Notes under the pieces: generated by a model
Told to the model about the DNA's origin: nothing
Seen by the model: the letters and a program-made list of their open reading frames with translations, nothing else
Database searches by the model: none
Part shown: positions 1 to 45,130 of the stretch, one piece after another
How the letters are laid out: each line of letters starts with the position of its first letter
Numbering within the stretch: position 1 is the first letter of the stretch
Made by a program: the position numbers and the translations under genes
Sequence record: MK373771.1
Strand: one strand, 5' to 3'
Length of the DNA stretch: 45,130 nucleotides
Origin: Escherichia phage vB_EcoP_R4596

Positions 1-285
1 TCTCGCCCTCGCCCTCGCCGGGTTGTCCCCATAGGGTAGCCTGAGGGAATCCGTCTCCGACGGGCAGGGCTGATGTACTCTTTGTACTAGCTTAGTAGTA
101 CACAAGGGCTGGCCTTTTGTTTTGCCGTGTACTAGTAAGGTGGAACGCTGTAGACGGCCTAGGACGGCCTAGGGAATGGCTTAGTGGCGGACAAGGTGAT
201 TGCCTTAGTGAAGCCTCTTAGCGCATTCCTGAGGCCATTCAGGGCGTTTATGAGGTATTGACAGGGTGTGCGTGGGTGTGGGCTA
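1..285. repeat. Left direct terminal repeat
   Basis: Bases 1-285 are identical to 44846-45130 by direct reading; the window ends inside the repeat, so its true length may be greater. Confidence 0.9.
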
Positions 286-289
286 TCTG

Positions 290-480
290 TTCGTTTCGTT
301 CACTCCGCTTGCGCTACGTTCACTCGCTCACGTGTACCTTAGGTTATTACTTGATGGATAGCTTAGGTTAGCCTTAGTGGATTACCTTAGTTATAACCTT
401 AGTGCTTAACTTAGTATTAGCTTAGTAGTGTACCTTAGTCAGTCTTAGTTTCTTCTCTTAGTGGTTGCATAGCTAAAGCT
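290..480. repeat. Array of short CTTAGT/CCTTAGT-like repeats next to the terminal repeat
   Basis: More than 12 irregularly spaced copies of (A/G)CCTTAGT(G/T) read directly; T7-like genomes carry short repeat arrays beside the terminal repeat. Confidence 0.6.
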
Positions 481-659
481 ATAAGATGCTAATAGGTCGC
501 GGTCGGTAGACCGCTAAAGAAAGAGAACAGTAATAAGATGCAGTAGGAGGAACACCAGAAACCTAGCCAACCTAAGCTATCCTAGCTCTATATCTATTGC
601 TTTTCCTTAGTCTAACACGTTAGACAACCTATCTTATTCTTAGTGATGGTAACTTAGTG

Positions 660-688
660 TTGACAAGATAATCTTAGTGTAATACTAT
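660..688 (+). promoter_or_regulatory. Candidate host sigma70 early promoter
   Basis: TTGACA (660-665), 17-bp spacer, TACTAT (683-688); lies upstream of the first early ORFs as for T7 A promoters. Confidence 0.45.
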
Positions 689-831
689 GCATCACGTAGG
701 CGGTGCTGAGGCACCTAGTAGCCAGCTAGTAAGGCATACGAAGAGACTAGCGCTTACATTGCTCTTTAACAATTTGCTTAGTGTAACCTATGTATGCCGT
801 GGTTAATTACTTATTGAATGAGGGATTAACT

Positions 832-1011
832 ATGACATTAAACAACCGTGAACTGTCCGTTCTCTTCACTATGTTGTGCTACATGATTCGTAACAACGAA
901 TTACTTACAGACGATGAGTTAGCCTTGTATCACCGCTTTCTTAACGAAGGTTGGACCGATACAGTTAATCAATACCGTAACATGATAGATGAGTTGAGGG
1001 AGGGTAAATAA
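832..1011 (+). CDS. Hypothetical early protein (59 aa from ATG 832; ORF track starts at 790)
   Basis: ORF with GAGGGA Shine-Dalgarno 6 nt upstream of ATG 832; no recognizable motif. Confidence 0.45.
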   Translation: MTLNNRELSVLFTMLCYMIRNNELLTDDELALYHRFLNEGWTDTVNQYRNMIDELREGK

Positions 1012-1235
1012 TGTATCAACATGAGGTATTCTTTGAATCAGCTAGCGAAGCTATTCGCTTCCGTGATGATATGATGCAAGCTGGTGTAGGCGTTGATGTG
1101 TATCACTATTTGATAGATTACGACACTGAATATCACCGAGTTACCTTAGTATCTGAGTATGACAACCAAGTCATTACTGAGTATCTAGGTAGTGAAGATT
1201 ATGATTACGATGAAGTAATCACGACAAATCTCTAA
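1011..1235 (+). CDS. Hypothetical acidic early protein (74 aa)
   Basis: ORF with strong GAGGGAGGG Shine-Dalgarno; start overlaps upstream stop (TAATG); Asp/Glu/Tyr-rich C-terminus. Confidence 0.5.
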   Translation: MYQHEVFFESASEAIRFRDDMMQAGVGVDVYHYLIDYDTEYHRVTLVSEYDNQVITEYLGSEDYDYDEVITTNL

Positions 1236-1243
1236 ATTAACTA

Positions 1244-1272
1244 TTGACAGCCACGGCATACAAGGTTACATT
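1244..1272 (+). promoter_or_regulatory. Candidate host sigma70 early promoter
   Basis: TTGACA (1244-1249), 17-bp spacer, TACATT (1267-1272). Confidence 0.4.
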
Positions 1273-1353
1273 AAGCACATAGCCGATAGGCAACGCTCTT
1301 TAACAATCTGGTTTGTGTCTTGATAGGCTAACTAACTAACTAAGGTAATTATT

Positions 1354-1464
1354 ATGAAAGGTTTAATTTGTGTAGAACGTATGGTCAATGGTAAACTTGA
1401 AATATTACCACTGGAAAACCAATCTAGCTTCAAAGAGTGGTATGGCTGTTTCTCACTGATTTAA
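1354..1464 (+). CDS. Small hypothetical early ORF (36 aa)
   Basis: ATG 1354 follows the CTAACTAACTAACTAA three-frame stop element and a weak AAGGT ribosome-binding site. Confidence 0.3.
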   Translation: MKGLICVERMVNGKLEILPLENQSSFKEWYGCFSLI

Positions 1465-1615
1465 GGTAAAGGCTGGCACTAGTCAGCCTATCAAGGCGCA
1501 AACCAAGCTCTTTAACAATTTGGATGGTAGCTTCTTAGTCTGGATAGGTTAAACCTAGGAGATTCTCTTGAGTCTCCTATAATGTAACCTAACTAACTAA
1601 ATGAGGATTAATAAC

Positions 1616-1975
1616 ATGGCTATGTCTAATATGACTTACTCTCAGGTTTACAACACCGCTCATGCTGCATTAGTTGAACGTATCTGGAATGATGATATTG
1701 ATTGTATCGATAACGCACATGATGCAATCCATGAGGTAGCGGACAGTGCTGTACCAATCTATTATGCTGACATCTTCTCAGTAATGGCGAGTGAGGGTAT
1801 TGATCACTTCTTCGAAGACTCCGGCCTGATGCCAGATACTAAGGATGTAACGGTCGTACTACAAGCCCGTATTTATGAACAACTCACCATTGATTTATGG
1901 GAACGTGTTCAAGATATGATTGTTGCGTACACCAATTACGCTGAGGATTCAGAAGAAGAAGAAGAGGAAGAATAA
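1616..1975 (+). CDS. ocr: Ocr-like DNA-mimic anti-restriction protein (T7 gp0.3 homolog, 119 aa)
   Basis: Translation MAMSNMTY...[44 protein letters not shown]...[15 protein letters not shown] plus poly-Glu tail matches T7 Ocr as recalled; GAGGA Shine-Dalgarno 8 nt before ATG 1616. Confidence 0.85.
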
Positions 1976-1977
1976 GG

Positions 1978-2091
1978 ATGGAAAAGCAATATAACTTTAT
2001 CTTTTCAGACGGTGTGACCCTGAAGTGTTCCCTGCGTTTCGCACAGATTCGCGAGGAAGTGCTAGGAACTACATACAAACTATTTAGCTGA
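1978..2091 (+). CDS. Small hypothetical ORF (37 aa)
   Basis: ATG immediately after the ocr stop, GAGGAAG upstream; no recognizable motif. Confidence 0.3.
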   Translation: MEKQYNFIFSDGVTLKCSLRFAQIREEVLGTTYKLFS

Positions 2092-2106
2092 CACTATAAG
2101 AGAGAG
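2081..2106 (+). promoter_or_regulatory. Divergent phage-RNAP promoter-like sequence
   Basis: TATTTAGCTGACACTATAAGAGAG resembles the ATTTACTGGACACTATAGAAG consensus but differs at the start site; followed by a 5' hairpin GGGCGCTCT-TGCG-AGAGTGCCC. Confidence 0.35.
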
Positions 2107-2166
2107 GGTTTAACAGGGCGCTCTTGCGAGAGTGCCCGATTAAATCAACTTAACGAGATATTAAAT

Positions 2167-2343
2167 ATGAAATACATACTGATTGCTATGTTTTCTGGCT
2201 TCATTGGCTATGCTGGTGCTTCTTATGACAACTACAGAAGTAAGCAATTGGCTGCTGAAAAGTGGGATAAAACCTATTTTGCTTGTATGAAACAAGGTAA
2301 TTTGATGCAAGATTGCATACTTAAAGCGCACAGCGAAGAGTGA
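2167..2343 (+). CDS. Small protein with hydrophobic signal-peptide-like N-terminus (58 aa)
   Basis: ORF MKYILIAMFSGFIGYAGASYD...; weak ribosome-binding site. Confidence 0.35.
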   Translation: MKYILIAMFSGFIGYAGASYDNYRSKQLAAEKWDKTYFACMKQGNLMQDCILKAHSEE

Positions 2344-2407
2344 TGAGCCTATAGCCTACTTAAGTGGGCTATGTGAACACCATTCATTAACTCAAAAGGT
2401 GACTATT

Positions 2408-3331
2408 ATGACTACTGAAAACACCCTCCTGTCTGTTCGTGAAGCTGCAACCGCTGAGATCAAGCAACACTTAGACAATATCGGCACTTCTTACATCAAA
2501 GTTGGCGCTTGTCTTAATGAGTTACGCGGTGACTTTGAAGGTCAAAAAGACTTTTTGGCTTATGTAGAATCAGAATTTGGAATCAAGAAAGCACAATGTT
2601 ACAAGCTGATGAGTGTAGCCCGTGTCTTTGAAGGCGATGATCGCTTTAAAGGCGTGGCGATGCGTGTAATGCTGGCACTTGTTCCTTTCGCTGATGAAAA
2701 TATCATCATGGAGAAAGCCGCAGAACTTGCCGCAGCGGGCAAGCTGGACACTAATGCCGTAAATGCCCTGATTGATCCTAAGAAAGAGACAAAGGCCGAG
2801 ACGGTACAATCTAAGGCTGAGGCGGTAAAACCGCAGGAGAATGCGACTGAGGCCGCAGAAACTATGCAAGGACATGCGACCTTTGAGGATTTCATCTTAG
2901 AGAAGGCGAAAGAGGAATTACAAAGTGTGCCGCCAGTAAGTGAGTCGGGTAACGACGAATCCGCACCGTGGGAAGATGAAAGCAAGCCGGAAGCGCCAAA
3001 GGCCGCGCCACTGGATAACACGGCTAACACGGAGAACGCCGCTATGTCTGGCCTACTGGCACAAATTAAGGCACTGACTGAGCAATTACAGGCAGCTAAC
3101 GACCGCATCGCCGCCCTAACCAGTGCACGGGAAAGTAAGAAAGCGGCTGCGCCTATGCTTCCGCAGTTTAAATCCTCTTGCTTCTACGCTCGCTTAGGCT
3201 TGAGCGCCGAGGAAGCAACGAAGAAAACAGCAGTGAATAAGGCACGCCGTGAACTGGTTAAACTAGGGTATGGTGAAGGTCATGAGGCATGGCCTTTGAT
3301 CTCTGAGGCAGTAGAAGAATTAACTAAGTAA
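2408..3331 (+). CDS. Hypothetical early protein (307 aa) with low-complexity acidic/Ala-rich centre and coiled-coil C-terminal region
   Basis: Long ORF; AAGGTGA Shine-Dalgarno before ATG 2408 (track begins at GTG 2399); no kinase or other motif recognized. Confidence 0.6.
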   Translation: MTTENTLLSVREAATAEIKQHLDNIGTSYIKVGACLNELRGDFEGQKDFLAYVESEFGIKKAQCYKLMSVARVFEGDDRFKGVAMRVMLALVPFADENIIMEKAAELAAAGKLDTNAVNALIDPKKETKAETVQSKAEAVKPQENATEAAETMQGHATFEDFILEKAKEELQSVPPVSESGNDESAPWEDESKPEAPKAAPLDNTANTENAAMSGLLAQIKALTEQLQAANDRIAALTSARESKKAAAPMLPQFKSSCFYARLGLSAEEATKKTAVNKARRELVKLGYGEGHEAWPLISEAVEELTK

Positions 3332-3394
3332 CCTTATCGGTGGCATCTTCTTAGGTGTCACCTATTAAGGTTTCTTTCACTAGGAGTAAACAAG

Positions 3395-6022
3395 ATGCAA
3401 GATCTACACGCTATTCAGCTTCAGCTTGAGGAAGAAATGTTTAACGGCGGTATTCGTCGCTTTGAAGCAGACCAACAACGCCAGATTGCATCAGGTAATG
3501 AATCCGATACGGCATGGAATCGTCGCCTGTTGTCGGAGCTTATCGCACCTATGGCGGAAGGTATTCAGGCTTATAAGGAAGCCTACGAAGGCAAGAAAGG
3601 ACGCGCACCGCGTGCACTGGCCTTCATTAACTGCGTAGAGAACGAAGTGGCAGCATATATCACGATGAAGATCGTAATGGATATGCTTAACACAGATGTA
3701 ACCTTGCAAGCCATAGCAATGAATGTAGCTGATCGCATCGAAGATCAAGTACGCTTCAGCAAGCTGGAAGGCCACGCCGCCAAATACTTTGAAAAAGTTA
3801 AGAAGTCACTCAAGGCAAGTAAGACTAAATCATATCGCCATGCGCACAACGTAGCGGTAGTGGCTGAGAAGTCAGTAGCTGACCGTGACACTGATTTCTC
3901 CCGCTGGGAGGCGTGGCCTAAAGATACCTTACTGCAAATCGGTATGACCTTGCTAGAAATACTGGAGAATAGCGTATTCTTCAATGGTCAACCTGTCTTC
4001 CTCCGCACCTTGCGCACTAATGGTGGCAAGCATGGTGTTTACTACTTACAGACCAGTGAGCACGTAGGGGAGTGGATTACAGCATTTAAAGAACATGTAG
4101 CGCAACTTAGTCCGGCCTATGCACCTTGCGTCATTCCTCCGCGCCCTTGGGTGTCCCCTTTTAATGGTGGGTTTCATACTGAGAAGGTGGCAAGTCGCAT
4201 CCGTTTGGTAAAAGGCAACCGTGAGCACGTCCGTAAGCTGACCAAAAAGCAAATGCCAGCAGTTTATAAGGCTGTTAATGCTTTACAGGCCACTAAGTGG
4301 CAAGTTAACAAAGAAGTTTTGCAGGTAGTAGAAGACGTTATCCGTCTCGACCTTGGTTATGGTGTACCTTCCTTTAAACCACTCATCGACCGCGAGAACA
4401 AGCCGGCTAACCCAGTGCCGTTAGAATTTCAACACTTGCGAGGCCGCGAACTGAAGGAAATGTTAACGCCGGAACAATGGCAAGCCTTCATCAACTGGAA
4501 AGGTGAATGCACCAAGCTGTATACCGCTGAGACTAAGCGCGGAAGTAAGTCGGCGGCAACCGTTCGCATGGTAGGACAAGCGCGCAAATACAGCCAGTTT
4601 GATGCGATTTATTTCGTGTATGCACTGGATAGCCGCTCACGCGTTTATGCGCAATCTAGCACACTCTCACCGCAATCAAACGACCTAGGCAAGGCGTTAC
4701 TGCGTTTTACCGAAGGGCAGCCGCTAAATAGCTCTGAGGCGCTTAAATGGTTTTTGGTGAACGGGGCGAATAACTGGGGTTGGGATAAGAAGACTTTCGA
4801 CGTGCGCACCGCTAACGTACTGGACGGCGAGTTTCAAGATATGTGCCGCGACATTGCAGCGGATCCTCTGACCTTTACTCAATGGGTAAATGCCGATTCA
4901 CCTTATGGATTCCTTGCATGGTGCTTTGAGTATGCTCGTTATTTGGATGCACTGGATGAAGGAACACAAGATCAGTTTGTGACGCATTTACCTGTTCATC
5001 AAGATGGTAGCTGTTCTGGCATCCAGCACTACAGTGCTATGCTACGCGACGAAGTGGGTGCGAAGGCGGTAAACCTTAAACCATCCGACTCGCCTCAAGA
5101 TATTTATGGAGCGGTTGCGCAGGTTGTTATCCAGAAGAACTACGCCTACATGAATGCAGATGATACAGAAACTTTCACATCTGGAAGCGTAACACTTACA
5201 GGTGCAGAACTGCGTAGCATGGCTAGTGCATGGGATATGATAGGTATCACTCGCGGCTTAACCAAAAAGCCGGTAATGACCTTGCCTTACGGATCCACAC
5301 GCTTAACCTGCCGTGAGTCAGTGATTGATTATATCGTTGATTTGGAAGAAAAAGAGGCACAAAGGGCTATTGCAGAAGGGCGGACGGCTAATCCGGTGCA
5401 CCCTTTTGACAATGACCGGAAAGACTATTTAACACCGGGTGCAGCTTACAACTATATGACGGCGTTAATTTGGCCTTCTATCTCTGAGGTTGTTAAAGCC
5501 CCTATAGTGGCAATGAAAATGATTCGCCAGCTTGCACGTTTCGCAGCTAAAAGGGATGAAGGATTAGAATACACCTTGCCAACTGGCTTCATCCTGCAAC
5601 AAAAGATAATGGCTACCGATATGCTTCGTGTATCCACTTGCTTGATGGGTGAAATCAAGATGAGTCTACAAATTGAAACGGATGTAGTGGATGAAACGGC
5701 AATGATGGGCGCTGCCGCTCCTAACTTTGTTCACGGTCACGATGCTAGTCACCTTATATTAACGGTATGTGACCTAGTGGATAAAGGTATTACCTCCATT
5801 GCAGTTATCCATGACTCTTTCGGTACTCATGCAGGCCGCACCGCAGACCTGCGGGATAGCTTAAGGGCAGAAATGGTGAAGATGTATCAAGGCCGTAACG
5901 CTTTACAACAATTGCTTGATGAGCATGAAGAGCGTTGGCTAGTAGATACTGGCATCCAAGTGCCAGAGCAAGGGGAGTTTAACCTTGAAGAGATATTAGT
6001 TTCTGACTATTGCTTCGCATAA
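3395..6022 (+). CDS. Single-subunit DNA-dependent RNA polymerase (T7 gp1-like, 875 aa)
   Basis: Motifs [38 protein letters not shown] and C-terminal ...DYCFA match the T7/SP6 RNAP family; GGAG ribosome-binding site. Confidence 0.97.
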
Positions 6023-6030
6023 TATTGATA

Positions 6031-6060
6031 GGCCATTCCTTCGGGAGTGGCCTTTTCTTT
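6031..6060 (+). terminator. Stem-loop terminator after the RNAP gene
   Basis: GGCCATTCC-TTCG-GGAGTGGCC followed by TTTTCTTT. Confidence 0.55.
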
Positions 6061-6095
6061 ACCTATTACCTGTAACATTTCATTAACATAAACGT

Positions 6096-6111
6096 GTCTC
6101 ACATGTGAGAC
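6096..6111. repeat. 16-bp perfect palindrome GTCTCACATGTGAGAC (copy a)
   Basis: Read directly; immediately 5' of the promoter at 6113. Confidence 0.9.
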
Positions 6112-6112
6112 T

Positions 6113-6135
6113 TATTTACCGGACACTATAGGAGA
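6113..6135 (+). promoter_or_regulatory. Phage-RNAP promoter
   Basis: TTTACCGGACACTATAGGAGAG; matches the window consensus. Confidence 0.7.
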
Positions 6136-6278
6136 GCCGTCGGAGACGGGAAAGAGAAGGGAAGATAAAGGATATAAAGGAAGTAATAGGTATTAAAGGT
6201 TATATAGGTTTACCTAGGAATACCTATTACCTTCTTCCTTCCTCTTATTACCACTTAGAGGAAGGGCAGATCTAGGTT

Positions 6279-6294
6279 GTCTCACATGTGAGAC
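6279..6294. repeat. 16-bp perfect palindrome GTCTCACATGTGAGAC (copy b)
   Basis: Read directly; immediately 5' of the promoter-like sequence at 6299. Confidence 0.9.
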
Positions 6295-6298
6295 TTCG

Positions 6299-6321
6299 TA
6301 TTTACCGGACAGTATAGATAA
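6299..6321 (+). promoter_or_regulatory. Phage-RNAP promoter-like sequence (variant CAGTATAG)
   Basis: TATTTACCGGACAGTATAGATAAG; one substitution in the conserved CACTATAG core. Confidence 0.45.
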
Positions 6322-6347
6322 GACTAACTTACTTTGGAGATTTAACT

Positions 6348-6476
6348 ATGCGTAACCTAGAAAAGATTACCCGTAAAACTAAGCGTTTCGACATGGAAGA
6401 AGGGCAGACTAAAGGCAAGAAGCTGAATAAACCTGTCCGTGACCGTGCATCTAAACGCGCTGCGTGGGAGTTCTAA
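6348..6476 (+). CDS. Small basic protein (42 aa)
   Basis: GGAGA ribosome-binding site; Lys/Arg-rich translation MRNLEKITRKTKRF... Confidence 0.4.
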   Translation: MRNLEKITRKTKRFDMEEGQTKGKKLNKPVRDRASKRAAWEF

Positions 6477-6479
6477 GTT

Positions 6480-8468
6480 ATGGCTATTATTCAGAATGTA
6501 CCGTGTCCTGCCTGTCAAAAGAATGGACATGATATTACTGGCAACCATCTTATGATATTTGAGGATGGCGCTGGTTACTGTAATCGTGGTCACTTCCATG
6601 ATAACGGTAAGCCTTACTATCATAAGCCAGAGGGCGGCATCGAGATAACCGAATTGCCCATTACTGGCAATATCAAATACACACCTTCTCAATTCAAAGA
6701 AATGGAGAAGGAAGGGAAGATAAGCGACCCTAAGCTACGCGCCATCGCACTAGGTGGTATGCGTATGAAAGACCGTTGGGAGGTCATGAATGAGCAAGAA
6801 AGGGCAGAGCAAGAAGCAGAGTGGAAACTTGATGTTGAATGGTTCCTCACGCTTAAGCGTAAGAATCTTGTTTCCCGACACATTCGCGGCGACATTTGCG
6901 CATTGTATGATGTACGTGTCGGACATGATGAAGAGGGTAGAGTCTCACGGCATTACTATCCACGCTTCGAGAAAGGTGAACTAGTAGGCGCTAAGTGTCG
7001 CACATTACCTAAAGACTTTAAGTTTGGTCATTTAGGTAAACTATTTGGTATGCAAGATCTTTTCGGTATGAACACTTTGTCTCACGTGTTAGACAAGGGG
7101 AGACGAAAGGATTGCTTGCTTATTGTAGGCGGTGAACTTGATGCACTAGCAGCGCAGCAGATGCTCCTTGATTCTGCCAAAGGTACTAAGTGGGAAGGTC
7201 AGCCATACCATGTATGGTCTGTCAATAAAGGTGAGTCTTGCCTTGAAGAGATAGTGCAAAACCGTGAGCACATATCCCAATTCAAGAAGATTATATGGGG
7301 CTTTGATGGCGACGAGGTGGGGCAGAAGCAGAACCAACAAGCTGCTCGCCTGTTTCCTGGCAAATCCTACATCCTCGAATATCCATCTGGTTGCAAAGAT
7401 GCTAACAAGGCATTGATGGCTGGCAAGGCTAAAGAGTTTGTAGATGCATGGTTTAATGCCAAGTCATCTGATGAAGTCTTTGGTAGCCAGATTAAATCTA
7501 TCGCATCTCAAAGGGATAAGCTCAAGGCTGCACGTCCAGAACAAGGGCTGTCATGGCCTTGGCCTAAGCTAAACAAGGTAACGCTGGGTATCCGTAAGAA
7601 TCAGCTTATCATTGTAGGCGCAGGCTCTGGTGTGGGTAAGACTGAGTTCCTCCGTGAAGTAGTTAAGCATCTCATTGAAGAACACGGTGAATCTGTAGGC
7701 ATCATTTCTACAGAAGACCCGATGGTTAAGGTGTCCCGTGCTTTTATCGGTAAGTGGATTGATAAGCGTATTGAGCTACCGCCAACCAATGACCCGAAAG
7801 AAGATGGATACCGTGAGGTGTTCGACTATACCGAGGAAGAGGCTAACGCTGCCATTGACTATGTAGCTGATACAGGGAAGCTGTTTGTGGCTGACCTAGA
7901 GGGTGACTATTCAATGGAGAAGGTAGAGCAGACCTGCCTTGAGTTTGAGGCTATGGGTATTTCCAATATCATCATTGATAACTTAACGGGGATTAAATTA
8001 GATGAGCGTGCTTTTGGTGGGAAGGTTGGTGCACTTGATGAATGCGTCAAGCGGATTGGTACTATCAAAGACCGACACCCAGTTACTATATTCCTTGTAT
8101 CACACCTTACACGTCCTCCGGCAAACCGTACCCAACACGAAGAAGGTGGCGAAGTTATCCTTTCTGACTTCCGAGGCTCAGGAGCTATCGGATTCTGGGC
8201 ATCTTACGCCTTGGGCATCGAAAGGAACACGAGGGCAGAGACACTAGATGAGCGAACTACTACCTATATTTCCTGTGTTAAAGATAGGGATCAAGGGATT
8301 TACTCTGGTACTAAGATTATGCTTAAGGGTGACATCGCTACGGGCCGACTGCTAGAACCACAAGCCCGTACTAAGTCATTTGATACAGGTGAAGCAAGGC
8401 AACAAGAAGTACCTGATTTACCGGACACTATAGAAGAGACAACCTTTGACGATGAACAGGAGTTTTAA
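6480..8468 (+). CDS. DNA primase/helicase (T7 gp4-like, 662 aa)
   Basis: N-terminal Cys4 zinc motif CPACQ...CNRGH, Walker A GAGSGVGKTE, acidic C-terminal tail ending DDEQEF. Confidence 0.93.
   Translation: MAIIQNVPCPACQKNGHDITGNHLMIFEDGAGYCNRGHFHDNGKPYYHKPEGGIEITELPITGNIKYTPSQFKEMEKEGKISDPKLRAIALGGMRMKDRWEVMNEQERAEQEAEWKLDVEWFLTLKRKNLVSRHIRGDICALYDVRVGHDEEGRVSRHYYPRFEKGELVGAKCRTLPKDFKFGHLGKLFGMQDLFGMNTLSHVLDKGRRKDCLLIVGGELDALAAQQMLLDSAKGTKWEGQPYHVWSVNKGESCLEEIVQNREHISQFKKIIWGFDGDEVGQKQNQQAARLFPGKSYILEYPSGCKDANKALMAGKAKEFVDAWFNAKSSDEVFGSQIKSIASQRDKLKAARPEQGLSWPWPKLNKVTLGIRKNQLIIVGAGSGVGKTEFLREVVKHLIEEHGESVGIISTEDPMVKVSRAFIGKWIDKRIELPPTNDPKEDGYREVFDYTEEEANAAIDYVADTGKLFVADLEGDYSMEKVEQTCLEFEAMGISNIIIDNLTGIKLDERAFGGKVGALDECVKRIGTIKDRHPVTIFLVSHLTRPPANRTQHEEGGEVILSDFRGSGAIGFWASYALGIERNTRAETLDERTTTYISCVKDRDQGIYSGTKIMLKGDIATGRLLEPQARTKSFDTGEARQQEVPDLPDTIEETTFDDEQEF
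8415..8438 (+). promoter_or_regulatory. Phage-RNAP promoter inside the 3' end of the primase/helicase gene
   Basis: GATTTACCGGACACTATAGAAGAG. Confidence 0.65.
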
Positions 8469-8629
8469 TGGAAATTATTAAACCAGTATTGAATATCGGT
8501 ATTGAGATCCTATTCATGCTTGTGATCGCAGATTATGCTGCACGATATGGATTCAAGAAAGCTGTGAAACTTATCGTTGCATCTGGTTTTCTTATGTCAA
8601 TGTTCTTTATTGTAACACGTCTTATCTAG
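8468..8629 (+). CDS. Small hydrophobic membrane protein (53 aa)
   Basis: ATG overlaps the primase stop (TAATG); translation MEIIKPVLNIGIEILFMLVIADYAA... is hydrophobic. Confidence 0.4.
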   Translation: MEIIKPVLNIGIEILFMLVIADYAARYGFKKAVKLIVASGFLMSMFFIVTRLI

Positions 8630-8646
8630 TGTATTTATCAGGGCTT

Positions 8647-8662
8647 GTCTCACATGTGAGAC
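8647..8662. repeat. 16-bp perfect palindrome GTCTCACATGTGAGAC (copy c)
   Basis: Read directly; flanks extend the potential stem to about 12 bp. Confidence 0.9.
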
Positions 8663-8701
8663 AGGCTCTTATTAAGTACATTAAATAACTGGAGATTGAT
8701 T

Positions 8702-9424
8702 ATGTATAAATTAGTATTGAATGCAGGTGATTATGTTCGTAACATCAATGAAGCCTCACGTCGTTATCGTTGCCGTGGTGTGGTTAGCTATGTAAGTGAG
8801 AACATGTACCATGTGGAGTACAGCAACGGCATTAAACAATCTTATCATAAGAAGTTAGCACATAACTACCTTGAGAAGATTGGCGAGACAAGCAATCAAT
8901 GCAAGTGTGTACATGATGAGGTTTGCGATAAGTGCAAACGTCAGGCAATTAAAGCCTTTACCTTTGCGCAACGTTATGGTTCTATGTATGGTGCTGGTCA
9001 CAAGACCGTTGCAGAAGCAGCTTGGAAGACATTACAGTTTGAGCATTCAAATGGACGACGCACCACAATTAAGAAAGAGCGCCGCAATGTCATCACTGGT
9101 AAGACTCAAAGTGAGATGATTAAGCAATGTGGCACTGCATTAGGTGTTACACAGTTCAATACACGTGCTCTAGGTAAATCTACAGGACAAGCTATGTTTA
9201 AGATTGGTGAAGCCATGATGCATCCAAATGTACCTGTGCGAATCATGGATGTTGACCATGCAATCACAGAGCACGGCACACCACGACGTGTAGTTAATAA
9301 GCATTTTGCAGACACTATAGAAGGTATTATCCTTAAGCAAGGTTTAAAGGGTCTTCATATCTTAAACGGTGAAGAGTTGCTGTACCTCCCTATTGTTACT
9401 GAAGAAACCTACGTGAATATCTAA
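8702..9424 (+). CDS. Hypothetical protein with Cys cluster CKCVHDEVCDKCK (241 aa)
   Basis: GGAGA Shine-Dalgarno 6 nt before ATG 8702; no family recognized. Confidence 0.6.
   Translation: MYKLVLNAGDYVRNINEASRRYRCRGVVSYVSENMYHVEYSNGIKQSYHKKLAHNYLEKIGETSNQCKCVHDEVCDKCKRQAIKAFTFAQRYGSMYGAGHKTVAEAAWKTLQFEHSNGRRTTIKKERRNVITGKTQSEMIKQCGTALGVTQFNTRALGKSTGQAMFKIGEAMMHPNVPVRIMDVDHAITEHGTPRRVVNKHFADTIEGIILKQGLKGLHILNGEELLYLPIVTEETYVNI
9303..9326 (+). promoter_or_regulatory. Candidate intragenic phage-RNAP promoter
   Basis: ATTTTGCAGACACTATAGAAGG; the 14-nt core GACACTATAGAAGG is identical to the consensus. Confidence 0.4.
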
Positions 9425-9434
9425 GGAGTTAATC

Positions 9435-9653
9435 ATGACTAAAGTATTAATTTATATGAGAGGTGCTAATAAGTGCTATGCAGTTGTAGCACCTGATGGA
9501 GTCAAGCCGTATGGTACTTCAAAAGGACTGGCATTAATAGGTGCTAGTCACAGTGCAAGTTTCCAAATGGAACTTTTTGGTCATTGGACTGAAAAAGAAT
9601 TCCGTGAGGAATTTAATGTAATTGGCAGCTTTATGGTGAAACATGCAAAATAA
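9435..9653 (+). CDS. Hypothetical protein (72 aa)
   Basis: AAGGAG Shine-Dalgarno; no motif recognized. Confidence 0.5.
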   Translation: MTKVLIYMRGANKCYAVVAPDGVKPYGTSKGLALIGASHSASFQMELFGHWTEKEFREEFNVIGSFMVKHAK

Positions 9654-9840
9654 ACACAGCCTTAAGATGTTTGATGGTCATGAAGACCTGCAAGCACAAA
9701 TTACTAACCAAGCCTTCCTGTTTGCACAGTTAACTATGGCTGAAGCAAAGAAGAACAGCCTTACTCGTGAGCAGATTATCAAGGAAGGTAGCCGTGGTGT
9801 TACTCGTCGTACCAAGAACCACAGAAGTGGTGCTCGCTAG
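9643..9840 (+). CDS. Hypothetical protein (65 aa)
   Basis: ORF overlapping the upstream gene end; weak ribosome-binding site. Confidence 0.35.
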   Translation: MQNKHSLKMFDGHEDLQAQITNQAFLFAQLTMAEAKKNSLTREQIIKEGSRGVTRRTKNHRSGAR

Positions 9841-9857
9841 TCGATAAGTCAAGGGTT

Positions 9858-9873
9858 GTCTCACGTGTGAGAC
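9858..9873. repeat. Palindrome variant GTCTCACGTGTGAGAC (copy d, 15/16)
   Basis: One substitution in the central tetranucleotide; flanks AAGGG...CCTTT can extend the stem. Confidence 0.85.
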
Positions 9874-9998
9874 AGCCTTTCATCATATTGATTGGAGGTG
9901 CATTATGCCACGTGATTATGATTCTGATTGGGACTACTATGACTCAATGAATCCAAAACCCGAACGTTCAGATGATTACTACGAAACAGAGGCAATGT

Positions 9999-12545
9999 AT
10001 GAAAACTATTGATTGGAAGAAGGAAGCAGAAGGGCGCATCCTAGTGATGGATGCTGAAAGTAAAGGTCTGCTTGATGCTATCCGCTACGGTCATCGTGAA
10101 GATGTACACATCATTTGCTGCATGGACTTGCTCACCACTGAGGAGTTCCTCTTCTTCGACCCATATGAGATGCGTGATCCTGAAGCGAGGGAGCGCCTGA
10201 AAGAATGGGAAGGCCATCAAGATGGAACCTTGGTTGATGGTGTTAATTTCCTGAAGCATTGTGAAGCTATTGTGTCGCAGAACTTCCTAGGATATGACGG
10301 TCTTCTCTTTGAGAAAGCGTTCCCTGATATCTGGAAAGGCTTTAATTATACCGAGAAGCGCGGCAAGGGCAGACTCCGTGCCGACCTGTGTCCTGTGCGA
10401 GTCATGGACACGCTGGTGATGAGCCGCCTGTTAAACCCCGATAGACGCCTTCCTCCGCAAGCATATGCCAAAGGTATGGGTAACGTCGCCCCTCATTCAA
10501 TTGAGGCGCACGGCATCCGTATAGGACGCTATAAGCCGGAGAATGAGGACTGGTCTAAACTAACTGACCACATGGTTCACCGTGTCCGCGAGGACGTGGC
10601 AATCGGTCGTGACCTTTTCCTGTGGCTGTACAATGGAGAGTGGACGGAGCATAAACGCCGTGGCGTGAATAAACGCACTGGCCTAGGCATTGAGACAGCC
10701 TTCCACATGGAGTCTATTGTGGCGCTGGAGATGAGCCGTCAGGCAGAGCGTGGATTCCGTCTGGATATTGACAAAGCACTAGCGCGATGCGAAGAACTGG
10801 ACGCTAAGATTGATGAGACAGTCGCAGCGTTCCGCCCTCACATGCCTATGCGTATCAAGTCTAAACCTTTTAAACCGGAAGAAAAGAATGAAGTATGCCA
10901 ACGCGCAAATGAGTATGGAGCTAGCAACAATATACCTACTGTCCTTGACCCCTCACACTTTCTTCATGCCGAGAGACGAGGAGATCGCAAGACAGTATGG
11001 AGTGTCACTACTAAGTCTGGTGATTGGTCGGCTAGCGTCAAGAAAGACTTTCCTCACCTTAGAGGAAACCGTAATGACACGCCAAGCATCAAGTGGATTG
11101 GCGCTTACTCGCCTGTTACTTTCGAAGAGATTCCCTTGGGTAACAGGGATACAGTTAAGCAAGTGCTCTATGATTATGGATGGAAAGGTGTTGAATTTAA
11201 CGATACCGAGCAAGCGCATCTCGATGAGCATGGCGTATTACCCAAACCTTGGAGTGGAAAGATAAATGAGAAATCCCTTACTTTATGGCAAGAAAGAGCC
11301 GCACGTGAAGGTAAAACAGTACCAGATTGGTGCTTGGGTATCGCTGCATGGTACATACTCGTATCCCGTCGTGGTCAGATCCTCAACCGTGGTGACGTTG
11401 AAGCCTTCGATCAGAAGGGGGCGTGGCCTTCGCAAGCTGGTGTACGAAAGTGTCGCGGCCTTATACCTGTAGCCTTTAACAAGGAATTAGGAATCAATGC
11501 GCAACAATACTACGAGAGGTATGGGTATTGGCCTACGTCTGACAAGGATGACGGAGAGTGGCGTGTGCCAGCTATTGCTATTAGTATTGGCACTTCTACG
11601 TTCCGTATGCGTCATCGCAATGTGGTTAATATTCCTGCCCGTGGCTTGTATCCTTTACGTGATTTATTCATAGCAGGTAAAGGTAAGCTAATCCTTGGTT
11701 GTGATGGTGCAGGTCTTGAACTACGTGTACTTTCTCACTTCATGAATGACCCTGAGTACCAAGATATTGTACTGCATGGCGATATACATACTCATAACCA
11801 GATGAAGGCGGGTCTTCCTAAGCGTGATATGGCGAAGACATTTATATATGCCTTCCTTTACGGCTCTGGTATAGCTAACCTTGCAGCAGTGTGCGGTGTT
11901 ACTGAGGAAGAAATGAAGGAAGTTGTGGCAAGATTCGAGATTGAATTACCATCCCTTGCACGTCTTCGTGAGAATGTTATCGCACAAGGCAACAAGTTTG
12001 GATACTTACAAGCACCTGACGGGCATTGGGGTCGCATCCGTATGTCTGGTGGAGAACTTAAAGAGCACACTATGCTTAATGTATTACTCCAAATGACTGG
12101 CTCTTTGTGTATGAAATACGCATTGGTCAAAGCGTTTGCAGTGATGCGCAAGGAAGGTGTGGCCTTAGATAGTATGGGACACCCTTGTGGTGTAGCTAAC
12201 GTGCACGATGAAATCCAGATGGAAGTACCTGAAGAAGAGGTATTGTATCTTAACTACGACCTACCTTTCACCTTAGAGGGGTTTGAAACAGAGAAGGCTG
12301 CTGTGAAAGCAGTATTCGATGCAGAGGAGAAACGTGTTCATGTGGATTCTGAAGGACGTATGTGGTCTGCTGCAAATCTCATTAGTGTTGATGCTGCTGC
12401 TGGTGTACTTCATTGCCAGCGTCGTTATCACCGCGCAGGGCATATCATTGCCGACGCCATGACTTGGGCTGGTCAGTATCTGAAGATGCGTTGCCCGATG
12501 GCAGGCGAGTATAAGATTGGCGCAAGCTGGAAGGAAACGCACTAG
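9999..12545 (+). CDS. DNA polymerase, family A with 3'-5' exonuclease domain (T7 gp5-like)
   Basis: Exo motif ILVMDAESKGL, motif B KTFIYAFLYGSG, motif C VANVHDEIQMEV; likely start ATG 9999 with GAGG ribosome-binding site (track begins at 9972). Confidence 0.93.
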   Translation: MKTIDWKKEAEGRILVMDAESKGLLDAIRYGHREDVHIICCMDLLTTEEFLFFDPYEMRDPEARERLKEWEGHQDGTLVDGVNFLKHCEAIVSQNFLGYDGLLFEKAFPDIWKGFNYTEKRGKGRLRADLCPVRVMDTLVMSRLLNPDRRLPPQAYAKGMGNVAPHSIEAHGIRIGRYKPENEDWSKLTDHMVHRVREDVAIGRDLFLWLYNGEWTEHKRRGVNKRTGLGIETAFHMESIVALEMSRQAERGFRLDIDKALARCEELDAKIDETVAAFRPHMPMRIKSKPFKPEEKNEVCQRANEYGASNNIPTVLDPSHFLHAERRGDRKTVWSVTTKSGDWSASVKKDFPHLRGNRNDTPSIKWIGAYSPVTFEEIPLGNRDTVKQVLYDYGWKGVEFNDTEQAHLDEHGVLPKPWSGKINEKSLTLWQERAAREGKTVPDWCLGIAAWYILVSRRGQILNRGDVEAFDQKGAWPSQAGVRKCRGLIPVAFNKELGINAQQYYERYGYWPTSDKDDGEWRVPAIAISIGTSTFRMRHRNVVNIPARGLYPLRDLFIAGKGKLILGCDGAGLELRVLSHFMNDPEYQDIVLHGDIHTHNQMKAGLPKRDMAKTFIYAFLYGSGIANLAAVCGVTEEEMKEVVARFEIELPSLARLRENVIAQGNKFGYLQAPDGHWGRIRMSGGELKEHTMLNVLLQMTGSLCMKYALVKAFAVMRKEGVALDSMGHPCGVANVHDEIQMEVPEEEVLYLNYDLPFTLEGFETEKAAVKAVFDAEEKRVHVDSEGRMWSAANLISVDAAAGVLHCQRRYHRAGHIIADAMTWAGQYLKMRCPMAGEYKIGASWKETH

Positions 12546-12729
12546 TGGATAGATTAGATATTGTTTGCTTGTTCTTTACCTTCTTTCTTGTCTTTCTTAT
12601 GCTTGCTTGTTATGGAAGTATTCAGGTAAATATACCTGATGAAGAGGAAGGATACGACTGAGTTATACTCAAGGTCACTTACGAGTGGCCTTTATGAATA
12701 ACTTACTCCTACTTATTTTGTCTAACATG

Positions 12730-12752
12730 ATTTACTGGACACTATAGAAGGA
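12730..12752 (+). promoter_or_regulatory. Phage-RNAP promoter
   Basis: ATTTACTGGACACTATAGAAGG. Confidence 0.75.
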
Positions 12753-12816
12753 AAGCCTAGGTAATCTAGGTTTATAAGGTAGTATAGGTAATTAAGTAAA
12801 TATAGGAGATATAAAT

Positions 12817-13194
12817 ATGTCTATGGTAACTACTCTGGTATTCGTAGCTCAATACTTTCGTGGCCTGGCTAATAAGTTTAAACAGAAAGCAATCTTTGCA
12901 ATTCAAGAACGTATTAATAAAATTGAAGAAGAACAAGTAGATGTAGAGGAACATCGTAGTTCTCAGATGATTGACCTGCATAATCGTCTGTACAAAGATC
13001 GTGATGAGATGCGTCACCGTCATGCGAAGGAAGTTGAAGACATGCTTAACCGCCATGCGGAAGAACAAGCTAAGTTGGAAACCACCTTCCATGAGGATAA
13101 ACGTAGCATCGCTCTAGCACATCAAGCTGCATCGGATATCCTGAAGAGAGAGATTGTTATGCTGGAGATTGAGTTAGACAATCTTACCAAATAA
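12817..13194 (+). CDS. Hypothetical protein with hydrophobic N-terminus and charged coiled-coil region (125 aa)
   Basis: GGAGA ribosome-binding site; no family recognized. Confidence 0.55.
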   Translation: MSMVTTLVFVAQYFRGLANKFKQKAIFAIQERINKIEEEQVDVEEHRSSQMIDLHNRLYKDRDEMRHRHAKEVEDMLNRHAEEQAKLETTFHEDKRSIALAHQAASDILKREIVMLEIELDNLTK

Positions 13195-13216
13195 TTACTG
13201 GACACTATAGAACAAT
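13193..13216 (+). promoter_or_regulatory. Phage-RNAP promoter
   Basis: AATTACTGGACACTATAGAACAATAGG. Confidence 0.7.
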
Positions 13217-13356
13217 AGGTCGGCTTAGTTCGGCCTATGATTGTAAAGTGTTGAACCTTATTGTGCATCTTGCACAACCCGATACAGTATCGGGCTTTCT
13301 AGTGAGTACATGCTTGTGCTCAGTACAAAGCTAACTGACGATAGGAGACTAAATAA

Positions 13357-14163
13357 ATGGCACGTGGTGATTTTGATTTTGGTGCTCAGGTTACTAAAGC
13401 TGAAGGTAAAGTATTTAAGAACCCTGAAGTTGGTGATCATGAAGCAGTAATCTCTGGCATCATTCATGTTGGTTCCTTCCAAGATATTTTTAAGAAAGGT
13501 AATACCACTGAGGTTAAGAAGCCAGCAAACTTTGTTCTAGTTAAGATTATCCTGATGGGTGACGATGACAAGAATGAAGATGATTCTCGCATGGAACAGT
13601 GGATGGCTGTACCGCTGAAGTCTGGTGACAAGGCAACCTTGACTAAGTTCTTGAATGCAGTTGACCCCAAAGAATTGCTTGGTGGCTTCGATGACTTCAT
13701 CGGTGAATGCCTGACTGCAACCATGGTTGGTTCTGGTGATAAGAATGACGATGGCTCATTCAAGTATGTTAACTGGAAGGGTTTTGGTGGTATGCCGGAC
13801 AAGCTGAAGAAACTTGTCATTGCTCAGGTTGAAGAGGAAGGTCTGTCTATGACAGGTCATATTACCTTTGACAAGCTGACCAAAGAAATCCTTGATGACA
13901 TTCCTGCTAACTTGGTACGCCAATACTTCCTGAATGAAACCCCTCGTGGTAAGAACCTGTCTGTTGCTGGTTCTCACGTAGAAGAAATCATTAAAGCTGC
14001 TCGTGAAGAAGATCCTGAGTGGAAGAAGGCTAAGAAGAAAGATGACGAGGATGCTACTCCAGCTAATCGTAAGTCTCTGGACACTGGCGAGTCTGTTCCA
14101 CAGGAAGTGCCGGAGGCAGAGGACACTCCTGCACCGGAAATGGATGAAGACGCGGAATACTAA
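13357..14163 (+). CDS. Putative ssDNA-binding protein (gp2.5-like role inferred, 268 aa)
   Basis: Position in the replication module and acidic C-terminal tail ...PEMDEDAEY ending in an aromatic residue, as in the T7 gp2.5 and gp4 tails; no direct sequence match recalled. Confidence 0.35.
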   Translation: MARGDFDFGAQVTKAEGKVFKNPEVGDHEAVISGIIHVGSFQDIFKKGNTTEVKKPANFVLVKIILMGDDDKNEDDSRMEQWMAVPLKSGDKATLTKFLNAVDPKELLGGFDDFIGECLTATMVGSGDKNDDGSFKYVNWKGFGGMPDKLKKLVIAQVEEEGLSMTGHITFDKLTKEILDDIPANLVRQYFLNETPRGKNLSVAGSHVEEIIKAAREEDPEWKKAKKKDDEDATPANRKSLDTGESVPQEVPEAEDTPAPEMDEDAEY

Positions 14164-14169
14164 GGAGGG

Positions 14170-14391
14170 ATGATGAAGGTACAAATCGTAACCCTGCACT
14201 GCAAGAAGGGCATTACAACCCTTGGCGGAAACACTTTTCACTCCTTCTCTGAAGGGGAGACATATTCTGACCTGCACTACATCTGGCGCGATGGGCAGCA
14301 CGTGGTGAACTACAGCGACCCCGCTACAGGGAAACGCCACGGCGTATCTCTTCCGGCGCACGACATTGCTCAGGTGAACACAGTTTTATAA
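14170..14391 (+). CDS. Hypothetical protein (73 aa)
   Basis: AAGGAGGG Shine-Dalgarno; no motif recognized. Confidence 0.5.
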   Translation: MMKVQIVTLHCKKGITTLGGNTFHSFSEGETYSDLHYIWRDGQHVVNYSDPATGKRHGVSLPAHDIAQVNTVL

Positions 14392-14392
14392 A

Positions 14393-14408
14393 GTCTCACA
14401 TGTGAGAC
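14393..14408. repeat. 16-bp perfect palindrome GTCTCACATGTGAGAC (copy e)
   Basis: Read directly; 2 nt after the stop of the 14170-14391 gene and 14 nt before the promoter. Confidence 0.9.
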
Positions 14409-14422
14409 AAATCGGTGTCCAG

Positions 14423-14446
14423 TATTTACTGGACACTATAGAAGAG
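14423..14446 (+). promoter_or_regulatory. Phage-RNAP promoter
   Basis: GTATTTACTGGACACTATAGAAGAG; its upstream half lies in a 9-bp inverted repeat GTGTCCAGT / ACTGGACAC (14415-14436). Confidence 0.75.
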
Positions 14447-14495
14447 AAGAATTTTAATCGGCGATAATGCCATAACTAACAAAGGAGAATTTAAT

Positions 14496-14864
14496 ATGTT
14501 CAAGATTGAAACTATCGTAAACCGTGTTGTTAAAGGTGCTGCTCTGGTGTCCGTTGAATCTTTCATTATCGTCGATGAAGCTGATCAACTGGTAGCTGGC
14601 ACTAAGGCTTACGATACCCGTGAAGAAGCTCAGGCTAAGATTGACAGCATGGGTAACTTTGCTGCTGGTCTGGAGTTCGCTCGTGCTTGCTTCCCTGAGC
14701 AGGCTGACAAAGCACAGATTGGTAAGGCTAATATCGTAGCTGAATATCTGGATTGGGTTGCTGCTGGTAAACCAGTGAAAGAAGCTAAGGCTGAAGAAGC
14801 TGAAGCTCCTGCAGTAGAAGAAACCAAAGCAGAAGAAGCTCTGTCTGCTGAAGAAGAATTTTAA
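14496..14864 (+). CDS. Small acidic protein of unknown function (122 aa), boxed by its own promoter and terminator
   Basis: AAAGGAGA ribosome-binding site; C-terminal tail ...EAKAEEAEAPAVEETKAEEALSAEEEF ending in Phe. Confidence 0.65.
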   Translation: MFKIETIVNRVVKGAALVSVESFIIVDEADQLVAGTKAYDTREEAQAKIDSMGNFAAGLEFARACFPEQADKAQIGKANIVAEYLDWVAAGKPVKEAKAEEAEAPAVEETKAEEALSAEEEF

Positions 14865-14870
14865 TTGATG

Positions 14871-14905
14871 CCCTGTCTGCCTTAGTGTAGGCAGGGTCTT
14901 TTGTG
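14871..14905 (+). terminator. Tphi-like stem-loop terminator
   Basis: CCCTGTCTG-CCTTAGTG-TAGGCAGGG then TCTTTTGTG; covaries with the capsid terminator at 23931. Confidence 0.7.
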
Positions 14906-14928
14906 TAATAGTTATTGGAGAATGAATT

Positions 14929-15222
14929 ATGCCGACTATTGAAGAACGTTTCCTGATTCACGTAGACTTCTCACCCATACATCTTGGTTATCTTATCACT
15001 ATTCTCTTAGGAGAGGAGGTTTATCTACATAATTACCTTATACCTGAATATGTATGTTTTAGGGATAAGATACACCCGCTTACTTGGGCACAAGAGTGGC
15101 TGCGTGAACATGTGCTGAAGGAGTGGCCTACATGCGACCAAACTTCGACTTCGGAGCTACAGTATCGGAAGACAATAATCTCATCCTGTGGCCGACTGAA
15201 GGTGAGAGAATCGCTCTCATAG
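14929..15222 (+). CDS. Hypothetical protein (97 aa)
   Basis: GGAGA ribosome-binding site just after the terminator; overlaps the exonuclease start by about 90 nt in another frame. Confidence 0.35.
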   Translation: MPTIEERFLIHVDFSPIHLGYLITILLGEEVYLHNYLIPEYVCFRDKIHPLTWAQEWLREHVLKEWPTCDQTSTSELQYRKTIISSCGRLKVRESLS

Positions 15223-16160
15223 ATGCTGACATGTTACCTTATATCGTAGGGTACACAATCAGTGACATGACTTATGTACGAGCCACAACTCGTGTTAAGT
15301 CAGGACAAGTCCAATCAATCAAAGATACACCTGAGTGTAAGCAAGCATGTGACCGTGTGAACTCCTTGCTTAACTCTTGGGTGTATGCAGCAGAGTGTGA
15401 TGCAGCTAAGCTATTCATGACAAAATCAGAAGCTAACTTCCGTGTTCGCCTAGCATTCACCAAGCCTTATAAGGGTCAACGTAAGACCGAGAAGCCTCCA
15501 TTCTTCTATGAATTACGAGAGCATCTCTTAGAGGTGCATGGTGCAATCTTGGCTGATGGTGAGGAAGCAGATGACCTAATGAGCATCGCACAATGGGACA
15601 GCCATCGCCGCTTCCAGCAAGATACAGGTAACGAGTTCCCTATCGGTAGTCCAGAGCATAAAGCATTCTCTGATACTTGCATCGTTTCCTTAGATAAGGA
15701 TTTGATGATTGTTCCCGGTTGGCATCTACTGCCGGGAGGTGAGAAGAAATGGGTAGAGCCTATGGGTTGGCTTGAGCTACGCCGCAAGGCTAATGGTCAA
15801 GTGAAAGACCTTAAAGGTGCTGGCCTCATGTTCCATTATGCACAGATGATTATCGGTGATGACATAGATAATTATGCTGGCATACCTGGGCGTGGAGCTA
15901 AATATGCCTATGATCTTCTCAAAGATTGCAAGACAGAGAAAGAGTTGTACATGGCAGTGCTTGGTGCTTACAAGGCTAAGTTCGGACATGGACAAGTTAA
16001 GATTAAGAATTACCGAGGTGGTTATCGTATCGGCAAGGCTTTTGATCTCATGCTTGAATGTGGTCGCCTAGCTCACATGGCGAGATTCAAAGGTGATATC
16101 TGGAGGGCTGATAAGAATGAAATCTTATGGGGAGAAGGTGATGGATGGCTAGTAAACTAA
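15132..16160 (+). CDS. 5'-3' exonuclease (T7 gp6-like, FEN family)
   Basis: GDDIDNYAGIPGRG and AHMARFKGD match T7 gp6 GDITDGYSGIAGWG and ARILRFNEY as recalled; GAAGGAG Shine-Dalgarno 8 nt before ATG 15132 (track begins at GTG 15123). Confidence 0.8.
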   Translation: MRPNFDFGATVSEDNNLILWPTEGERIALIDADMLPYIVGYTISDMTYVRATTRVKSGQVQSIKDTPECKQACDRVNSLLNSWVYAAECDAAKLFMTKSEANFRVRLAFTKPYKGQRKTEKPPFFYELREHLLEVHGAILADGEEADDLMSIAQWDSHRRFQQDTGNEFPIGSPEHKAFSDTCIVSLDKDLMIVPGWHLLPGGEKKWVEPMGWLELRRKANGQVKDLKGAGLMFHYAQMIIGDDIDNYAGIPGRGAKYAYDLLKDCKTEKELYMAVLGAYKAKFGHGQVKIKNYRGGYRIGKAFDLMLECGRLAHMARFKGDIWRADKNEILWGEGDGWLVN

Positions 16161-16555
16161 AATCTTCAGAGGTGGCAGCTTATAAGAAAGAGCTTATGGA
16201 GAAGCAAGGTTGGAAGTGTCCTCTGTGCGGAGGCAGCCTTAAGGCAGTAAGTCCTATCAACCGTGTACTTGACCATGATCATGAGACAGGTTTCTGTCGT
16301 GCTGTTGTGTGTCGTGGCTGCAACGGTGCAGAAGGAAAGATTAAGGGTGTTATATCTGGCTACGGAAAGGCAGGTAATAACCGCTACTTCCAACTACAAT
16401 GGTTAGAACGCCTGTATAACTACTGGAAGTTGCATAGTACACCTCAGACAGATAAGTTATATCATAATCATAAAACGGAGGCAGAGAAACGAGAGGCTAA
16501 AAATCGTAAGGCTCGCCTTGCTTATGCAAGAAAGAAGGAGGTTAAGAGTGGCTAA
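16145..16555 (+). CDS. Endonuclease VII-like Holliday-junction resolvase (T4 gp49 family)
   Basis: CPLCGG...LDHDHETGFCRAVVCRGCNGAEGKIKG...LQWLERLYNYW matches the T4 endonuclease VII zinc/HNH-like core as recalled. Confidence 0.8.
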   Translation: MASKLKSSEVAAYKKELMEKQGWKCPLCGGSLKAVSPINRVLDHDHETGFCRAVVCRGCNGAEGKIKGVISGYGKAGNNRYFQLQWLERLYNYWKLHSTPQTDKLYHNHKTEAEKREAKNRKARLAYARKKEVKSG

Positions 16556-17555
16556 ACTTCGTAGCCTTTATAAAGACTCCGAGGTGCTTGATGCAATCGA
16601 GCAAGCTACCGACGAGAAAGGTAATGTTAACTATAATGAGATGGCGAAGGTTCTATCTAGCCACCCTGTGGGTAAGAAGATCACCCGTCAACTTGCTCGC
16701 TACTGGCATGGTCAATTCAAGAAGACCAAGAAGAATGGTGATTATTACCAGACTCTTCTGCAAGAGGATAAGCGTATCAAAGAAGAGCGTAAGCTCAGGA
16801 CTCCTGACCGCTACGAGGATTTGGCTATTGTACCATTGCCTGACTCGCCTCATCGAAGTGTACTGGTAATCCCTGATACTCATGCACCTTATGAGCACCC
16901 AGATACCTTAGAGTTCCTTGCAGCAGTGGCAGCACGTTATCGACCAGACACAGTGGTACATCTTGGAGATGAGGCAGATAAACATGCCCTGTCATTCCAT
17001 GATTCGGATCCAAATTTGGACAGTGCTGGCATGGAGTTAGAGAAGGCTCGTGTCTTCATGCACAAGTTGCACAAGATGTTCCCTGTGATGCGCCTGTGTC
17101 ATTCTAACCATGGCTCTATGCACTTCCGTAAGGCAAGCGCCAAGGGTATTCCAGTACAATATCTGCGTACCTACCGTGAAGTCTTCTTCCCGCAGGGAGG
17201 TGGCGACCAGTGGGACTGGCAGCATACGCATGTACTTGAGTTACCGAATGGCGAACAGGTGGCGTTCAAGCATCAACCTGCCGGCTCTGTCCTAGCAGAT
17301 GCAGCGCATGAGCGTATGAACCTTGTGTGTGGTCATCTGCATGGCAAGATGTCTGTGGAGTATGCACGTAATACCCATGAGCAGTATTGGGCTGTGCAGG
17401 GTGGCTGTCTAATTGATGAGTCATCTCGTGCATTTGCCTATGGTCGAGAGTCTAAGTACAAGCCAGCATTAGGTTGTGTGGTTATTCTGGATGGTGTGCC
17501 GCACATTGTCCCGATGCAGACCAATAGTGACAATCGCTGGATTGGTAAGATTTAG
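16548..17555 (+). CDS. Calcineurin-like metallophosphoesterase with about 100-aa N-terminal extension
   Basis: Motifs VIPDTHAP, HLGDEADK, HSNHG, CGHLHG; likely GTG 16548 start with AAGGAGG Shine-Dalgarno 7 nt upstream (track begins at 16518). Confidence 0.75.
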   Translation: MAKLRSLYKDSEVLDAIEQATDEKGNVNYNEMAKVLSSHPVGKKITRQLARYWHGQFKKTKKNGDYYQTLLQEDKRIKEERKLRTPDRYEDLAIVPLPDSPHRSVLVIPDTHAPYEHPDTLEFLAAVAARYRPDTVVHLGDEADKHALSFHDSDPNLDSAGMELEKARVFMHKLHKMFPVMRLCHSNHGSMHFRKASAKGIPVQYLRTYREVFFPQGGGDQWDWQHTHVLELPNGEQVAFKHQPAGSVLADAAHERMNLVCGHLHGKMSVEYARNTHEQYWAVQGGCLIDESSRAFAYGRESKYKPALGCVVILDGVPHIVPMQTNSDNRWIGKI

Positions 17556-17572
17556 TTGACACTATAGAACAA
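17550..17572 (+). promoter_or_regulatory. Phage-RNAP promoter, closest copy to the SP6 consensus
   Basis: ATTTAGTTGACACTATAGAACAAAGG. Confidence 0.7.
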
Positions 17573-17622
17573 AGGGTAGGTATTAGCTTGCCCTTGATTG
17601 TATAGTGAATGGAGGAATTAAT

Positions 17623-18060
17623 ATGTCACACTATGAATGTAATAAATGCCATAATCGCTATGATGATTGCACTTGTGATGCGCATAAAGATGAGAGTATT
17701 AAGCCAGAGCATCACCCTTTATGTGATTACATGTTGTCTAACTGTGTAGAGAAATGTGACTGTAAAACAGAGTGGTTTAAAGAAAGAATGGCTAAAATGG
17801 ATAAGAAGGAAGAAAAAACCAGTAATGATATGGTCACTAAACCCAAGCACTACGAGTTCTTCGATGGCGTAGAGGCAATTACTATCATCGCCCGTAGTAT
17901 GACCGAGAAGCAATTCGCGGGGTATTGCATGGGTAATGCTTTGAAGTATCGTCTGCGTGCAGGTAAGAAGTTCAATACTGAAGAAGACCTGAAGAAAGCA
18001 GACTACTACAAAGAGTTATTCCAGAAGCATCGTCACGAATGTATTGATGAGGATATTTGA
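17623..18060 (+). CDS. Cys/His-rich protein with DUF3310-like C-terminal domain
   Basis: N-terminus CNKCHNRYDDCTCDAH...CDYMLSNCVEKCDCK; C-terminal KPKHYEFFDGVEAITIIARSM...GNALKYRLRAGKK...DLKKADYY resembles DUF3310 as recalled; GGAGGA ribosome-binding site before ATG 17623. Confidence 0.5.
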   Translation: MSHYECNKCHNRYDDCTCDAHKDESIKPEHHPLCDYMLSNCVEKCDCKTEWFKERMAKMDKKEEKTSNDMVTKPKHYEFFDGVEAITIIARSMTEKQFAGYCMGNALKYRLRAGKKFNTEEDLKKADYYKELFQKHRHECIDEDI

Positions 18061-18061
18061 T

Positions 18062-19009
18062 ATGAATATCTTTGAGTTCCTAGGTCTTCCAGAAGACCAC
18101 CGCAACCACCCATTCATGCTGGTGAAGCATCGCGGTGAAGTTCCTGAGAAGAAATTAACTTTTCCATGTTATGCACAGGTGAAACGAGATGGAATATTCA
18201 GTGCTGTTGTGGTGCGCAATGATGGTGCTGTTGCCGTCTTTGGTCGTACTGGTAAGAAGCTCGCAAATGTTGAAGCCTTGGAAAAGACATTTAGTGTATT
18301 TCCTGTCGGGTTGTATCTTGGTGAGTTGCAATCTATGGCTGTTGGTGTTTATCTTGAAGCTCTGTCAGGAGTGGTAAACCCTAATCGTACAGAGCCACTT
18401 GACTTCATAGGCCAGCAGATTAAAGACAACCTGTATATCGACTTCTTCGATATGTTAACTATTAAGGCATTCCATGATGGATTCACTGATGTTTCTTATC
18501 TCAAACGTTACGATGCTTTACATCGTCGTATCGGCACTCATCTTAGCGGGTGCAACGCTATCCTTCCTATCACTCCTTGCCATAATGAGCGAGAAGTTGA
18601 AGCGTTTGCGCAAGAGCAAATAGATGCAGGACGTGAGGGTGCTGTATTCAAACTGGACTGCGATTATGAAGCAGGACACAAAGGTTATCGTCAGACTAAA
18701 GAAGTCCGTAAGGTAACTTATGACCTTACTTGTATTGGCTTTGAAGAAGGTAAAGGTAAATACAAAGGTAAGGTAGCTAACCTCATTTTCAAGTGGAAAG
18801 GGGGCAAGACAATCAAAGCTATGCTCGGTAAAGGGTGGACTCATGCAGATGCAGAACAGATGTTCCACGATATTAAACATGGCGGACGGTTGAATGTCAT
18901 TGGTAAAATCTTTGAAGTCAAAGGTCTTCAGGATTCAAGCAAGGGCAACATTCGTCTGCCCAAAGCGGGAGAATTAAGACATGACAAAGATGAACCAGAT
19001 TTCTTTTGA
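18062..19009 (+). CDS. ATP-dependent DNA ligase
   Basis: Adenylation motif AQVKRDGIF (KxDG) near the N-terminus; GAGGA ribosome-binding site; ATG 18062 (track begins at TTG 18044). Confidence 0.85.
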   Translation: MNIFEFLGLPEDHRNHPFMLVKHRGEVPEKKLTFPCYAQVKRDGIFSAVVVRNDGAVAVFGRTGKKLANVEALEKTFSVFPVGLYLGELQSMAVGVYLEALSGVVNPNRTEPLDFIGQQIKDNLYIDFFDMLTIKAFHDGFTDVSYLKRYDALHRRIGTHLSGCNAILPITPCHNEREVEAFAQEQIDAGREGAVFKLDCDYEAGHKGYRQTKEVRKVTYDLTCIGFEEGKGKYKGKVANLIFKWKGGKTIKAMLGKGWTHADAEQMFHDIKHGGRLNVIGKIFEVKGLQDSSKGNIRLPKAGELRHDKDEPDFF

Positions 19010-19196
19010 TAGCATGAAGGCAACTCGTGCAGTTGAGGTAGCAGAAGCTATCTTTGAAACTTTACCCTGCGGCATGGAAGTGCCATATACTTTACTTGCT
19101 GATGCAGAAGAACTTGGTCTTTCTGTAGAAGCTATCCAAGAGAAGGTTGACGAATTATATGGTACAGACGAAGAAGAAACCGACGATTTCATTTGA
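18981..19196 (+). CDS. Small acidic protein (71 aa)
   Basis: GGGAGA ribosome-binding site; overlaps the ligase 3' end; acidic tail ...DEEETDDFI. Confidence 0.45.
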   Translation: MTKMNQISFDSMKATRAVEVAEAIFETLPCGMEVPYTLLADAEELGLSVEAIQEKVDELYGTDEEETDDFI

Positions 19197-19325
19197 AGGA
19201 ATGGAGATGCTTGAGATGATTCTCAAGCCTTCTTCTCCGAAGGTGACTAAGACTCATGAAGAGTTAATCGTAGATGAAGTGAAGCGTTACATTATGGATT
19301 GTGTCAAGGCACAACTGGTAGTCCA

Positions 19326-19787
19326 ATGATACGTCAAGCATCTTTCTTAGATATACCTGAGATTATTAATCTAGGCGACAAGTATGTAGAAGAGGAAGTT
19401 AAGGTAGTAGCACACCACTCTCCTTCATGGAATGCAGAACAAAGCGCAGCAAACCTGTGTGCATCTCTTGTCCGAGATGATTTATTCTTATGGGTTGCTG
19501 TAGATGAGGGAAGCATTGTAGGATTCCTATGGGCTGGGTATCATGACTTAGCACCTTGGACACCAGTGCGTGTTGCATCTGATATTCTTTTCTACATCGT
19601 ACCAGAGAAGCGTGGCACTCTCTTAGGAATGAGACTTATCAAAGCCTATAAGCAATGGGCTTTTGAGAAGGAATGCGCTGAAGTGAGACTGTCTATTGCC
19701 TCTGGTATCAATGAAGAGCGTGTCGGGCGTATGTATGAGCGGTTAGGCTTTGAGACGTTCGGCACTGTGTATAACCTGAAACTTTAA
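19326..19787 (+). CDS. GNAT-family N-acetyltransferase-like protein
   Basis: Pattern VGFLWAGYHD...RGTLLGMRLIKAYKQWAFEKECAEVRL...YERLGFE typical of GNAT folds; start uncertain (ATG 19326, or 19299 per track). Confidence 0.6.
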   Translation: MIRQASFLDIPEIINLGDKYVEEEVKVVAHHSPSWNAEQSAANLCASLVRDDLFLWVAVDEGSIVGFLWAGYHDLAPWTPVRVASDILFYIVPEKRGTLLGMRLIKAYKQWAFEKECAEVRLSIASGINEERVGRMYERLGFETFGTVYNLKL

Positions 19788-19796
19788 GGAGGCAAT

Positions 19797-20006
19797 ATGG
19801 GTGTCGTGAAGAAGGCATTTAAAGCAATTGGTCTTGCACCTGAGACGCCGAAAATTGAGGCGGCTAAGACTCCGGCACAACAGTTAGCGCGTGAACCGGA
19901 GACTACGGCAGAGGATATTACATTAGGCCAAGATGATAGCGCAACGGCTGCGGCACGTGGTAAGCGTGGACTGATTCGTCCAGTGGCATCGAGCTTAGGG
20001 GTTTAA
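19797..20006 (+). CDS. Small virion-associated protein, possibly gp6.7-like (69 aa)
   Basis: AAGGAGG Shine-Dalgarno; located just before the portal gene; composition loosely like T7 gp6.7. Confidence 0.45.
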   Translation: MGVVKKAFKAIGLAPETPKIEAAKTPAQQLAREPETTAEDITLGQDDSATAAARGKRGLIRPVASSLGV

Positions 20007-20205
20007 TATGATGCAAGACACCGACCTTGAGTATGGTCTCCGGCACAACAGTTAGCGCGTGAACCGGAGACTACGGCAGAGGATATTACATTAGGCCAAG
20101 ATGATAGCGCAACGGCTGCGGCACGTGGTAAGCGTGGACTGATTCGTCCAGTGGCATCGAGCTTAGGGGTTTAATATGATGCAAGACACCGACCTTGAGT
20201 ATGGT
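19870..20205. repeat. Perfect tandem duplication, 2 x 168 bp (19870-20037 and 20038-20205)
   Basis: Direct reading; the unit spans the 3' end of the 69-aa gene and the first 10 codons of the portal gene. Confidence 0.95.
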
Positions 20206-21726
20206 GGAAAGCGGTCGAAGATACCTAAGTTGTGGGAGAAGCTATCTACTAAGCGCAATCCTTTCATGGACAGGGCAAAGCACTATGCGAGGTTGACTTT
20301 GCCATACCTCATGAATGAAGAGGGAGACAACAATACTTCTCAGAATGGGTGGCAAGGTGTAGGTGCGCAGGCCACTAACCACTTAGCTAACAAGTTAGCA
20401 CAAGTTCTCTTCCCTGCTCAACGCTCTTTCTTCCGAGTTGACTTGACGGCAAAAGGGGAGAAGATATTAAACAATAGAGGTCTTAAGAAGACCAAATTAG
20501 CTACGCTGTTTGCTCAAGTAGAGACTGCTGCTATGAAGCAACTAGAGCAGCGGCAGTTCCGCCCAGCGGTGGTGGAGTGCTTCAAGCATTTGATTGTTGC
20601 AGGTAACTGTATGCTATACAAGCCAAGCAAGGGTGCAATCAGTGCTATACCTATGCATCACTATGTAGTTAATCGAGATGCTAATGGGGAACTGCTGGAT
20701 ATTATCTTACTACAAGAGAAGGCGCTAAAGACATTCGACCCTGCAACTCGCATGGCTATTGAAGTAGGCATGAAAGGTAAGAAGTGCAAAGACAGTGATA
20801 ATGTAAAACTCTACACACACGCCAAGTATGAGGGTGAAGGTTTTTGGGAATTAAATCAATCAGCAGATGATATTCCTATTGGTAAATCTAGCAGAATCAA
20901 GGCTGATAAACTCCCATTCATCCCCCTTACTTGGAAGAGGTCGTATGGTGAAGATTGGGGTCGCCCTCTTGCAGAGGATTATTCTGGAGATTTATTCGTA
21001 ATCCAATTCCTGTCTGAAGCGGTTGCGCGTGGCGCTGCTTTGATGGCAGACATTAAATACCTGATTCGTCCAGGTGCTCAGACAGATGTAGACCACTTTG
21101 TTAACTCAGGAACAGGCGAAGTAATCACTGGTGTGGAAGAGGACATCCATATCGTACAACTAGGCAAGTATGCAGACCTAACACCAATAAGTGCTGTACT
21201 AGAGGTTTATACCAGACGCATCGGCGTAGTCTTTATGATGGAGACTATGACACGACGAGATGCAGAACGTGTAACTGCTGTAGAGATACAGCGAGATGCT
21301 CTTGAGATTGAGCAGAACATGGGTGGCGTATACTCACTCTTTGCTACGACTATGCAGACACCCGTGGCTATGTGGGGTTTGCTTGATGCCGGAGACTCTT
21401 TCACCAGTGACCTAGTAGATCCTGTTATCATCACAGGTATTGAAGCATTAGGTCGCATGGCAGAGTTGGATAAGCTGGCTAACTTCGCTCAGTATATGGC
21501 ATTACCTATGAGTTGGCCTGAGCCAGTACAGGCAGCAGTGAACTGGCCTGATTATATGGATTGGGTTCGTGGTCAGATCTCCGCTGAACTTCCATTCCTA
21601 AAATCAGAAGAGCAGATGAAGAAAGAGCAAGCACAGATGGCACAAGCACAGCAAGAGCAGATGCTTAATGAAGGAGTAGCTAAAGCTGTACCTGGTGTCA
21701 TTCAACAAGAACTTAAGGAGGCGTAA
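20176..21726 (+). CDS. Portal (head-tail connector) protein (T7 gp8-like)
   Basis: WQGVGAQATNHLANKLAQVLFP matches T7 gp8 WQAVGARGLNNLASKLMLALFP as recalled; expected size and position. Confidence 0.9.
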   Translation: MMQDTDLEYGGKRSKIPKLWEKLSTKRNPFMDRAKHYARLTLPYLMNEEGDNNTSQNGWQGVGAQATNHLANKLAQVLFPAQRSFFRVDLTAKGEKILNNRGLKKTKLATLFAQVETAAMKQLEQRQFRPAVVECFKHLIVAGNCMLYKPSKGAISAIPMHHYVVNRDANGELLDIILLQEKALKTFDPATRMAIEVGMKGKKCKDSDNVKLYTHAKYEGEGFWELNQSADDIPIGKSSRIKADKLPFIPLTWKRSYGEDWGRPLAEDYSGDLFVIQFLSEAVARGAALMADIKYLIRPGAQTDVDHFVNSGTGEVITGVEEDIHIVQLGKYADLTPISAVLEVYTRRIGVVFMMETMTRRDAERVTAVEIQRDALEIEQNMGGVYSLFATTMQTPVAMWGLLDAGDSFTSDLVDPVIITGIEALGRMAELDKLANFAQYMALPMSWPEPVQAAVNWPDYMDWVRGQISAELPFLKSEEQMKKEQAQMAQAQQEQMLNEGVAKAVPGVIQQELKEA

Positions 21727-22634
21727 TGTCTTTTGAAATTATTAATGAACCTGTAAGTCAGTCTGACGTTACTGAATCTAAGGAGGCTGCTGATGTTACT
21801 ACTACCGACACTGATTCTACTGTTGATTCTTCTGGCAGCGATGTACAAGCTGACACAGGCAGTACAAATGTACAAGACACCGGAGGAGCTGATATTGGAG
21901 AAGATGCAGGACAAGGAGAAGCATCTAGTGGATCGTATGATAAACCTGAGCCAGATGGTTCCTCGGACGAAGATGTAAGATTCTTCTTTGGCGAACAAGA
22001 AGTAGAGATTGAAATCCCTGACGATGTATCCTCTGCCTTGAAAGAGAAAGGCATTGATGCAATGCAGGTAGCCAAGGAGCTTTACGGTGAAGGCGGCAAG
22101 TTTGAGCTTACGGAAGAGACAAAACAGAAGCTGTATGATGCATTTGGCAAGTTCGCAGTAGACGCTTATTTGAATGGACTGAAAGCATCTAACGAGGCAT
22201 TCCTAATTAAATCTGAAGCTCAAGCTAAAGAAGCTAAAGCAGCAGATGCCCAACGCTTTACCGATATTGCATCGGAAGTTGGAGGGGAAGAAGGTTGGTC
22301 ACGACTAGAAGAGTGGGCGCTAGAAACGCTGTCTGATGAAGAACTAGCAGCATTCAATGCCGTGATGGCCTCAGGTAATCAGTATCTGCAACAGTATGCT
22401 GTGCGTGAGCTGGAAGGTCGCCGTAAGCAAGCACAGGGTGATGACAAGCCATCCTTGATTGAGCCGTCAGCACCTGCGAAGGCTAATGAGGAGAACAGCC
22501 CACTGACGAGAGATCAGTATGTCCGAGCTATCGCAACTCTTAGCCAGAAATATGGTAATGACCGTAAAGCTATGGCGGAGGCTCAGGCGAAACTTGACGC
22601 TCGCCGTCGTGCTGGTATGGCTCGCGGACTGTAA
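21726..22634 (+). CDS. Capsid assembly scaffolding protein (gp9-like)
   Basis: Position between portal and capsid; highly acidic N-terminal half; start overlaps the portal stop. Confidence 0.75.
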   Translation: MSFEIINEPVSQSDVTESKEAADVTTTDTDSTVDSSGSDVQADTGSTNVQDTGGADIGEDAGQGEASSGSYDKPEPDGSSDEDVRFFFGEQEVEIEIPDDVSSALKEKGIDAMQVAKELYGEGGKFELTEETKQKLYDAFGKFAVDAYLNGLKASNEAFLIKSEAQAKEAKAADAQRFTDIASEVGGEEGWSRLEEWALETLSDEELAAFNAVMASGNQYLQQYAVRELEGRRKQAQGDDKPSLIEPSAPAKANEENSPLTRDQYVRAIATLSQKYGNDRKAMAEAQAKLDARRRAGMARGL

Positions 22635-22640
22635 TTCAGT

Positions 22641-22663
22641 ATTTACTGGACACTATAGAAGGG
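22641..22663 (+). promoter_or_regulatory. Phage-RNAP promoter upstream of the capsid gene
   Basis: ATTTACTGGACACTATAGAAGGGAGA followed by 5' hairpin GGGAGA-AAAC-TCTCCC. Confidence 0.8.
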
Positions 22664-22712
22664 AGAAAACTCTCCCTAGTTATCAATTTGATTTATAAGG
22701 AGATTATAATAC

Positions 22713-23921
22713 ATGTCTACACCGAACACTCTGACTAACGTTGCTGTGTCCGCATCTGGTGAGGTTGACAGCCTTCTTATTGAGAAGTTTAATGGTAAGG
22801 TAAACGAGCAGTACCTGAAAGGTGAGAACATTCTGTCCTACTTTGATGTACAGACGGTAACTGGTACTAACACGGTTAGCAATAAATATTTAGGTGAAAC
22901 TGAGTTGCAGGTGTTAGCACCGGGTCAGTCACCTAATGCTACTCCAACTCAGGCCGATAAAAACCAGTTGGTAATTGATACCACTGTGATCGCCCGTAAC
23001 ACCGTGGCACACATCCACGACGTACAGGGTGACATCGACAGCCTTAAGCCTAAGTTGGCTATGAACCAAGCCAAGCAACTGAAGCGTCTGGAAGACCAGA
23101 TGGCAATCCAGCAGATGCTGTTAGGTGGCATCGCTAACACCAAAGCAAAGCGTAACAAACCTCGTGTAAAAGGACACGGCTTCTCTATCAACGTTAACGT
23201 GACTGAAAGTGAAGCACTGGCTAACCCGCAGTATGTCATGGCTGCTGTAGAATATGCTCTGGAGCAGCAGCTTGAACAGGAAGTGGATATCTCTGATGTA
23301 GCGATCCTGATGCCGTGGAAATTCTTCAACTCGCTGCGTGACGCAGACCGCATTGTAGATAAGACTTACACTATTAGTCAGTCCGGTGCTACTATCAGTG
23401 GCTTTGTTCTGTCTTCCTACAACTGCCCTGTTATCCCGTCTAACCGATTCCCGACATTTGTACAGAGTGCTCCACATCACTTACTGTCTAACGAAGATAA
23501 CGGTTATCGTTATGACCCTACCGCAGAGATGAACGGCGCTGTAGCTGTGCTGTTTACTGCTGATGCATTGCTGGTAGGTCGCACCATTGAAGTAACAGGT
23601 GACATCTTCTATGAGAAGAAAGAGAAGACTTACTATATTGATACCTTCATGGCTGAAGGTGCAATCCCTGATCGTTGGGAAGCTGTGTCTGTAGTTACCA
23701 CTAAACGCAACGGAACATCTGGTGATGCTGAAGGTACAGGCGCTGACCACGCAACCGTACTGGCTCGTGCACAACGTAAGGCTGTCTATGTCAAGACCGC
23801 AGGCGCTGCGGCTGCATTCTCTGCTGCACCAGTAGGTATCCAAGCAGAAGACCTAGTAGCAGCTGTACGTGCTGTAATGGCAAATGACATCAAGCCGACT
23901 GCACTTAAACCTGCTGAGTAA
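22713..23921 (+). CDS. Major capsid protein (402 aa)
   Basis: Position after scaffold, own strong promoter and terminator, AAGGAG ribosome-binding site; no direct sequence match recalled. Confidence 0.8.
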   Translation: MSTPNTLTNVAVSASGEVDSLLIEKFNGKVNEQYLKGENILSYFDVQTVTGTNTVSNKYLGETELQVLAPGQSPNATPTQADKNQLVIDTTVIARNTVAHIHDVQGDIDSLKPKLAMNQAKQLKRLEDQMAIQQMLLGGIANTKAKRNKPRVKGHGFSINVNVTESEALANPQYVMAAVEYALEQQLEQEVDISDVAILMPWKFFNSLRDADRIVDKTYTISQSGATISGFVLSSYNCPVIPSNRFPTFVQSAPHHLLSNEDNGYRYDPTAEMNGAVAVLFTADALLVGRTIEVTGDIFYEKKEKTYYIDTFMAEGAIPDRWEAVSVVTTKRNGTSGDAEGTGADHATVLARAQRKAVYVKTAGAAAAFSAAPVGIQAEDLVAAVRAVMANDIKPTALKPAE

Positions 23922-23930
23922 TAACCTATG

Positions 23931-23966
23931 CCCTATCTACCTTGCGTAGGTAGGGTTCTTTTGTTT
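23931..23966 (+). terminator. Tphi-like terminator after the capsid gene
   Basis: CCCTATCTA-CCTTGCG-TAGGTAGGG then TTCTTTTGTTT. Confidence 0.75.
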
Positions 23967-23976
23967 AGGAGGGTTC

Positions 23977-24717
23977 ATGCCTTTAATTCAAAATACAAGT
24001 GATGTTGGACGTATCATGGCTGAGGCTTCCTTCAATATCATTGATAGCAAACTAGAAGCAGTGAACCTGTGTATGCGAGCTATCGGTCGTGAGGGTGTGG
24101 ACTCTCTTGACTCTGGCGACTTAGATGCTGAAGATGCTAATAAGATTATTGATATTGTCTCACAACGTTTCCAATACAATAAGGGCGGTGGTTGGTGGTT
24201 TAACAGGGAACCTAACTGGTTACTTAAACCTGACACAAATGGTGAAGTGAACATGCCAAACAATTGTCTTGCTGTTCTCCAATGCTACGCCCTAGGTGAA
24301 CGTAAAGTGCCTATGACTATACGAGCAGGCAAGTTGTATTCTGTTTGGAATCACACTTTCGACATGTCAAAGTACGTTAATCAGGATGGGCGTATTAGGC
24401 TGACTCTGGTAACATTACTACCTTTTGAGCACCTACCTGCAAGTGTTATGCAAGCCATTGCCTATCAAGCTGCTGTAGAGTTTATTGTGTCTAAGGATGC
24501 TGATAAGACTAAGTTACAAGCACACCAGCAGATCGCAGCACAGCTTATGATTGATGTTCAGTCAGAGCAGTCTTCTCAGAAGAGACTCAATATGCTTGTA
24601 CATAATCCTACTCAGCGCAACTTCGGAATCATGGCAGGTGGCTCTCAGAATGTACCAGCGTTCTCCTATTCACCTTATGACACTTACCCTGTAAGGCCGT
24701 GGGAGGTTGATAGATAA
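23977..24717 (+). CDS. Tail tubular protein A (gp11-like)
   Basis: N-terminal pattern AIGREGVDSLDSGD.DAEDANKIIDIV resembles T7 gp11; position. Confidence 0.8.
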   Translation: MPLIQNTSDVGRIMAEASFNIIDSKLEAVNLCMRAIGREGVDSLDSGDLDAEDANKIIDIVSQRFQYNKGGGWWFNREPNWLLKPDTNGEVNMPNNCLAVLQCYALGERKVPMTIRAGKLYSVWNHTFDMSKYVNQDGRIRLTLVTLLPFEHLPASVMQAIAYQAAVEFIVSKDADKTKLQAHQQIAAQLMIDVQSEQSSQKRLNMLVHNPTQRNFGIMAGGSQNVPAFSYSPYDTYPVRPWEVDR

Positions 24718-27119
24718 TGGAAGTACAAGGTTCTTTAGGTCGCCAGATTCAAGGTATCAGCCAGCAGCCAGCAGCAGTAAGGTTGGATGGGCAGTGTACC
24801 GATATGATTAATATGATCCCAGATGTAGTAAATGGAACACAATCTCGCATGGGTAGCACTCATATTGCAAAGCTAATGGAAGTAGGCAGTGACAATATGG
24901 CAACACATCATTATAGAAGAGGTGATGGGGTAGAAGAGTATTTCTTTGTCATGAAGAAAGGAAGTGTTCCTGAAATCTTCGATAAACAAGGAAGGAAGTG
25001 TGGGGTGACTTCTCAGGATGCACCTATGACTTATTTAGCGGAAGTTGTAAACCCTAGAGAAGATGTGCAATTCATGACGATTGCAGATGTAACCTTTATG
25101 CTTAACCGTAGGAAGATAGTCAAAGCGAGGGCAGAGCGATCTCCGAAGGTTGGTAATCAAGCCATCGTGTTTAGTGCATATGGTCAGTATGGTACAACCT
25201 ATAAAATCCTTATCAATGGTAGTGTAGCTGCTACATACAAGACATCCGTAGGCGGGATACCTGAAGATGTTGAAACTATTAGGACAGAGAACATTGCATC
25301 TAAGTTGTATGAAGAGTTACAGAAGTGGAGTGGGATAGCGGATTATACTATACAACGAGATGGTACTAGTATATTCATTGAGAAGAAGGACGGATCATCC
25401 TTTGAAATATCCACGGAAGACGGTGCTAAAGGTAAAGACTTGGTAGCTATTAAGAACAAAGTGACATCTACTGATCTCTTGCCATCCAGAGCACCAGCAG
25501 GGTATAAGGTGCAAGTGTGGCCTACTGGTAGTAAACCTGAATCCAGATACTGGCTGGAAGCTGAACCAAAAGACGGAAACCTAGTATCTTGGAAAGAAAC
25601 CATTGCCGCCGATGTATTGCTTGGCTTTGATAAAAGCACCATGCCTTACATCATTGAGCGCACAGGTTTTACTGGAGATATTGCTCAGTTTAGAATCCGT
25701 CAAGGCGATTGGGAGGACAGGAAGGTAGGTGATGACTTAACTAACCCTATGCCATCATTCATTGATGAGGAAGTACCACAGGCGTTAGGCGGGATGTTCA
25801 TGGTGCAGAATAGATTATGTGTCACCGCTGGTGAAGCAGTTGTGGCTACAAGGACTTCTCATTTCTTTGACTTCTTCCGCTTCTCCTCTGTGTCCGAGGT
25901 TGCAACAGACCCTTTTGATATCTTCTCAGATGCAAGTGAAGTGTATCAATTGAAGCACGCAGTGACCCTAGATGGAGCTACAGTGTTATTCTCTGATAAC
26001 TCTCAATTCATACTTCCCGGCGACAAAGTGTTAGAGAAATCTAATGTGCTATTAAAGCCTGCAACAACCTTTGAAGTTGACAATAAGGTAGCACCTGTAG
26101 CTACAGGTGAGGCTGTGATGTTCGCAACAAGCGAAGGTGCATACTCAGGTGTACGCGAGTTCTATACCGACTCATACAGTGACACTAAGAAAGCACAGGC
26201 AGTCACCAGTCATGTGAATAAGTTGATTGAAGGAAATATAACTCACATGGTAGCCAGCACTAACATAAATAGGCTACTAGTAGTTACAGACAGGGATCCT
26301 AATATCGTATACTGCTATGATTGGTTATGGCAGGGAACGGAAAAGGTTCAATCTGCATGGCATAAATGGGTTTGGCCTAGAGATACGCTGATACGCTCTA
26401 TGTTCTATTCTTCAGAGACACTCTACCTTTTAGTGGAAAGAGGTGGTACAGGTTTATATCTTGAAGTTATGGATATGGGCGATGCATTAACCTACGGGCT
26501 TGTTGATAGAATAAGACTAGACAGGCAGGCAGAGCTTATCTTCACTTATGACTCCTACAACTCTCAGTGGGTATCCGACCACTTACCTTGGACACCTACT
26601 GACGCTTCTCTCTTGGATTGTGTTATCACGACAGGTTGGCCTGCATACATTGGAGGTGCATTTGGTTTTGAATACGATTCGACAAATAACAGGCTGATAA
26701 CTACTTTTGATTTAGCCGATGAGCAGTCTAATGCAGTAGTAGTAGTAGGGCAGTTATATCAACAAGAATTTGAACCAACTCAGGTGGTTATCAGAGATAA
26801 TCAGGATAGGGTGTCTTACATAGATGTACCGGTAGTGGGATTAGTTCATCTTAATTTAGATAAGTATCCTGATTTTCAAGTGAATATCAGAAACCTTAAG
26901 AGTGGAAAGACACGTAAGGTATTAGCCTCTAACCGTAAAGGTGGTGCACTGAATAACATTGTTGGTTATGTTAAACCAGAAGAAGGTTCTTTCAAATTTC
27001 CACTCAGGTCACTTAGCACTGATACGGTTTATCGTATTATTGTCAACTCCCCTCATACATTCCAACTTAGGGATATTGAGTGGGAAGGGACATACAACCC
27101 AACTAAGAGGAGGGTATAA
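24717..27119 (+). CDS. Tail tubular protein B (gp12-like, 800 aa)
   Basis: Size and position match T7 gp12; start overlaps the upstream stop. Confidence 0.85.
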   Translation: MEVQGSLGRQIQGISQQPAAVRLDGQCTDMINMIPDVVNGTQSRMGSTHIAKLMEVGSDNMATHHYRRGDGVEEYFFVMKKGSVPEIFDKQGRKCGVTSQDAPMTYLAEVVNPREDVQFMTIADVTFMLNRRKIVKARAERSPKVGNQAIVFSAYGQYGTTYKILINGSVAATYKTSVGGIPEDVETIRTENIASKLYEELQKWSGIADYTIQRDGTSIFIEKKDGSSFEISTEDGAKGKDLVAIKNKVTSTDLLPSRAPAGYKVQVWPTGSKPESRYWLEAEPKDGNLVSWKETIAADVLLGFDKSTMPYIIERTGFTGDIAQFRIRQGDWEDRKVGDDLTNPMPSFIDEEVPQALGGMFMVQNRLCVTAGEAVVATRTSHFFDFFRFSSVSEVATDPFDIFSDASEVYQLKHAVTLDGATVLFSDNSQFILPGDKVLEKSNVLLKPATTFEVDNKVAPVATGEAVMFATSEGAYSGVREFYTDSYSDTKKAQAVTSHVNKLIEGNITHMVASTNINRLLVVTDRDPNIVYCYDWLWQGTEKVQSAWHKWVWPRDTLIRSMFYSSETLYLLVERGGTGLYLEVMDMGDALTYGLVDRIRLDRQAELIFTYDSYNSQWVSDHLPWTPTDASLLDCVITTGWPAYIGGAFGFEYDSTNNRLITTFDLADEQSNAVVVVGQLYQQEFEPTQVVIRDNQDRVSYIDVPVVGLVHLNLDKYPDFQVNIRNLKSGKTRKVLASNRKGGALNNIVGYVKPEEGSFKFPLRSLSTDTVYRIIVNSPHTFQLRDIEWEGTYNPTKRRV

Positions 27120-27844
27120 TGGCAGTAATGGCAACAGTAGGATCAAGCCTAGCCAGTATGTTCTCCAGTAGTGCAGGTGCTGCGGCTGCTAGTAGTGCTG
27201 CTGGTAGTGCCGCCGCTGGAAGTGGTGGTGTACTTGGCTCTATCGGAAGTTTCTTAGGTGGAAGCTCTGCTGGCTTTTCTAATGCAGGTTTGTTGTCTGC
27301 TGGACTACAAGGCTTAAACTTACTAGGCGGTCTATTCGGTGGACGAGATACCGCTAAGGCTATGCAGAAAGCACAAGAAGAAGAATGGAGACAAAGGCTA
27401 GAAGCCACACGTGAAGCCTATTCTTCTGTGGCAGATGCAGAGCGGGCTGCTGCAAAGCAATATCATTCTGACTTCCTTAGTAATCAAATTTCACTGATGC
27501 AGCAACGAGCGCAAGTTGCAGTAATGGCAGGCGCTACTGGAACAGGTGGTAGCTCCATCACATCCATGCTCAATGATTTGACGGCAGAAGGCGGTCGCAA
27601 TCAGTCAACCATTATAGATAATTATGAGAATCAGCAAATCAACTTTGCCAACCAGTTGAAGTCTATTCAACGCAGTGGACAGATGCAGATGCGAACGTTT
27701 GACAAACCTTCCGCTTTGGGTACTTTGGTGAAAGGAATACCAAGCATTGCATCTTCCTATGTCACCGGAAGTAAAGCAGGTATGGCACTTGGCAAGGCTA
27801 TCACTGAGTCTCGTACTTATTCATCAGGAACTAGAGGAGTTTAA
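27119..27844 (+). CDS. Internal virion protein (gp13/gp14-like), Gly/Ala/Ser-rich N-terminus
   Basis: Position after tail tube B; overlapping start and stop codons. Confidence 0.65.
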   Translation: MAVMATVGSSLASMFSSSAGAAAASSAAGSAAAGSGGVLGSIGSFLGGSSAGFSNAGLLSAGLQGLNLLGGLFGGRDTAKAMQKAQEEEWRQRLEATREAYSSVADAERAAAKQYHSDFLSNQISLMQQRAQVAVMAGATGTGGSSITSMLNDLTAEGGRNQSTIIDNYENQQINFANQLKSIQRSGQMQMRTFDKPSALGTLVKGIPSIASSYVTGSKAGMALGKAITESRTYSSGTRGV

Positions 27845-30787
27845 ATGGCAATTGAACGTCAAGCTGTACAAGGACTAGAAAGAGTACAGTCAAGGGGCGC
27901 GCCAACACCTATGTCTTTCACACCACGACAAGTGAGTATCTCAGGGGGCGCGGATGCCTCCGGTAGTAGATTTTTGGAAGACTTAGTAAACGCTGCAAGT
28001 AGTGTGGCTGATGTCACTACTGCTATCCTTAATCAGCAAGTAGAAGACGATAAGGTTCGCCAGATGGATAGGGCTTTGTCTGGCATGATGCCTTCTGAGG
28101 ATGCTACGGTAGGTGGTGCTCGTGCGCATATGCTGGTTAGTTTACAAAATGATGTAATCGCACAGACAACTGCGCTACAAGTAGAAGCACAGCGATTTCA
28201 AGGTAGTGACGAGGATTGGGAAAACTATGTAGTTCAATCTCGTAATGAGGTACAAAATAGGTTATGGCAAAGTTATCCAGAGCTTCGTGGTGACAAAGAT
28301 TCTATGAGACTTGTCACTAACGCGTTCATGGAGCAGCAACCTAGAATTACTGCAACTAGAGCAGAGGCTAAACTTCGTCAAGAAGAAGAAGCACGAATGC
28401 AATCTATGCAGTCTCGTATTATCATGGCTACACGGGACGTAGCGCCAGATGCCACTGGTGCAGCACTCATCCAGTTACAAAAAGAAGCACTGGCGATGGG
28501 TCTTAGTAAACCTGAGTTTGATCAGATGGTTGCTAAGATTGCATCTGACAGAGCGGCAGTAGGAGATGATAGTCTTATTCAGGGAACCAAAGCACTGGTG
28601 GATGATAAGGGTGTCTCTTTGTATGACCGTGTTGGTGCTTTGCAAACTGGAGAGATTCAAGCTAACAGAGCTTGGGCTGCGCAGAATCAGGTTGCCCTCT
28701 TTGAGAAGAAGGATGCAGCTATAAAGGCATTCGATGCAGGGCAACTTACTCGTGAAGAGTTACTTCAGGTGATGCAGAATCACAATGAATTGACTGGTGG
28801 TACTGCTTGGTCTGATAGCGAGATCAAGGCTATCTTCGATAGGCAAGCTAAGGCTAATGCAGAGAAAGCAAAGCTCGAAGATCTTATTGCACGAGGTGAA
28901 TCTGGGTCGCCTTTAGGTTTACAGGATATTAGTAAGGATGACAGAAAATCCTATGCTGAAGCCTTAGTTAGTACCTACACTAAGTTGGCAGAAGATGAAA
29001 TTGCCCGTACTGGTGCAACGGGAGAACAGGCTGAAGCTATTCGCGGTAGGTATGAGCAGATGCGTTATCTTAAATTAGGGCAACAACTTATTGAAGACCC
29101 AATCATTAAGGAAAGATATTCGTCGCTTATGCAATTATCCTCTGCCAACCTTAAAGATATGAATGTTGAGCCTGAAGCATTACAGACCATCATGCGAGCG
29201 CGGGACTCTATTCCAGAGGATGCACGTCGTGCTGTCATGGGAGACAAAGAGTATGCCTTTGTAGAGAACTACGACCTAGCAACTCGCATGGGGTATAACG
29301 CAGGTCAAGCTATTGAGTTTGCACAGAATGCCTCTCGTGGAGAGAAGCTACAAGGTTCTGTACTTAAAGAACTGAATGATGATGTAGATGGAGTTGTAAG
29401 TGATGTGGCAGGAGGTAGTTGGCTTACTCGTGGCGATAATATGAGTGAGATGGGTCGTGACATTATGATGGAGGAGGCAAGTACAATTGCGAGAGCAATG
29501 AAGGTTGCAGGTCATAATAATGACACGATTAAACGTCATCTTAAATCCTATTTGACGAGCCAGTATACACAGTTATCAGAGGGCTTCTTCACCCAAGGTG
29601 TTCTGGTGAAAGGTGATGTACGAACATTAGGTGACACTATAGGAGTAAACCAGAATGACCTTCCTATGGCGCTACGTCAATATATGGATAACAACAAGCA
29701 AGCACTTCTTGATGCATCAGGTGGCTTAGAAGAGGGTGATTTGTATTTTGATGTAGATGCGCAGCGGGGACTCTTTACCATACGTGCAGGGTCTGGTCGT
29801 GTACCTGTTACGCAGGCAATGCCTTTGTCTGAAATCAAAGGGCAGTCCTTGCTTAAGCAAAGATATGATGCAGAGGTTAAAGCCCGTGATGAGGGGCGTA
29901 AGAATTTTGAAGCACAGCAAATGAGGATGTGGGGCGCAGGTGGCTACCAAGCACAACCACCTGCAAAGACTACAGCCAAAACTGTAGGCTCCCGTGGGAT
30001 TGCTGACTTCTTAATGTCACCTGCCTTTGCATCAGGCGAGAATCTACCAGCAAACTTTGAGTTTGGATATAAGAGGAATAATATGGACTTCTACAATTAT
30101 GTAGCCAAGATGGAGAATAATGCCAATGTGGGCTTTGACCGAGTAGCTGGTGTTTATACACCATACAAAGATGCACATGGTCAATCTGTCGGGTACGGTC
30201 ACTTCCTTACTACTGAAGAGAAGAAGAACGGATACATTATGATTGGTACAGAGAAAGTGCCATTCACTCCGGGACAATCTCAATTAACACCAGAACGAGC
30301 CATGCGCCTTCTACAGCAAGACTTGAAGAGTCATGTGCCAAACACTTCAGGGTGGGCTGTTCCATTCGAAGAGATGCACCCAGGTGTTCAGCGTGGCCTT
30401 ATGGACTTGTCCTATAATTTAGGCAAAGGAGGTATCCAGAATGCACCTAAAGCCTATGCTGCGTTTAAGGCTGGCAAGTTTACTGATGGATTTATTGAGA
30501 TGTTATCTACTGCATCTACTGAAGGTAAGCGTAGTACTGGGTTGTTGGTTCGTAGGGCAGAAGCATACAACCTTGCACAGAGTGGAGGTGCTATTCCTAA
30601 GATTAGTGAAGTAGAGACACGAGCCGATGGGTCTATGTATGTTAAGTTTGCAGGACAGATGTCAGAGGCTTTCGTAAATAAATCAATCTACAATCAGATT
30701 GGTAAGGATGGATGGCTGCAAGTGTACCCTCCAAAACAAGGTGTACTTGCACCTAACACCAAGATTGGTAGAATCAAACTAAGCTAG
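27845..30787 (+). CDS. Internal virion protein with C-terminal lysozyme-like (GH24) domain
   Basis: Position; C-terminal MENNANVGFDRVAGVYTPYKDAHGQSVGYGHFLT...GVQRGLMDLSYNLGKGG resembles the T4-lysozyme Glu/Asp/Thr core as recalled. Confidence 0.75.
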   Translation: MAIERQAVQGLERVQSRGAPTPMSFTPRQVSISGGADASGSRFLEDLVNAASSVADVTTAILNQQVEDDKVRQMDRALSGMMPSEDATVGGARAHMLVSLQNDVIAQTTALQVEAQRFQGSDEDWENYVVQSRNEVQNRLWQSYPELRGDKDSMRLVTNAFMEQQPRITATRAEAKLRQEEEARMQSMQSRIIMATRDVAPDATGAALIQLQKEALAMGLSKPEFDQMVAKIASDRAAVGDDSLIQGTKALVDDKGVSLYDRVGALQTGEIQANRAWAAQNQVALFEKKDAAIKAFDAGQLTREELLQVMQNHNELTGGTAWSDSEIKAIFDRQAKANAEKAKLEDLIARGESGSPLGLQDISKDDRKSYAEALVSTYTKLAEDEIARTGATGEQAEAIRGRYEQMRYLKLGQQLIEDPIIKERYSSLMQLSSANLKDMNVEPEALQTIMRARDSIPEDARRAVMGDKEYAFVENYDLATRMGYNAGQAIEFAQNASRGEKLQGSVLKELNDDVDGVVSDVAGGSWLTRGDNMSEMGRDIMMEEASTIARAMKVAGHNNDTIKRHLKSYLTSQYTQLSEGFFTQGVLVKGDVRTLGDTIGVNQNDLPMALRQYMDNNKQALLDASGGLEEGDLYFDVDAQRGLFTIRAGSGRVPVTQAMPLSEIKGQSLLKQRYDAEVKARDEGRKNFEAQQMRMWGAGGYQAQPPAKTTAKTVGSRGIADFLMSPAFASGENLPANFEFGYKRNNMDFYNYVAKMENNANVGFDRVAGVYTPYKDAHGQSVGYGHFLTTEEKKNGYIMIGTEKVPFTPGQSQLTPERAMRLLQQDLKSHVPNTSGWAVPFEEMHPGVQRGLMDLSYNLGKGGIQNAPKAYAAFKAGKFTDGFIEMLSTASTEGKRSTGLLVRRAEAYNLAQSGGAIPKISEVETRADGSMYVKFAGQMSEAFVNKSIYNQIGKDGWLQVYPPKQGVLAPNTKIGRIKLS
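29624..29646 (+). promoter_or_regulatory. Candidate intragenic phage-RNAP promoter
   Basis: CATTAGGTGACACTATAGGAG matches the SP6-type core TTAGGTGACACTATAG. Confidence 0.4.
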
Positions 30788-30804
30788 TGGTATACTCAAG
30801 GTTT

Positions 30805-30820
30805 GTCTCACATGTGAGAC
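30805..30820. repeat. 16-bp perfect palindrome GTCTCACATGTGAGAC (copy f)
   Basis: Read directly; between two internal virion protein genes; flanks AAGG...CCTT and a following TTTATGAAT shared with the hairpin at 12648. Confidence 0.9.
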
Positions 30821-30854
30821 ATGCCTTTATGAATGACACTGACTAGGAGGTAAC

Positions 30855-33800
30855 ATGGTTGATAGTATTAACCAAAACTGGGTGGCGGTGACTCAACGCA
30901 AGTTACCGCCTACCTTCTCTCAAATTGCTGAAGCTGAGCGTAAGGCTGAAGCCCAGAGAGCTAATGATAAAGTGTTTCAAACAGCATTAGAAAGTGAGTG
31001 GGCTTTATATGGCGGACAACGTGCCTATGAACGCCACACTACAGAGTTTGCTGAACAAGAAGGCTATGAAGTGCCTGAGTCAACTAAGGATGAGTTATCC
31101 AAGTTGTATGGGTATGAAATAGCGCAAGACATAGTTAAGAATGTAAAGTCTCCAGAAGAGTTGCAATTCCGTATGTCTAATGCTGCTGCTGATAAAGACA
31201 GAGCAGACATCTTAGCACGTAATGGTTTCACGGGTTTCAGCGCGCAGATTGCTGCTGGCATCCTTGACCCTGTAGGTTGGGCTGCATCCTTAGTGGCTGC
31301 GCCTGTAGCGGGTGCTGTCAAAGTAGGTAGGCTAGGTAGGATTATCAAGACGGCTGCCTTATCAGGTGCTGAAAATGCTGCATTAGAAGCTATACTTGCA
31401 CAAGGTGATTACCAGCGAGGGGTTGATGATGTACTGGCTGCTGCCGGATTTGGTATGATTATGGGCGGCACTATTGGTGCTGCAACCAGAGAGCGCATAG
31501 CCAGTGCTGGTTCTCGTACAGCGGCAGAACGAGCAGATGCTGTAGTTGATGACTTGGACACTGTAGTAAAAGGTGCTGATGAATTTGACTCGTCTGCGGC
31601 TCGTGCTGTACGTGAAGCTATGGAATATGACGCGTATATGGCAGCGCGTAATTACGAACCACTTCGTGCAAGAGAGGTAGATGCAGACATGGCGATTCTG
31701 TCTCACACAGACAATTTGAAAGCCAATGCATCGGTAAGGATGAGTGCTAGTGAGAAAGGGCAACTGAAGAAGCAGATACGTCAGCTTGAAGCAGAAGCAG
31801 CAACACTTAAAGGGAAGAAGATAGACACTGTAGCGGAAGCTGCGGCTGCTAAGGGTGCACCTAAATCTGCTGCTGACAGATTAGATTTGGATGTTCAGAA
31901 GAAAGCATTAGCACGTAGATTTGATGAACCACTGGCAGACTTACAAGCGCGTCTTGATGAGTTGAATGCTAAATTGTCTCGTGTAAACAATGTAGGCAAA
32001 GCCAAGGAAGAGCTTAAGAGATTCTCATCGCTATCTCGTGAAGAGCAAATAAAGGAGTTAGGTCTAGACGCACCAGTGCGCAAGGTAGAGATGACCCGTG
32101 CCGTGCGAGATGCAATTGACGCAATCCGTGCCGAGCGTAAGAAGACGCCTACCGAAATACATGCTGAACAAGTCGCAGAAGATGCAATTAAGCAAAGGGC
32201 AGACGACTCTGTTGGTGCTAAACGTGTTGAAGGTTCAGAGATTGCAGGTGAACAGTTTGACCTATCTAAAAACATGGAAGAACTTATGGATGACTTGGCA
32301 CGAGAAGCATACCAGTCAGAGGTGCGGCCTATTAATCTTAAGGGTTTAGGTTCAGTGTCTTCTGTGATTCTTAACTCAGAGAATCCTGTGTTCCGAGGCC
32401 TAGGTCTTCGTCTGCTTGAAAATGCTCAAGGTGGTGCATATCAAGGTAAGACAGCTTCTATCTTATCAGATGTGTATGGCAACCTTATTCGTCATGCAGA
32501 ACGTAACAGATACAATGATGGCTTCTCTCAGTTCATCAAAGATAATAACCTACGTGCGGTAGATTATCTTAACCCTGCAACGACAAGGGATTTCAATAAT
32601 CAGATTTATACAGCAATTGTTCGTGGCATACCAGAAGATACACCTCGTGGTGTTAAACTGGCAGCCGAAGGTATTGCAGATAAGCTCAAGAAAGCACTGG
32701 AGATTCGTAAGCAAGCAGGTGAGCGAGGCTTCGAGGATGTGCAATCTGCTAAAGATTATATTCCCGTTATCTACGATGGTATCAAGATCACAGAGGCAGT
32801 TAACAAGTTAGGTAGTAGTGAAGCTGTCATTCACTTGCTATCTAAAGGGTATCAGACAGGCAAGTACAAACTTGGCAAGAAAGCTGCTGATGCACTAGCC
32901 AAAGTTCAGTATATTCGCGCATCTGACTCCACCCTCTCTAGTCGTGTTGCATTCGATAGAGTAGTATCCCAGCAGCAGCAGGCTCAATTGATTGAGGATC
33001 TGAAGAGAGCAGGAGTACCAGACCATATCATTGATAATTTCATTGAAGGTACGGAATTAGCAGAAATGGCTGAATCGGTATCCAATCGAGCTAAAGCTAG
33101 CATGGGTATTAATACGCAAGCCGAATATGGCGGTTTGAAGGTGCAGGATTTGCTTAATACAAACGTAGGCGAGCTAGCTGAGAACTACGGCAAAGAGGCA
33201 GCAGGCGGTGCTGCATTAGCTGCCATGGGTTTCCCCACTCGCCAGTCTGTGCTGAATGCGATAGATGCCGCAGAACGCGCAGGTCGTAATATGGCGGGGT
33301 CAAATGCTAAGGCAATCAAACAGCTTAGAGCTGAGGCAGAAATGCTCAGAGATGCCGTTAAGCTCATTTACGGCAACACTATTGACGCCGACCCTAACTC
33401 TGGAATTGTCAGAGGCACTCGACGTGTCCGTGAGATTACAGGCTTGTTACGATTGGGTCAAATGGGCTTCGCTCAGATACCAGAACTGGCACGTGCAATC
33501 TCTAAGATGGGATTAGGTACTGTGCTGAAGTCCATACCTGCCACGAAGTTCTTACGTTCAAGGGCGGCTCGTAAGGGAGGAACAGCTCAAGGTGAATTAC
33601 TTGAACCTGAACTGCGAGAAATGGAGGAACTCTTAGGCTATATCGGGGAAGATAACTGGCTTACAGGGTGGAACGTCCGTCATGATGAGTTCGGAGAAAC
33701 TGCTGATAACCTAGGTAAGCTGTCTGCTATTATTGATAACGGATTAGCTATGGGTAGTAGAATCAACACAATACTCTCTGGATTTAAAGCAGTACAAGGT

Positions 33801-34658
33801 GGTTCAGAGAAAATTGTAGCTCGCTCTATCAATAAGAGATTAAAGCAGCACTTGATGGGTGAGAGACAATTACCTAAAGCAGACCTTGAAGAAGTAGGCC
33901 TAAGTGAAGATGTCATGAAAAGACTTAAGCGTCACTTTGATGACAACCCTCTGTACGCTGAGTACAATGGAGAAAAAGTTCGTATGCTGAACTTTGATGC
34001 TATGGAGCCAGACCTGAGAGAGACAGTGGGTGTTGCTGTGCGAAGAATGTCAGGCCGTCTTATTCAACGTAACTTCATTGGCGATGAAGGTATCTGGATG
34101 AATAAATGGTGGGGCAAGGCATTAACGCAGTTTAAGTCATTCTCTATTGTCTCTATTGAGAAACAGCTAATCCATGATTTACGAGGTGATAAGATTCAGG
34201 CTGCACAGATACTTGCATGGTCTACTTTACTAGGTTATGCATCTTATGCACTACAGATGCAGATGCAAGCGATTGGTAGGGAGGATAGAGACAAGTTCTT
34301 GAGGGATAAGTTTGACACACAGAACATCGCTATGGGTGTCTTTAATAAACTTCCACAAGTTGCAGGCTTTGGTTTAGCTGGTGATGCTTTGGCAACCTTT
34401 GGCCTAATGCCAGACTCCATGATGCAAGCACCGGGACGCATGGGTTTCCGTCAGCAAGGCTTTGGGGATTTGGTAGCAGGTGCTGGTGTAATAAGTGATA
34501 CAGTTAATTTGTCACAAGCACTGGTTAAGTATGCCAGTGGAGACGATGATGTCTCTACGAGGCAGTTGGTAGACAAGGTTCGTCGCCTTGTTCCTTTGGC
34601 AAATACTATTGGTGTGGGTCAGATGACTAAAGCCAGTGTAGATTTATTGGAGGATTGA
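30855..34658 (+). CDS. Large internal virion protein (gp16-like, 1267 aa)
   Basis: Size and position match T7 gp16; GGAGG ribosome-binding site. Confidence 0.8.
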   Translation: MVDSINQNWVAVTQRKLPPTFSQIAEAERKAEAQRANDKVFQTALESEWALYGGQRAYERHTTEFAEQEGYEVPESTKDELSKLYGYEIAQDIVKNVKSPEELQFRMSNAAADKDRADILARNGFTGFSAQIAAGILDPVGWAASLVAAPVAGAVKVGRLGRIIKTAALSGAENAALEAILAQGDYQRGVDDVLAAAGFGMIMGGTIGAATRERIASAGSRTAAERADAVVDDLDTVVKGADEFDSSAARAVREAMEYDAYMAARNYEPLRAREVDADMAILSHTDNLKANASVRMSASEKGQLKKQIRQLEAEAATLKGKKIDTVAEAAAAKGAPKSAADRLDLDVQKKALARRFDEPLADLQARLDELNAKLSRVNNVGKAKEELKRFSSLSREEQIKELGLDAPVRKVEMTRAVRDAIDAIRAERKKTPTEIHAEQVAEDAIKQRADDSVGAKRVEGSEIAGEQFDLSKNMEELMDDLAREAYQSEVRPINLKGLGSVSSVILNSENPVFRGLGLRLLENAQGGAYQGKTASILSDVYGNLIRHAERNRYNDGFSQFIKDNNLRAVDYLNPATTRDFNNQIYTAIVRGIPEDTPRGVKLAAEGIADKLKKALEIRKQAGERGFEDVQSAKDYIPVIYDGIKITEAVNKLGSSEAVIHLLSKGYQTGKYKLGKKAADALAKVQYIRASDSTLSSRVAFDRVVSQQQQAQLIEDLKRAGVPDHIIDNFIEGTELAEMAESVSNRAKASMGINTQAEYGGLKVQDLLNTNVGELAENYGKEAAGGAALAAMGFPTRQSVLNAIDAAERAGRNMAGSNAKAIKQLRAEAEMLRDAVKLIYGNTIDADPNSGIVRGTRRVREITGLLRLGQMGFAQIPELARAISKMGLGTVLKSIPATKFLRSRAARKGGTAQGELLEPELREMEELLGYIGEDNWLTGWNVRHDEFGETADNLGKLSAIIDNGLAMGSRINTILSGFKAVQGGSEKIVARSINKRLKQHLMGERQLPKADLEEVGLSEDVMKRLKRHFDDNPLYAEYNGEKVRMLNFDAMEPDLRETVGVAVRRMSGRLIQRNFIGDEGIWMNKWWGKALTQFKSFSIVSIEKQLIHDLRGDKIQAAQILAWSTLLGYASYALQMQMQAIGREDRDKFLRDKFDTQNIAMGVFNKLPQVAGFGLAGDALATFGLMPDSMMQAPGRMGFRQQGFGDLVAGAGVISDTVNLSQALVKYASGDDDVSTRQLVDKVRRLVPLANTIGVGQMTKASVDLLED

Positions 34659-37600
34659 TGAGTTATACATATACAGACCATGTAGCTAATGGCTCACAGG
34701 TTACATTCCCTTTTCGTTTTGCAGGCAGAGATAAGGCATACATTAGTGCGACAGATGTCCAAGTGGGTTTTGTAGAAGCAGGCACTTGGCTGCCAGCAAC
34801 AGGTTGGACGCTAAGTGGCACCAATCAGATCACTTTCTTAACCCCACCGACAGAAGGTAAACAAATACGAATCAGACGTATTGTAGATAAAATAAACCCA
34901 TATGCTTACTTCGAGCGGGGTAATGTTTTAGATATTAACTCTTTAAATAACTCATTCATTAAGAACCTGCAAGTCAGTCAAGAAATCCTTGATGGCTTCT
35001 TCCCAGAAGGTTTCTACTTCAAGACAGACTTAGACATGGGTGGTCATAAGATTATAAACCTACATGAGGGTTCTGAGTCAGGTGATGCTGTAAATTATGA
35101 TCAGTTTAAAGAGTTATCAGACCGCGTTAATGAGATTGAATCAGATTTAACAGGTTTGTCTCACAGAACAGTACCTATGTACTATATCGCAACTGGTGGA
35201 GAGTCACGTTGGGAGATCGGTCACTGGACTTTCGACGCTGCAATATTGTTTATTAATGGTGTATTCCAGAACCAAAACCTAGGAGCTTTTACCATCAGCA
35301 ACAACGGTTTTAACTTTGCAGAACCATTGCAGAAGGGGGATGAAGTATATGCCCTTGTAGGAAGCCGCATTGCAGCACCCGATGAGTATGTAACAATCTC
35401 TGACTTGAAAGACCCAGATAAAGCATGGAGGCTAATTGGACGTAAGTACCCATTTGCGACAGATGGAACTTTTATGTCAAAAGTGGTACATGATGTAGAC
35501 TACTCCAATATCTTCATTGGAGCATCAGGACTTAGTCAAGGCTTCTGTATTGTAGACACTCCGCAAGGTGCTCGCATGTTCTTCCATCAACCTATCCCAA
35601 GCACTAATAAGGTTCGTTTCGTTGAAACAACCTTTAACCCTGAAGGGGATAATGAAAATCCTTCTGTTATTTCATTCAGCCAGGAACTGGATGATATTGG
35701 ACACCAGACTGTGTGTGGTGTATATGAGGCGGGGGGTGTGCGTTTGTACACCTTGAGTGCAGATGAAAAATCTTATTATATCATAGATTGGTTAGGTAAT
35801 AATACGTCTAATACACATATGCGTAAGGTGCAGATCCCTACGGAGGGTATCTACTCTAAGGACCTATTTGTCTCAGTGGGCATGTCAGAAGATACTAAAA
35901 CGCTGGTATTCCATGCAACCACCAATACTCAGGCTTTTGGTAACAAGGATGATGCGAGAGCTATTTACCTCTTCGATAGAAAAACATTGGATTCAACCTC
36001 AACTAGAGGTCTTAAGCGTAGATTCGAAGTAGGAGCACCTGCTGCACCAGATATGGCCTTCCAAGGGGTTGCTTGTGATGACCGCTTCTTGTATATATAT
36101 CATGGATATAATGGTGTCCTGCTGTCTCACAAGATCTCCGTCTTCACCCTCTCAGGGGAGCATGTACGGGATATTCCCGTTGATAGTGTGCGTGTAAAAT
36201 ATGGAGAAAGGATGTATGGTGACGCAGATTTAGGATACCCTGTGTTGCAGGAACCGGAAGGTTTGGCAATGTATAAAGGGAAACTTTATATGTTGTGCAT
36301 GGATTTCTGGTACAAAAATGCAAGTGTAGTTACTTTCGCTGGAAGGACTTTTGCTACAAGAAAATCTTCAGCGTTTTCTGGGTACAGCCCATTACAATCC
36401 TCATACTGGACACCTACGAACCTAATACCACCTACGGGTGCACCAGAGTATAACAAGACTGCTACTTATTCCTGCTCTAATGCTACTAAGCTCAGTAAAG
36501 CTATTGTTAGCTTAGAAATAGATGATGGCACAGGCTTCCCTGCAAGTGTTGGGTGTTCTTTGCCAGAGAGTAGCGCCAGTGTATACCTAAACAACCGAGC
36601 GATGAATATGGCTATTGGCCCGAATGAAAACTTCCAGTTTGGGGTATTTCACCAGAACCTACAGTCATACAAAAACCTGTTACAGCTCAATAGAGAGAAC
36701 CCAAATACGGATGGATCAGCGGCTGTGTGGAGGTTGTTCGGAGGTGCGTTCACAGATGACATTCAGAATGAAAGATTTGTTCAGATTAAGCATAGACTTA
36801 ATCCCACACAAGATGCCATGGAGCTTCGTGCGGATGTTGACCTTACGAGCGGTGGTGGGATTAACTTGTATTCTATGAACGACTCTGCCTCTCCTGGTCG
36901 AGTAAGGCTATATTGTACTGACGGGTATTCTTATTGGTCAGCTCTACTGAGTCCTGCATCCCCATCTTTTCACCCTGATCAAGATAAGACTCTAAACTTA
37001 GGTACAGCAAACAACCGTTGGAACCTAGTCCATTGTCAAGGTATCCGTATCATCTCTAACGACGAGTTACAGAAGCAAGTCTTTCTTGAAACTACCCGTA
37101 AAAAAGGTGCACTACAGATCTCCACTTCCGGCAATCTAGGGGTGTGGGATAGTAGCGCAGGTACTTATGTTGTGGCAACCAGACCTGATGGTACAGGCTT
37201 TTCACAGGTAGAGATGAGCTTCAAAGGTGATGTTTTTCCTGAAATAAATAATACTTACAATTTAGGTCGTGAGAATAAGGCATGGGCTAATGCCTACTTT
37301 CAAAACGCACCGACTGTTGTCTGTGATGCCAGACTTAAAACAGATGCTAGGGAGTTAACAGCCGCAGAGAAATCCGCATTCTTAGAGATCTCTAAACTTC
37401 CGGCAGTTTGGCAATGGCTTGCTAAACTGGAAGTAGAAGGAGAGGATGCCCGCTTACACTCTGGATGTACTGTCCAAGCTGCTATCTCGGTTATGGAGAA
37501 ACATGGCCTAGATTGGACTAAGTATAGTGCTTTCTGTTATGACAAATGGGATGCCAAGGAGGCTGTCTATGATATAGTGGATGGTAAGGCTATCCTTGTT

Positions 37601-37741
37601 GAAGAGGCAGTTGAGGCTGGCGACCGTTATCGTCTTCGTAGAGAAGAGCTGATGTGGTGGTGCATGAAGGCACAGAATGCTTGGATTGAATCTATTGAGG
37701 GGAGGCTGGCGAAATTAGAAGATAAACTCAAGGAGGTGTAA
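34658..37741 (+). CDS. Tail fiber with T7 gp17-like N-terminal anchor and C-terminal intramolecular chaperone-like (peptidase S74-type) domain
   Basis: N-terminus YTYTDHVANGSQVTFPFRF...ISATDVQV...IRIRRIV follows the T7 gp17 adaptor pattern; C-terminal CDARLKTDARELTAAEKSAFLEISKL resembles the SDxRxK autoprocessing motif. Confidence 0.8.
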   Translation: MSYTYTDHVANGSQVTFPFRFAGRDKAYISATDVQVGFVEAGTWLPATGWTLSGTNQITFLTPPTEGKQIRIRRIVDKINPYAYFERGNVLDINSLNNSFIKNLQVSQEILDGFFPEGFYFKTDLDMGGHKIINLHEGSESGDAVNYDQFKELSDRVNEIESDLTGLSHRTVPMYYIATGGESRWEIGHWTFDAAILFINGVFQNQNLGAFTISNNGFNFAEPLQKGDEVYALVGSRIAAPDEYVTISDLKDPDKAWRLIGRKYPFATDGTFMSKVVHDVDYSNIFIGASGLSQGFCIVDTPQGARMFFHQPIPSTNKVRFVETTFNPEGDNENPSVISFSQELDDIGHQTVCGVYEAGGVRLYTLSADEKSYYIIDWLGNNTSNTHMRKVQIPTEGIYSKDLFVSVGMSEDTKTLVFHATTNTQAFGNKDDARAIYLFDRKTLDSTSTRGLKRRFEVGAPAAPDMAFQGVACDDRFLYIYHGYNGVLLSHKISVFTLSGEHVRDIPVDSVRVKYGERMYGDADLGYPVLQEPEGLAMYKGKLYMLCMDFWYKNASVVTFAGRTFATRKSSAFSGYSPLQSSYWTPTNLIPPTGAPEYNKTATYSCSNATKLSKAIVSLEIDDGTGFPASVGCSLPESSASVYLNNRAMNMAIGPNENFQFGVFHQNLQSYKNLLQLNRENPNTDGSAAVWRLFGGAFTDDIQNERFVQIKHRLNPTQDAMELRADVDLTSGGGINLYSMNDSASPGRVRLYCTDGYSYWSALLSPASPSFHPDQDKTLNLGTANNRWNLVHCQGIRIISNDELQKQVFLETTRKKGALQISTSGNLGVWDSSAGTYVVATRPDGTGFSQVEMSFKGDVFPEINNTYNLGRENKAWANAYFQNAPTVVCDARLKTDARELTAAEKSAFLEISKLPAVWQWLAKLEVEGEDARLHSGCTVQAAISVMEKHGLDWTKYSAFCYDKWDAKEAVYDIVDGKAILVEEAVEAGDRYRLRREELMWWCMKAQNAWIESIEGRLAKLEDKLKEV

Positions 37742-37935
37742 TGATAAACTCCGAACTGGTAGATAATGGTGTGAAGCTGGCGCCACCTGCATTAGTCTCA
37801 GGTGGGTACTTCCTCGGTATCAGTTGGGACAATTGGGTACTGATAGCAACATTCATTTATACAGTGTTGCAGATTGGCGATTGGTTCTATACTAAATATA
37901 CAATATGGAGGAATAAGCATGAGCGTGCACAATAA
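37741..37935 (+). CDS. Class II holin (T7 gp17.5-like)
   Basis: DNWVLIATFIYTVLQIGDWFYTK resembles T7 gp17.5 NEWFYVAAIAYTVVQIGAKVVDK as recalled; follows the tail fiber gene. Confidence 0.7.
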   Translation: MINSELVDNGVKLAPPALVSGGYFLGISWDNWVLIATFIYTVLQIGDWFYTKYTIWRNKHERAQ

Positions 37936-38218
37936 ACATGCAGCCACAGAGGATGAAGTAGGCATCCTTCATGGCGCTATTACGAAGATGTTTAATAAGA
38001 AAGCACAGGCTATACTGGACACTATAGAAGAAGACCCTGCTTCTGCTATGCACTTAGTGTCAGGTAAGGATATTGGAGCCATGTGTAAGTGGGTTTTAGA
38101 TAATGGCATTACTGCAACCCCTGCTGCACAGCAGGAAGAATCTAAGTTGTCTAAGCGTCTCAAGGCTATCAGAGAGGCGTCCAGTGGTAAGATCATTCAG
38201 TTTACTAAGGAGGATTAA
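37919..38218 (+). CDS. Terminase small subunit (gp18-like)
   Basis: Position immediately upstream of and overlapping terminase large; GGAGGA ribosome-binding site before ATG 37919. Confidence 0.55.
   Translation: MSVHNKHAATEDEVGILHGAITKMFNKKAQAILDTIEEDPASAMHLVSGKDIGAMCKWVLDNGITATPAAQQEESKLSKRLKAIREASSGKIIQFTKED
38010..38032 (+). promoter_or_regulatory. Phage-RNAP promoter inside the terminase small gene
   Basis: CTATACTGGACACTATAGAAGAAG. Confidence 0.6.
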
Positions 38219-40113
38219 TGGCTAAGGCAAGAGAATCACAAGCGGAGGCTCTTGCCAGATGGGAGATGCTACACGAGTTACAGCAGACCTTCCCTTATAC
38301 GGCAGAAGGTTTGCTTCTCTTTGCTGATACAGTTATTCATAATTTAATTGCAGGTAGTCCTCATCTGATTCGTATGCAGGCAGACATCTTGAAGTTCCTA
38401 TTCTATGGGCACAAGTATCGCCTCATCGAAGCGCCCCGTGGTATCGCTAAAACTACGCTGGCAGCAATCTATACGGTGTTCCGTATCATTCATGAGCCTC
38501 ATAAGCGTATCATGGTTGTATCCCAAAACGCCAAGCGAGCAGAGGAAATTGCAGGTTGGGTGGTCAAAATCTTCCGAGGATTGGACTTCCTAGAGTTTAT
38601 GCTGCCAGACATCTACGCTGGCGACCGTGCATCCGTTAAGGCATTCGAGATTCACTATACACTGCGTGGAAGCGACAAGTCCCCTTCTGTATCCTGCTAC
38701 TCTATTGAAGCAGGTATGCAGGGTGCTCGTGCAGACATCATTCTAGCAGATGACGTTGAATCTATGCAGAATGCGCGTACCGCAGCAGGCCGTGCATTAC
38801 TTGAGGAATTGACCAAGGAATTTGAATCTATCAACCAGTTTGGTGATATCATCTACCTTGGTACTCCTCAGAACGTCAACTCAATCTATAATAACCTTCC
38901 GGCTCGTGGCTATTCCGTGCGTATCTGGACGGCTCGCTATCCTTCTGTAGAGCAGGAGCAATGCTATGGTGACTTTCTTGCACCTATGATCGTGCAAGAT
39001 ATGAAGGATAACCCAGCCTTGCGAACAGGTTATGGCTTAGATGGTAACAGCGGAGCACCTTGTGCCCCTGAGATGTATGACGATGACGTACTGATTGAGA
39101 AGGAAATATCTCAGGGTGCTGCTAAGTTCCAGCTTCAGTTCATGCTTAACACTCGCATGATGGATGCGGATAGATACCCATTACGCATAAACAATCTAAT
39201 CTTCACCTCGTTTGGTACAGAGGAAGTTCCTGTGATGCCTACTTGGAGTAATGACTCCATCAACATCATTGGTGATGCGCCTAAGTATGGTAACAAGCCT
39301 ACAGATTTCATGTACAGACCTGTAGCTCGCCCATACGAATGGGGTGCTGTCTCCCGCAAGATTATGTATATTGACCCTGCTGGTGGCGGTAAGAACGGAG
39401 ATGAAACGGGTGTAGCCATCGTATTCCTGCATGGCACGTTCATTTATGTGTATCAGTGCTTTGGTGTACCTGGCGGATACCGAGAATCGTCCCTGAATCG
39501 CATTGTGCAGGCCGCAAAGCAGGCAGGGGTTAAAGAGGTATTCATTGAGAAAAACTTTGGTCATGGCGCGTTTGAGGCCGTTATAAAGCCATACTTTGAA
39601 CGAGAATGGCCTGTGACTATTGAAGAGGATTATGCCACTGGTCAGAAAGAACTCCGTATCATTGAGACACTGGAGCCGCTGATGACTGCGCATAGGCTTA
39701 TCTTCAATGCTGAGATGGTCAAGTCGGATTTCGCTTCAGTACAGAATTACCCTCTGGAATTGCGGATGTCTTATAGTTTGTTCCACCAAATGTCGAACAT
39801 CACTATTGAGAAGAACAGCCTTAGGCATGATGACCGCTTAGACGCTCTGTATGGCGCTGTGCGTCAATTAACTTCCCAGATAGACTATGACGAGGTTACT
39901 CGAATTAATCGCCTCAGAGCGCAGGAGATGCGCGATTATATACAGGCGATGAATACACCTAAACTTCGTCGGGCTATGCTGTACGGCGATTATGGTGATG
40001 AGCGAAGAACAACCAACACCTCCTTAGCGATGCAGCAGCGGGTTTACGGTCAGAATTGGAGGAGCCGCTCTGGGTCTAGAAATACACTTTCCTCAAGGAT
40101 TTCAAGGATTTAG
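38218..40113 (+). CDS. Terminase large subunit (gp19-like, 631 aa)
   Basis: Size and position; ATPase-like segments (IILADDVESM Walker B-like); AAGGAGG ribosome-binding site. Confidence 0.88.
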   Translation: MAKARESQAEALARWEMLHELQQTFPYTAEGLLLFADTVIHNLIAGSPHLIRMQADILKFLFYGHKYRLIEAPRGIAKTTLAAIYTVFRIIHEPHKRIMVVSQNAKRAEEIAGWVVKIFRGLDFLEFMLPDIYAGDRASVKAFEIHYTLRGSDKSPSVSCYSIEAGMQGARADIILADDVESMQNARTAAGRALLEELTKEFESINQFGDIIYLGTPQNVNSIYNNLPARGYSVRIWTARYPSVEQEQCYGDFLAPMIVQDMKDNPALRTGYGLDGNSGAPCAPEMYDDDVLIEKEISQGAAKFQLQFMLNTRMMDADRYPLRINNLIFTSFGTEEVPVMPTWSNDSINIIGDAPKYGNKPTDFMYRPVARPYEWGAVSRKIMYIDPAGGGKNGDETGVAIVFLHGTFIYVYQCFGVPGGYRESSLNRIVQAAKQAGVKEVFIEKNFGHGAFEAVIKPYFEREWPVTIEEDYATGQKELRIIETLEPLMTAHRLIFNAEMVKSDFASVQNYPLELRMSYSLFHQMSNITIEKNSLRHDDRLDALYGAVRQLTSQIDYDEVTRINRLRAQEMRDYIQAMNTPKLRRAMLYGDYGDERRTTNTSLAMQQRVYGQNWRSRSGSRNTLSSRISRI

Positions 40114-40137
40114 TATTTACTGGACACTATAGGAGGA
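40114..40137 (+). promoter_or_regulatory. Phage-RNAP promoter followed by AT-rich TAGGT-repeat region
   Basis: GTATTTACTGGACACTATAGGAGGAAG. Confidence 0.75.
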
Positions 40138-40271
40138 AGACCAAGAGAGTAAAAGGAATATTATAGGATAATATAGGATTACCTAGGTTATATAGGTGTA
40201 CCTTAGTATGGGTGTACTCCTGTACACCCTATTCTTACTTACTATTTACTTATACGTATAAGGAGTATTAG

Positions 40272-40553
40272 ATGGCTAATGATTATAGTAATCAGCCCTT
40301 AACTGGTCGCTATGACCGTAAACAGATTACACCAACTAGTGAAGCATTAATGCTCCCTGTTGTTACAGAGGAGTCTATTAAGAAGAAAGCCAATGTTATC
40401 AATGATGCAACCAAATCTGGTAAACAGAAAGCAGCAATGGTGTGTCGTCCTGTAGGTGGCACTCTTGAGATTGCCATTGCTACTGGTAGCAAAGAGGATG
40501 CAGATTGGTTGTCTGTTAAAATGGATGGCGTTGGTTTTATTACACCGGCTTAA
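40272..40553 (+). CDS. Paralog 1 of a tandem small-protein triad (93 aa), unknown function
   Basis: AAGGAG ribosome-binding site; shares KKK..IN....SGKQKAAMV...G.LEIAIATGS with the next two ORFs. Confidence 0.65.
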   Translation: MANDYSNQPLTGRYDRKQITPTSEALMLPVVTEESIKKKANVINDATKSGKQKAAMVCRPVGGTLEIAIATGSKEDADWLSVKMDGVGFITPA

Positions 40554-40570
40554 TAAAAGGAGAAGATAAT

Positions 40571-40858
40571 ATGTCTAAGTATGGCGATGCAGGTACGACT
40601 ACTGGTCAGGCTTTTCGTGTAAAAGCAGTACAAACTATTGCAACTGCAATCCCTATGCCTATCGTGGCAGAAGCTGACCTTAAAAAGAAAGATCATCCAA
40701 TTAATATTGAACACCTATCTGGTAAGCAGAAAGGTGCTATGGTGGTTGTAGATAAAGGAGATAATAGCCTTTATATTGCTATTGCACGTGGTTCTGCACC
40801 AACTGACCAGTGGGATGTAACTACTATGGAAGCTGTACCTGTAACACCAGGAGCTTAA
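40571..40858 (+). CDS. Paralog 2 of the triad (95 aa)
   Basis: AAAGGAGA ribosome-binding site; DLKKKDHPINIEHLSGKQKGAMVVV...LYIAIARGSAPTDQW. Confidence 0.65.
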   Translation: MSKYGDAGTTTGQAFRVKAVQTIATAIPMPIVAEADLKKKDHPINIEHLSGKQKGAMVVVDKGDNSLYIAIARGSAPTDQWDVTTMEAVPVTPGA

Positions 40859-40859
40859 T

Positions 40860-41549
40860 ATGCTGGGAGTAACAGGACAACGCAATAAGAATGTAGCCAC
40901 CAAAGTAGTGGCTGATTTAGCTACTGCTGCTACTGTCGAGGAATTACGAGACACACATAACTCTATTAACCGTGCTGACCTTTCTGGTAAACAAGAAGGT
41001 TCTGTTGTTCTTGTTAAGAAAGAGGATGGCAACTATTCTATCTTTGTAGCAACAGGTAGCAAGCCTACTGATGTTTGGAAAGAGTTGTCTCCAACAATAC
41101 CAGAGCAAGAGATGCCTGCTGAATATATTGATATGGTTGATATTCAAATTCATCAAGACTCTGCAAGTAACTTACGTATGGATTCTTCTCGCACGAGCTT
41201 AATACAAACACCAATGTGGGATACTGAAGGTGAATTGCTATTCCGTAATACCCTGAGCGCAACATGTTCTTGTACCATTCTTGCTGATGGTGCATCTGGT
41301 GTTCGTCAGGATTTTAATTTTAAGATTAATGGAATCTTAGAGCAAGAAGAGCAGTATTATGACATTGACACTCTTATGTGCTCTATTCATTCTGCAACAA
41401 CAACTAATGGTCTTACACTGTGTATGCCAGATGTTAAGAGCGCAAAGACCAATAAGATGGTAGTAAAGGTCGACACTATGCAGTCATTAACAATGAGTTT
41501 TGATCTTAACTTCCTTGTTGAATGGACGTCACCTACGAGGTTACTATAA
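40860..41549 (+). CDS. Paralog 3 of the triad with about 135-aa C-terminal extension (229 aa)
   Basis: LSGKQEGSVVLV...YSIFVATGSKPTDVW at the N-terminus; AGGAG ribosome-binding site; start overlaps the previous stop. Confidence 0.65.
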   Translation: MLGVTGQRNKNVATKVVADLATAATVEELRDTHNSINRADLSGKQEGSVVLVKKEDGNYSIFVATGSKPTDVWKELSPTIPEQEMPAEYIDMVDIQIHQDSASNLRMDSSRTSLIQTPMWDTEGELLFRNTLSATCSCTILADGASGVRQDFNFKINGILEQEEQYYDIDTLMCSIHSATTTNGLTLCMPDVKSAKTNKMVVKVDTMQSLTMSFDLNFLVEWTSPTRLL

Positions 41550-41893
41550 TGCTAAACGAATACTTCAAGCGTAAAGAATTTGCTTGCCGTTGTGGGTGCG
41601 GTACATCCACTGTTGATGCTGAGTTACTACAGGTAGTAACAGATGTGCGTGAGCACTTTGGTGCTCCTGTGGTTATTACTTCTGGTCATCGTTGCGCCAA
41701 GCACAATGCTAATGTAGGTGGAGCTAAGAACTCCATGCATCTTACTGGTAAGGCTGCTGACATTAAGGTCACTGGTGTTAGCCCAATGGAGGTACGTGCG
41801 TACCTATGCAATAAGTACACTGATAAGTATGGCATTGGTGCTTATCCTACTTTTACACATATCGACGTTAGAGGTAACAAAGCACGATGGTAG
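41549..41893 (+). CDS. Endolysin, peptidase M15-like zinc peptidase
   Basis: FKRKEFACRCGCG...ITSGHRCAKHNANVGGAKNSMHLTGKAADIKV...GIGAYPTFTHIDVR matches the M15 pattern (SxH...D...H). Confidence 0.8.
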   Translation: MLNEYFKRKEFACRCGCGTSTVDAELLQVVTDVREHFGAPVVITSGHRCAKHNANVGGAKNSMHLTGKAADIKVTGVSPMEVRAYLCNKYTDKYGIGAYPTFTHIDVRGNKARW

Positions 41894-42001
41894 GTTGTGT
41901 TGCATGGTGTGAACGCATGGTTGCTAAGGCTTCAGAGGAAGGCAACTATGCAGATTGGCAGAACTATTCGACTTTATTAGCTCAATGGAAAGGGAGGTGC
42001 A

Positions 42002-42151
42002 ATGAAAAAGCTGTTTAAGTCTAAGAAGGTTGTAGGTGCACTAGTTGCACTAGCAATTGCCCTTGTTTCTGTAGGACTTGGTGTAGACCTTGGTTCTGGC
42101 ACTGAGGGGTCTGTGACAGATGTAGTTTGCCAAGTAATTACTTGTGAATAA
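42002..42151 (+). CDS. Small transmembrane protein (49 aa), candidate second holin or lysis accessory
   Basis: Strong GGGAGG ribosome-binding site; MKKLFKSKKVVGALVALAIALVSVGLGV... has one predicted transmembrane helix. Confidence 0.45.
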   Translation: MKKLFKSKKVVGALVALAIALVSVGLGVDLGSGTEGSVTDVVCQVITCE

Positions 42152-42365
42152 ATTTCTTGAAGCACTTGCAGGTCTTATTGGCCTGCTTGTTGCAGCTAAG
42201 AAGAAACAGGAAGAGAAGGAGGCACAAAGTGAAGCGAATCATGCTAGCGACAATCCTGCTGATTGGTTCGCTGACCACTTCCGGGTGTCAGCAGGCGTTA
42301 CCAGAGAAGAAGGGTGTGAAGCCGCTGAAGCCGACGCTGACGGCAGTTTACGAAGTGGACGATAA
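42144..42365 (+). CDS. Putative i-spanin (Rz-like, short)
   Basis: N-terminal hydrophobic helix FLEALAGLIGLLVAA then charged region; overlaps the downstream lipoprotein ORF; GTG start without clear ribosome-binding site. Confidence 0.3.
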   Translation: MNKFLEALAGLIGLLVAAKKKQEEKEAQSEANHASDNPADWFADHFRVSAGVTREEGCEAAEADADGSLRSGR

Positions 42366-42438
42366 GGTATGCTTCAGTAAGCCTGACGCTACACAATTAG
42401 GTTTGTATATTCTTTCGCTAGAACGCGGGTATAATTAA
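42241..42438 (+). CDS. Putative o-spanin (Rz1-like lipoprotein, 65 aa)
   Basis: MLATILLIGSLTTSGC lipobox-like signal; Pro/Lys-rich body; +1 frame overlapping the Rz-like ORF. Confidence 0.4.
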   Translation: MLATILLIGSLTTSGCQQALPEKKGVKPLKPTLTAVYEVDDKVCFSKPDATQLGLYILSLERGYN

Positions 42439-42465
42439 TACATAACGTTATGTATCAGTGTCTTA

Positions 42466-42489
42466 TGATTTACTGGACACTATAGAAGG
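42466..42489 (+). promoter_or_regulatory. Phage-RNAP promoter upstream of the tailspike
   Basis: GATTTACTGGACACTATAGAAGGG followed by 5' hairpin CCGCTC-GTTTGA-GCGGAC. Confidence 0.75.
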
Positions 42490-42570
42490 GATAAAGATAG
42501 TGCCGCTCGTTTGAGCGGACTATTACTAGCCAATCTTCATAGGGAGGATTGGGAAGTAATAGGAGAATTT

Positions 42571-44391
42571 ATGGCTAAACTAACGAGAGTCACTGACTGG
42601 CTTGTTAAGGTGAAGTCTAGACTCATTGGTGCAGTAGAGAGATTGCTTGAAGATAAGCTATCTGACATGGTTAGTGTTAAAGATTTTGGTGCTAAAGGCG
42701 ATGGTGTTACAGATGATACACAAGCCTTCCTTGCAGCTTACAATGCTAAGAAGCAAACAGGAGGTAAGATCTACATACCGGAAGGTACTTACATTGCTTA
42801 CAATATCCCACTAGACAGTGGTATTTATTGGCAAGGTGCTGGTGTGGGTGCAACGACCATAACACAACCTAATGGTAACAACAAAGATATCTTTGTAACC
42901 AGAGACTTTAATACCCTCACAGGTGTTGGTTATCTTAAGGATGCACCTATTGGCTTCGGCATCAAAGATCTAACTGTTGATGGTAATTATCTTGCAGATT
43001 ATAAGAGTGCCGCCATTGGTGGTGACACTGTTATGAATAACGAGAAAGGCTATGGAGTTAAGATCTTTGGCTCTAAGTACACTATAGACATTGAGATAGT
43101 CAACTGTGCTCAGGTAGGTTTCTACAGCGAAGCTGGCGACTATACAGGTTATGGTGATGAGCAGGCTTGTCATGTGAACTTACGTGGTAGGGTCTTCGGG
43201 AAAGAAGCAATCGTGCATCGTGGCCCAGCTGACATAGAGTTTGGTCAGGTATTTATGGGGTCTGCTGCATGGTTGCCTACCCTAGCACAGCGCAGATCTA
43301 ATCTTGTCATGTCTGAACTCTTTGAAGGTGAACCTGTTCATGTCATGGTTACAGATGAGACAGAGGGTTATCATGGTCATCATGAGTTTGAGACTATGCA
43401 CCTTTATGGCAACCTGTCTGGTTATGGATATTATGCCAAAGGCACTGGTCGTCTGAAAGGCAACCATCTCATTTGTGAGAACTGTCGTGGTGGGTTCAAG
43501 TCAGATACCCGTACATGGGGTAAGATTAGTCTGTTAGAGTGTCATAACAATGGTCGTGCTCCATCTGCTTTAGCAGGAACTTTACCTAAGTTCTACGACA
43601 TTCATAACTTATCTCGTCAAGGTTTTGTTATTGATGCAGTAGTTCGTCGTGTTTCTGTAGAATCTTCTGAATATACTGCATTACGAGATGAAGGTCGTAA
43701 TAGTGTAGTAAGAATGTCTTACTTCGTAGCAGGTTCAGATGCAGAAGGTGCAACCTCTGGTAATATGGCAGAATTACTTAGTGAATCCTCTACGTTTGAT
43801 ATTAACTGTGTGAACACCAAAGACCATGCAGTTCTTCTGGAGGGAAAGGCTAACAAGGTTAATATTGTATCTAAGAACCACTCTGGTGACAAAGCATTGA
43901 TTAAGAGGGTAGCTGGCTCTGCTTCAGGTAACTTATCTAACTCTATAGAGATAACCTGTAATAATGCTTCCAGCATTATTCATCTTGATGGTCTTGTTAC
44001 CACTGAGCGATGGGATGTGTCTGGCTTGCTCAAAGAAGGTCAGACTATCTTCTCCTCTGATAGCTCAGTGATGGATTTGTATAACCGTGCAGTTGTTACT
44101 AACTTGTCTGTACGTATTGGTTCTAAATCCAAGAGTAGTAGAGATGTTGGTCGTGTTAATCTAGAGAATACAGCAGGGCAGAAGTCTGTTACTGTAGAGC
44201 ACAACTACTTCATTAAGCCTGATGCTTCTCAGATTACATTAGGTTGCTATGACCCTGACCCGACACTACAAGATAAGCTCAAGTACCTACGTGTAAGTAA
44301 TATCACAGATACTGACTTTACAGCAGTATACGAATTGGAGCAAGGTGAACAGCCAAGTGGCCCGATTGTTATGACTTGGGGTATCTTCTAA
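42571..44391 (+). CDS. Tailspike / putative polysaccharide depolymerase (beta-helix, pectate-lyase-like)
   Basis: VSVKDFGAKGDGVTDDTQAFLAAYNA is typical of right-handed beta-helix glycanases; likely ATG 42571 after AGGAGA (track begins at TTG 42511). Confidence 0.8.
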   Translation: MAKLTRVTDWLVKVKSRLIGAVERLLEDKLSDMVSVKDFGAKGDGVTDDTQAFLAAYNAKKQTGGKIYIPEGTYIAYNIPLDSGIYWQGAGVGATTITQPNGNNKDIFVTRDFNTLTGVGYLKDAPIGFGIKDLTVDGNYLADYKSAAIGGDTVMNNEKGYGVKIFGSKYTIDIEIVNCAQVGFYSEAGDYTGYGDEQACHVNLRGRVFGKEAIVHRGPADIEFGQVFMGSAAWLPTLAQRRSNLVMSELFEGEPVHVMVTDETEGYHGHHEFETMHLYGNLSGYGYYAKGTGRLKGNHLICENCRGGFKSDTRTWGKISLLECHNNGRAPSALAGTLPKFYDIHNLSRQGFVIDAVVRRVSVESSEYTALRDEGRNSVVRMSYFVAGSDAEGATSGNMAELLSESSTFDINCVNTKDHAVLLEGKANKVNIVSKNHSGDKALIKRVAGSASGNLSNSIEITCNNASSIIHLDGLVTTERWDVSGLLKEGQTIFSSDSSVMDLYNRAVVTNLSVRIGSKSKSSRDVGRVNLENTAGQKSVTVEHNYFIKPDASQITLGCYDPDPTLQDKLKYLRVSNITDTDFTAVYELEQGEQPSGPIVMTWGIF

Positions 44392-44398
44392 TATCAAA

Positions 44399-44422
44399 GC
44401 AGTGCGCAAGCACTGCTTTTCT
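44399..44422 (+). terminator. Rho-independent-type terminator after the tailspike
   Basis: GCAGTGC-GCAA-GCACTGC then TTTTCTC. Confidence 0.65.
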
Positions 44423-44489
44423 CGCAACTTCCCTTGAAGCAATCTAGCGATACCTTCAAGGGAATAGCTCAAGAAAGCAAGGAGGTTTG

Positions 44490-44639
44490 ATGCCGTTGAT
44501 CAAATCAGTTAAGCAATCTGCTGTACGCCAGAACACAGAAGAACTTATTCAATCAGGGCGTGACCCTAAGCAGGCTTATGCCATTGCCAAGGATGTACAA
44601 CGTCGTGCCATGAAGAAACCTTCTGCATCTTCTGCGTAA
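44490..44639 (+). CDS. Small basic protein (49 aa)
   Basis: Strong AAGGAGG ribosome-binding site; below the ORF-track length cutoff. Confidence 0.4.
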   Translation: MPLIKSVKQSAVRQNTEELIQSGRDPKQAYAIAKDVQRRAMKKPSASSA

Positions 44640-44709
44640 GCAGGTTCATATCTTAGTGTACACAAGGGCAGACTTAGGTTTGCTCTTAGTGTAATCCAAA
44701 GGAGGTAAC

Positions 44710-44808
44710 ATGGATAAGATTACTATTGATAAGCCAACATACTACCTGTTATGGGCTGGTTGTATCTTGAATGTCACAGGTTTTATCTTATGGTTGTTCA
44801 TGAAATAA
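44710..44808 (+). CDS. Small hydrophobic peptide (32 aa)
   Basis: AAGGAGG ribosome-binding site; MDKITIDKPTYYLLWAGCILNVTGFILWLFMK. Confidence 0.3.
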   Translation: MDKITIDKPTYYLLWAGCILNVTGFILWLFMK

Positions 44809-44845
44809 CCAAAGTGAAAATTTTGATATAGGCGTGTGTCAGCTC

Positions 44846-45130
44846 TCTCGCCCTCGCCCTCGCCGGGTTGTCCCCATAGGGTAGCCTGAGGGAATCCGTC
44901 TCCGACGGGCAGGGCTGATGTACTCTTTGTACTAGCTTAGTAGTACACAAGGGCTGGCCTTTTGTTTTGCCGTGTACTAGTAAGGTGGAACGCTGTAGAC
45001 GGCCTAGGACGGCCTAGGGAATGGCTTAGTGGCGGACAAGGTGATTGCCTTAGTGAAGCCTCTTAGCGCATTCCTGAGGCCATTCAGGGCGTTTATGAGG
45101 TATTGACAGGGTGTGCGTGGGTGTGGGCTA
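44846..45130. repeat. Right direct terminal repeat (identical to 1-285)
   Basis: Direct reading; truncated by the window end. Confidence 0.9.

Follow-up and report, generated by a model that had tools for sequence, protein, structure and literature searches.

Predicted SP6-type promoters embedded within four protein-coding genes of Escherichia phage vB_EcoP_R4596

Four sequences lying inside protein-coding genes of Escherichia phage vB_EcoP_R4596 are likely promoters recognised by the phage's own RNA polymerase (RNAP, a single-subunit enzyme of the SP6 type) and placed in coding sequence for want of intergenic space, since the genome, about 91% of which is covered by the chosen plus-strand open reading frames (ORFs), leaves little or no such space at these positions. 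The window analysed here, the whole of sequence record MK373771.1 (45,130 nucleotides), is the complete genome of an SP6/K1-5-like coliphage, a Vectrevirus with terminal repeats of 285 bp. The expected reader of the promoters is encoded in the same genome: the product of 3395..6022 (plus strand) is a single-subunit RNAP that shares 85% identity with the SP6 enzyme over its full length of 875 aa, and in relatives its homologues bear the annotation DNA-directed RNA polymerase. The plus strand holds every long ORF that has homologues, and all of the promoters are co-directional with the genes.

The core of the SP6-type promoter, the 10-mer GACACTATAG, occurs in 12 exact copies in the window, all on the plus strand, where approximately 0.04 copies per strand are expected by chance; the observed count of core matches with at most one mismatch was reached in no shuffle. 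Sites are described here from -17 to +6 relative to the start G (+1). Eight of the promoters are intergenic, one at 6114..6136 (+1 = 6131) and the others with +1 at 12747, 13210, 14441, 17567, 22658, 40132 and 42485. The remaining four of the 12 lie in four unrelated host genes, those for the primase/helicase (+1 = 8433), a protein of unknown function (9320), a lysozyme-domain internal virion protein (29642) and the small terminase (38027). In each case the whole of -17 to +6 falls within the ORF of a real conserved protein (PHROG E values 8e-26 to 0), 35 to 1145 nt upstream of the host stop codon. A sequence-only reading of this DNA had placed consensus or near-consensus promoters in these genes, and all four were found within 1 nt of where it put them. 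PHROG matches likewise confirmed its four host assignments, although its "internal virion protein B" is no more than an approximate name for what is a homologue of SP6 gp36.

The embedded sites conform to the 23-bp SP6-type element, ATTTA(C/G)(T/C/G)(G/T)GACACTATAGAAG over -17 to +6, in which GA at -9/-8 sets SP6-type specificity, and their -9 to +1 cores are exact. In a weight matrix built from the eight intergenic promoters of this phage, which themselves score 25-39 bits, the helicase and small terminase sites reach 37.4 and 27.8 bits, the gene 8696 and internal-virion-protein sites 17.9 and 13.3 bits. The top non-promoter position scores 2.2 bits, no position on the minus strand exceeds 3.7 bits, and the highest score across 30 shuffles is 13.2 bits; on the matrix alone, therefore, the internal-virion-protein site cannot be told apart from chance. 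The two low scores, far below the intergenic range and the lower of them at the level that shuffles reach, are what would be seen if some or all of the internal sites, mainly that at 29642 and less so that at 9320, were relic promoters or inactive look-alikes kept by amino-acid constraint and shared ancestry. We consider this unlikely: against a chance expectation of 0.04 per strand, the exact 10-mer appears in four unrelated genes, always on the coding strand. As a measure of promoter strength the eight-site matrix was itself abandoned, because it over-penalises bases unseen in merely eight sites, and its place was taken by a comparison with the intergenic promoters, 32 in all, of this phage, SP6, K1-5 and ACG-C91. 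Every base of the helicase site is seen at its position among these 32, and the other three embedded sites each carry one to three unseen bases, all at -17, -15, -13, -11, +5 or +6. The description "consensus or near-consensus" therefore holds, with exact cores and zero to three unseen bases.

All four embedded cores are read in the frame GAC ACT ATA GAA/GGA within long plus-strand ORFs, giving the peptides D-T-I-E (helicase, gene 8696 and small terminase) and D-T-I-G (internal virion protein), just as the sequence-only reading had proposed. The shared frame is not significant evidence by itself: one frame of the core contains the stop TAG, which leaves only two possible, and four of four in the same one has P ~0.06. 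Codon choice is far more telling. The proteome contains five D-T-I tripeptides, and four of them are encoded by GACACTATA, which codon usage predicts at 0.022 per D-T-I site (P ~1e-6), so the DNA motif appears to drive the peptide and not the reverse, counter to what amino-acid constraint on look-alikes would produce. Read as GAC ACT ATA G, the core commits the host protein to D-T-I and then E or G, with isoleucine encoded by its rare codon ATA. In comparison with relatives, mismatches to the consensus occur only where conserved residues fix the base; where such a residue forbids the consensus base (at -17, -15 or -13), the promoter would stay imperfect and presumably weaker.

The strongest candidate lies in the primase/helicase gene (6480..8468, plus strand; PHROG 239, E = 1.5e-186). 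It spans 8416..8438, plus strand (ATTTACCGGACACTATAGAAGAG), matches the intergenic consensus in full and encodes D-L-P-D-T-I-E-E, residues 646-653 of 662, within the last 17 codons. The PHROG 239 match ends at residue 646, and the promoter therefore sits in a variable acidic C-terminal tail. Synonymous diversity is 0.047 at the site and 0.238 elsewhere in the gene (empirical rank 0.011). Its position is kept across at least seven promoter-specificity classes of relatives, with +1 at 32-47 nt before the stop codon in every class, and 17-22 of its 23 bases agree with the intergenic promoter that follows the RNAP gene in the same phage. The tail peptide changes accordingly with the phage's promoter, reading LPDTIE, LGDTIE, LETTIE, LGRTIE, IGATIE, IVAGIE or LPPSIE. 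Such co-variation with promoter specificity is difficult to reconcile with an inactive look-alike, even though two relatives (L017 and L026) are without the site; we consider it very likely, from these comparisons, that the helicase site is active as a promoter.

The site at 9303..9325, plus strand (ATTTTGCAGACACTATAGAAGGT; +1 = 9320), encodes H-F-A-D-T-I-E-G in a gene of PHROG 6703, function unknown (8696..9424, plus strand, with an ATG at 8702), which is a homologue of K1-5 gp10 and SP6 gp11. Ten Vectrevirus relatives keep the exact core, a relative designated L015 is without the site, and synonymous diversity is 0.098 here compared with 0.251 elsewhere in the gene (empirical rank 0.037). 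In the SP6 group, a promoter encoding D-T-I-G lies four codons further on in the homologous gene, so that both groups retain a promoter approximately 80-105 nt before the stop codon despite divergence of the surrounding protein. The only bases unseen elsewhere are a T at -13, forced by an invariant Phe codon, and a T at +6. Promoter activity at this site is, on the comparative record, fairly likely.

The small terminase gene (37919..38218, plus strand; PHROG 891) carries the site at 38010..38032, plus strand (CTATACTGGACACTATAGAAGAA; +1 = 38027), which encodes A-I-L-D-T-I-E-E, residues 31-38 of 99. The mechanical ORF begins at 37874, and 37919 is the likely start because the alignment with K1-5 gp39 and SP6 gp40 begins at ORF residue 16. 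Of 14 Vectrevirus relatives, 12 carry the promoter, whereas outgroups have I-L-D-A-I-E or I-L-A-A-V-E with non-promoter codons at this position: ATC CTN GAT GCT ATC GAG in outgroups compared with ATA CTG GAC ACT ATA GAA in Vectrevirus. This comparison supports an origin of the promoter within Vectrevirus from an ancestral I-L-D-A-I-E, through one replacement and four synonymous changes; that all of these would be directed toward the consensus is a further point against look-alikes. Synonymous diversity is 0.092 at the site and 0.244 elsewhere in the gene (empirical rank 0.117), and the site is probably active as a promoter.

The mid-gene site at 29625..29647, plus strand (CATTAGGTGACACTATAGGAGTA; +1 = 29642), appears the weakest and is the least certain of the four. 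Its host gene (27845..30787, plus strand; PHROG 4290) is an SP6 gp36-type allele within a Vectrevirus backbone, and its product shares 81% identity with SP6 gp36 and 44% with K1-5 gp35. The site encodes T-L-G-D-T-I-G-V, residues 594-601 of 980, deviates from the consensus at -17 and carries the SP6-type GGT at -12 to -10; SP6 gene 36 (+1 29410) and further alleles of the SP6 type share the exact core, which K1-5-type alleles lack. The conservation signal is weaker and mixed. With nine sequences the synonymous-diversity rank was 0.165; with 17 sequences and 600 codons it was 0.0017 for -15 to -1 and 0.019 for -17 to +6. Diversity is 0.145 compared with 0.439 in the L-G-D-T-I codons, which fall in the lowest 0.17% of windows among the 17 sequences, and 0.264 compared with 0.440 across the codons of -17 to +6. 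The case for a look-alike is nonetheless best made here: +3 varies among relatives, whereas the 32 intergenic promoters have an invariant A there, and the peptide L-G-D-[T/A]-I-G is conserved in lineages whose DNA mismatches their own promoter. For example, one relative (L083) retains GACACTATAG at the equivalent site although its own promoters read ACCACTATAG, and a clade that uses GACACTATAG promoters (L077-L081 and L087) has GACGCTATAG there, with a mismatch at -6. Set against these observations is the synonymous constraint found at all four sites, this one included, and we judge promoter activity at 29642 to have slightly better than an even chance. A shorter lysozyme-domain isoform translated from a 29642 transcript was also considered and is unsupported; no suitably spaced Shine-Dalgarno sequence precedes the first in-frame ATG (29666), a GGAG lying 20 nt upstream of it, and the Met at 29666 is not conserved, SP6 having T-V there.

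Taken over all four sites, the promoter codons show synonymous diversity reduced 2-5-fold relative to the rest of the host genes, and Fisher's combined P for the four ranks (0.011, 0.037, 0.117 and 0.019) is 5e-4, a value to be read with the caveat that the compared sequences are mutually related and empirical ranks are not true probabilities. The sites are thus conserved at homologous positions beyond what the protein accounts for, and the comparative data support selection acting on their DNA. The proposal of the sequence-only reading that protein and promoter are jointly constrained is borne out by this reduced diversity, by the co-variation at the helicase site, by the apparent birth of the terminase promoter and by the confinement of mismatches to residue-fixed bases. 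In favour of look-alikes, for each embedded site there is at least one viable relative in which it is mutated or absent.

If the four sites act as promoters, the RNAP would bind duplex DNA from -17 to -5, melt -4 to +2, start at the G of TATAG and transcribe rightward with all the genes. A start at 8433 would supply transcripts for the genes at 8468 (53 codons) and 8696; one at 9320, for the DNA polymerase gene and those at 9435 and 9643; one at 29642, for the large internal virion protein and tailspike genes; and one at 38027, for the large terminase. The first, second and fourth of these lie 35 nt (ATG at 8468), 115 nt (9435) and 191 nt (38218) upstream of the next start codon, and these leaders end in a good Shine-Dalgarno sequence, AGGAG or GGAGG, 5-8 nt before the ATG; at the 29642 site, 1213 nt separate the promoter from the next gene downstream (30855). 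Additionally, a strong intrinsic terminator, an 11-bp stem followed by TCTTTTGTTT, lies just after the major capsid gene (23930..23956, plus strand), and between it and the promoter at 40132 the only phage promoters are the embedded ones at 29642 and 38027. Without these two the stretch behind the terminator would be promoter-free for 17.5 kb, and starts at both would refill transcription there. Internal starts for downstream genes, as the sequence-only reading proposed, thus fit the anatomy of the genome, in the co-direction of sites and genes, the leaders and the spacing, and initiation at the sites, like its strength, is inferred; a literature search turned up no transcriptome or 5'-end mapping of any SP6-like phage, and no in vitro transcription evidence for such starts.

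In T7, it is established that transcription drives entry of the genome and that origins are associated with promoters, which prime or activate replication at the primary origin. It is conceivable that the sites here bind RNAP and that their main selected role is genome entry, replication priming or activation, or service as homology "linkers" of approximately 20 bp for module exchange, in place of mRNA supply. A sharp mosaic breakpoint directly after the helicase promoter fits the last of these: K1-5-type relatives are 96-98% identical to this phage up to +6 but 66-69% identical between +7 and the stop codon, and the module beyond differs among relatives, the 53-codon gene being present in some and absent from others. 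The SP6-type allele that carries the 29642 site in a Vectrevirus backbone points in the same direction. The breakpoint coincidence is seen at only one of the four sites, however, the short leaders, good ribosome-binding sites and placement behind the capsid terminator suit ordinary mRNA promoters, and such roles would be additional to transcription initiation and not alternatives to it; a primary role other than mRNA supply therefore seems quite improbable. As the breakpoint at +7 suggests, embedded promoters may still double as crossover points between gene modules. This forms part of a broader evolutionary scenario to which we give an even chance: the helicase-tail promoter would have kept its place throughout the Molineuxvirinae while its sequence and the tail peptide were rewritten at each change of RNAP specificity, new embedded promoters such as that in the terminase gene would be born by a few mostly synonymous changes, and embedded promoters would couple the evolution of RNAP specificity to unrelated proteins.

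Embedded promoters are nothing out of the ordinary in the compact genomes of T7-group phages, where they have been described before, and a specialist in this group would not be surprised by those found here. In the T7 RefSeq record, the class II promoter phi4c (+1 12671) lies inside gene 4A/4B (11565-13265), and is, as here, a co-directional single-subunit RNAP promoter in coding sequence; T7 gene 4 encodes the primase/helicase, host also to the best-conserved site of this phage. The T7 consensus, TAATACGACTCACTATAG, differs from the one found here, phi4c is approximately 600 nt before the end of gene 4 and not in its extreme tail, and T7 has one fully internal promoter among the 16 annotated in the stretch examined, compared with four of 12 here. 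At seven other T7 promoters, +1 falls exactly 15 nt after the upstream stop codon, which is the promoter's own TAA.

The SP6 promoter, ATTTAGGTGACACTATAGAAGAG, is identical to that of this phage over the -9 to +1 core and has GGT at -12 to -10 where this phage mostly has CTG or CCG. Exact cores lie at +1 8428 (3' end of the helicase gene, gene 10), 9129 (gene 11, displaced as described) and in gene 36, homologues of three of the four host genes; the SP6 small terminase gene, which encodes A-A-V-E at the corresponding point, is without a promoter. SP6 promoters have been stated to occur 12 times in the SP6 genome (2025, PMC11880802). The plus strand holds only eight intergenic exact cores, which reach 12 with the three embedded ones and a +1-A site at 2121, so the published count must include embedded copies. 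The Vectrevirus phages K1-5, K1E and ACG-C91 have the same consensus as this phage, ATTTACTGGACACTATAGAAGAG. Embedded cores are found at +1 9027 (gp10) and 35505 (gp39, the small terminase) in K1-5, whose helicase site has a synonymous GAC>GAT change (-7 T), and at +1 8845, 9732 and 36493 in ACG-C91. Both are without the internal-virion-protein site because they carry the other, 44% identical allele of the gene; unlike them, this phage combines all four.

No promoter features are annotated in the GenBank records of K1-5, SP6 (two), K1E and ACG-C91. A third of the predicted promoters of this phage would be lost from a transcription map restricted to intergenic regions, and anyone who recodes or refactors such a phage, or optimises codons in its genes for the helicase, small terminase or internal virion protein, would destroy promoters unknowingly. 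The sites also offer a clean, small example of dual coding, in which a regulatory signal would dictate D-T-I-E/G, a rare ATA codon would be kept for a non-translational reason, and conserved residues would in turn cap the quality of the promoter.

The genome of Escherichia phage vB_EcoP_R4596 (MK373771.1) is complete and linear, bounded by a perfect 285-bp direct terminal repeat (1-285 = 44846-45130), and is that of an SP6/K1-5-group phage (Autographiviridae, Molineuxvirinae, genus Vectrevirus). Its nearest records are vB_EcoP-CC1/CC2, with 98.4% over 90% of the right third, and vB_EcoP-101118B1, with 97%. The + strand carries every long ORF with homologues, and the product of ORF 3395-6022 is a single-subunit RNA polymerase (RNAP) with 85% identity to SP6 RNAP. 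The core of the classical SP6 promoter, GACACTATAG (-9 to +1), occurs in 12 exact copies, all on the + strand, against ~0.04 expected per strand. Eight of these + strand copies lie between genes or next to a stop codon (+1 at 6131, 12747, 13210, 14441, 17567, 22658, 40132 and 42485); position -17 of the 13210 promoter (13193-13215) is part of the TAA stop of ORF 12817-13194, and positions -17 to -12 of the 17567 promoter (17550-17572) form the last codon and stop of ORF 16518-17555. The remaining four, also on the + strand, are embedded in genes: ATTTACCGGACACTATAGAAGAG in the helicase gene (8416-8438, +1 8433), ATTTTGCAGACACTATAGAAGGT in gene 8696 (9303-9325, +1 9320), CATTAGGTGACACTATAGGAGTA in the internal-virion-protein gene (29625-29647, +1 29642) and CTATACTGGACACTATAGAAGAA in the small terminase gene (38010-38032, +1 38027).

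A sequence-only reading had placed promoters at these four positions, where the sequences are indeed present, and had noted their overlap with D-T-I-E or D-T-I-G codons, which holds for 4/4 embedded copies inside long ORFs, in the frame GAC ACT ATA GAA/GGA. Its host genes agree with PHROGs for the primase/helicase, the small terminase and gene 8696, the last an unknown-function family homologous to K1-5 gp10 and SP6 gp11; "internal virion protein B" only loosely names what PHROGs assigns as a lysozyme-domain internal virion protein of the SP6 gp36 type. Four of the five D-T-I tripeptides of the proteome are encoded by GACACTATA, for which codon usage predicts 2% per site (P ~1e-6), so that the DNA motif explains the peptide and not the reverse. 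We regard the observation as confirmed and its interpretation as supported, the mid-gene site at 29642 being the least certain.

It is textbook knowledge that T7-group phages have promoters within coding sequence or overlapping it, and the kind of feature is already known. The T7 RefSeq record (NC_001604) places phi4c (+1 12671) inside gene 4 (11565-13265), and seven further T7 promoters (phi1.3, 1.5, 1.6, 2.5, 4.3, 9 and 17) have their +1 exactly 15 nt past the end of the upstream stop codon, so that the promoter TAA at -17 to -15 is that codon. Closer to the present phage, SP6 has exact cores at the corresponding places in its helicase gene (+1 8428), gene 11 (+1 9129) and gene 36 (+1 29410). 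K1-5 has them in gp10 (+1 9027) and the small terminase (+1 35505), its helicase site being a natural GAT variant, and ACG-C91 in the gp10 homologue, small terminase and helicase. The SP6 genome is stated to carry 12 SP6 promoters (2025 paper, PMC11880802); its + strand has eight intergenic exact cores, which with three embedded cores and a +1-A site at 2121 make 12, and the published count must therefore include embedded promoters. No promoter annotation was found in the public records inspected (K1-5, SP6, K1E and ACG-C91). For SP6 and K1-5 the sites themselves are almost certainly known already; the window adds one genome combining all four, and the comparison adds, modestly, helicase-tail promoters that are fixed in position and co-vary in sequence, together with the birth of the terminase promoter.

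A weight matrix built from the window's eight intergenic promoters scored the embedded sites at 37.4 (8433), 27.8 (38027), 17.9 (9320) and 13.3 (29642), the best non-promoter position reaching 2.2 and the best - strand position 3.7; among 30 shuffles, one reached 13.2, close to the value at 29642. Because an eight-site matrix over-penalises unseen bases, the sites were also compared with 32 intergenic promoters from the window phage, K1-5, ACG-C91 and SP6. Every base of the helicase site occurs among the 32, the gene 8696 site has -13 T and +6 T unseen there, the terminase site -17 C and -15 A, and the internal-virion-protein site deviates at -17 C, with -11 G and +5 T that occur in SP6, not in Vectrevirus. 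Positions -17, -15, -14 and -13 are invariant across the 32 promoters, and it is exactly there that embedded sites deviate, the deviating bases being fixed by conserved residues (the second base of an Ala/Thr codon, the first of Ile, the third of Phe in an invariant N-K-H-F motif). At most degenerate positions, with exceptions, the base is the one that matches the promoter (Leu TTA, Leu CTG, Ile ATA, GAC, ACT, GAA). This is the pattern expected under the joint protein and promoter constraint that had been proposed, with deviations where residues are conserved and the matching base at most positions where the code leaves a choice.

Codon alignments were built from the homologous regions of IMG/VR contigs and reference genomes, and in them synonymous pairwise diversity in the codons overlapping -17 to +6 was compared with that in all other equal-size windows of the same gene. 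Promoter codons gave 0.047 against a mean of 0.238 in the helicase (empirical rank 0.011), 0.098 against 0.251 in gene 8696 (0.037), 0.092 against 0.244 in the small terminase (0.117) and, among 17 sequences, 0.264 against 0.440 in the internal virion protein (0.019), where the -15 to -1 part alone gave 0.145 against 0.439 (rank 0.0017). Fisher's combination of the four ranks yields P ~5e-4, which is indicative only, the sequences being related to one another.

The helicase site is the strongest case among the four. Relatives whose intergenic promoters are ACCACTATAG, CGGACTATAG, GCTACTATAG, GCGAGTATAG or CCCAGTATAG carry a copy of their own promoter at the same place in the helicase gene, with 17-22 of 23 positions matching and +1 lying 32-47 nt before the stop, and the tail peptide shifts with the promoter (LPDTIE, LGDTIE, LETTIE, LGRTIE, IGATIE, IVAGIE, LPPSIE). 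The helicase family match ends at residue 646 of 662, and the promoter lies beyond it, in an acidic tail ending in Phe. The corresponding tail of T7 gp4 is flexible and contacts DNA polymerase; a similarly flexible tail here would readily tolerate a promoter. An alternative, that protein constraint preserves promoter look-alikes without activity, is reasonably possible only for 29642; it fails to account for the codon choice, the strand bias, the synonymous constraint or the co-variation.

For the internal-virion-protein site, a mixed case and the least certain of the four, the exact core shared with SP6 and the strongly constrained L-G-D-T-I codons speak for a promoter; against it, +3 is variable among relatives, a clade using GACACTATAG promoters has GACGCTATAG at the site, and one relative (L083) retains GACACTATAG there though its own promoters are ACCACTATAG. 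The site also has GGT at -12 to -10, where the other promoters of this polymerase have CTG or CCG. The site travels with an SP6-type allele in a Vectrevirus backbone (27845-30787), the window's protein having 81% amino acid identity to SP6 gp36 and 44% to K1-5 gp35, in which the site is absent. A shorter lysozyme-domain isoform produced from the 29642 promoter is unsupported, with no usable ribosome-binding site and a Met that is not conserved.

The terminase site is a lineage-specific gain. Outgroups encode I-L-D-A-I-E (ATC CTN GAT GCT ATC GAG), I-L-A-A-V-E in SP6, or similar, and the Vectrevirus site, ATA CTG GAC ACT ATA GAA, differs by four synonymous changes and a single replacement (A>T), each of them toward consensus; the core has since mutated (GGC or GAT) in 2/14 relatives. 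Homologues of gene 8696 retain a promoter ~80-105 nt ahead of the stop codon, with H-F-A-D-T-I-E in Vectrevirus and H-F-x-x-x-L-R-D-T-I-G in the SP6 group; the two positions differ by four codons, and the protein around them has diverged. In the homologue of 9290-9325 from one relative (L009, IMGVR_UViG_3300000288_000022), a 1-nt deletion just upstream of the promoter, which may be a sequencing error, shifts the frame, so that translation stops at the TAG of the promoter and the protein is cut short there.

The phage RNAP would initiate at the embedded sites, supplementing read-through transcripts for downstream genes. Leaders from each start to the next ATG measure 35 (8433), 115 (9320), 1213 (29642) and 191 nt (38027), and AGGAG or GGAGG lies 5-8 nt before the ATG of each next gene. 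The stop codon of the helicase gene and the start codon of the next gene overlap (TAATG), and the two terminase genes have one base in common, so a promoter for the downstream gene fits only inside the upstream gene. A strong intrinsic terminator lies behind the RNAP gene (6030-6053), another (14870-14897) behind the gene whose last base is 14864, and a third (23930-23956) behind that for the major capsid protein; omitting 29642 and 38027 would leave 17.5 kb behind the capsid terminator without a phage promoter. These features make an ordinary mRNA-promoter mechanism most likely, and we infer that the sites fire and supply downstream transcripts in this way; a literature search found no transcript 5'-end mapping for any SP6-like phage. 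Roles in genome entry, origin activation or as recombination linkers, in place of mRNA supply, are hinted at by one observation only, an abrupt mosaic breakpoint immediately past the helicase promoter (8439-8468), where identity to K1-5-type relatives falls from 96-98% up to +6 to 66-69% from +7 to the stop; such roles would supplement promoter function, not replace it. The breakpoint suggests that promoters can mark recombination junctions, and the module downstream of it varies, with or without a 53-codon gene at 8468. For each embedded site there is some viable relative that lacks it or has it mutated (K1-5, SP6, L015, L017, L026); the promoters would modulate expression and would not be essential.

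Elsewhere in the window, a perfect 168-bp tandem duplication (19870-20037 and 20038-20205), which could be recent or an assembly artefact, includes the end of a 69-codon gene (19797-20006) together with the first part of the portal gene, which begins at 20176. Upstream of the RNAP gene, within the early region, 2082-2104 holds a promoter-like site with A for G at +1 (ATTTAGCTGACACTATAAGAGAG), also kept in K1-5 (+1 2031) and SP6 (+1 2121). After the RNAP gene, a module of hairpin (TGTCTCACATGTGAGACTT) and promoter at 6095-6131 is followed 183-186 nt downstream by a second copy (6278-6317), in whose promoter the C at -5 is replaced by G (GACAGTATAG). Since one relative (L019), whose promoter core is different, shows a -5 G variant at the corresponding place (+1 2340), the variant may be conserved and have a function, such as that of an origin or an attenuated promoter.

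Follow-up and report, generated by a model that had tools for sequence, protein, structure and literature searches.

Phage T7 uses a primary replication origin at phi1.1A/B and secondary origins at phiOR and phi6.5 (PMC8373140). The primary origin comprises phi1.1A and phi1.1B together with a 61-bp AT-rich region, and T7 has no unit repeated in a 9-10 nt phase. Origins have been mapped in T7; our literature search found none reported for the SP6/K1-5 group, and no replication mapping of this group in the literature that could be reached. These phages are widely used candidates for therapy, and SP6 RNA polymerase comes from a member of the group.

Short repeats with a regular phase also occur in leaders read as RNA. 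TRAP acts on the Bacillus trp operon and trpG through (G/U)AG units with a period of 5-6 nt, and HutP acts through UAG units with a period of 7 nt. These phased, single-stranded, purine-rich repeats adjoin a terminator hairpin or overlap a Shine-Dalgarno sequence. CsrB/RsmZ-type sponge RNAs are defined by a GGA motif. The arrays described here share features with each of these systems and carry a repeat phase of their own.

Three promoter-linked repeat arrays

The window, the whole stretch of 45,130 nucleotides that was analysed, is a complete K1-5/SP6-like phage genome. It contains 13 phage promoters of SP6 type matching ATTTACYGGACASTATAG (0.14 expected). Three of them, which have the exact consensus and begin at 6114, 12730 and 40115, are followed by arrays of the unit (T/C/A)AGG(T/A) in a phase of 9-10 nt (mean period 9.7); the remaining ten have no array. 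All three tracts represent a single non-coding module with 4-8 units, coupled to a promoter and made up of promoter, array, stem-loop and pyrimidine-rich tail, with the last two elements present at loci 1 and 3. An earlier note had reported TAGGT tracts after promoters. The strings that it quoted are confirmed, as is the related tract that it placed near 6197, which lies at 6157-6220, but the single span 12753-40270 that it gave is the distance between two of three short elements, not one element.

Chains of at least five WAGG units at 8-11 nt spacing occur just three times on both strands (6157-6220, 12748-12788 and 40153-40198). With at least four members as the threshold there are again exactly three; these chains comprise 7, 5 and 5 units and every one is on the + strand. 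Every chain starts within 30 nt of a promoter +1 and is the direct downstream neighbour of a phage promoter. None of 300 dinucleotide-shuffled genomes contains a chain of five or more units, and no more than 0.05% of local shuffles of each tract equal the observed chain length. TAGGT by itself is mildly enriched (132 matches versus 88 expected); the phased arrangement, rather than the TAGGT count, is the unusual feature. An unbiased scan of 3- to 5-mers hits only these arrays and a CTTAGT array at the left end.

The residue after AGG is T in 56% of units and A in 32%, spacers between units are 5-7 nt long, and a missing unit leaves a gap of 19-22 bp. The tracts have a GC content of 28-31%, within the lowest 0.8-1.5% of windows (the genome as a whole has 45%), and hold 0-4 C per 60 nt (lowest 0.01-0.6%). 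Their units resemble the start region TATAGG of their own promoter, positions -4 to +3, and six of the nine + strand copies of TATAGG outside promoters lie inside arrays.

Locus 1, at 6.1 kb, has twin promoters and the following features:

6096-6111: perfect palindrome of 16 bp, GTCTCACATGTGAGAC, just 5' of twin promoter 1
6114-6131, + strand: first phage promoter of the twin pair, ATTTACCGGACACTATAG, with its +1 at 6131
6137-6149, + strand: small 5' stem-loop CCGTCGGAGACGG
6157-6220, + strand: array 1, seven units, 75% purine and 3% C
6221-6256, + strand: pyrimidine-rich arm TACCTATTACCTTCTTCCTTCCTCTTATTACC, able to pair with units of array 1 in a long imperfect hairpin
6279-6294: another copy of the same palindrome, just 5' of twin promoter 2
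6300-6317, + strand: second phage promoter of the twin pair, with gene 8 after it
6348-6476: gene 8, a homologue of T7 gene 1.1 (51% identity, Pfam PF08200)

The units of array 1 read AAGGG, AAAGGA, AAAGGA, ATAGGT, AAAGGT, ATAGGT and CTAGGA, spaced 11, 9, 10, 9, 9 and 10 nt apart. The array lies between the twin promoters, 3' of the RNA polymerase gene and 5' of the gene 1.1 homologue, and is the leader of no gene because the second promoter comes after it. The palindrome GTCTCACATGTGAGAC has eight copies in the window. The stem-loop CCGTCGGAGACGG is the sole consensus RNA helix at this locus and shows compensatory changes across genera.

Locus 2, at 12.8 kb, runs into a gene:

12656-12707, + strand: RNase III-type hairpin CTCAAGGTCACTTACGAGTGGCCTTTATGAATAAC resembling T7 R1.1 (z = -4.9)
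12730-12747, + strand: phage promoter before array 2
12748-12810, + strand: array 2, five units (12748-12788) spaced 10, 9, 9 and 9 nt apart

Array 2 contains CCTAGGTAATCTAGGTTTATAAGGTAGTATAGGTAATT, one of the strings quoted in the earlier note, at 12756-12793. Its five units are followed by one degenerate unit and then, in register with the array, by TATAGGAG at 12801-12808, the Shine-Dalgarno sequence of the open reading frame at 12817-13194 (K1-5 gp15 homologue). The hairpin immediately 5' of the promoter is context and no part of the arrays.

Locus 3, at 40.1 kb, follows the large terminase gene:

40115-40132, + strand: phage promoter, directly 3' of the large terminase stop codon (gene at 38218-40113)
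40153-40207, + strand: array 3, five units spaced 11, 10, 10 and 9 nt apart, closed by CCTTAGT
40210-40229, + strand: GC-rich stem-loop GGGTGTACTCCTGTACACCC, with a terminator-like scan score
40230-40262, + strand: pyrimidine/T-rich tail, then a Shine-Dalgarno sequence and the open reading frame at 40272-40553

The second quoted string, ATAGGATTACCTAGGTTATATAGGTG, lies in array 3 at 40173-40198. The downstream reading frame belongs to the gp41 family (PHROG 2725), a member of which is always found 3' of array 3. The structure model of this protein has low confidence (pLDDT 70), and no fold or sequence match was found for it.

Conservation of the module in relatives

The module is kept in six genera of Molineuxvirinae, both 3' of the RNA polymerase gene and 3' of the large terminase gene. 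All arrays found in relatives also start no more than about 30 nt from +1. A stem-loop and pyrimidine-rich tail follow the arrays at loci 1 and 3 in every lineage. The stem-loop at the position of 40210-40229 has its own sequence each time, and its counterpart in phiA318 has been predicted as a terminator (PMC4099482). Across 20 diverse relatives, the AGG cores and CTTAGT of array 3 are at least 90% conserved while the spacers vary.

More distant phages have the same layout and phase with a different unit (TAGAGC, YAGTRG or TAAGAGAGT). The unit is identical at both loci within each genome though lineages differ, AGGTA being the remaining form. Arrays occupy the same two loci, in phase, in at least two subfamilies, with terminase identity of only 50-60% between them and with different units. 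The number of units ranges from 4 to 22 across lineages and the phase is kept. In GC-richer relatives the array persists but is not AT-rich. Close relatives differ by small TA indels and (TA)n expansions, and Era103 carries a 29-nt block that copies promoter-proximal sequence in about seven tandem repeats.

The earlier note had staked its reading in part on conservation of the tracts, and they are conserved. The conserved property is a phased, lineage-specific sequence motif, which points to a specific reader rather than to generic melting. That the motif varies by lineage while phase and position are fixed also points to a sequence-specific reader, which would act during early transcription by the single-subunit RNA polymerase.

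Comparison with T7 replication origins

Our preferred but tentative interpretation is that the module corresponds, in the SP6 group, to the T7 origin built from a replication promoter and an AT-rich tract. We infer the following series of steps. The phage RNA polymerase would transcribe from the promoter into an easily opened tract. The transcript would tend to remain annealed to the template because purine-rich, C-poor RNA cannot fold on itself. The stem-loop would slow or stop the polymerase, the RNA 3' end could then be taken over by DNA polymerase, and the helicase-primase would load onto the displaced TAGG-bearing strand. A phage-specific component, such as the polymerase or the replisome, may read the motif. 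The module supplies testable candidate origins at 6.1, 12.8 and 40.1 kb.

As the earlier note proposed, the layout recalls T7 origins in that a promoter for the phage RNA polymerase precedes an AT-rich non-coding tract. Two of the three loci are at homologous positions. Locus 1 lies after gene 1 and before the gene 1.1 homologue, with twin promoters after the polymerase gene as at phi1.1A/B, and locus 3 lies after the large terminase gene (gene 19), like phiOR. Locus 2 has no positional counterpart among T7 origins, but, as in T7, an RNase III hairpin comes first there, then the promoter, the AT-rich tract and the gene, which favours the origin interpretation. The arrays number just two to three per genome and have no tie to highly expressed genes, which also counts in its favour, as do their strict coupling to phage promoters and the position of array 1, which leads no gene. 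The proposed equivalence does not extend to the array itself, which T7 lacks, or to AT-richness, which is lost in GC-richer relatives that keep the motif. By strict order of elements, array 1 takes the slot that R1.1 has in T7, where the AT-rich tract comes only after phi1.1B. A stem-loop and pyrimidine tail, too, follow the array here. The T7 origin model does not predict a conserved, phased, lineage-specific motif, and this counts against the interpretation.

Few stretches of the window form weaker duplexes or are poorer in C than the tracts. When the stability of the RNA:DNA hybrid is compared with that of the duplex, using nearest-neighbour parameters, the array leaders take the first three places among the 10 strict-consensus promoters listed, and the best value in the genome is found for the 60 nt after 6114. 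However, the arrays of pKV-BS375, PP1 and phD2B are unexceptional in hybrid or duplex stability, and phi1.1B, a true T7 origin, has an unfavourable hybrid score, both of which argue against the origin interpretation. GC skew is uninformative. The T7 origin holds a single gene 4 primase site. The recognition site of SP6 primase is GCA (PMC2034472). On the displaced strand, one GCA at 6266 in locus 1 recalls the T7 arrangement, and there is none at loci 2 and 3.

Possible readers of RNA and DNA as alternatives

The main alternative, slightly less probable, is that the arrays work in the nascent leader, as phased single-stranded sites for a candidate phage-specific oligomeric RNA-binding factor. 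This could be a phage protein or the RNA-exit elements of the polymerase itself, and its binding would control the terminator-like stem-loop at loci 1 and 3 or occlude the Shine-Dalgarno sequence at locus 2, much as TRAP does on the Bacillus trp leader and trpG. Each array lies on the transcribed strand near +1, is C-poor and is predicted to be unstructured, hence accessible; array 2 runs in register into the gene 15 Shine-Dalgarno sequence. The terminator-like scores of the conserved stem-loops, the retention of phase from 4 to 22 units and a unit shared by both loci, as co-evolution with a phage-encoded reader predicts, fit as well. Recombination between loci that share a promoter could also yield this similarity within a genome, however, and termination by the phage polymerase at these interrupted U tracts is putative. 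No candidate protein was found, the gp41-family model being uninformative, and no alternative antiterminator pairing has been demonstrated. To our knowledge, a 9-10 nt period is unlike that of any repeat-binding attenuator protein. Likeness to TRAP and HutP leaders is therefore one of logic and not of membership: spacers are 5-7 nt where 2-4 nt are required, host and polymerase differ, and no cognate ring protein was found. The arrays may resemble sponge RNAs such as CsrB/RsmZ in giving a short transcript with many exposed AGG(A) motifs and a terminator-like end hairpin. The GGA core of those RNAs is not shared, since only 32% of units are AGGA and relatives use AGAGC or AGTAG. The earlier note's own alternative, long structured 5' leaders, is improbable, whether these are taken as RNase III-type processing hairpins or as stabilizing structures. 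Its best case is array 1, which in every lineage folds with its arm into a hairpin of about 100 nt that has two helices and an internal loop, in the T7 R1.1 slot between the twin promoters. An Rfam search gave no match at gathering score, and the only near-hits of this hairpin, far below threshold, are long-hairpin miRNA precursor models. Tract 1 alone among the arrays pairs with a downstream pyrimidine arm, and does so generically: cognate and non-cognate pairings are equally stable (-20.0 versus -19.3 kcal/mol), so there is no lineage-specific covariation. Tracts 2 and 3 lack a stable fold (z = -1.3 and -0.1, with a mean near -1 over 20 relatives), and RNAalifold finds no consensus pairs within the repeats. 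Hairpins with the CAAGG...GCCTTTATGA signature of T7-type RNase III sites lie at 12656-12707 and at three palindrome-containing sites (30795-30840, 9850-9885 and 8640-8675). The arrays are unlike them, and the array 1 hairpin also has no such signature. No conserved RNA structure, Rfam family or upstream reading frame explains the repeats.

The arrays could instead be read as double-stranded DNA, either as iteron-like sites or as an anisotropically flexible stretch for a phage or host protein that binds or wraps DNA. Their role might then be something other than replication initiation, such as control of promoter clearance or loading of a topoisomerase or nucleoid protein. The 9-10 bp period and the 19-22 bp gaps are near one and two helical turns, and CCTAGG and AGGTATACCT palindromes occur at unit junctions. 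Such a role seems unlikely given that every copy has the same orientation relative to transcription, that none lies away from a promoter, and that with a 9.7 bp period each unit moves about 25 degrees further out of step with the B-DNA repeat. Curvature from a wedge model is neither extreme nor consistent (19th percentile for tract 1, about the 2nd for tracts 2 and 3). The units match the consensus of no known host factor, and lineage-specific motifs would not be needed if the reader were a conserved host protein. Iteron-type origin repeats measure about 17-22 bp and have a Rep gene nearby, whereas these units are 9-10 bp with a core of 4-6 bp and no adjacent Rep-like gene. There is similarly little probability that the arrays have no dedicated function, having arisen from the promoter start (TATAGG plus initially transcribed sequence) by slippage or tandem duplication and being tolerated in non-coding leaders. 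The resemblance of the units to promoter positions -4 to +3, the block repeated in Era103 and the TA changes between close relatives all suggest such an origin. Against it stand the recurrence of in-phase arrays with differing units at the same two loci in at least two subfamilies, AGG cores that are kept while spacers drift, and the absence of arrays at the window's other ten promoters.

It is also conceivable, with considerable doubt, that the arrays represent a previously unrecognized class of promoter-proximal 'phased start-site repeats' in SP6-like and related T7-supergroup phages, read by a phage-specific factor. The lineage-specific unit would copy the 3' half of the cognate promoter and be read during early elongation. 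The reader might be the RNA polymerase itself, which would engage once more with promoter-like sequence, either in the non-template strand or in the nascent RNA. It might also be a new oligomeric protein that binds nucleic acid. Its action would determine whether the polymerase pauses or terminates at the stem-loop, and thus the choice between a short primer or regulatory RNA and expression of the downstream genes. If the arrays do control pausing or termination, they are relevant to SP6- and K1-5-derived expression systems and to phage engineering, because they sit at module boundaries that are natural cloning junctions.

The CTTAGT array at the left end (338-462) is the counterpart of T7 SRL and SRR, short repeat arrays beside the terminal repeats. 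It differs from the TAGG arrays in its unit, its location at the genome end and its lack of promoter coupling, and it varies independently; phD2B has CATGATG units at the left end, yet its TAGG arrays are present. What the two kinds of array share are short degenerate units spaced about 10-13 bp apart in non-coding DNA, and one CCTTAGT closes array 3.

Phased arrays downstream of three phage promoters

The genome belongs to a K1-5/K1E/SP6-like podovirus (Autographiviridae, Molineuxvirinae, Vectrevirus). It is complete at 45,130 bp and is 98% identical, in the stretches tested, to Escherichia phages vB_EcoP-101117UKE2 and CC1. All long open reading frames are on the + strand, and 13 SP6-type promoters match ATTTACYGGACASTATAG, compared to 0.14 expected by chance. 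Ordinary leaders, most with a 5' stem-loop, follow ten of these promoters. The remaining three precede the AT-rich TAGGT-repeat tracts to which an earlier note had drawn attention; the strings it quoted are found at 12756-12793 and 40173-40198, with a related tract at 6157-6220.

TAGGT alone is in modest excess in the window (132 matches versus 88 expected), and it is the phasing of the tracts, rather than this count, that is striking. When both strands are scanned for chains of at least four WAGG units spaced 8-11 nt apart, exactly three are recovered. They have 7, 5 and 5 units, lie on the + strand and each start no more than 30 nt from a promoter start site. In 300 dinucleotide shuffles of the genome a chain of five units never arose, and local shuffles of each tract match the observed chain length in at most 0.05% of trials. 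An unbiased scan of the window for all 3- to 5-mers returns only these promoter arrays and, at the left end, a separate array of CTTAGT. The + strand has nine copies of TATAGG outside promoters, and six of them reside within the promoter arrays. On the - strand, three TAGGT copies 8-10 nt apart occur at 36411-36434, inside the coding region 34655-37741; because this trio has only three units and lacks a promoter, it is probably due to chance.

GC content is 28-31% in the tracts and 45% in the genome as a whole. The tracts have only 0-4 C residues per 60 nt, and nearly all of their G residues are in the AGG cores. When the copies found in relatives are pooled, the unit is (T/C/A)AGG(T/A)(A/T). 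Of 200 intervals between units, 174 measure 9 or 10 nt (mean 9.7), and the gap is 19-22 nt wherever one unit is missing.

Features of the three array loci
6137-6149, small stem-loop of locus 1
6157-6220, + strand, array 1, 7 units between promoter 6114 and the pyrimidine arm
6221-6256, pyrimidine-rich arm, with possible pairing to array 1
12748-12788, + strand, array 2, 5 units, after promoter 12730
40153-40198, + strand, array 3, 5 units, after promoter 40115
40210-40229, GC stem-loop of locus 3, terminator-like by scan score

Locus 1 lies downstream of the RNA polymerase gene (3395-6022) and its terminator. It consists of a 16-bp palindrome, promoter 6114, the stem-loop, array 1, the pyrimidine arm, a second copy of the palindrome, promoter 6300 and gene 8. 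The last is homologous to gene 1.1 of T7 (51% identity, Pfam PF08200 match). The 12-mer TACCTATTACCT occurs twice here, once as the beginning of the pyrimidine arm (6221-6232) and once at 6060-6071, between the early terminator and the first palindrome, in a stretch that is strongly conserved across genera. Locus 2 is downstream of the DNA polymerase gene, where a hairpin (12656-12707) and promoter 12730 precede an array that continues in register into TATAGGAG, the Shine-Dalgarno sequence of a gp15 homologue. At locus 3, the promoter adjoins the stop codon of the large terminase gene, and its array ends in CCTTAGT before the GC stem-loop, a T/C-rich tail and a gp41-family gene.

Conservation of layout and phase in related phages

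Conservation of the tracts in relatives, which had been proposed as a check, is borne out for the phased cores. Arrays 1 and 2 are present in K1-5 and K1E, and array 3 is also found in K1E. SP6, from a different genus, carries arrays at loci 1 and 3 with equal cores and phase and different spacer sequences, and also has a near-identical leader at locus 2. We collected 20 distinct post-terminase leaders from IMG/VR contigs, including Klebsiella, Pectobacterium and Lelliottia phages with different promoter specificities. Each of the 20 has between 4 and 8 phased units, followed by a stem-loop of lineage-dependent sequence and then by a pyrimidine tract. Aligning them shows conservation of at least 90% for the AGG cores and CTTAGT, but not for the spacers. 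The post-polymerase locus likewise keeps its order of terminator, palindrome, promoter, small hairpin, array, pyrimidine arm, second promoter and gene 1.1 homologue. Array 2 is confined to Vectrevirus and SP6: phD2B retains a vestige, and PP1 and pKV lack it. An IMG/VR scan for TAGGTA...AGGTA...AGGTA found one relevant locus only, the other matches being collagen-like GGT coding repeats and microsatellites.

More distant phages, with terminases 50-68% identical to that of the window, were reached by a terminase profile search. In Vibrio phage phiA318 (Colwellvirinae), TAGAGC units spaced 9-10 nt apart lie downstream of the terminase gene and also between the twin promoters that follow the polymerase gene. 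At both loci, one uncultured lineage uses TA(A)GAGCGGC and a GC-rich lineage uses YAGTRG; other lineages have TAGAGAGTA units at 9 nt spacing. In Erwinia phage Era103 both loci carry AGGTAGG-type units, and the post-terminase array (40241-40437) reaches 22 AGG units through a 29-nt block, similar to promoter-proximal sequence, that is tandemly repeated about seven times. Era103 also carries a second exact tandem array at 13562-13662, about 6.5 copies of the 16-nt unit AGGTTATAAGGCTGTG, downstream of the DNA polymerase gene at roughly the position of array 2. Layout and phase are therefore conserved across at least two subfamilies, with a motif that is specific to the lineage and co-varies between loci within a genome. 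The unit looks like the 3' half of the cognate promoter in every lineage.

The gene directly 3' of the post-terminase array encodes, in nearly every annotated relative examined, a small protein of about 93 residues (PHROG 2725), often as two or three tandem paralogues. In the window these are 40272-40553 and 40571-40858, and a member is the first annotated gene after terminase in PP1, phD2B, Era103 and phiA318. The PHROG label 'acetyl-CoA acetyltransferase' is a mislabel. Residues TG, N, SGK and W are invariant in the family, which has no Pfam hit, PDB sequence match or Foldseek match below E = 0.3. It was considered as a reader of the arrays and set aside, its AlphaFold model (pLDDT 70) being uninformative.

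Candidate functions

The positions and conservation of the arrays are computed results, from which we infer possible functions. Literature searches, which did not extend to Dobbins 2004 and Scholl 2004, found no description of the phased repeats; an earlier mention is possible in those two papers, which first described the SP6 and K1-5 genomes.

Several specific proposals were dropped. The SP6 primase recognizes GCA (PMC2034472), so the unit is not a primase site; the displaced strand has one GCA at locus 1 and none at loci 2 and 3. Intrinsic curvature estimated with a wedge model is inconsistent across the three tracts: array 1 does not stand out, and arrays 2 and 3 show only moderately high values. 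Stability of RNA:DNA hybrid versus duplex, scored with nearest-neighbour parameters, ranks the three array leaders 1-3 among the listed promoters of the window, and the 60 nt after 6114 are the top genome window. This property extends to SP6 and K1-5 but fails in pKV, PP1 and phD2B and at the T7 phi1.1B origin, and generic R-loop thermodynamics was therefore rejected as the conserved feature. GC skew is uniformly positive and monotonic, and thus uninformative for origin location. Lineage-specific covariation between array 1 and its arm was abandoned because cognate and non-cognate duplexes are equally stable (-20.0 and -19.3 kcal/mol); pairing is therefore generic purine/pyrimidine complementarity. 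A 17-codon upstream reading frame in the locus 3 hairpin (MGVLLYTLF..., start 40208) was also rejected. Its length and its frame relative to gene 41 differ among relatives, several of which lack the start codon.

The earlier note suggested either T7-like secondary origins or structured 5' leaders. For origins, promoter coupling and AT-richness hold in this genome, and the strongest point is that loci 1 and 3 are positionally equivalent to T7 phi1.1A/B and phiOR (T7 origins are summarised in PMC8373140). However, an origin leaves unexplained the phased unit, the constant stem-loop and pyrimidine tail, and the fact that conservation, and co-variation within genomes, attach to the motif rather than to base composition. 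These features would be expected of sites read by a phage-specific factor in early transcription. We therefore tentatively rank a T7-like, transcription-activated origin module first, well short of even confidence. It is closely followed by a slightly more doubtful model, in which an oligomeric factor would read the RNA leader and control the adjacent terminator-like hairpin or ribosome binding site. This model shares the logic of TRAP, although tests for TRAP membership came out negative, and it is compatible with an origin module.

Structure in the leaders themselves is uneven. A long two-helix hairpin forms at locus 1 in every lineage folded, but leaders 2 and 3 have single-sequence fold z-scores of -1.3 and -0.1, respectively (about -1 averaged across 20 relatives), and RNAalifold predicts zero pairs in the repeats of loci 3 and 1, with covariation at locus 1 limited to the small 5' hairpin. 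Rfam returns no family at gathering score and nothing meaningful at permissive E-values. Leaders serving as RNase III or structural elements are improbable, and the recognisable T7-type RNase III hairpins of the window differ in appearance from the arrays. Iteron-like sites in double-stranded DNA, to which regular phase might point, seem no better a prospect given the inconsistent curvature. Neutral slippage, of which the Era103 block copies are suggestive, is similarly unlikely for cores conserved amid variable spacers.

Other repeated elements

Hairpins, palindromes and terminal elements
8640-8675, 9850-9885, 12656-12707 and 30795-30840, T7-like RNase III-type hairpins with a CAAGG...GCCTTTATGA signature
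610-625, 6096-6111, 6279-6294 and 7079-7094, 16-bp perfect palindrome GTCTCACRTGTGAGAC (GTCTAACACGTTAGAC at 610)
8647-8662, 9858-9873, 14393-14408 and 30805-30820, further copies of the palindrome
1-285 and 44846-45130, direct terminal repeats of 285 bp each
338-462, CTTAG(T/G) array just inside the left terminal repeat, about 10 units every 10-13 bp
606-678, 777-782 and 44652-44690, further CTTAG(T/G) copies, interleaved with sigma70-like early promoters

The hairpin at 12656-12707 (fold z = -4.9) shares about 80% identity with R1.1, an RNase III site of T7. In the other three hairpins, the upper stem is the 16-bp palindrome (z -2.2 to -6.6). The palindrome has eight copies in the window, compared to 0.02 expected; some are immediately 5' of phage promoters and one is within the primase-helicase gene. 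Its copies are syntenic in all Molineuxvirinae examined, and none occur in T7. Most of these genomes carry the variant GTCCAACGTGTTGGAC at most copies, a pattern that looks like concerted change within a genome.

K1-5, SP6 and PP1 keep the left-end CTTAG(T/G) array, the counterpart of the SRL/SRR short repeats of T7; phD2B has CATGATG units instead. A link to the promoter arrays was dropped, as the two vary independently. ATCTGTT, the T7 class II pause/termination heptamer, occurs at 285-291, beginning on the final base of the left repeat. It is kept at this junction in SP6 and phD2B, and PP1 has ATCTGTC.

Follow-up and report, generated by a model that had tools for sequence, protein, structure and literature searches.

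The middle region of the genome of Escherichia phage vB_EcoP_R4596 contains a short gene that stands between a promoter and a terminator of its own, and whose product ends in an acidic tail with a terminal Phe. This arrangement raises the questions of why a protein of 122 aa should be enclosed in this way, how much of it is likely to be made, and which partner its tail may serve. The analysis covered the whole stretch of 45,130 nucleotides (MK373771.1), which is called the window below. Two adjacent genes are needed from the start:

13357..14163, + strand: 268-aa neighbour (K1-5 gp16 family, PHROG 862), OB-fold, SSB-like, ending in DEDAEY, with its own promoter at 13193
14496..14864, + strand: the 122-aa ORF, with ATG start and TAA stop, exactly as in the original prediction

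Identity and family of the 122-aa gene product

Positions 14400 to 14920 match Escherichia phages vB_EcoP-CC1 and CC2 with 100% identity, and many Vectrevirus genomes with 92-99% identity. The source genome is a Vectrevirus (K1-5/K1E/SP6-like; Autographiviridae, Molineuxvirinae). The counterparts of the ORF are gene 18 of K1-5 (gp18) and 'SP6_20' of SP6 (gp20), and the gene and its product are called gp18-like hereafter. The sole family match of the ORF is PHROG 4429 (E 6.6e-55), a family with no function assigned, and its homologues are annotated as hypothetical protein in every annotated record checked. No Pfam match was found, a PADLOC scan returned nothing meaningful, and the best hit of a profile search against PDB sequences had an E value of only 0.33. 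Homology to a structural protein, which the original prediction had named as evidence against itself, was looked for in Pfam, PHROGs, PDB and BFVD, and none was found. Likewise, the literature searches yielded no functional study, transcriptome or virion proteome mentioning the gp18-like protein.

A tblastn search located the gp18-like gene in 212 phage records. The sampled hosts of these phages belong to Escherichia, Salmonella, Klebsiella, Proteus, Erwinia, Pectobacterium, Pseudomonas, Vibrio, Marinomonas and Aeromonas, all of which are Gammaproteobacteria. The gene encoding the SSB-like neighbour was found in 215 records, with the same breakdown by genus. Gene order is kept in the 11 relatives that were examined closely, running from the DNA polymerase gene through that of the ~260-aa protein and the gp18-like gene to the exonuclease gene, and the gp18-like gene sits in the DNA-metabolism block. 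In the window, the DNA polymerase is encoded at 9972-12545 and the exonuclease at 15123-16160. The K1-5 gp18 / SP6 gp20 family is a core middle-region (DNA-metabolism) gene family of the SP6-like supergroup of Autographiviridae.

Beyond these phages the family has no visible extension. An exhaustive phmmer search with the core of the protein against 1.84 billion representatives gave just 24 matches, all of them phage proteins, ~108-127 aa long apart from one of 149 aa, and a core-only profile search that gathered 230 clusters showed neither domain fusions nor new genomic contexts. By these searches, the gp18-like family is a closed, phage-only one. An RNA element in place of a coding gene was also considered and discarded, as the gp18 region had no family match in Rfam and the pattern of synonymous changes is that of selection at the protein level.

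The promoter-terminator unit and its expected output

The following features surround the gene, the last one being located after the capsid gene:

14393..14408, + strand: palindromic hairpin GTCTCACATGTGAGAC, directly upstream of the promoter, conserved
14414..14437, + strand: 10-bp inverted repeat, whose 3' arm is the promoter specificity region
14424..14446, + strand: phage (SP6/K1-5-type) RNA polymerase promoter ATTTACTGGACACTATAGAAGAG, a consensus match
14441..14495, + strand: predicted 5' UTR of 55 nt, unstructured (fold -4.3 kcal/mol, z 0.03)
14870..14903, + strand: predicted Tphi-type intrinsic terminator, with an 11-bp hairpin (14870-14897) followed by CTTTTG
23930..23962, + strand: twin terminator, with a hairpin (23930-23956) and a T-run (-16.4 kcal/mol, z -3.9)

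A consensus promoter had been proposed upstream of the ORF, and ATTTACTGGACACTATAGAAGAG indeed belongs to a set of nine full-length phage promoters in the window, none being expected by chance. It differs from the eight other full-length sites at 1-3 of 23 positions, and from the capsid promoter at 22641 by a single mismatch, at +5. By analogy with SP6-type promoters, transcription would start at G14441 (+1). A Shine-Dalgarno sequence, AAGGAG, is present at 14482-14487, 8 nt upstream of the ATG. Among the 11 relatives, a promoter-like motif was recognized by eye 5' of the gene in most cases, and the AS51 record itself annotates a promoter for the gp18-like gene.

Two repeats are found around the promoter. 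The hairpin GTCTCACATGTGAGAC occurs in six copies in the window (none expected by chance), and copies are also present in the genomes of Vibrio phage AS51 and Erwinia phage phiEa1H. Together with the next hairpin, it has a joint fold of -22.9 kcal/mol (z -5.5), and read-through RNA may be processed at this site. The inverted repeat at 14414-14437 is unique in its extent among the 13 promoter cores of the window; analogous inverted repeats overlap the promoter of the gp18-like gene in PM93, AS51 and S16c.

On the 3' side, the terminator hairpin (-18.3 kcal/mol, z -4.4) begins six bases past the stop codon. Its twin stands 3' of the gene encoding the 402-aa major capsid protein (22713-23921). 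The covariation that had been claimed between the two stems is real, consisting of one fully compensatory pair (G-C to A-T) and one change from G.U to A-U. A strong hairpin with a T-run lies within ~60 nt 3' of the gp18-like gene in 11 out of 11 relatives, and the PM93 record annotates a terminator after this gene. Whole genomes of phages of Escherichia, Proteus, Erwinia, Pseudomonas, Vibrio and Marinomonas were compared. Strong hairpin/T-run sites on the + strand number merely 3-7 per genome, and in five of these six genomes a strict scan places such terminators 3' of both the gp18-like and the capsid genes. The exception is Pseudomonas phage MR4; there the hairpin on the gp18 side contains mismatches, did not pass the strict scan and was visible in the locus comparison only. 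In each of the six genomes, the gp18-side terminator resembles the capsid terminator of its own genome, the closest case being Marinomonas phage CPP1m, with a one-base difference. When the 12 terminators were submitted to RNAalifold, 11 pairs were obtained, 7 of them with compensatory double changes, and the CCC/GGG at the base of the stem was invariant. The enclosure of the gene between promoter and terminator can thus be taken as genuine, and its terminator is kept across phage subfamilies. Since terminators following genes without assigned function had already been noted in UAB_Phi78 and SP6 (PMC4837284), the mere presence of a terminator at this place is not new.

The original prediction also held that the protein is probably one of the most abundantly made of the phage. 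Codon bias, used as a proxy for abundance, strongly suggests very high expression. With the E. coli codon adaptation index (Sharp-Li values), the ORF at 14496-14864 scores 0.670 and ranks first of 44 genes, compared with 0.508 for the 268-aa protein, 0.491 for the capsid gene and a median of 0.298. When the capsid gene of each genome served as the reference, the gp18-like gene ranked 1, 2, 1, 1, 1 and 1 in the six genomes. By the same measure the homologue of the 268-aa protein usually came second or third, the gp18-like gene standing above the SSB-like gene.

The gene would be transcribed as its own monocistronic mRNA of ~460 nt, from the consensus phage promoter to the Tphi-type terminator, and read-through from the promoters at 12730 and 13193 would cover it as well. 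An unstructured leader, a strong ribosome-binding site and the codon usage could together bring the protein yield among the highest of the infection. Promoter, leader, Shine-Dalgarno sequence and terminator agree with the codon bias, which supports very high expression. As judged from these sequence features, the gp18-like gene looks like the most strongly expressed gene of SP6/K1-5-like phages.

Core, tail and possible partners

The protein consists of two parts, and a third feature, located in the primase/helicase gene, is needed for comparison:

14496..14786, + strand: coding region of the core (residues 1-97), a beta-hairpin and three helices in the AlphaFold2 model
14787..14864, + strand: coding region of the acidic tail (residues 98-122), a variable Glu/Ala/Pro linker and the tip S-A-E-E-E-F, followed by TAA
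8403..8468, + strand: coding region of the C-terminal tail of the primase/helicase (ORF 6480-8468), ending in ...TTFDDEQEF

AlphaFold2, run on a 28-sequence alignment, predicted a folded domain of ~95 aa with a core pLDDT of ~88, containing strands at residues 3-13 and 16-26 and helices at 42-51, 53-65 and 71-89. Structure and sequence comparisons of this core gave no OB-fold or helicase match, and the modelled core has no convincing relative in fold or sequence. Membership of DUF1508/YegP (PF07411; UPF0339), a lead that came from weak partial structural matches and one database label, was rejected, as 0 of 21 diverse family members reached the Pfam model even at E values up to 5. The likeness spans half of the core only and, DUF1508 being without known function, membership would bring no mechanism. 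Codon changes in the core are predominantly synonymous, with synonymous to non-synonymous ratios of 8:1 against VEc3 and 5:1 against K1-5.

From residue 98 on, the model is disordered (pLDDT <50). The acidic tail with terminal Phe described in the original prediction is present, the ORF ending in AEEEF, and an aromatic end is a feature of 96% of the family. Among 171 distinct members, 165 have F or Y at the C-terminus and 6 have no aromatic residue there; the ending is EEEF in 133, and 166 have E two residues before the end. The family consensus for the tip is S/T-E-E-E-F. The linker drifts in sequence and carries indels, and the tip stays the same. In terms of sequence evolution, the core is thus under purifying selection, the linker is variable and the tip is fixed. 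The whole protein is small and acidic, with a net charge of -12. The family-median net charge of the last 25 residues is -9 and, by residue count, that of the core is about -3 to -4, so that the bulk of the negative charge lies in the disordered tail.

Similar tails had been pointed out on the primase/helicase (DDEQEF) and on the 268-aa protein (DEDAEY), and both are present as claimed. An acidic C-terminus combined with a terminal aromatic residue is restricted to 3 of 45 gene products, namely these two and the gp18-like protein. In the six-genome comparison, E-F is the ending of every helicase-primase and E-F or E-Y that of every ~260-aa SSB-like protein; the gp18-like protein ends in [E/D/T/A]-F, and the DNA ligase in D-F or D-Y in five genomes. 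The 268-aa neighbour is an OB-fold, ssDNA-binder-like protein; its family has no sequence homology to T7 gp2.5, the OB fold notwithstanding.

The T7 proteins that carry such tails end in ...EDGDF (gp2.5) and ...NDTDF (gp4). The gp2.5 tail contacts the DNA polymerase and the helicase, and its C-terminal Phe is critical for function (PMC12339929; PMC4124056); its anchor on the T7 polymerase is the 'front basic patch' (PMC12339929). Basic loops of the thioredoxin-binding domain are, along with this patch, the places where the T7 polymerase receives such a tail. In SP6-like polymerases, the segment of this patch is an alignment gap and no equivalent is present, and a large Lys/Arg-rich insertion is found at the position of the thioredoxin-binding loop. 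The front basic patch was therefore rejected as the docking site, and the acceptor site cannot be transferred from T7 by homology.

The reading that we favour, tentatively and with a little less than even confidence, is that the gp18-like protein is a third tail-bearing protein, which docks on the replication hub and would there compete, regulate or serve as an adaptor. Its tip would be a peptide for docking, like those on the phage helicase-primase and the OB-fold SSB-like protein and like the tips of T7 gp4, T7 gp2.5 and bacterial SSB. The acceptor site or sites on the phage replication/recombination machinery would then be the ones that these phage tails use, with the DNA polymerase, a different enzyme served by the SSB tail and the ssDNA cleft of the SSB itself as candidates. 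A common acceptor is suggested by the conserved tip that helicase, SSB-like protein and gp18-like protein have in common, and docking is also consistent with the layout of variable linker and fixed tip, the place among replication genes and the co-distribution with the SSB-like gene. The extreme inferred abundance points to a stoichiometric role rather than that of a 1:1 polymerase subunit. In large excess, the protein could be a stoichiometric competitor, regulator or adaptor of SSB and helicase tail traffic or, alternatively, a partner of the abundant SSB-like protein. What counts against this reading is that a replisome subunit does not need the top expression in the genome, that SP6-like polymerases are missing the front basic patch of T7, that 6 of 171 members have a non-aromatic end, and that codon bias is a proxy for abundance.

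The main rival is a host-directed decoy or inhibitor, in which an abundant protein titrates an abundant host factor through its SSB-like tail or its core. The factor could be one of the host SSB partners (Exo I, RecQ, PriA, chi, others), a nucleoid protein or the host RNA polymerase, and the effect would be that host DNA transactions are shut down or phage DNA is protected. Very high inferred expression suits a stoichiometric titrant, and the tail is shaped like an SSB tip in having an acidic run and a terminal Phe. Moreover, all sampled hosts are Gammaproteobacteria, whose SSB tips are near-identical, and T7 encodes abundant small host-takeover proteins in the same genome region, gp5.5 acting on H-NS and gp5.9 on RecBCD according to the T7 record. 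However, the tip of host SSB is D-D-D-I-P-F, and E-E-E-F matches instead the E-F or E-Y tips of the phage helicase and SSB-like protein. The absence of similarity to T7 gp5.5 or gp5.3, the position among replication genes and the co-distribution with the SSB-like gene also speak against a decoy, which we consider rather unlikely. More improbable is a DNA or ssDNA mimic working in the manner of Ocr, gp5.9 or Arn, which would block host nucleases or restriction/defence systems. The protein is small, acidic (net charge -12) and probably abundant, and the acidic RecBCD inhibitor gp5.9 of T7 is encoded in the equivalent interval between DNA polymerase and exonuclease. Nevertheless, this option of the original prediction loses ground because the negative charge is mostly borne by the disordered tail and not by the folded core, the promoter and locus belong to the middle and not the early region, and the phage already possesses a bona fide Ocr in its early region (1601-1975; PF08684, E 4e-43). 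Neither a match of the 122-aa protein to the ocr family (PF08684) nor a DNA-like charge display on its folded core was found, PADLOC and Pfam gave no match, and the strictly conserved terminal Phe indicates peptide docking instead.

The unit might also be mainly transcriptional, its terminator being an attenuator by which the replication genes before it are kept in a set ratio to the nuclease genes behind it, with the ORF encoding an ordinary accessory protein whose abundance is incidental. No phage promoter core exists between 14424 and 17558, and the genes for a 97-aa ORF, the exonuclease, the endonuclease VII and the phosphoesterase consequently rely on read-through of the terminator; the literature on UAB_Phi78 and SP6 cited above fits this as well. 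Attenuation does not, however, require the top codon adaptation that the enclosed gene has in five of six genomes, and it leaves unexplained the strong Shine-Dalgarno sequence, the unstructured leader, the purifying selection on the core and the tip kept in 96% of members. This explanation is very improbable in our view.

Returning to tail docking, one form that it could take is a free-standing 'tail module', that is, a highly abundant carrier that does not bind DNA and that buffers or gates the acceptor sites of SSB and helicase tails, whether on phage polymerase and nucleases or in the host SSB interactome. We regard this proposal as speculative and on the unlikely side. If true, the protein would be a global stoichiometric regulator or hijacker of tail-mediated traffic, and no prior description of a phage-encoded SSB-tip competitor was found in the literature searched.

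These possibilities matter beyond a single genome. SP6, K1-5 and K1E are classic model phages and relevant to therapy, and the gene that appears to be their top-expressed one, ahead of the capsid gene in codon adaptation, carries no functional assignment in the records and family libraries searched. The Phe-tipped acidic tail ties gp18 to the best-understood protein-protein code in the replication of phages and bacteria, that of SSB and helicase tails. Should the protein turn out to compete for tail-binding sites or to serve them as an adaptor, the organisation of replisomes would gain a new level of control, and a host-targeted protein would represent a new phage route to exploit the SSB interactome. 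In addition, the unit of promoter, leader and terminator would offer SP6/K1-5-type RNA polymerases a small expression cassette of high output, optimised by nature, to the extent that its expression is as high as its sequence suggests.

Comparison with known systems

Taken one by one, the elements of the locus are of known kinds, be it the promoter for the phage polymerase, the terminator of Tphi type or the acidic tail with its terminal Phe. In the sources searched, no description was found of a locus uniting all of the following: the top rank in inferred expression, a private promoter-terminator box kept across subfamilies, a terminator that is the twin of the one behind the capsid gene, and a tail of the replisome type carried by a protein other than an SSB or a helicase. 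With the tails of T7 gp2.5 and gp4, the gp18-like protein has in common a disordered acidic C-terminal segment ending in Phe. In T7 the carrier is an SSB or a helicase, whereas here it is a domain of ~95 aa that is neither.

Bacterial SSB offers a second parallel. In its tail, which serves as the SSB interaction hub, a low-complexity linker of variable sequence leads to a short acidic tip that is highly conserved and has Phe as its last residue, and the tail of gp18 is laid out in the same way. Compared with the bacterial tip DDDIPF, the gp18 tip S/T-E-E-E-F retains the acidic run and the Phe but lacks Ile-Pro, and the gp18 core, unlike that of SSB, is not an OB fold.

By position, the gene resembles those of T7 gp5.5 and gp5.9, small proteins whose genes likewise lie between those of DNA polymerase and exonuclease, and T7 gp5.5 is very abundant. 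No T7 counterpart was found by sequence among the positional analogues gp5.5 and gp5.3; gp5.5 (DUF2675) and gp5.3 were rejected as homologues, with hhalign probabilities of 0.13 and 0.29, respectively. Unlike gp18, the genes of gp5.5 and gp5.9 have no private promoter-terminator box, and their products have no acidic Phe-tipped tail.

In its transcriptional design, the locus is closest to the T7 unit formed by a class III promoter, gene 10 and Tphi. In both cases, a phage promoter, a strong Shine-Dalgarno sequence and a hairpin/U-run terminator bracket a gene with very high inferred expression. The T7 unit encloses the capsid gene, whereas the unit described here, with its predicted terminator, encloses a 122-aa non-structural gene in the DNA-metabolism region.

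Repeats and transcription signals around the gp18-like gene

The gp18-like gene encodes a 122-aa protein and is preceded by a phage promoter at 14424-14446. A 10-bp inverted repeat (GGTGTCCAGT/ACTGGACACT) was found at 14414-14437, its 3' arm being the specificity region of this promoter. None of the window's 12 other promoter cores has a repeat of this extent, and similar repeats overlap the promoter of the gp18 homolog in the related phages PM93, AS51 and S16c. The scan of the window found no phage promoter core between 14424 and 17558. The genes for a 97-aa ORF, an exonuclease, an endonuclease VII and a phosphoesterase (14905-17557) therefore appear to rely on read-through past the gp18 terminator, the hairpin and T-run downstream of the gp18-like gene. 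Additional promoter-like cores (GACACTATAG) are located at 2090, 9311, 17558 and 29633.

The window also contains six copies of a 16-nt palindrome, GTCTCAC(A/G)TGTGAGAC, against none expected by chance:

6096-6111, palindrome copy
6279-6294, palindrome copy
8647-8662, palindrome copy
9858-9873, palindrome copy
14393-14408, palindrome copy
30805-30820, palindrome copy

The copies checked are intergenic, and two of them lie directly upstream of phage promoters. The GTCTCAC..GTGAGAC hairpin occurs nine times in Vibrio phage AS51 and four times in Erwinia phage phiEa1H. The palindrome may serve as a site of RNA processing (RNase III-like) or of protein binding.

Other small or acidic proteins

The DNA ligase, encoded by a ligase-size ORF at 18044-19009, ends in ...DKDEPDFF, and in five of the six diverged genomes the homologous protein has D-F or D-Y at its C-terminus. 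Because of these termini, the ligase may be a fourth carrier of the putative docking tip, the acidic, aromatic-ended C-terminus of the gp18-like protein, the helicase-primase and the 268-aa SSB-like protein. Two further ORFs were noted:

18981-19196, very acidic 71-aa ORF (net charge -14; PHROG 5860)
12817-13194, 125-aa ORF with a promoter of its own (12730) and a codon adaptation of 0.42, which is fairly high

The 71-aa product ends in ...EEETDDFI; its capsid-referenced codon adaptation is the third highest in the genome, and a hairpin (19209-19228) lies 3' of the ORF. The 125-aa ORF matches PHROG 7450, labelled 'polysaccharide chain length determinant protein', a label that looks doubtful since the product is small, charged and encoded in the replication block.

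In the early region, 1601-1975 encodes a 124-aa protein (net charge -23) that matches PF08684 (E 4e-43) and a PHROG annotated 'ocr-like anti-restriction'. This protein is a genuine DNA mimic of the Ocr type; its C-terminus consists of seven consecutive glutamates.

Comparison with the T7 DNA polymerase

T7 polymerase possesses both the segment forming the front basic patch, which anchors the gp2.5 tail, and a thioredoxin-binding loop. SP6-like polymerases, including that encoded at 9972-12545, lack the former segment, and a large Lys/Arg-rich insertion occupies the position of the loop.

Follow-up and report, generated by a model that had tools for sequence, protein, structure and literature searches.

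A conserved, predicted GNAT acetyltransferase encoded ahead of the portal gene in the SP6-like podophage vB_EcoP_R4596

Why should a podophage keep an acetyltransferase gene among the genes for its virion proteins? The question is raised by an open reading frame of Escherichia phage vB_EcoP_R4596 (sequence record MK373771.1), for which an earlier note had proposed, on a motif pattern, a GNAT-like acetyltransferase. In the current study, we analyzed the whole stretch of 45,130 nucleotides (the window), which is a complete Vectrevirus-like (SP6/K1E-type) podophage genome with terminal direct repeats of 285 nt, a gene order of the SP6/K1E type, and about a dozen SP6-type promoters (ATTTACTGGACACTATAGAAG). 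Over the region of interest (18000-21800), identity is 98% with Raoultella phage vB_Ro_P3a and 85 to 97% with many other Vectrevirus records. We found that the GNAT assignment is borne out by HMM searches, by a predicted structure, and by motif alignment. The fixed place of the gene beside genes for ejected proteins suggests that it takes part in particle assembly or in host takeover, and gene position is, as evidence of function, only circumstantial.

The coding sequence lies at 19326..19787 (plus strand, stop included), exactly where the note had placed it, and is recognized by its reading frame, by Pfam and PHROG matches, by the AlphaFold2 model, and by dN/dS. It runs from an ATG at 19326 through 153 codons to a TAA at 19785-19787. 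A mechanical list of open reading frames also offers an upstream TTG at 19299; because the homologues all begin with “MIR,” we take the ATG to be the true start. This ATG shares bases with the TGA that ends the small ORF before it (ATGA, 19326-19329), and the stop codon is in turn overlapped by the Shine-Dalgarno sequence of the following gene (AAGGAGG, 19786-19792). Pairwise dN/dS values against relatives range from 0.025 to 0.17, with synonymous sites near saturation, and indicate strong purifying selection.

The gene had also been described as lying between the ligase and portal genes. That order is right, but it adjoins neither of them (ligase, 18062..19009; portal, 20176..21726). As checked by Pfam and PHROG, the local order runs from a metallophosphoesterase gene (16548..17555) through a DUF3310 “kinase” gene (17623..18060) to the ATP-dependent DNA ligase gene. 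The interval between ligase and GNAT holds two small ORFs: one with no function assigned (18981..19196), and one that belongs to PHROG 6507, again with no function assigned (19201..19329, plus strand). The latter is annotated as a 42-amino-acid CDS in vB_Ro_P3a, and its true start may be an ATG at 19159. The interval between GNAT and portal holds a gene for a 69-amino-acid protein resembling T7 gp7.3 (19797..20006, plus strand) and a 168-bp duplication. The portal (head-tail connector) gene itself (plus strand; Pfam PF12236, E = 1.3e-91) is followed by the scaffold (21726..22634) and capsid (22713..23921) genes and, further along, by the nozzle gene (24717..27119) and a gp14-like gene (27119..27844). 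The nearest upstream SP6-type promoter-like site (GATTTAGTTGACACTATAGAACAA; 17547..17580, plus strand; repeat families D2, D3, and D7) and the next one downstream (22634-22666, ahead of the capsid gene) flank this region, and no strong terminator-like hairpin occurs between 14870-14897 and 23930-23956. Given this placement of promoter-like sites and terminator-like hairpins, the GNAT gene is presumably cotranscribed with the kinase-like, ligase, gp7.3-like, portal, and scaffold genes.

When the protein was searched against GNAT profiles, two Pfam models scored above their gathering cutoffs, namely, PF00583 (Acetyltransf_1; E = 9.4e-10, 39.2 bits against a cutoff of 20.7) and PF13508 (Acetyltransf_7; E = 2.3e-8, 34.7 bits against a cutoff of 27). 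It also matches PHROG 1249, “acetyltransferase,” with an E value of 5.6e-54. An AlphaFold2 model computed with 56 homologues as input (mean pLDDT, 92; pTM, 0.87) has the elements of the GNAT fold (beta1-alpha1-alpha2-beta2-4-alpha3-beta5-alpha4-beta6) in the expected order through alpha4; the final strand or strands are left unassigned by DSSP in this monomer model. Foldseek returned 424 matches to the PDB at E values of ≤0.001, and all 50 of those listed are GNAT-type structures, with TM scores of approximately 0.65 to 0.78. Among the matches listed, the closest solved structure is DpA, a polyamine acetyltransferase of Acinetobacter baumannii (PDB 8a9o and 8a9n), by profile (E = 1.8e-11) as well as by fold (Foldseek E = 7.5e-10; TM, 0.76). 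DpA is, however, a bacterial chromosomal enzyme with only about 18% identity to the phage protein. It is followed by aminoglycoside (AAC(6')-type), phosphinothricin/methionine-sulfoximine-type, SSAT, and RimI-type enzymes, at approximately 15 to 23% identity.

An acetyl-CoA-binding motif, whose absence from a profile alignment the earlier note had named as the sign of a wrong assignment, is present as the loop from R96 to G101. This loop (motif A, the acetyl-CoA pyrophosphate loop; R96-G97-T98-L99-L100-G101, 19611..19628, plus strand) aligns with RGQGIG of human SSAT2 and RRQGSA of DpA in the profile alignment. R96 and G101 fit positions 1 and 6 of the consensus Q/R-x-x-G-x-G/A, and the sole deviation is at position 4, which is Leu and not Gly; this position is variable across the family, which has a conserved Gly at position 2 (G97) instead. 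Across 219 family representatives, R96 is conserved in 98%, G97 in 87%, and Gly or Ala at position 101 in 90%. Within strand beta4 (19581..19595, plus strand), singled out by conservation and by alignment with the GNAT protein Rac of phage LUZ19, Asp or Glu at position 86 and Tyr or Phe at position 90 are kept in 92% and 99% of these representatives, respectively. From its spacing to motif A, D86 may serve as the general base, a placement for which we take E173 of Gcn5 to be the model. The candidate general acid is Y137 (19734..19736, plus strand), in motif B (N129...Y137..L-G-F), where the family has Tyr in 73% and Phe in 17% of the representatives. Its counterpart in the alignment is a Tyr of DpA, at which the other deposited DpA sequence (8a9n) has Phe. 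W111 is 95% conserved, and R3, D9, G66, and G141 are 94 to 98% conserved. Y90 aligns with Y89 of Rac, one of the positions at which mutation rendered Rac inactive (PMC7552054). Judged from these features of its sequence, the product is very probably an active acetyl-CoA-dependent N-acetyltransferase.

Both the gene and its annotation were already in the public record, so that the assignment is correct but not new, and as annotation it adds nothing. The gene is labeled “acetyltransferase” in vB_Ro_P3a (RoP3a_026) and “acetyltransferase” or “GNAT family N-acetyltransferase” in other relatives, as it is in PHROG 1249, and a 99%-identical protein cluster is already held in a public protein collection. 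The literature on the SP6/K1E-type gene yielded annotation-level mentions only, with no experiment on a family member. Matches to the protein were found by tblastn in 238 phage records, whose hosts span Escherichia, Vibrio, Pseudomonas, and Roseobacter; at E values of ≤0.001, it is related to 5,940 representative proteins. In Vectrevirus and other SP6-like phages (vB_Ro_P3a, Escherichia phage LL11, SP6, and Salmonella phage BP12B), the protein is 72 to 99% identical, and the gene has equal length and the same neighbors.

The position of the gene is conserved well beyond this group. Using a 12-sequence alignment as the query, we collected 62 viral contigs encoding relatives of the protein. Where identity is at least 34%, the portal gene lies 192 to 292 nt downstream of the GNAT gene without exception (41 of 41 contigs), and a gp7.3-like ORF was detected between the two by tblastn in 39 of the 41. 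The same order (GNAT, gp7.3-like, portal) is found in the Colwellvirinae phage Njord, in Vibrio phage phiVP140, and in metagenomic contigs. The 69-amino-acid protein matches PHROG 1320 (E = 7.2e-10), as does T7 gp7.3 (E = 9.7e-30). It has basic termini, a center rich in Ala, Gln, and Pro, and an acidic stretch, features which it has in common with gp7.3-like factors, and a preprint on phage Ar-KM assigns the small pre-portal protein to the ejection apparatus, as a gp7.3-like “wedge” (10.64898/2026.05.18.726046). By eye, the protein had been taken as gp6.7-like; we abandoned this, since PHROG groups it with T7 gp7.3.

A perfect tandem duplication of 2 × 168 bp (19870-20205) takes in the 3' part of the gp7.3-like gene and extends 30 nt into the portal gene. 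Neither gene is disrupted, and 169 nt separate the two. The GNAT-to-portal gap is 392 nt here, against 192 to 292 nt in the 41 related contigs, and among the SP6-like relatives only the R4596 copy of the GNAT gene is followed by the duplication. Neither the six closest phage records nor the 41 related contigs contain the duplication junction. The duplication may be a recent event or an assembly artifact.

Distant members of the family, of the type found in roseophage SIO1, occupy a second slot. In these phages the gene directly follows the nozzle gene, which is the slot of T7 gp13 (“IVP-A”), and precedes IVP-B, whereas in R4596 it precedes the gp7.3-like and portal genes; in both types (SIO1, VpV262, and the cobaviruses on the one hand and R4596 on the other), it resides in the virion module beside ejection-protein genes. 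In SIO1 itself, the family gene has the tail appendage gene on one side and gp26.1/gp26 on the other. In two viral contigs (L109 and L111), it is directly 3' of a gene matching Pfam Phage_nozzle, and in another (L011) it precedes genes for proteins of 160, 678, and 1,482 amino acids, the last with Zeta_toxin, AAA_33, and ParB-like domains. SIO1 p29 belongs to the same sequence family as the R4596 protein (27% identity over 97% of the length by tblastn). A profile made from SP6-like sequences only (at least 53% identity) gives 59.5 bits with SIO1 p29 and 69 to 75 bits with the post-nozzle gene products of L109 and L111; given these scores, we regard the genes in the IVP-A slot as true members of the PHROG 1249 family by sequence. 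Predicted structures close to that of the R4596 protein were also obtained for the GNAT proteins of CRP-4 (TM, 0.90) and VpV262 (TM, 0.77). In the R4596 genome, the IVP-A slot is empty, the nozzle gene ending at 27119 and the gp14-like gene starting at 27119.

What is known of the second slot comes from other phages. Hardies et al. (2016; PMC4819975) described the gene in the IVP-A slot of phiRIO-1-like phages as a nonstructural gene of the acetyltransferase family and noted that T7 IVP-A, which is required for morphogenesis and is not kept in virions, matches acetyltransferases by HHpred. The same link was drawn for the cobaviruses by Bischoff et al. (2019; PMC6775973). T7 gp13 (PF11090) thus occupies the slot used by distant members of the family, which the R4596 gene does not. 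We tried gp13 as a homologue and set it aside: the R4596 protein has no PF11090 match in the Pfam search, hhalign against gp13 was not significant with single sequences (probability, 3.9%) or with a six-sequence gp13 family (6.5%), and the alignment with that family is limited to an N-terminal “IRPxxxxD” stretch. Since hhalign was not significant, the link to gp13 is one of slot and of the published HHpred statement.

The reading that we favor, tentatively and at a likelihood well short of even, is that the R4596 gene encodes a nonvirion enzyme that acetylates proteins in connection with assembly of the ejection apparatus, after the manner of IVP-A. We favor it because the family resides in the virion module in two slots, because the genes in the IVP-A slot are true kin, and because that slot is empty here. 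A single-domain GNAT would be made from a transcript that runs from the last DNA metabolism genes into portal and scaffold. Its family is podophage-wide and is always placed in the virion module beside genes for ejected proteins, either ahead of the gp7.3-like “wedge” and portal genes (R4596, SP6, K1E, and Njord, with related Vibrio phages) or immediately behind the nozzle gene (SIO1-type phages). Acting during morphogenesis as an enzyme that does not stay in the particle, it would transfer the acetyl group of acetyl-CoA, bound on the R96...G101 loop, to an amine on one of the phage's ejection or assembly proteins, among which the gp7.3-like protein and the gp14-16-like internal proteins are candidates. 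It would then be the functional counterpart, in the SP6 group, of the nonstructural IVP-A assembly factor. Several observations weigh against this reading. Rac, the sole pre-portal GNAT that has been tested, targets host and not virion proteins (PMC7552054); the closest solved structures acetylate small amines; and the hhalign comparison with the gp13 family gave nothing significant. Moreover, T7-like Pseudomonas phages have both a pre-portal GNAT and gp13, so that the two slots are not simple alternatives.

Rac leads to a different possibility, which we consider somewhat unlikely and which is not mutually exclusive with an IVP-A-like role, namely, that the R4596 enzyme acetylates host proteins as part of host takeover. 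Rac (LUZ19 gp28; 157 amino acids) has a GNAT fold and a size similar to that of the 153-amino-acid R4596 protein, and it is the only phage GNAT in the pre-portal slot that has been studied experimentally. The LUZ19 order (GNAT, small virion protein, portal, scaffold) is identical to that of R4596, and relatives of Rac, which we gathered from phage records and viral contigs (a large protein database gave a single cluster), share the slot in MR8, phi-2, pphageB21, and the T7-like Ghunavirus Henninger. Ceyssens et al. (2020; PMC7552054) showed that Rac triggers cleavage of the C-terminal domain of the host RNA polymerase alpha subunit and that it increases protein lysine acetylation and depends on its acetyl-CoA pocket. 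Rac-type GNATs are not among the virion proteins listed for phiPsa17 (PMC4517105) or Ar-KM (10.64898/2026.05.18.726046). With an expanded Rac family, hhalign gives a probability of 94.9% and an E value of 4.5e-8 over 100 columns, and PHROG 1249 is the sole further PHROG match of Rac (E = 4.9e-4). The likeness nevertheless is at the level of the superfamily only. Rac belongs to a different PHROG (3986), which the R4596 protein does not match at E values of ≤0.01; BLASTP between the two proteins gave nothing significant (E = 1.1); the SP6-type profile gives at most 14 bits with Rac-family proteins; and the Rac profile gives at most 23.7 bits within the R4596 GNAT family, compared with 21.9 bits for the best unrelated GNAT in the PDB. 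Because the profile scores are at superfamily level and BLASTP is null, we rejected Rac as an orthologue or family member and treat it as a positional analogue and fellow GNAT. Its phenotype also is a narrow one: alpha cleavage is confined to Phikmvvirus and is absent with the LKA1 homologue (PMC7552054), and Rac had no effect in P. putida.

The likeness to DpA, which ranks first among the solved relatives on profile and on fold, raises the possibility that the substrate is a polyamine or other small cellular amine, the enzyme serving, for example, to tune polyamine levels while DNA is packaged or to weaken a host response that relies on polyamines. Motif A and the motif B Tyr of DpA align with those of the phage protein, and a cationic substrate would fit well with two invariant acidic residues, D9 and E23, on the acceptor side near the N terminus. 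We think this unlikely, however, since the small-amine enzymes are only about 18% identical, overall GNAT likeness is no predictor of substrate, RimI-type protein acetyltransferases score almost equally, and the substrate-specific NCBIfam models are all far under their cutoffs; a metabolic role also would leave residence in the virion module, in two slots, without explanation. The earlier note had named antibiotics among possible targets, a suggestion that finds no support: as a resistance enzyme for aminoglycosides or other drugs the protein was rejected, with the AAC(6') NCBIfam models giving 14 to 23 bits against cutoffs of 140 to 320 (the best, 23 bits against 140). It is very improbable, in our estimation, that the protein is a noncatalytic chaperone or scaffold with a GNAT fold that aids virion assembly, as T7 gp13 and gp7 may be. 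The Pfam entry for gp13 (PF11090) does call it a probable scaffold, and T7 gp7 (“host range,” PHROG 2746), directly upstream of gene 7.3, matches the placement of the R4596 gene, has a degenerate motif A, and is weakly connected with the Rac family (colinear by hhalign, with an E value of 9.4e-4 and a probability of 22%; Henninger GNAT against PHROG 2746, E = 1.4e-5; T7 gp7 against PHROG 3986, E = 0.025), a tie that we regard as suggestive only. Homology of gp7 to the R4596 family itself was rejected (hhalign E = 0.25). Neither gp13 nor gp7, however, has a recognizable acetyl-CoA motif, unlike the R4596 protein, in whose family R96, G/A101, D/E86, and Y/F90 are kept at 90 to 99%, which would be unexpected for a pure scaffold. 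An anti-defense or toxin-type GNAT, either AcrVA5-like or an aminoacyl-tRNA acetyltransferase of the TacT/AtaT kind, seems to us extremely improbable. Phage GNATs with anti-defense roles do exist, among them AcrVA5 (cited in PMC7552054). Yet the best PADLOC match has an E value of 0.011 (12.7 bits), on which a defense or anti-defense identity was dismissed; no GNAT toxin (TacT, AtaT, or KacT type) or AcrVA5 chain is found among the 46 PDB profile matches or the top 50 fold matches listed; and there is no antitoxin-like partner gene, the neighbors being phage ORFs of PHROG 6507 and PHROG 1320. Retention of the gene across phages of hosts from Escherichia to Roseobacter likewise argues against a patchily distributed defense system as its target.

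A bolder and quite unlikely proposal would join several of these systems. The pre-portal GNAT of SP6/K1E-like phages may be the enzymatically active form of IVP-A, with acetylation of the gp7.3-like wedge or of the internal ejection proteins by this nonvirion enzyme required for an infectious ejection apparatus, and T7 gp13, T7 gp7, and Rac may be diverged descendants, degenerate or retargeted, of one virion-module GNAT.

The interest of the locus lies in the fact that a GNAT enzyme is fixed in the virion module of many podophage lineages, beside the genes for ejected proteins. If ejection proteins are indeed modified, as in the IVP-A-like reading that we favor, the infectivity of podoviruses would depend on an undescribed enzymatic maturation step. 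If instead the enzyme acts as Rac does, SP6-like coliphages would possess an acetylation-based host shut-off. Either reading could be put to a direct test in an E. coli phage that is easy to work with.

The window begins and ends with identical direct repeats of 285 nt (positions 1-285 and 44846-45130), which makes it the whole phage genome; terminal repeats of 285 nt fit the expectation for a complete linear genome of the T7/SP6 type. A sequence resembling the promoter of an SP6-type phage RNA polymerase (consensus ATTTACTGGACACTATAGAAG) occurs in 13 copies on the plus strand of the window, at positions 2079, 6111, 6297, 8413, 9300, 12727, 13190, 14421, 17551, 22638, 38007, 40112, and 42465. 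None of the 13 lies between 17551 and 22638, from which we infer that the predicted acetyltransferase (GNAT) gene would belong to a single transcription unit together with the ligase and portal genes. Within the small ORF immediately upstream of the GNAT gene there is a weak hairpin with an 8-bp stem (GCTTGAGA-TGAT-TCTCAAGC, 19209-19228) and a pyrimidine-rich tail behind it, picked up in a terminator scan. The palindrome TGTCTCACATGTGAGACA is present seven times in the window (6095, 6278, 7078, 8646, 9857, 14392, and 30804); several copies lie immediately 5′ of phage promoters, and three of the seven are contained in a 67-nt repeat (8621, 9832, and 30779). These palindromes could serve as hairpin, processing, or terminator elements.

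Across the junction of the gp7.3-like and portal genes we found a perfect tandem duplication of 2 × 168 bp (19870-20205; 100% identity between copies), the unit of which corresponds to 56 codons. It takes in the final 137 nt of the gp7.3-like gene with its stop codon, as well as the initial 30 nt of the portal gene. Despite the duplication, both genes are uninterrupted; they are spaced 169 nt apart and would abut without it. The duplication was found neither in the six closest phage records nor in 41 related viral contigs, and it could be either a genuine recent event or an assembly artifact.

In SIO1-type phages, distant members of the GNAT family occupy the slot of T7 gp13 (IVP-A); in the window this slot holds no gene, the nozzle (tubular tail B) gene (24717-27119) abutting the T7 gp14-like gene (27119-27844). 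In a metagenomic podophage contig (L011), a large putative internal virion protein (7973-10450) is encoded two genes downstream of the GNAT, and its Pfam Zeta_toxin, AAA_33, and ddrB-ParB domains suggest an ejected effector.

Like the Rac-type GNATs, the T7 "host range" protein gp7 is encoded directly upstream of gp7.3. When T7 gene 7 (L010:1631-2032) was compared with the GNAT gene of Henninger (L003:2471-2917) and the Rac gene of LUZ19 (L002:7535-8008), the profiles showed a weak, colinear link (hhalign E value, 9.4e-4), with PHROG cross-hits at E values of 1.4e-5 and 0.025. D-x-H-x-G and C-terminal R/K-rich motifs are common to T7 gp7 and these GNATs. The T7 protein may represent a GNAT that has degenerated.

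Follow-up and report, generated by a model that had tools for sequence, protein, structure and literature searches.

The question raised by the start of the portal gene of Escherichia phage vB_EcoP_R4596 is whether a 168-bp sequence that stands there twice in immediate succession belongs to the phage or to the making of the sequence record. The window analysed (the whole stretch of DNA, MK373771, 45,130 bp) is the complete genome of the phage, an SP6/K1-5-like podophage with the gene order of Vectrevirus (Molineuxvirinae), and the phage promoter ATTTACTGGACACTATAGAAG occurs in it in about 10–11 copies. The preliminary description of this sequence had reported a perfect tandem duplication, to be read either as a very recent and tolerated event or as an assembly artefact, and had made no choice between the two. 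Only these two readings outlasted testing, and the artefact is now the one that we consider probable. The features of the locus are the following.

19797–20006, + strand: 69-aa gene, intact; its PHROG is annotated 'host range and adsorption protein' and is of the T7 gp7.3 type (phrog_1320, E = 7e-10; phrog_9033, E = 2e-13).
19870–20037, + strand: copy 1 of the 168-bp unit, comprising the 3′-terminal 137 nt of the 69-aa gene, then the RBS of the portal and its first 10 codons; identical to copy 2.
20008–20055, + strand: decoy portal start in copy 1, opening a 15-codon ORF (MMQDTDLEYGLRHNS, then stop) that crosses the junction into an out-of-frame stop.
20037–20038, no strand: novel junction, ...GAGTATGGT / CTCCGGCAC..., blunt, with 0-bp microhomology.
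20038–20205, + strand: copy 2 of the 168-bp unit, with the working portal RBS and start and, at 20038–20174, what is left of the 69-aa gene, an orphan 3′ fragment lacking a start.
20176–21726, + strand: portal (head-to-tail connector) gene, intact, 516 aa (PF12236, E = 1.3e-91; phrog_449, E = 2e-187).

The 168-bp repeat is present in the deposited MK373771 sequence. By direct comparison, positions 19870–20037 and 20038–20205 were identical base for base over 168 nt, as had been described, and TRF returned a period of 168, 2.0 copies, a 100 % match and a score of 672. The identity stops exactly at both edges of the repeat and extends not one base further, the flanks being ...GCTAAGA/CTCCGG on the left, ...GTATGGT/CTCCGG at the junction and ...GTATGGT/GGAAAG on the right, so that both boundaries are blunt, with 0-bp microhomology. 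The junction 29-mer GACCTTGAGTATGGTCTCCGGCACAACAG occurs once in the window and was not found in 100 shuffles. An exact repeat of 168 nt cannot be attained by chance.

The gene content attributed to the two copies was also borne out. Copy 1 completes the 69-aa gene and carries a portal start at 20008 that runs for 15 codons before a stop, while the start at 20176, in copy 2, opens the 516-aa portal, whose match to PF12236 reaches 307.9 bits (cut-off 27) over profile positions 1–486 of 489. The essential genes stay whole despite the repeat; the upstream gene is complete by virtue of copy 1, and the portal start is supplied by copy 2. What the duplication removes is TAATATG, in which the stop of the 69-aa gene and the portal start adjoin.

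Considering all the relatives examined, the duplication is unique to the R4596 record. The comparison set comprised about 20 GenBank relatives, three metagenome or SRA assemblies and 28 IMG/VR loci. In every one of the 11 GenBank records at 85–99 % identity there is one copy, a 1301-nt query spanning 1133 nt (= 1301 − 168), and in these single-copy relatives the stop of the 69-aa gene abuts the portal start (TAATATG). A single copy is likewise present in three independent assemblies (one ENA metagenome scaffold and two Logan SRA assemblies) that encode identical 69-aa and/or portal proteins, the 69-aa protein being identical in the two Logan assemblies. As the three are only 93–99 % identical to R4596 at the DNA level, they are relatives of the phage and not re-assemblies of it. 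The 28 IMG/VR loci (490 kb) are single copy throughout and contain zero tandem repeats of period at least 30, and an end-to-end scan of 15 complete relatives gave no credible long tandem duplication.

The junction sequence had no match in IMG/VR, in JGI metagenome contigs or in GTDB genomes, an absence that shows uniqueness and does not separate an artefact from a private mutation. Exact-protein look-ups found the R4596 DNA polymerase and gp16-like proteins on no other contig of the collections, which therefore hold no independent assembly of the isolate. Klebsiella phage vB_Ka_Sem4 (PV775411.1, 22317–23809), where the portal is given as two CDSs, was considered as a second case and rejected: the split is near the 3′ end (a frameshift or a sequencing error) and the 5′ end is single copy.

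Concerning a possible function of the unit, neither a phage promoter (the closest ones being at 17550 and 22641), nor a terminator, nor an Rfam family was found in its 168 bp, and a sigma-70 promoter search gave only a weak 9/12 match, doubled by construction. The predicted accessibility of the working portal RBS was essentially unchanged, at 0.39–0.51 in the single-copy context versus 0.39–0.42 in the duplicated one, so masking or unmasking of the RBS is unconvincing as a driver. In the predicted folding, the left breakpoint adjoins modest hairpins (6th percentile of genomic 60-mers) and the right breakpoint is unremarkable; hairpin-driven template switching is thus unconvincing too, since the right breakpoint is without a hairpin driver. 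No plausible selective benefit of the 168-bp duplication emerged from the examination of promoters, terminators, Rfam elements and RBS accessibility. Because the unit holds no promoter, terminator or Rfam element and leaves RBS accessibility unchanged, there is nothing in it for selection to act on.

The way in which the record was made has to be considered next to the locus itself. At its ends, the window carries direct terminal repeats (DTRs).

1–285, + strand: left direct terminal repeat, identical to 44846–45130.
44846–45130, + strand: right direct terminal repeat, identical to 1–285.

The occurrence of both DTR copies shows that the sequence was cut at the physical ends of the genome and that the second DTR copy was added. 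The source of the phage is the work of Korf et al. (2019, Viruses 11:454), in which assembly was performed by PacBio HGAP3 or by SPAdes 3.12 with the 'careful option (55kmer)', one contig per phage was obtained, each contig 'was linearized' at abrupt read ends, and coverage was checked in IGV/SMRT View. From the description of each contig as 'linearized', it follows that contigs were cut and re-arranged by hand. The locus tags of R4596 read 'R4596rev_...', and this 'rev' implies that the contig was reverse-complemented. Taken together, the linearization, the 'R4596rev' tags and the two DTR copies indicate that the raw contig was cut and put together anew before it was deposited. The length of 168 bp is neither 55 (the SPAdes k of the laboratory) nor 127, and it is compatible with HGAP3 or with a manual overlap of arbitrary length.

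Table S4 of the same paper lists, for R4596, a length of 45,130 bp, a coverage of 953x and a terminal repeat measuring 428 bp, a value found in its text as well. The sequence has a repeat of 285 bp, and no extended or imperfect repeat accounting for 428 bp was found in the window. For the sibling podophage vB_EcoP_KAW1A4500 the two sources agree (266 bp in the paper, 267 bp in the sequence), and in P3a, the closest relative of R4596, the terminal repeat is annotated as 283 bp. Given this discrepancy between paper and sequence for R4596, while the KAW1A4500 values agree, the finishing of R4596 can be said to be internally inconsistent. A redundancy of the T7/SP6 type, either DTR or packaging, was rejected as an origin of the 168-bp unit, which is located mid-genome and has no similarity to the 285-bp DTR.

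Some other features of these genomes were recorded. Just inside the left DTR, at 335–449, there is a degenerate tandem array of 12/24 nt (CCTTAGTGATTA-like, about five copies), with equivalent arrays in P3a, CC1, UKE2 and LL11; such a short-repeat region is typical of T7-like genome ends. An element of about 67 nt occurs three times, at 8621–8687, 9832–9898 and 30779–30845, with the common palindromic core TGTCTCAC(A/G)TGTGAGACA. These elements are intergenic, the fold predicted for each is a long hairpin with two tiers (dG −20 to −30 kcal/mol, z = −3 to −8), and they may be akin to T7-type RNase III processing sites. A sharp mosaic boundary is located at 17540–17700, where the nucleotide-kinase gene begins: up to its ATG the window hardly differs from P3a, CC1 and G3A1, and directly after it the CDS is a different allele. 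The sole candidate for a 1-bp consensus indel, sought as a clue to the sequencing platform, is at about 17623, in the RBS spacer at this mosaic boundary, and causes no frameshift. In KAW1A4500 (MK373773.1), the RNA polymerase is annotated with 'frameshift' in two CDSs (3903–6528) and the primase/helicase is in three pieces (6996–8927); these split essential genes are probably consensus errors.

Precedents for overlap artefacts were found very close to R4596. The complete relatives were scanned for exact tandem duplications and for terminal overlaps, with three matches. MZ234019 (vB_EcoP-101117UKE2) contains an exact, blunt, 55-bp tandem duplication at 6391 (6391–6500) that frameshifts and truncates a gene. 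MZ234020 (vB_EcoP-101118B1) contains another, also exact, blunt and of 55 bp, at 30940 (30940–31050), which frameshifts the essential gp16, annotated there as two overlapping CDSs (28494–31004 and 30943–32352). Their sibling MZ234032 (G3A1) is free of both duplications, with an intact gp16 and a genome shorter by exactly 55 bp. As 55 nt frameshifts genes, including the essential gp16, and equals the SPAdes k, both repeats can only be artefacts, left when an untrimmed contig was re-oriented. UKE2 and B1 come from the Leibniz Institute DSMZ, where they were isolated and also sequenced, with the MiSeq plus SPAdes protocol of the R4596 paper; the re-orientation mechanism is thereby demonstrated in the laboratory and in the phage group from which R4596 itself comes.

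The third match, OX457022.1 (vB_EcoP-CC1), has an exact 127-bp repeat at both ends (1–127 and 44406–44532) of a sequence opened in the exonuclease region. This repeat is the untrimmed SPAdes k = 127 overlap of a raw contig and not a DTR. Among the 15 complete relatives, the local base rate is then two proven internal overlap artefacts, one more untrimmed terminal overlap and no credible real long tandem duplication.

The resemblance of these cases to R4596 is close in some respects and limited in others. Like that of R4596, the 55-bp repeats of UKE2 and B1 are exact, blunt and two-copy, each is confined to one record and missing from near-identical siblings, and the phages are of one clade (about 97 % identity), from the DSMZ, with genomes re-oriented by hand. 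The difference is that the UKE2 and B1 repeats have a length equal to k, lie inside genes and frameshift them, and so cannot be real, while the R4596 repeat is not of a k value, is located at a gene boundary and is not self-refuting. The overlap of CC1 corresponds to the precursor state of the artefact proposed for R4596, i.e., a contig that was opened at an arbitrary gene and whose two ends repeat each other exactly; unlike R4596, CC1 was not re-oriented, its overlap is still terminal, and 127 bp is the maximum k of SPAdes. Outside this clade, internal repeats of about 79 bp in short-read assemblies of T7-like przondoviruses were artefacts according to Sanger sequencing, and read depth did not support them (PMC10438801). 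These are, as in R4596, internal repeats in T7-like podophages with DTRs; they are shorter and near or within the DTR region, whereas the R4596 repeat is mid-genome.

We judge it probable that the second 168-bp copy comes from the finishing and not from biology, as a contig overlap that stayed untrimmed when the sequence was manually cut and pasted. In such a case, the collapsed DTR would have made the assembler output a circular-looking contig, opened at an arbitrary point within the 69-aa gene/portal region and with ends overlapping by 168 bp. The authors would then have cut this contig where the genome physically ends, turned it to the reverse complement and joined the two pieces with the overlap still in place; where the contig ends used to be, a tandem repeat of two copies, perfect and blunt, would result. 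Perfect identity, exactly two copies and lack of microhomology give the R4596 repeat the look of a pasted overlap, and the 20037/20038 junction is probably the point where the original contig ends were pasted. The artefact is favoured because the repeat is unique to one record, is blunt and has no regulatory content, because manual re-joining is documented, and because overlap artefacts come from the same institute. From the observed repeat and its uniqueness, the manual linearisation and those artefacts, we infer that the R4596 copy arose by pasting. Most likely, the phage itself has one copy and TAATATG, like every relative, and its genome measures 44,962 bp with the two DTRs counted.

Some observations go against this reading and in favour of a tandem duplication that truly took place, very recently, in the R4596 lineage, by illegitimate (non-homologous) recombination or template switch over the boundary of the 69-aa and portal genes, which we regard as unlikely, though as a serious contender. 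Such a duplication would be tolerated, with copy 1 preserving the upstream gene and copy 2 the portal start, and with the 15-codon decoy ORF and the loss of TAATATG coupling as by-products. The length of the unit is one such observation: 168 is not an assembler k value, and the Illumina route of the laboratory (k = 55) would leave 55 bp, as it did in MZ234019 and MZ234020. As 168 is not a de Bruijn k, the artefact requires either the HGAP3 route or an ad hoc join, and the assembler behind the overlap was plausibly PacBio HGAP3, with its end overlaps of arbitrary length. Long reads, if used, can also assemble a genuine 168-bp tandem duplication correctly, and the paper reports the 953x coverage and the coverage check in IGV/SMRT View. 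The location is another: on the genes of the artefact-free sibling as mapped, only 26 % of the possible positions would keep a randomly placed 168-bp duplication from falling entirely within a CDS, so both genes would remain intact in just this fraction of random placements. Since harmless placement has this chance and both proven artefacts are in coding sequence, a likelihood ratio of about 3–4 is obtained toward a real viable event.

There are also real duplications among phages to compare with. The evolved T7:LME_2000, a T7-like podophage with a deliberately rearranged genome of low fitness, fixed a real 154-bp tandem duplication of promoter phi13 over about 2000 generations (PMC3737178), which is of a size similar to that of R4596 and stands in the consensus sequence. 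Duplications reach consensus in other phages as well, such as the tail-fibre duplications of EfV12-phi1, selected by host resistance. The comparison with T7:LME_2000 is nevertheless limited, as the T7 duplication carries a promoter and arose under long selection, while the R4596 unit has no regulatory element and was found in a fresh environmental isolate. Against a genuine event, the R4596 repeat also has neither a gain in RBS accessibility nor a hairpin driver at the right breakpoint. Illegitimate duplications and deletions in T7, by slippage or annealing, usually use short direct repeats, and R4596 has 0-bp microhomology at both boundaries, although this is not an absolute requirement and blunt joins occur. 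In a recombination-proficient T7-like phage, a perfect direct repeat of 168 bp is expected to be lost fast by homologous recombination unless selected. The event would have to be extremely recent, given the zero divergence between copies, and none of about 45 relatives or contigs has the R4596 duplication or any other non-artefactual long tandem duplication.

A join of different templates was also weighed, in which two contigs from a mixed lysate, two runs or a chimeric assembly, overlapping by 168 bp, would have been concatenated instead of merged; together with other join errors, this is very improbable. It would give the same perfect blunt repeat as the pasting of the two ends of one contig, and in coarse BLAST comparisons the identity to individual relatives does differ between the blocks to the left and to the right of the repeat. 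On a fine scale, however, the identity to P3a is 99–100 % and unbroken from 19.5 to 21.5 kb, the mismatches to all relatives are evenly spread on both sides, and each phage gave a single contig according to the paper. Since the similarity profiles show no switch at the repeat, a chimeric origin from two genomes was excluded.

If the second copy is an untrimmed overlap, as we think probable, MK373771 is 168 bp too long, which can distort gene calls, synteny plots and comparisons of genome length or ANI. The analysis has a value for curation in that it exposes overlap artefacts in MZ234019, in MZ234020, where gp16 is falsely split, and in OX457022; MZ234019 and MZ234020 appear to need correction. 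For the phage itself, the biological significance of the repeat is small, and there is no new biology in it. That a real duplication was captured only a few generations after it arose, as a snapshot of a compact T7-like genome creating intergenic space, is doubtful, a shade more so than a genuine duplication as such. Were it real, the portal would be released from translational coupling with the gp7.3-like gene, and the 15-codon upstream ORF might tune portal dosage. R4596 would then offer, among natural podophages, a modest case of a tandem duplication that is neutral and very young, with a bearing mainly on the rates and mechanisms of illegitimate recombination.

Follow-up and report, generated by a model that had tools for sequence, protein, structure and literature searches.

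A conserved 73-residue gene overlapping an Rz1-like lipoprotein gene in the split lysis region of an SP6-like coliphage: a candidate spanin pair

Results

The window, meaning the whole 45,130-nucleotide stretch of Escherichia phage vB_EcoP_R4596 (MK373771.1) that was analysed, is Vectrevirus DNA (K1-5/K1E/SP6-like podophage), with 85–97% identity to Vectrevirus records and 97% identity to Escherichia phage vB_EcoP-CC1 over the lysis region. Two lysis sites were found: a T7-type holin gene between the fibre and small terminase genes, and an M15 endolysin cassette after the large terminase gene (Table 1), with 3.6 kb from the holin stop to the endolysin start. The window holds ten SP6/K1-5-type promoter sites versus 0.03 expected by chance; the one past the large terminase gene heads the transcription unit holding the endolysin-to-lipoprotein cassette, and the next one is the downstream limit of that cassette. 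All the ORFs named in an earlier note on this DNA were recovered where it had placed them. The split layout described by the note is not unusual; it is the norm of SP6-like phages and was reported for them in 2015 (Lee 2015, PMC4640515), and the lysis genes here are the ordinary, previously described set of an SP6/K1-5-like coliphage.

Table 1. Lysis genes and flanking phage promoters in the window.
Feature	Position	Strand	Evidence and remarks
T7 gp17.5-type holin, 64 aa	37741..37935	+	PF10746, phrog_920; lies between tail fibre and small terminase, as in T7
SP6/K1-5-type phage RNA polymerase promoter, 1 mismatch	40118..40135	+	TACTGGACACTATAGGAG; just past large terminase gene
Endolysin, Peptidase_M15_3, 114 aa	41549..41893	+	PF08291 E=5.1e-34; phrog_894 'endolysin'
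Conserved small soluble protein, 43 aa	41887..42018	+	Motif CxxWC...W; phrog_1312 E=1.3e-17 (unknown function)
Single-pass membrane protein, 49 aa	42002..42151	+	phrog_4712 'holin' E=6e-27; SD = GGGAGG
73-aa protein, GTG start	42144..42365	+	phrog_9219; best candidate for inner partner of the lipoprotein
Outer-membrane lipoprotein, 69 aa, o-spanin candidate	42229..42438	+	phrog_8971 'Rz-like spanin' E=8.6e-38
Following phage promoter, matching the consensus exactly	42471..42488	+	TACTGGACACTATAGAAG; between lipoprotein stop and tailspike gene

The product of the first site matches the Phage holin T7 family (E=7.6e-28; score 96.5, cut-off 25.4) and the PHROG labelled 'holin', in agreement with the gp17.5-like holin proposed by the note. 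Its start codon and the stop codon of the tail-fibre gene (1028 aa, carrying the T7 tail-fibre N-terminal domain PF03906) overlap as TAATG, and AAGGAGG precedes this start; homologues occupy the same position in PP99, where the gene is unannotated, and in Nufs112. The homologue in ECBP5/KBNP1315, ORF46, caused mild growth inhibition and acted in synergy with the endolysin (Lee 2015, PMC4640515).

Family match and coordinates likewise upheld an M15 endolysin 3.6 kb downstream. Its start was set at ATG 41549 because it shares a TAATG with the end of the upstream gene and because the endolysin gene is annotated with 345 nt (114 aa) in K1-5, K1E, LL11 and CrRp3; GAGG lies 9 nt upstream, and a start at 41522 (123 aa) is disfavoured. 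The protein also weakly matches MepK and, in the PDB, a Streptomyces zinc D-Ala-D-Ala carboxypeptidase (1lbu). Neither a signal nor a SAR sequence was found in it; having no export signal, it would therefore depend on lesions made by the holin. The 43-aa gene always stands between the endolysin and 49-aa genes, with homologues likewise placed in SP6-like, Gajwadongvirus, Nufs112, Tola and Edwardsiella phages, and both small proteins may be conserved accessory members of the cassette.

The small membrane protein that the note had listed as another candidate holin has one strong hydrophobic segment (best 19-residue window: KD average 2.64, Hessa sum −1.16). It is built of five Lys, 19 apolar residues and an acidic tail of 21 aa ending CQVITCE, in which C43 and C48 are invariant, and the predicted topology is N-in/C-out. 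Its names differ by source: 'holin' in PHROG and RefSeq, as against i-spanin or Rz in SpaninDB (Kongari 2018, PMC6139136), in Lee 2015 (PMC4640515), and in the LL11 record and the SP6 record AY288927.2. A second holin is thus not established, since the label is its only basis and neither the topology nor the acidic two-Cys tail is holin-like.

The lipoprotein is a good o-spanin candidate. We rejected a TTG start at 42157 in favour of GTG 42229, which sits 6 nt after AAGGAGG (42216–42222) and yields a signal peptide with cleavage at MKRIMLATILLIGSLTTSG|C. The mature part, 50 aa long, contains one extra Cys, carries LGLYILSLERGY as its C-terminal motif and is predicted to form a small hairpin and a helix. 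The note had proposed a lipobox prediction for this Rz1-like ORF, and a PROSITE-type lipobox is present in 46/46 distinct homologues; the +2 residue of the mature protein is not Asp in the 11 lineages tabulated, and the C-terminal part has a dN/dS of 0.09. UniRef names the protein 'O-spanin', and it belongs to the K1-5/K1E/SP6 o-spanin family of SpaninDB.

The ORF between these two genes is, on comparative evidence, a real gene under selection. The frame is open in every locus examined and shows codon-phase periodicity; in its non-overlapped part dN/dS is 0.19–0.22 in frame, versus 1.98 and 4.13 for the two alternative frames, and no indel occurs over 286 nt among 26 unique SP6/K1-5-like sequences. 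Proteins of this family fall into 121 clusters, all of 53–77 aa, and in diverged phages the gene starts with ATG. As the note had remarked, the candidate is short and has no clear ribosome-binding site: a Shine–Dalgarno sequence is absent from its GTG start, which overlaps the stop of the 49-aa gene by 8 nt. This is not evidence against the ORF, because no lineage has such a sequence and in nearly every one the gene overlaps or abuts the upstream stop; translational coupling to the upstream gene, here the 49-aa gene, is its probable mode of expression. The stretch was treated as a 77-bp gap in a 'separated' architecture by SpaninDB (Kongari 2018, PMC6139136) and Lee 2015 (PMC4640515), and the LL11 and SP6 records likewise leave the unique part of the ORF as a 77-bp gap. 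The 'gap' is coding, and a small gene has been omitted from the spanin catalogue and from several close GenBank records.

The lipoprotein gene lies in the +1 frame relative to the 73-aa gene in all homologues (n=46), here with an overlap of 137 nt. Such an overlap (101–161 nt), as in classical Rz/Rz1, was found in 45 of the 46 distinct combinations; in the other, from Vibrio R19R, the two genes are separated. Constraint is divided within the overlap: codons 29–47 of the 73-aa gene show a dN/dS of 0.09 versus 0.84 for the lipoprotein signal peptide encoded by the same bases, and further 3' the tail shows 1.09 versus 0.41 for the lipoprotein. In some phages the tail is shortened, giving a protein of 61 aa. 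Residues 1–47 may constitute the functional part, the last 26 residues being a probable unconstrained by-product of the overlap.

The 73-aa protein consists of a short hydrophobic N-terminal helix, KKK, a charged helix, a conserved SDNPADWFADHFRV motif and the unconstrained tail; the AF2 model places helices at 3–36 and 38–45, with the tail disordered. Its membrane segment is marginal, unlike the clear N-terminal transmembrane domain that defines i-spanins. Uninterrupted apolar residues number 12 here and 6–13 in relatives, and the best 19-residue KD average is 0.65–1.45, versus 2.3–2.6 for the 49-aa protein and lambda Rz. Type II insertion is doubtful, since this segment is short and weak, harbours a charged pair in some lineages (R6/D13 or E7/R14) and is directly followed by KKK or another basic cluster. 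Sequence comparison revealed no similarity to any described i-spanin family, and the family has no conserved Cys.

The 49-aa family is missing from several other settings that hold the phrog_9219 and phrog_8971 pair: Salicola CGphi29, Vibrio R19R/Rostov 7 and, among metagenomic phages, a JGI contig and a Logan contig. There it lies directly downstream of endolysin and holin-like genes, the R19R/Rostov 7 layout being separated.

Discussion

The window appears to encode, at two places, the standard lysis set of SP6-like Autographiviridae, for which we propose the following sequence of events: (i) the gp17.5-type holin would permeabilise the inner membrane at a programmed time, (ii) the soluble M15 zinc peptidase would reach and cut the peptidoglycan through the holin lesions, and (iii) the conserved two-gene module of the 73-aa protein and the 69-aa lipoprotein, a putative miniature Rz/Rz1-type pair in the overlapped layout, would disrupt the outer membrane. 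This combination of gp17.5-type holin, soluble M15 endolysin and spanin-like pair is the best explanation, and one we hold with moderate confidence. The 73-aa protein is most likely the inner partner of the lipoprotein, and the overlapped pair of the earlier note remains the best-supported reading; the gene is real, selected and co-occurs with the lipoprotein gene, whereas its membrane segment is only marginal. If the protein is C-out, the two would have a combined periplasmic length of about 105 residues, inside the range of 62–300 reported for two-component spanins, and the WFxDHF motif of the 73-aa protein may contact the LERGY end of the lipoprotein.

One alternative is a three-part spanin, in which the 73-aa protein would be anchored or inserted by a small integral membrane protein (here the 49-aa family, elsewhere phrog_9685 or another small membrane protein) and would itself contact the lipoprotein; the 73-aa protein alone has no convincing membrane anchor, which favours this reading. 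Almost all contexts examined have a small membrane-protein gene immediately ahead of the 73-aa-type gene, which overlaps or abuts the stop of the former, the preceding gene being phrog_4712 in Autographiviridae, phrog_9685 in CGphi29-like and R19R-like contexts, and a 2-TMD holin-like gene in contig L072. SP6-like phages and contig L075 have a separate Pfam-recognised holin, which makes a holin role for the extra membrane protein unnecessary there, and in ICP3 a member of the 49-aa family is linked with a lipoprotein. However, the order holin then spanin is common and adjacency may therefore carry no further meaning; the membrane protein upstream may be nothing more than the sole holin of R19R and L072, and no three-part spanin is known. 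We regard this arrangement as possible, albeit unlikely.

The published assignment, with the 49-aa protein as i-spanin and the 73-aa gene in some other role (for instance a holin-like or antiholin-like regulator that faces the cytoplasm, its charged C-terminal part being intracellular), seems improbable to us. It was the choice of all four sources named above and agrees with the strong 19-residue transmembrane segment, with five Lys before it and none after, and the two invariant, presumptively periplasmic Cys; the weak segment of the 73-aa protein followed by KKK favours C-in. The ICP3 homologue of the 49-aa protein (phrog_4712, E=7e-23) occupies the slot of T7 gene 18.5, its gene being TAATG-coupled to that of a lipoprotein exactly at the 18.5/18.7 place, and no 73-aa-type ORF is present in the tail-fibre-to-terminase stretch of ICP3 examined; this pairing with a different lipoprotein suggests that the 49-aa protein may itself be a spanin subunit. 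Yet the ICP3 lipoprotein is from a different family (phrog_10167), and at least four other cassette types combine the LERGY lipoprotein with the 73-aa family while lacking the 49-aa family. The 49-aa protein would contribute just 21 periplasmic residues, or 71 with the lipoprotein, and the earlier assignments were made before the 'gap' was recognised as a gene under selection. SpaninDB's own curators flagged these lengths as 'too small' and 'too short' (Kongari 2018, PMC6139136).

The most closely related systems, K1-5, K1E, SP6 and ECBP5/KBNP1315, share with the window the gene order, the gp17.5-type holin after the fibre gene, and the endolysin, ~49-aa membrane protein and 69-aa lipoprotein past the terminase; the sources on them give an Rz/i-spanin of 49 aa followed by the gap, whereas the window has the selected overlapping gene. 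Only the holin and endolysin were assayed in ECBP5, whose endolysin, unlike the soluble M15 peptidase here, is a SAR lytic transglycosylase (Lee 2015, PMC4640515). The trio ORF61–63 of Pantoea phage Nufs112 is homologous, and its authors named the products 'transmembrane protein', 'Rz-like protein' (72 aa) and 'Rz1-like protein' (Int J Mol Sci 2023, PMC9915841). Their annotation coincides with the pair of the earlier note, as annotation only, without selection or co-occurrence analysis; the Nufs112 73-aa-type gene has an ATG start and abuts the upstream gene, in contrast to the overlapping GTG start here.

That the lipoprotein serves a purpose other than lysis, such as superinfection exclusion or receptor masking on the model of T5 Llp, with the outer membrane disrupted in some other way, is highly improbable: its gene is directly upstream of the tailspike gene and the predicted hairpin and helix differ from the unstructured proline-rich chain of Rz1, but a phage promoter separates the two genes here, the 73-aa family is always its pair, it keeps company with endolysin and holin genes and no tailspike in CGphi29-like phages and contig L072, and SpaninDB finds no other spanin candidate in these genomes.

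As in lambda Rz/Rz1 and P2 LysB/LysC, two-component spanins of embedded and overlapped architecture, the candidate pair ends its lysis cassette, the lipoprotein gene overlaps in the +1 frame, an N-terminal hydrophobic helix of the inner partner leads into a charged helical region, and the lipoprotein carries one extra periplasmic Cys. The inner partner differs from those of lambda and P2 in its length (58–77 aa versus about 130–150 aa), its hydrophobic segment (6–13 residues versus about 20) and the lack of a coiled-coil pair, of Cys and of sequence similarity; a partly folded lipoprotein is predicted, its counterpart being unstructured. T7 likewise has a holin of the same Pfam family after the tail-fibre gene and scattered lysis genes rather than one cassette: the 3.5 amidase among the middle genes, the 17.5 holin, and the embedded Rz/Rz1-type pair 18.5/18.7 between 18 and 19. 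By contrast, the window has an M15 peptidase as endolysin, and its spanin-like genes follow the large terminase gene. The pair of Vibrio ICP3/VP4 (SpaninDB VP4 family) consists of a 47-aa protein and a 65-aa lipoprotein. The former shares with the 49-aa protein the PHROG family, topology, C-terminal CxxxxC motif and coupling to a lipoprotein; unlike in the window, the two genes are flanked by those of the small and the large terminase, the lipoprotein is unrelated and acidic, and the stretch examined has no 73-aa-type gene.

Lysis gene set of the window

Over 37500-42600, the window shares 97% identity with Escherichia phages vB_EcoP-CC1 and CC2 and 85-95% with many records of Vectrevirus, the K1-5/K1E group within the Autographiviridae, subfamily Molineuxvirinae. 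Every ORF that the earlier note had named from the bare sequence was found in the window (see the table below), and the split lysis system it described is what phages of this group normally carry for lysis. The layout has already been published: in KBNP1315 (ECBP5), an SP6-like phage, Lee et al. (2015, PMC4640515) described holin, endolysin, Rz and Rz1 genes in a "separated position". The lysis cassette of the window consists of five genes, not three or four, and 3' of the endolysin gene the genes of the 43-aa, 49-aa and 73-aa proteins and of a 69-aa lipoprotein form an overlap chain. Searches of these four proteins against Pfam and NCBIfam gave no usable match.

Features of the lysis region and its surroundings in the window
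Feature	Position	Size	Remarks
Tail-fibre gene	34655-37741	1028 aa	T7-fibre N-terminal adaptor domain; C-terminal endosialidase-chaperone (Peptidase_S74) domain
T7-type holin	37741-37935	64 aa	PF10746; phrog_920 "holin"
Small terminase	37919 (start)		Most likely start; GGAGG upstream; overlaps holin end
Phage promoter, exact copy	38013-38030		Inside small terminase gene, upstream of large terminase gene
Large terminase	38218-40113		Followed by promoter 40118, three paralogous genes and endolysin
Other phage promoter sites	6117, 8419, 12733, 13196, 14427, 17553, 22644, 40118
GC-rich hairpin	40210-40229		GGGTGTAC-TCCT-GTACACCC, then T-rich sequence; 75 nt past promoter 40118
Tandem paralogues	40272-40553, 40571-40858, 40860-41549	93, 95, 229 aa	Common N-terminal domain of ~90 aa (phrog_2725, phrog_32357)
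Endolysin	41549 (start)	114 aa	Peptidase_M15_3 (PF08291, 117 bits, E=5e-34)
43-aa protein	41887-42018	43 aa	phrog_1312; conserved motif CxxWC...W
49-aa protein	42002-42151	49 aa	phrog_4712; GGGAGG Shine-Dalgarno sequence
73-aa ORF	42144-42365	73 aa	phrog_9219; GTG start inside TGTGAATAA, no Shine-Dalgarno sequence
Lipoprotein	42229-42438	69 aa	phrog_8971
Perfect palindrome	42439-42454	16 nt	TACATAACGTTATGTA; directly after lipoprotein stop, before next phage promoter
Second receptor-binding protein	42511-44391	626 aa	Pectate-lyase-like fold
Small ORF	44487-44639	50 aa	Basic protein; 3' of tailspike gene
Small ORF	44710-44808	32 aa	One hydrophobic segment (MDKITIDKPTYYLLWAGCILNVTGFILWLFMK); 3' of tailspike gene

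A gp17.5-type holin and a soluble endolysin

The holin matches PF10746, the T7 gp17.5 family of holin superfamily II, over its full length (score 96.5 bits, cut-off 25.4; E=7.6e-28). Its ATG lies in a TAATG overlap with the stop codon of the tail-fibre gene and is preceded by AAGGAGG; the adjoining fibre gene carries the T7 fibre N-terminal domain (PF03906), and the holin gene occupies the position characteristic of the gp17.5 family, between the tail-fibre and small terminase genes. In ECBP5, the effect of the gp17.5-type ORF46 was a mild inhibition of growth and a stronger lysis by the SAR endolysin of that phage (Lee et al., 2015, PMC4640515). Holins of this type are also encoded by Nufs112 and, unannotated, by PP99, and Vibrio phage ICP3 has a 17.5 holin as well. 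The PP99 gene (KY250034.1) lies at ~37380-37600, in a 370-nt "gap" between the tail-fibre adaptor and small terminase genes, and its product shares 41% identity over 41 residues with the holin of the window.

For the endolysin, the start at 41549 is the better one, with a TAATG overlap, GAGG upstream and a product of the length annotated in K1-5, K1E, LL11 and CrRp3. The zinc-ligand motifs SGHR, SMHLTGKAAD and FTHID were seen in the translation, and a weak match to PDB 1lbu was obtained. Since the N-terminus (MLNEYFKRKEFACRCGCGTSTVD) contains no hydrophobic stretch, signal peptide or SAR domain, the enzyme is of the canonical kind, soluble and holin-dependent. In the scheme that we favour, the T7-type holin would open the inner membrane, the soluble M15 peptidase would cross it and cut the cell wall, and the 73-aa protein, paired with the lipoprotein, would finish lysis at the outer membrane. 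The general holin-endolysin-spanin picture is left unchanged.

The 73-aa ORF is a selected gene

The ORF is unannotated in CrRp3, G3A1, ULINTec4, K1-5, K1E, LL11 and ECBP5, and SpaninDB gives K1-5, K1E and SP6 a "separated" architecture, with 77 bp between the i-spanin and o-spanin genes (Kongari et al., 2018, PMC6139136). That it is a real gene follows from several lines of evidence. Each of the 29 SP6/K1-5-like loci looked at first has the frame uninterrupted, with a length of 61-73 aa and a GTG that overlaps the upstream stop by 8 nt; no indel was found over 286 nt among 26 unique sequences. Over the stretch taken for a gap (42152-42228), the three codon phases of the ORF have diversities of 0.189, 0.045 and 0.323, and the Nei-Gojobori dN/dS is 0.22 in frame (0.19 in a length-matched subset), while the two remaining frames give 1.98 and 4.13. 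Diverged phages whose DNA differs retain a protein of this type, often with an ATG start, namely Pantoea phage Nufs112, Klebsiella phage Kp7, Proteus phage PM93, Pectobacterium phage PP99, ECBP5, Aeromonas phage Tola, Vibrio phage JSF38 and an Edwardsiella phage. Finally, the overlap with the lipoprotein gene shows a division of labour between the two frames: codons 29-47 of the 73-aa gene (SDNPADWFADHFRV) have a dN/dS of 0.09 where the lipoprotein signal peptide, encoded by these bases in its own frame, has 0.84, whereas further along the tail of the 73-aa protein stands at 1.09 and the lipoprotein at 0.41, and the unshared C-terminus of the latter again at 0.09. By these rates, the functional part of the 73-aa protein is residues 1-47, with the last 26 residues an unconstrained by-product of the overlap. 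A profile search with the family returned 121 protein clusters, all of 53-77 aa; an alignment-based search for related loci returned only the same phage group.

The earlier note had called the spanin assignment tentative, the candidate being unusually short and without a clear ribosome-binding site. The missing site is no argument against the ORF, for a Shine-Dalgarno sequence is lacking across the family (none in the 46 distinct gene pairs tabulated). Nearly all of these pairs show overlap or direct contact between the start codon and the stop of the preceding gene, an indication of translational coupling. What is added here is that the "separated" reference architecture of K1-5, K1E and SP6 misses a selected overlapping gene and that the 77-bp "gap" is coding; the practical outcome is a corrected annotation, in which the GTG-initiated ORF counts as a gene in spite of its missing Shine-Dalgarno sequence and the lipoprotein starts at GTG 42229.

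GenBank records of the SP6/K1-5 group are mutually inconsistent on this cassette, and one of them labels the wrong frame as o-spanin. In the updated SP6 record AY288927.2, gene 48 "o-spanin" (39607-39804, or 837-1034 of our comparison locus L030) is the frame of the 73-aa-type protein (P0077); its product (MAGLLGLLLAYKKK...) has no lipobox, and the true lipoprotein frame (39670-39880 in SpaninDB) is unannotated, an apparent frame mix-up.

The lipoprotein is a candidate o-spanin

A mechanically called TTG start at 42157 was rejected for the GTG, which lies 6 nt after AAGGAGG, yields MKRIMLATILLIGSLTTSG followed by CQQ... and is also the start given by SpaninDB for K1-5 and K1E. The lipobox prediction that had been proposed as a check on the Rz1-like ORF was positive: MKRIMLATILLIGSLTTSG followed by C satisfies a PROSITE-type lipobox rule, as do the sequences of all 46 distinct homologues. 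Residue +2 is Gln in the window and Gly, Ala, Gln, Thr or Val in other lineages; because Asp occurs there in none of the 11 lineages tabulated, sorting to the outer membrane is predicted, as for an o-spanin. Across the same 11 lineages the protein has exactly one further Cys and the terminal motif LG.YI..LERGY. With a mature part of 50 aa, and a gene downstream of the endolysin in the +1 frame of the 73-aa gene (137-nt overlap), it has the sequence and layout of a candidate o-spanin of the Rz1 type. The AF2 model, of low confidence (mean pLDDT 57), has a signal helix, a disordered proline-bearing linker, a hairpin at 40-49 and a helix at 54-66. A u-spanin was considered and rejected, as the C-terminal LGLYILSL holds only 8 apolar residues, modelled as a short amphipathic helix with no transmembrane domain.

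The inner partner of the lipoprotein

Our literature search turned up no experimental work on the lipoprotein or on the 43-, 49- and 73-aa proteins. We consider it rather probable that the 73-aa protein is the partner of the lipoprotein, because of the selection on its gene, the overlapped +1 layout and the strict co-occurrence of the two where the 49-aa gene is absent. As expected of an i-spanin gene, the 73-aa-type gene overlaps or adjoins the o-spanin gene and the two families co-occur; of the 46 combinations, 45 have an overlap of 101-161 nt with the lipoprotein in the +1 frame, and in R19R the genes are separated. The overlapped +1-frame layout is likewise that of classical Rz/Rz1 and LysB/LysC.

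Five types of cassette contain the pair. In SP6-like phages and other Autographiviridae it lies behind the 43-aa and 49-aa genes, with M15 or lytic-transglycosylase endolysins. In Salicola phage CGphi29 and a JGI contig the order is a PF16080 holin, the endolysin, a phrog_9685 membrane protein and the pair, and in Vibrio phages R19R and Rostov 7 an amidase, a phrog_9685 membrane protein and a 58-aa homologue, with the lipoprotein beyond a reverse-strand gene. A Logan contig (L072) has a holin-like protein of two transmembrane domains and then the pair. None of these last three types has the 49-aa family. The fifth type is Pantoea phage Nufs112, whose authors named the same pair Rz-like and Rz1-like (PMC9915841). 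The phrog_9685 membrane proteins encoded just before the 73-aa-type gene in CGphi29-like (L038, L075) and R19R-like (L040, L076) phages are mutual homologues, shared by phages otherwise unrelated.

The main objection to this partnership is the weak membrane segment of the 73-aa protein. The N-terminal segment has 12 uninterrupted apolar residues (6-13 in relatives) and its best 19-residue Kyte-Doolittle average is 1.26 (0.65-1.45 in the family) versus 2.63 for lambda Rz; in several lineages a charged pair, R6/D13 or E7/R14, lies inside the segment. Directly after it comes KKK or a similar basic cluster, then a charged helix and a conserved motif. By hydrophobicity the protein is a marginal transmembrane protein at best, but it may still insert, given that the T7-type holin of the window itself averages only 1.33. 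A cleavable signal peptide was rejected, there being no conserved small-x-small site across lineages and KKK following directly on the hydrophobic stretch. Lambda Rz has more Lys and Arg after its transmembrane domain than before it, so that charge bias (the positive-inside rule) is not decisive for the topology. AF2 modelled a helix at 3-36, a short helix at 38-45 and a disordered tail (mean pLDDT 63), and the pLDDT of this model and of the lipoprotein model was too low to support fold searches. No described i-spanin family in Pfam or NCBIfam matched the protein, and phrog_9219 is labelled "unknown function". Of the overlapped spanin-like pair of the earlier note, then, layout, co-occurrence and selection stand in favour, and the weak segment and missing family match stand against. 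W41 of the 73-aa protein goes with G58 of the lipoprotein in most lineages, whereas the R19R and CGphi29 lineages combine A or Y with R; this hint of possible compensating changes comes from two independent lineages only and was not used as evidence.

Should the 73-aa protein be the inner partner, few proposed i-spanins would be as small or as little hydrophobic, and it would offer a simple system for asking how far the protein required for breaching the outer membrane can be reduced. A broader proposition, which we put forward tentatively and as a doubtful one, is that the phrog_9219 protein (58-77 aa, without a canonical transmembrane domain) is the partner of the LERGY lipoprotein in SP6-like phages and in unrelated Vibrio, Salicola and metagenomic phages alike, so that outer-membrane disruption deviates from the Rz/Rz1 bridge. 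If true, a pre-formed bridge anchored in both membranes would not be the scheme; disruption would need either an anchor supplied by a separately encoded small membrane protein, making the spanin a three-part one, or an activator, cytoplasmic or peripheral, released through the holin lesions, and the phrog_9219 protein would so far have been overlooked or mislabelled. Phages of the K1-5/K1E/SP6 type are used in therapy and depolymerase work, and it is therefore useful to know the genes that finish lysis.

A three-part system, in which the small upstream membrane protein anchors the 73-aa protein, seems to us rather unlikely, even with a membrane-protein gene constantly found directly before the 73-aa gene and with ICP3 speaking for it. 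In the tail-fibre-to-terminase stretch of ICP3 no 73-aa-type ORF was found, though phrog_4712 is present; its gene is TAATG-coupled to the gene of an unrelated acidic lipoprotein, between the small and large terminase genes. T7 carries 18.5/18.7 in that slot.

We regard as quite improbable the published pairing, in which Lee et al. (2015, PMC4640515) gave the name Rz to ORF54, of the 49-aa type, and Rz1 to the lipoprotein ORF55, and for which Kongari et al. (2018, PMC6139136) made the same choice in K1-5, K1E and SP6. The ICP3 slot argues for it, as does topology: five Lys, 19 apolar residues (Kyte-Doolittle average 2.64, Hessa sum -1.16) and a 21-residue acidic tail with an invariant CxxxxC and neither Lys nor Arg give a clear prediction of N-in/C-out, as an i-spanin needs. 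Length and co-occurrence argue against it. The predicted periplasmic part is 21 residues, or 71 with the lipoprotein, short of what an i-spanin requires, and the SpaninDB curators themselves remarked "too small?" and "too short" (Kongari et al., 2018, PMC6139136). Nor do the two families constantly occur together, the LERGY lipoprotein being found without phrog_4712 in CGphi29, contig L075, R19R, Rostov 7 and the Logan contig, and phrog_4712 beside an unrelated lipoprotein in ICP3. A role of the lipoprotein unrelated to lysis seems highly improbable.

The 49-aa and 43-aa proteins

RefSeq and PHROGs name the 49-aa protein "holin", and the earlier note had likewise seen a second holin in it. The protein is small, membrane-embedded and encoded in the cassette, but the predicted periplasmic location of its acidic, Cys-bearing C-terminus speaks against that function. 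No curated Pfam or NCBIfam holin model matched it, the phrog_4712 label being the sole support. As PP99 and Nufs112 also encode gp17.5-type holins, no genome checked has the 49-aa protein as its sole holin candidate. In all Autographiviridae loci checked, also where the endolysin is of a different type, the 43-aa gene lies between the endolysin and 49-aa genes, and its product could be a lysis regulator.

Flanking genes and signals

The SP6/K1-5-type phage promoter TACTGGACACTATAGAAG, scanned for with up to 3 mismatches, has 10 copies on the + strand of the window versus 0.03 expected by chance, and scans for sigma-70 promoters and intrinsic terminators gave chance level only. The palindrome behind the lipoprotein gene and the hairpin behind promoter 40118 may be RNA processing or termination signals. 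The label "acetyl-CoA acetyltransferase" of the three tandem paralogues looks like a propagated misannotation, since it has no Pfam or NCBIfam support and homologues in related records are named "head fiber protein" or "minor capsid protein with Ig-domain". A two-tailspike arrangement is typical of K1-5-like phages, and the two receptor-binding proteins of the window fit it.

Follow-up and report, generated by a model that had tools for sequence, protein, structure and literature searches.

Three tandem genes between the large terminase and the endolysin of Escherichia phage vB_EcoP_R4596 encode paralogous proteins that we take, as a cautious preference, to be accessory components of the virion surface: two units consisting of an anchor domain only and one display protein, in which an anchor is followed by an exchangeable beta-sandwich. 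Comparisons within and between genomes identify ORF1, ORF2 and ORF3 as true paralogs with a common anchor domain of ~80 residues; the short pair is the conserved core of the locus, and the third gene is an optional accessory cassette.

A promoter-driven triad between terminase and endolysin

The window analysed here, that is, the whole 45,130-nt stretch of record MK373771.1, represents the genome, complete or nearly so, of a K1E/SP6-like podovirus (Autographiviridae, Molineuxvirinae, Vectrevirus). Every long ORF lies on the + strand, and positions 40100–41600 share 99.8% identity with the Escherichia phages vB_EcoP-CC1 and CC2. A first-pass annotation, made from the sequence alone, had described three ORFs of 93, 95 and 229 aa between terminase and endolysin, and these are indeed present where it placed them. 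The locus comprises the following features:

38218–40113, + strand: large terminase gene (TerL), the upstream neighbour of the triad
40117–40135, + strand: late promoter for the phage RNA polymerase (phage-RNAP; SP6/K1E-type), the 19-mer TTACTGGACACTATAGGAG, driving the triad and the downstream lysis genes
40136–40271, + strand: 5′ leader with 3–4 (T)ATAGG repeats, a CCTAGG palindrome and a hairpin, conserved across four genera
40272–40553, + strand: ORF1, 93 aa, anchor domain only, ortholog of K1E gp41 and Kp7 gp45
40571–40858, + strand: ORF2, 95 aa, anchor domain only, ortholog of K1E gp42 and Kp7 gp46
40860–41099, + strand: anchor domain of ORF3 (residues 1–80; the 229-aa ORF as a whole spans 40860–41549)
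41100–41549, + strand: exchangeable distal all-beta domain (beta-sandwich) of ORF3 (residues 81–229) and stop codon

Each ORF is preceded by a Shine-Dalgarno (SD) site (AAGGAG at 40260–40265 for ORF1, AAGGAG at 40557–40562 for ORF2 and AGGAG at 40849–40853 for ORF3), and the three protein sequences contain no transmembrane or signal segments. The gene downstream encodes an endolysin (Peptidase_M15_3, Pfam E 5e-34); its most likely start, 41549, overlaps the stop of ORF3 and is the one given in the annotation of CC1 (99.8% identical).

That the triad has its own promoter, which the first-pass annotation had located at 40114, is substantiated by the 19-mer TTACTGGACACTATAGGAG: this phage-RNAP promoter sequence occurs ten times in the window, where chance predicts 0.03, and the copy ahead of the triad is kept at the same position in K1E, K1-5, SP6, Koku, PM93 and others. 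The next promoter after the triad lies at 42470, with no terminator predicted in between. Two receptor-binding proteins are encoded elsewhere on the + strand, namely a 1028-aa protein in which a T7-tail N-domain is combined with a tailspike body and a Peptidase_S74 chaperone (34655–37741), and a 626-aa pectate-lyase-like tailspike (42511–44391) with its own promoter at 42470.

Within the 5′ leader, positions 40210–40229 form a hairpin, GGGTGTAC-TCCT-GTACACCC, that appears terminator-like in a terminator scan. Its SP6 counterpart, GGGAGGTA-TCC-TACCTCCC, amounts to a set of compensatory changes, and pairing is preserved by such changes in both SP6 and Kenya-K30. An Rfam search of the leader (40136–40271) returned no family; its possible roles are RNase III processing, stabilisation of the mRNA by the hairpin, or pausing or attenuation of the RNAP.

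A shared anchor domain, mislabelled as a thiolase

Pairwise BLASTP relates all three proteins to one another (ORF1 versus ORF2, 41% identity, E 4e-12; ORF2 versus ORF3, 39%, E 6e-12; ORF1 versus ORF3, 39%, E 1e-6) in alignments that span 49–79 residues, confirming the tandem paralogy noticed earlier. The core motif read off in the first-pass annotation was essentially right as well, its N, SGKQ, A, G-S and W being invariant in all three; in ORF1 numbering, the invariant positions include N44, S49-G50-K51-Q52, A70, G72, S73 and W79. As a module, the anchor consists of an N-terminal arm beginning TG(Q/D/K), a small helix/beta core with the motif IN...SGKQ.G...A.G..P.D.W, and an end that reads (V/I)TP(A). 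Searched with a hidden Markov model of the domain, the window yields just three copies, one each in ORF1, ORF2 and ORF3, and none elsewhere.

Database searches assign the proteins to families with little functional information. In a PHROG scan, ORF1 and ORF2 hit phrog_2725 (E 2e-37 and 7e-45) and ORF3 hit phrog_32357 (E 7e-123), the function of which is unannotated there. Pfam and NCBIfam searches with all three proteins yielded no match, PDB sequence searches with single sequences and family profiles gave nothing significant, and a profile search of a 5.8-billion-protein collection retrieved mostly ORF2 orthologs, with no informative names among them.

The one name that does circulate, acetyl-CoA acetyltransferase (thiolase), reaches the short proteins through phrog_2725 and through RefSeq products of K1E gp41/42, SP6 gp42/43, K1-5, PM93 and others, and has the name alone in its favour. 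The 2016 annotation of UAB_Phi78 already carries 'Putative Acetyl-CoA acetyltransferase' (PMC4837284). ORF1 and ORF2 are only 93–95 aa long and match no Pfam or NCBIfam family, those of thiolases included, nor any PDB sequence. Thiolases measure about 390 aa and have N and C domains with a catalytic Cys/His/Cys. Since proteins of 93–95 aa without a thiolase signature cannot be thiolases, the label is spurious; we reject this identity on grounds of size and missing signature and give it practically no credence.

An AlphaFold2 (AF2) model of ORF3, built with 30 homologs, reached a mean pLDDT of 73.8 and comprises a disordered N-terminal arm, a small helix/beta fold at residues ~21–80 (pLDDT 81–91) and an all-beta C-domain. 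A Foldseek search of the PDB gave no match to the anchor fold at E<=1e-3. Against BFVD, the N-domain was present in other podovirus proteins and, at weak significance (E 0.016–0.074), headed proteins annotated as tail fibre, pectate lyase and SGNH esterase.

A conserved pair and an exchangeable third gene

The order TerL, anchor gene(s), endolysin holds in every locus for which flanks were available (about 40, drawn from 25 fetched loci and 20 from an unbiased pattern scan of IMG/VR). Among the unbiased loci, 12 of 20 carry two short genes only; in the others a third gene joins the pair, long in six cases and short or truncated in two, and SP6 matches this last class. The ORF1–ORF2 pair occupies this slot in every SP6-like locus examined, spanning Vectrevirus, Zindervirus, Ulipvirus and Acadevirus. 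ORF2 is the most conserved of the three, with 103 homolog clusters, all on contigs of at most about 44 kb. The third gene is naturally missing in the close relatives ULINTec4 and K1E; ULINTec4 shares 93% DNA identity across ORF1–ORF2, yet its ORF2 directly adjoins the endolysin. Copy-number variation, which the first-pass annotation had proposed to look for in relatives, is thus found, with the third gene being optional. It is this census, with the pair standing alone in many loci and ULINTec4 lacking the third gene, that marks the short pair as core and the third gene as accessory.

Several loci show irregularities of their own. SP6 gp44 (locus L007, 2545–2790, 81 aa) is an anchor cut at profile position ~56–62 and is followed by the tiny gp45 (2813–2980); judged by its sequence, gp44 looks like a decayed remnant of the long third paralog. 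In Kenya-K30 (L005, Zindervirus), the second anchor gene (2157–2510) has an odd C-terminal tail and overlaps the annotated start of the third gene (2465–3208) by 46 nt, while the annotated N-terminus of the latter precedes the conserved 'VTGQR' start, so that the overlap is possibly a mis-called start or a frameshift junction. Just upstream of the anchor pair, the K1E large terminase gene (L001, 873–3517) is split into 40A and 40B by a homing-endonuclease gene, 40.5, and TerL is likewise in two pieces in several IMG/VR loci.

All three anchors are under purifying selection. In comparisons with close relatives, dN/dS was 0.15 for ORF1 and 0.19–0.20 for ORF2, and 0.09 for the ORF3 N-domain (versus Koku), values similar to that of the endolysin next door. 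With dN/dS of 0.09–0.20, diversifying selection on the anchors is rejected, and the earlier description of the paralogs as diversifying does not hold for a pair that is conserved across genera.

The distal part of the third gene behaves differently. Relative to Klebsiella phage Koku, identity amounts to 91% for ORF1, 89% for ORF2 and 87% for the ORF3 N-domain, but only 42% for the ORF3 C-domain, and synonymous divergence rises from 0.39 to 0.77 at the domain junction; the identity drop and the synonymous jump together indicate recombinational module exchange rather than fast point evolution. Across relatives, the N-terminal anchor of the third gene is always kept and the distal part varies, with the following types of module:

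ORF3-type beta domain: at least three diverged versions
Ig domain: Kp7_47 and P0223 (locus L022), with Pfam Ig_3 above cut-off in Kp7_47 and P0223
Collagen triple-helix repeats plus a C-terminal domain: P0219 (locus L020), collagen E 1e-13
438-aa form: P0168 (locus L023)

In some third-slot proteins, Gly-rich linkers precede beta domains, and a long gene located after a triple-anchor gene (locus L011) contains collagen repeats. The extension of ORF3 itself, described earlier as 135 aa long and Cys-containing, exists, although it measures about 146–150 aa (residues ~81–229); the four cysteines of ORF3 are not conserved in the closest variant C-domains. The C-domain is a beta-sandwich with some resemblance to fibre knobs, with nothing retrieved from the PDB by Foldseek at E<=1e-3. 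Pfam detects no Ig domain in ORF3, the domain by which display proteins of the Hoc/pb10 type are recognised.

Split and fused forms of the anchor

Beyond the SP6-like phages, the anchor profile matched 261 of 1.84 billion representative proteins at E<=1e-3, each match being the representative of one 50%-identity cluster. Among the best 150 of these 261 and a few close relatives, 83 are single short anchors and 26 an anchor with a C-terminal extension, while about 30–40 proteins of 256–320 aa bear three tandem anchors per chain. Three further proteins of this set, P0207, P0213 and P0226 (389–407 aa), combine three anchors with a distal domain of ~130 aa, an architecture collinear with ORF1, ORF2 and ORF3 laid end to end (417 aa summed). 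At the level of loci, a triple-anchor gene immediately follows a T7-type terminase and precedes another anchor gene (L012), or is succeeded by a triple-anchor-plus-extension gene (L019). Moreover, tblastn aligned a triple-anchor protein collinearly across K1E gp41–gp42, and a metagenomic protein, P0103, is a chimera of the N-terminal part of gp41 and the C-terminal part of gp42, joined at their common SGKQKGAMV stretch.

Such fusion and fission of anchor genes implies joint action of the anchors. A collagen stalk is made of three chains, and since fused triple-anchor chains also exist, the anchor probably works as a trimer or pseudo-trimer. A fixed 1:1:1 heterotrimer as the only model is rejected because many relatives have just two anchor genes. 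When the concatenated ORF1, ORF2 and ORF3 were modelled by AF2 with the natural fusions as alignment rows, overall pLDDT was 78.7 and that of the domains 84–92, and the N-terminal arm of ORF3 rose from ~30–36 alone to ~62–73; pTM, however, was only 0.51. We therefore regard the domains as robust and their mutual packing as not demonstrated, and we do not claim a modelled heterotrimer despite the confident domains.

Homologs in virions of Klebsiella phage Kp7

Kp7 (ON148527, Molineuxvirinae) fills the same slot with TerL, Kp7_45 (88 aa), Kp7_46 (88 aa), Kp7_47 (178 aa) and endolysin, in this order. By BLASTP, ORF1 is 42% identical to Kp7_45 (E 1e-17), ORF2 51% identical to Kp7_46 (E 6e-20), and the N-domain of ORF3 34% identical to that of Kp7_47 (E 8e-9). 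GenBank record ON148527 labels Kp7_45–47 'minor capsid protein' or 'minor capsid protein with Ig-domain', and mass spectrometry of gel bands from purified Kp7 virions identified 'minor capsid proteins (gp32, gp45, gp46, and gp47)' (10.1101/2024.05.19.594906, section 3.4). Virion association is thus established for the Kp7 homologs, and the R4596 triad would be expected to share it. With respect to the capsid in particular, the placement derives from the depositors' label only, given that 'minor capsid protein' is a name for small proteins found by mass spectrometry, gp32 among them. Searching the literature for proteomic studies of SP6-like virions yielded little else.

Among close relatives, a capsid has been deposited only as PDB 7y3t (connector 7y22), the major capsid protein (MCP) of which matches that of the window at E 1e-184; PDB chains, those of 7y3t included, gave no match to Kp7 gp32, gp45, gp46 or gp47 or to the family profiles. 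The window MCP ORF (22713–23921, +) encodes 402 aa, as compared to 363 aa in both the 7y3t chain and Kp7_35, the match covering query residues 1–362, and thus has a C-terminal extension of ~40 aa relative to the two. A homolog of Kp7_32 is also present in the window, as a 69-aa ORF (MGVVKKAFKAIGLAPETPK...RPVASSLGV; 19797–20006, +) just upstream of the portal gene.

The Ig domain of Kp7_47 matches PDB chains named 'Decoration protein' (5lxk/8zvi, E about 1e-16), which we take to be T5 pb10. It also matches neck-whisker and tail proteins (9occ, 9c2d), and because both kinds of protein match, the Ig domain cannot tell capsid from tail.

Discussion

What would these proteins do for the phage? If our preferred reading is right, the triad would be made late and in quantity from its own phage promoter and strong ribosome-binding sites, the late promoter and strong SD sites being what fits abundant late proteins. 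The anchors would then fix the proteins onto the particle surface, most likely that of the capsid, with ORF1 and ORF2 acting as plain decoration or stabilising units and ORF3 as an anchor bearing an outward-displayed, Hoc/pb10-like beta-sandwich of 150 residues. This distal module may weakly bind host-surface or environmental glycans, and would be exchanged or lost among relatives. Several lines of evidence point to the virion surface: the Kp7 homologs, of equal order, sizes and slot, were found in virions by mass spectrometry; the Ig, collagen, Gly-linker/beta and knob-like modules are typical of displayed phage proteins; and strict TerL–anchor–endolysin synteny, purifying selection, cross-genus conservation and gene fusions befit such a role. 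The presence of the triad in R4596 virions, its capsid location, trimeric state and adhesin role are what we infer from these comparisons.

Where on the particle would the proteins sit? The main rival of the capsid surface is the tail, neck or adaptor, where the short proteins would form small fibres or whiskers and the long paralog a minor receptor-binding protein. We consider this unlikely, though worth keeping in view: a fixed N-terminal module with a swappable distal one is the classic architecture of receptor-binding proteins, the C-domain of ORF3 resembles fibre knobs, the Ig domain of Kp7_47 matches neck-whisker and tail proteins, and BFVD places the N-domain at the start of tail fibre, pectate lyase and SGNH esterase proteins. 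The matches to the enzyme-bearing proteins, however, are weak, and the T7-type fibre docking site is already used by the adaptor/tailspike gene at 34655–37741 (Phage_T7_tail domain). In addition, an anchor-only pair lacking any distal part is hard to explain as fibres, and the Kp7 authors grouped these proteins with capsid rather than tail proteins. Visible gel bands of the Kp7 counterparts from purified virions also speak against the notion that the triad consists of assembly or lysis helpers that co-purify with particles, be it as tailspike or capsid chaperones or as lysis-cassette regulators. Although the adjoining terminase gene and co-transcription with endolysin, holin and spanin, with no terminator predicted before the promoter at 42470, would suit such helpers, a chaperone would have no use for distal display modules, and transmembrane or signal segments are lacking; we hold this explanation to be improbable.

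We rate as similarly improbable that the triad comprises non-structural host-interaction or counter-defence proteins, as the first-pass annotation had proposed for tandem diversifying paralogs at the genome end. Small proteins without an assigned fold, of variable copy number, near the genome end and under their own promoter invite this thought, and the automated annotation of one record lists an 'ocr-like anti-restriction' PHROG under the region. Our own PHROG scan, by contrast, returned phrog_2725 and phrog_32357 and no Ocr family, the triad sits in the late structural/lysis region, and collagen, Ig and knob domains are extracellular or display modules. A counter-defence locus is further contradicted by the low dN/dS, the cross-genus pair and the detection of the Kp7 homologs as virion components. 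For the third gene, with a distal module that relatives exchange for beta-sandwich, Ig or collagen forms, host interaction as such stays plausible. Homology to a structural (virion) family, which the first-pass annotation had set against its own proposal in combination with a fixed three-gene arrangement, is present, while the arrangement is not fixed.

Returning to the virion-surface reading, the triad has several known counterparts. With Kp7 gp45–47 it shares the slot, the homologous anchor and the logic of two short proteins and one long; they differ in that gp47 bears an Ig module where R4596 ORF3 has an unrelated beta-sandwich of ~150 aa. T4 Hoc and T5 pb10, which consist of a capsid-binding domain and Ig-like domains, likewise combine a particle-binding module with an outward, dispensable and exchangeable beta domain, but the anchor of the triad is unrelated to them in sequence, and the R4596 display protein is accompanied by two anchor-only paralogs. 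The closest functional analogy for a short/long set of paralogs is provided by alpha-claw and alpha-paw of PhiM1, a podovirus of the same family, in which one decoration protein has the capsid-binding motif only and the other an additional fibrous extension, and the two occupy different quasi-equivalent capsid sites (PMC11440229). The PhiM1 proteins, however, are helix-turn-helix dimers at 2-fold axes, whereas the triad anchor is a helix/beta domain and probably trimeric. Lambda gpD and T4 Soc resemble the short proteins in being small (~90–110 aa), abundant, late-expressed and plausibly trimeric, with no sequence or fold match to a gpD- or Soc-type fold in the triad.

A more specific, and rather doubtful, scenario is that the anchor represents an undescribed decoration fold that sits as a trimer at the local three-folds of a T=7 capsid, with each paralog, two short and one long, specialised for one class of position. 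The three symmetry classes would correspond to 20 strict and two sets of 60 quasi-equivalent positions, and the unit might come as separate genes in SP6-like phages and, in metagenomic podoviruses, as one fused chain that forms a pseudo-trimer and may or may not bear a distal domain. If true, the split and fused forms would make a natural pair in which to study how quasi-equivalence is read by decoration proteins.

In one GenBank record and in one preprint, the family already goes under the name minor capsid protein. The R4596 genes are thus unexceptional members of a family that is poorly characterised, and they reveal no new biological principle, short/long paralogous decoration proteins and Hoc-like display being known. 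What the present analysis contributes is the correction of a misannotation, 'acetyl-CoA acetyltransferase', that has spread over RefSeq records of K1E, K1-5, SP6 and many therapeutic-candidate phages, and the definition of an anchor domain family, occurring in split and fused forms, that has neither a Pfam model nor a solved structure. In therapeutic podoviruses of K1, K5, Salmonella and Klebsiella hosts, it marks a dispensable and exchangeable display slot, an anchor plus a cassette, as a candidate for phage display or the engineering of adhesion.
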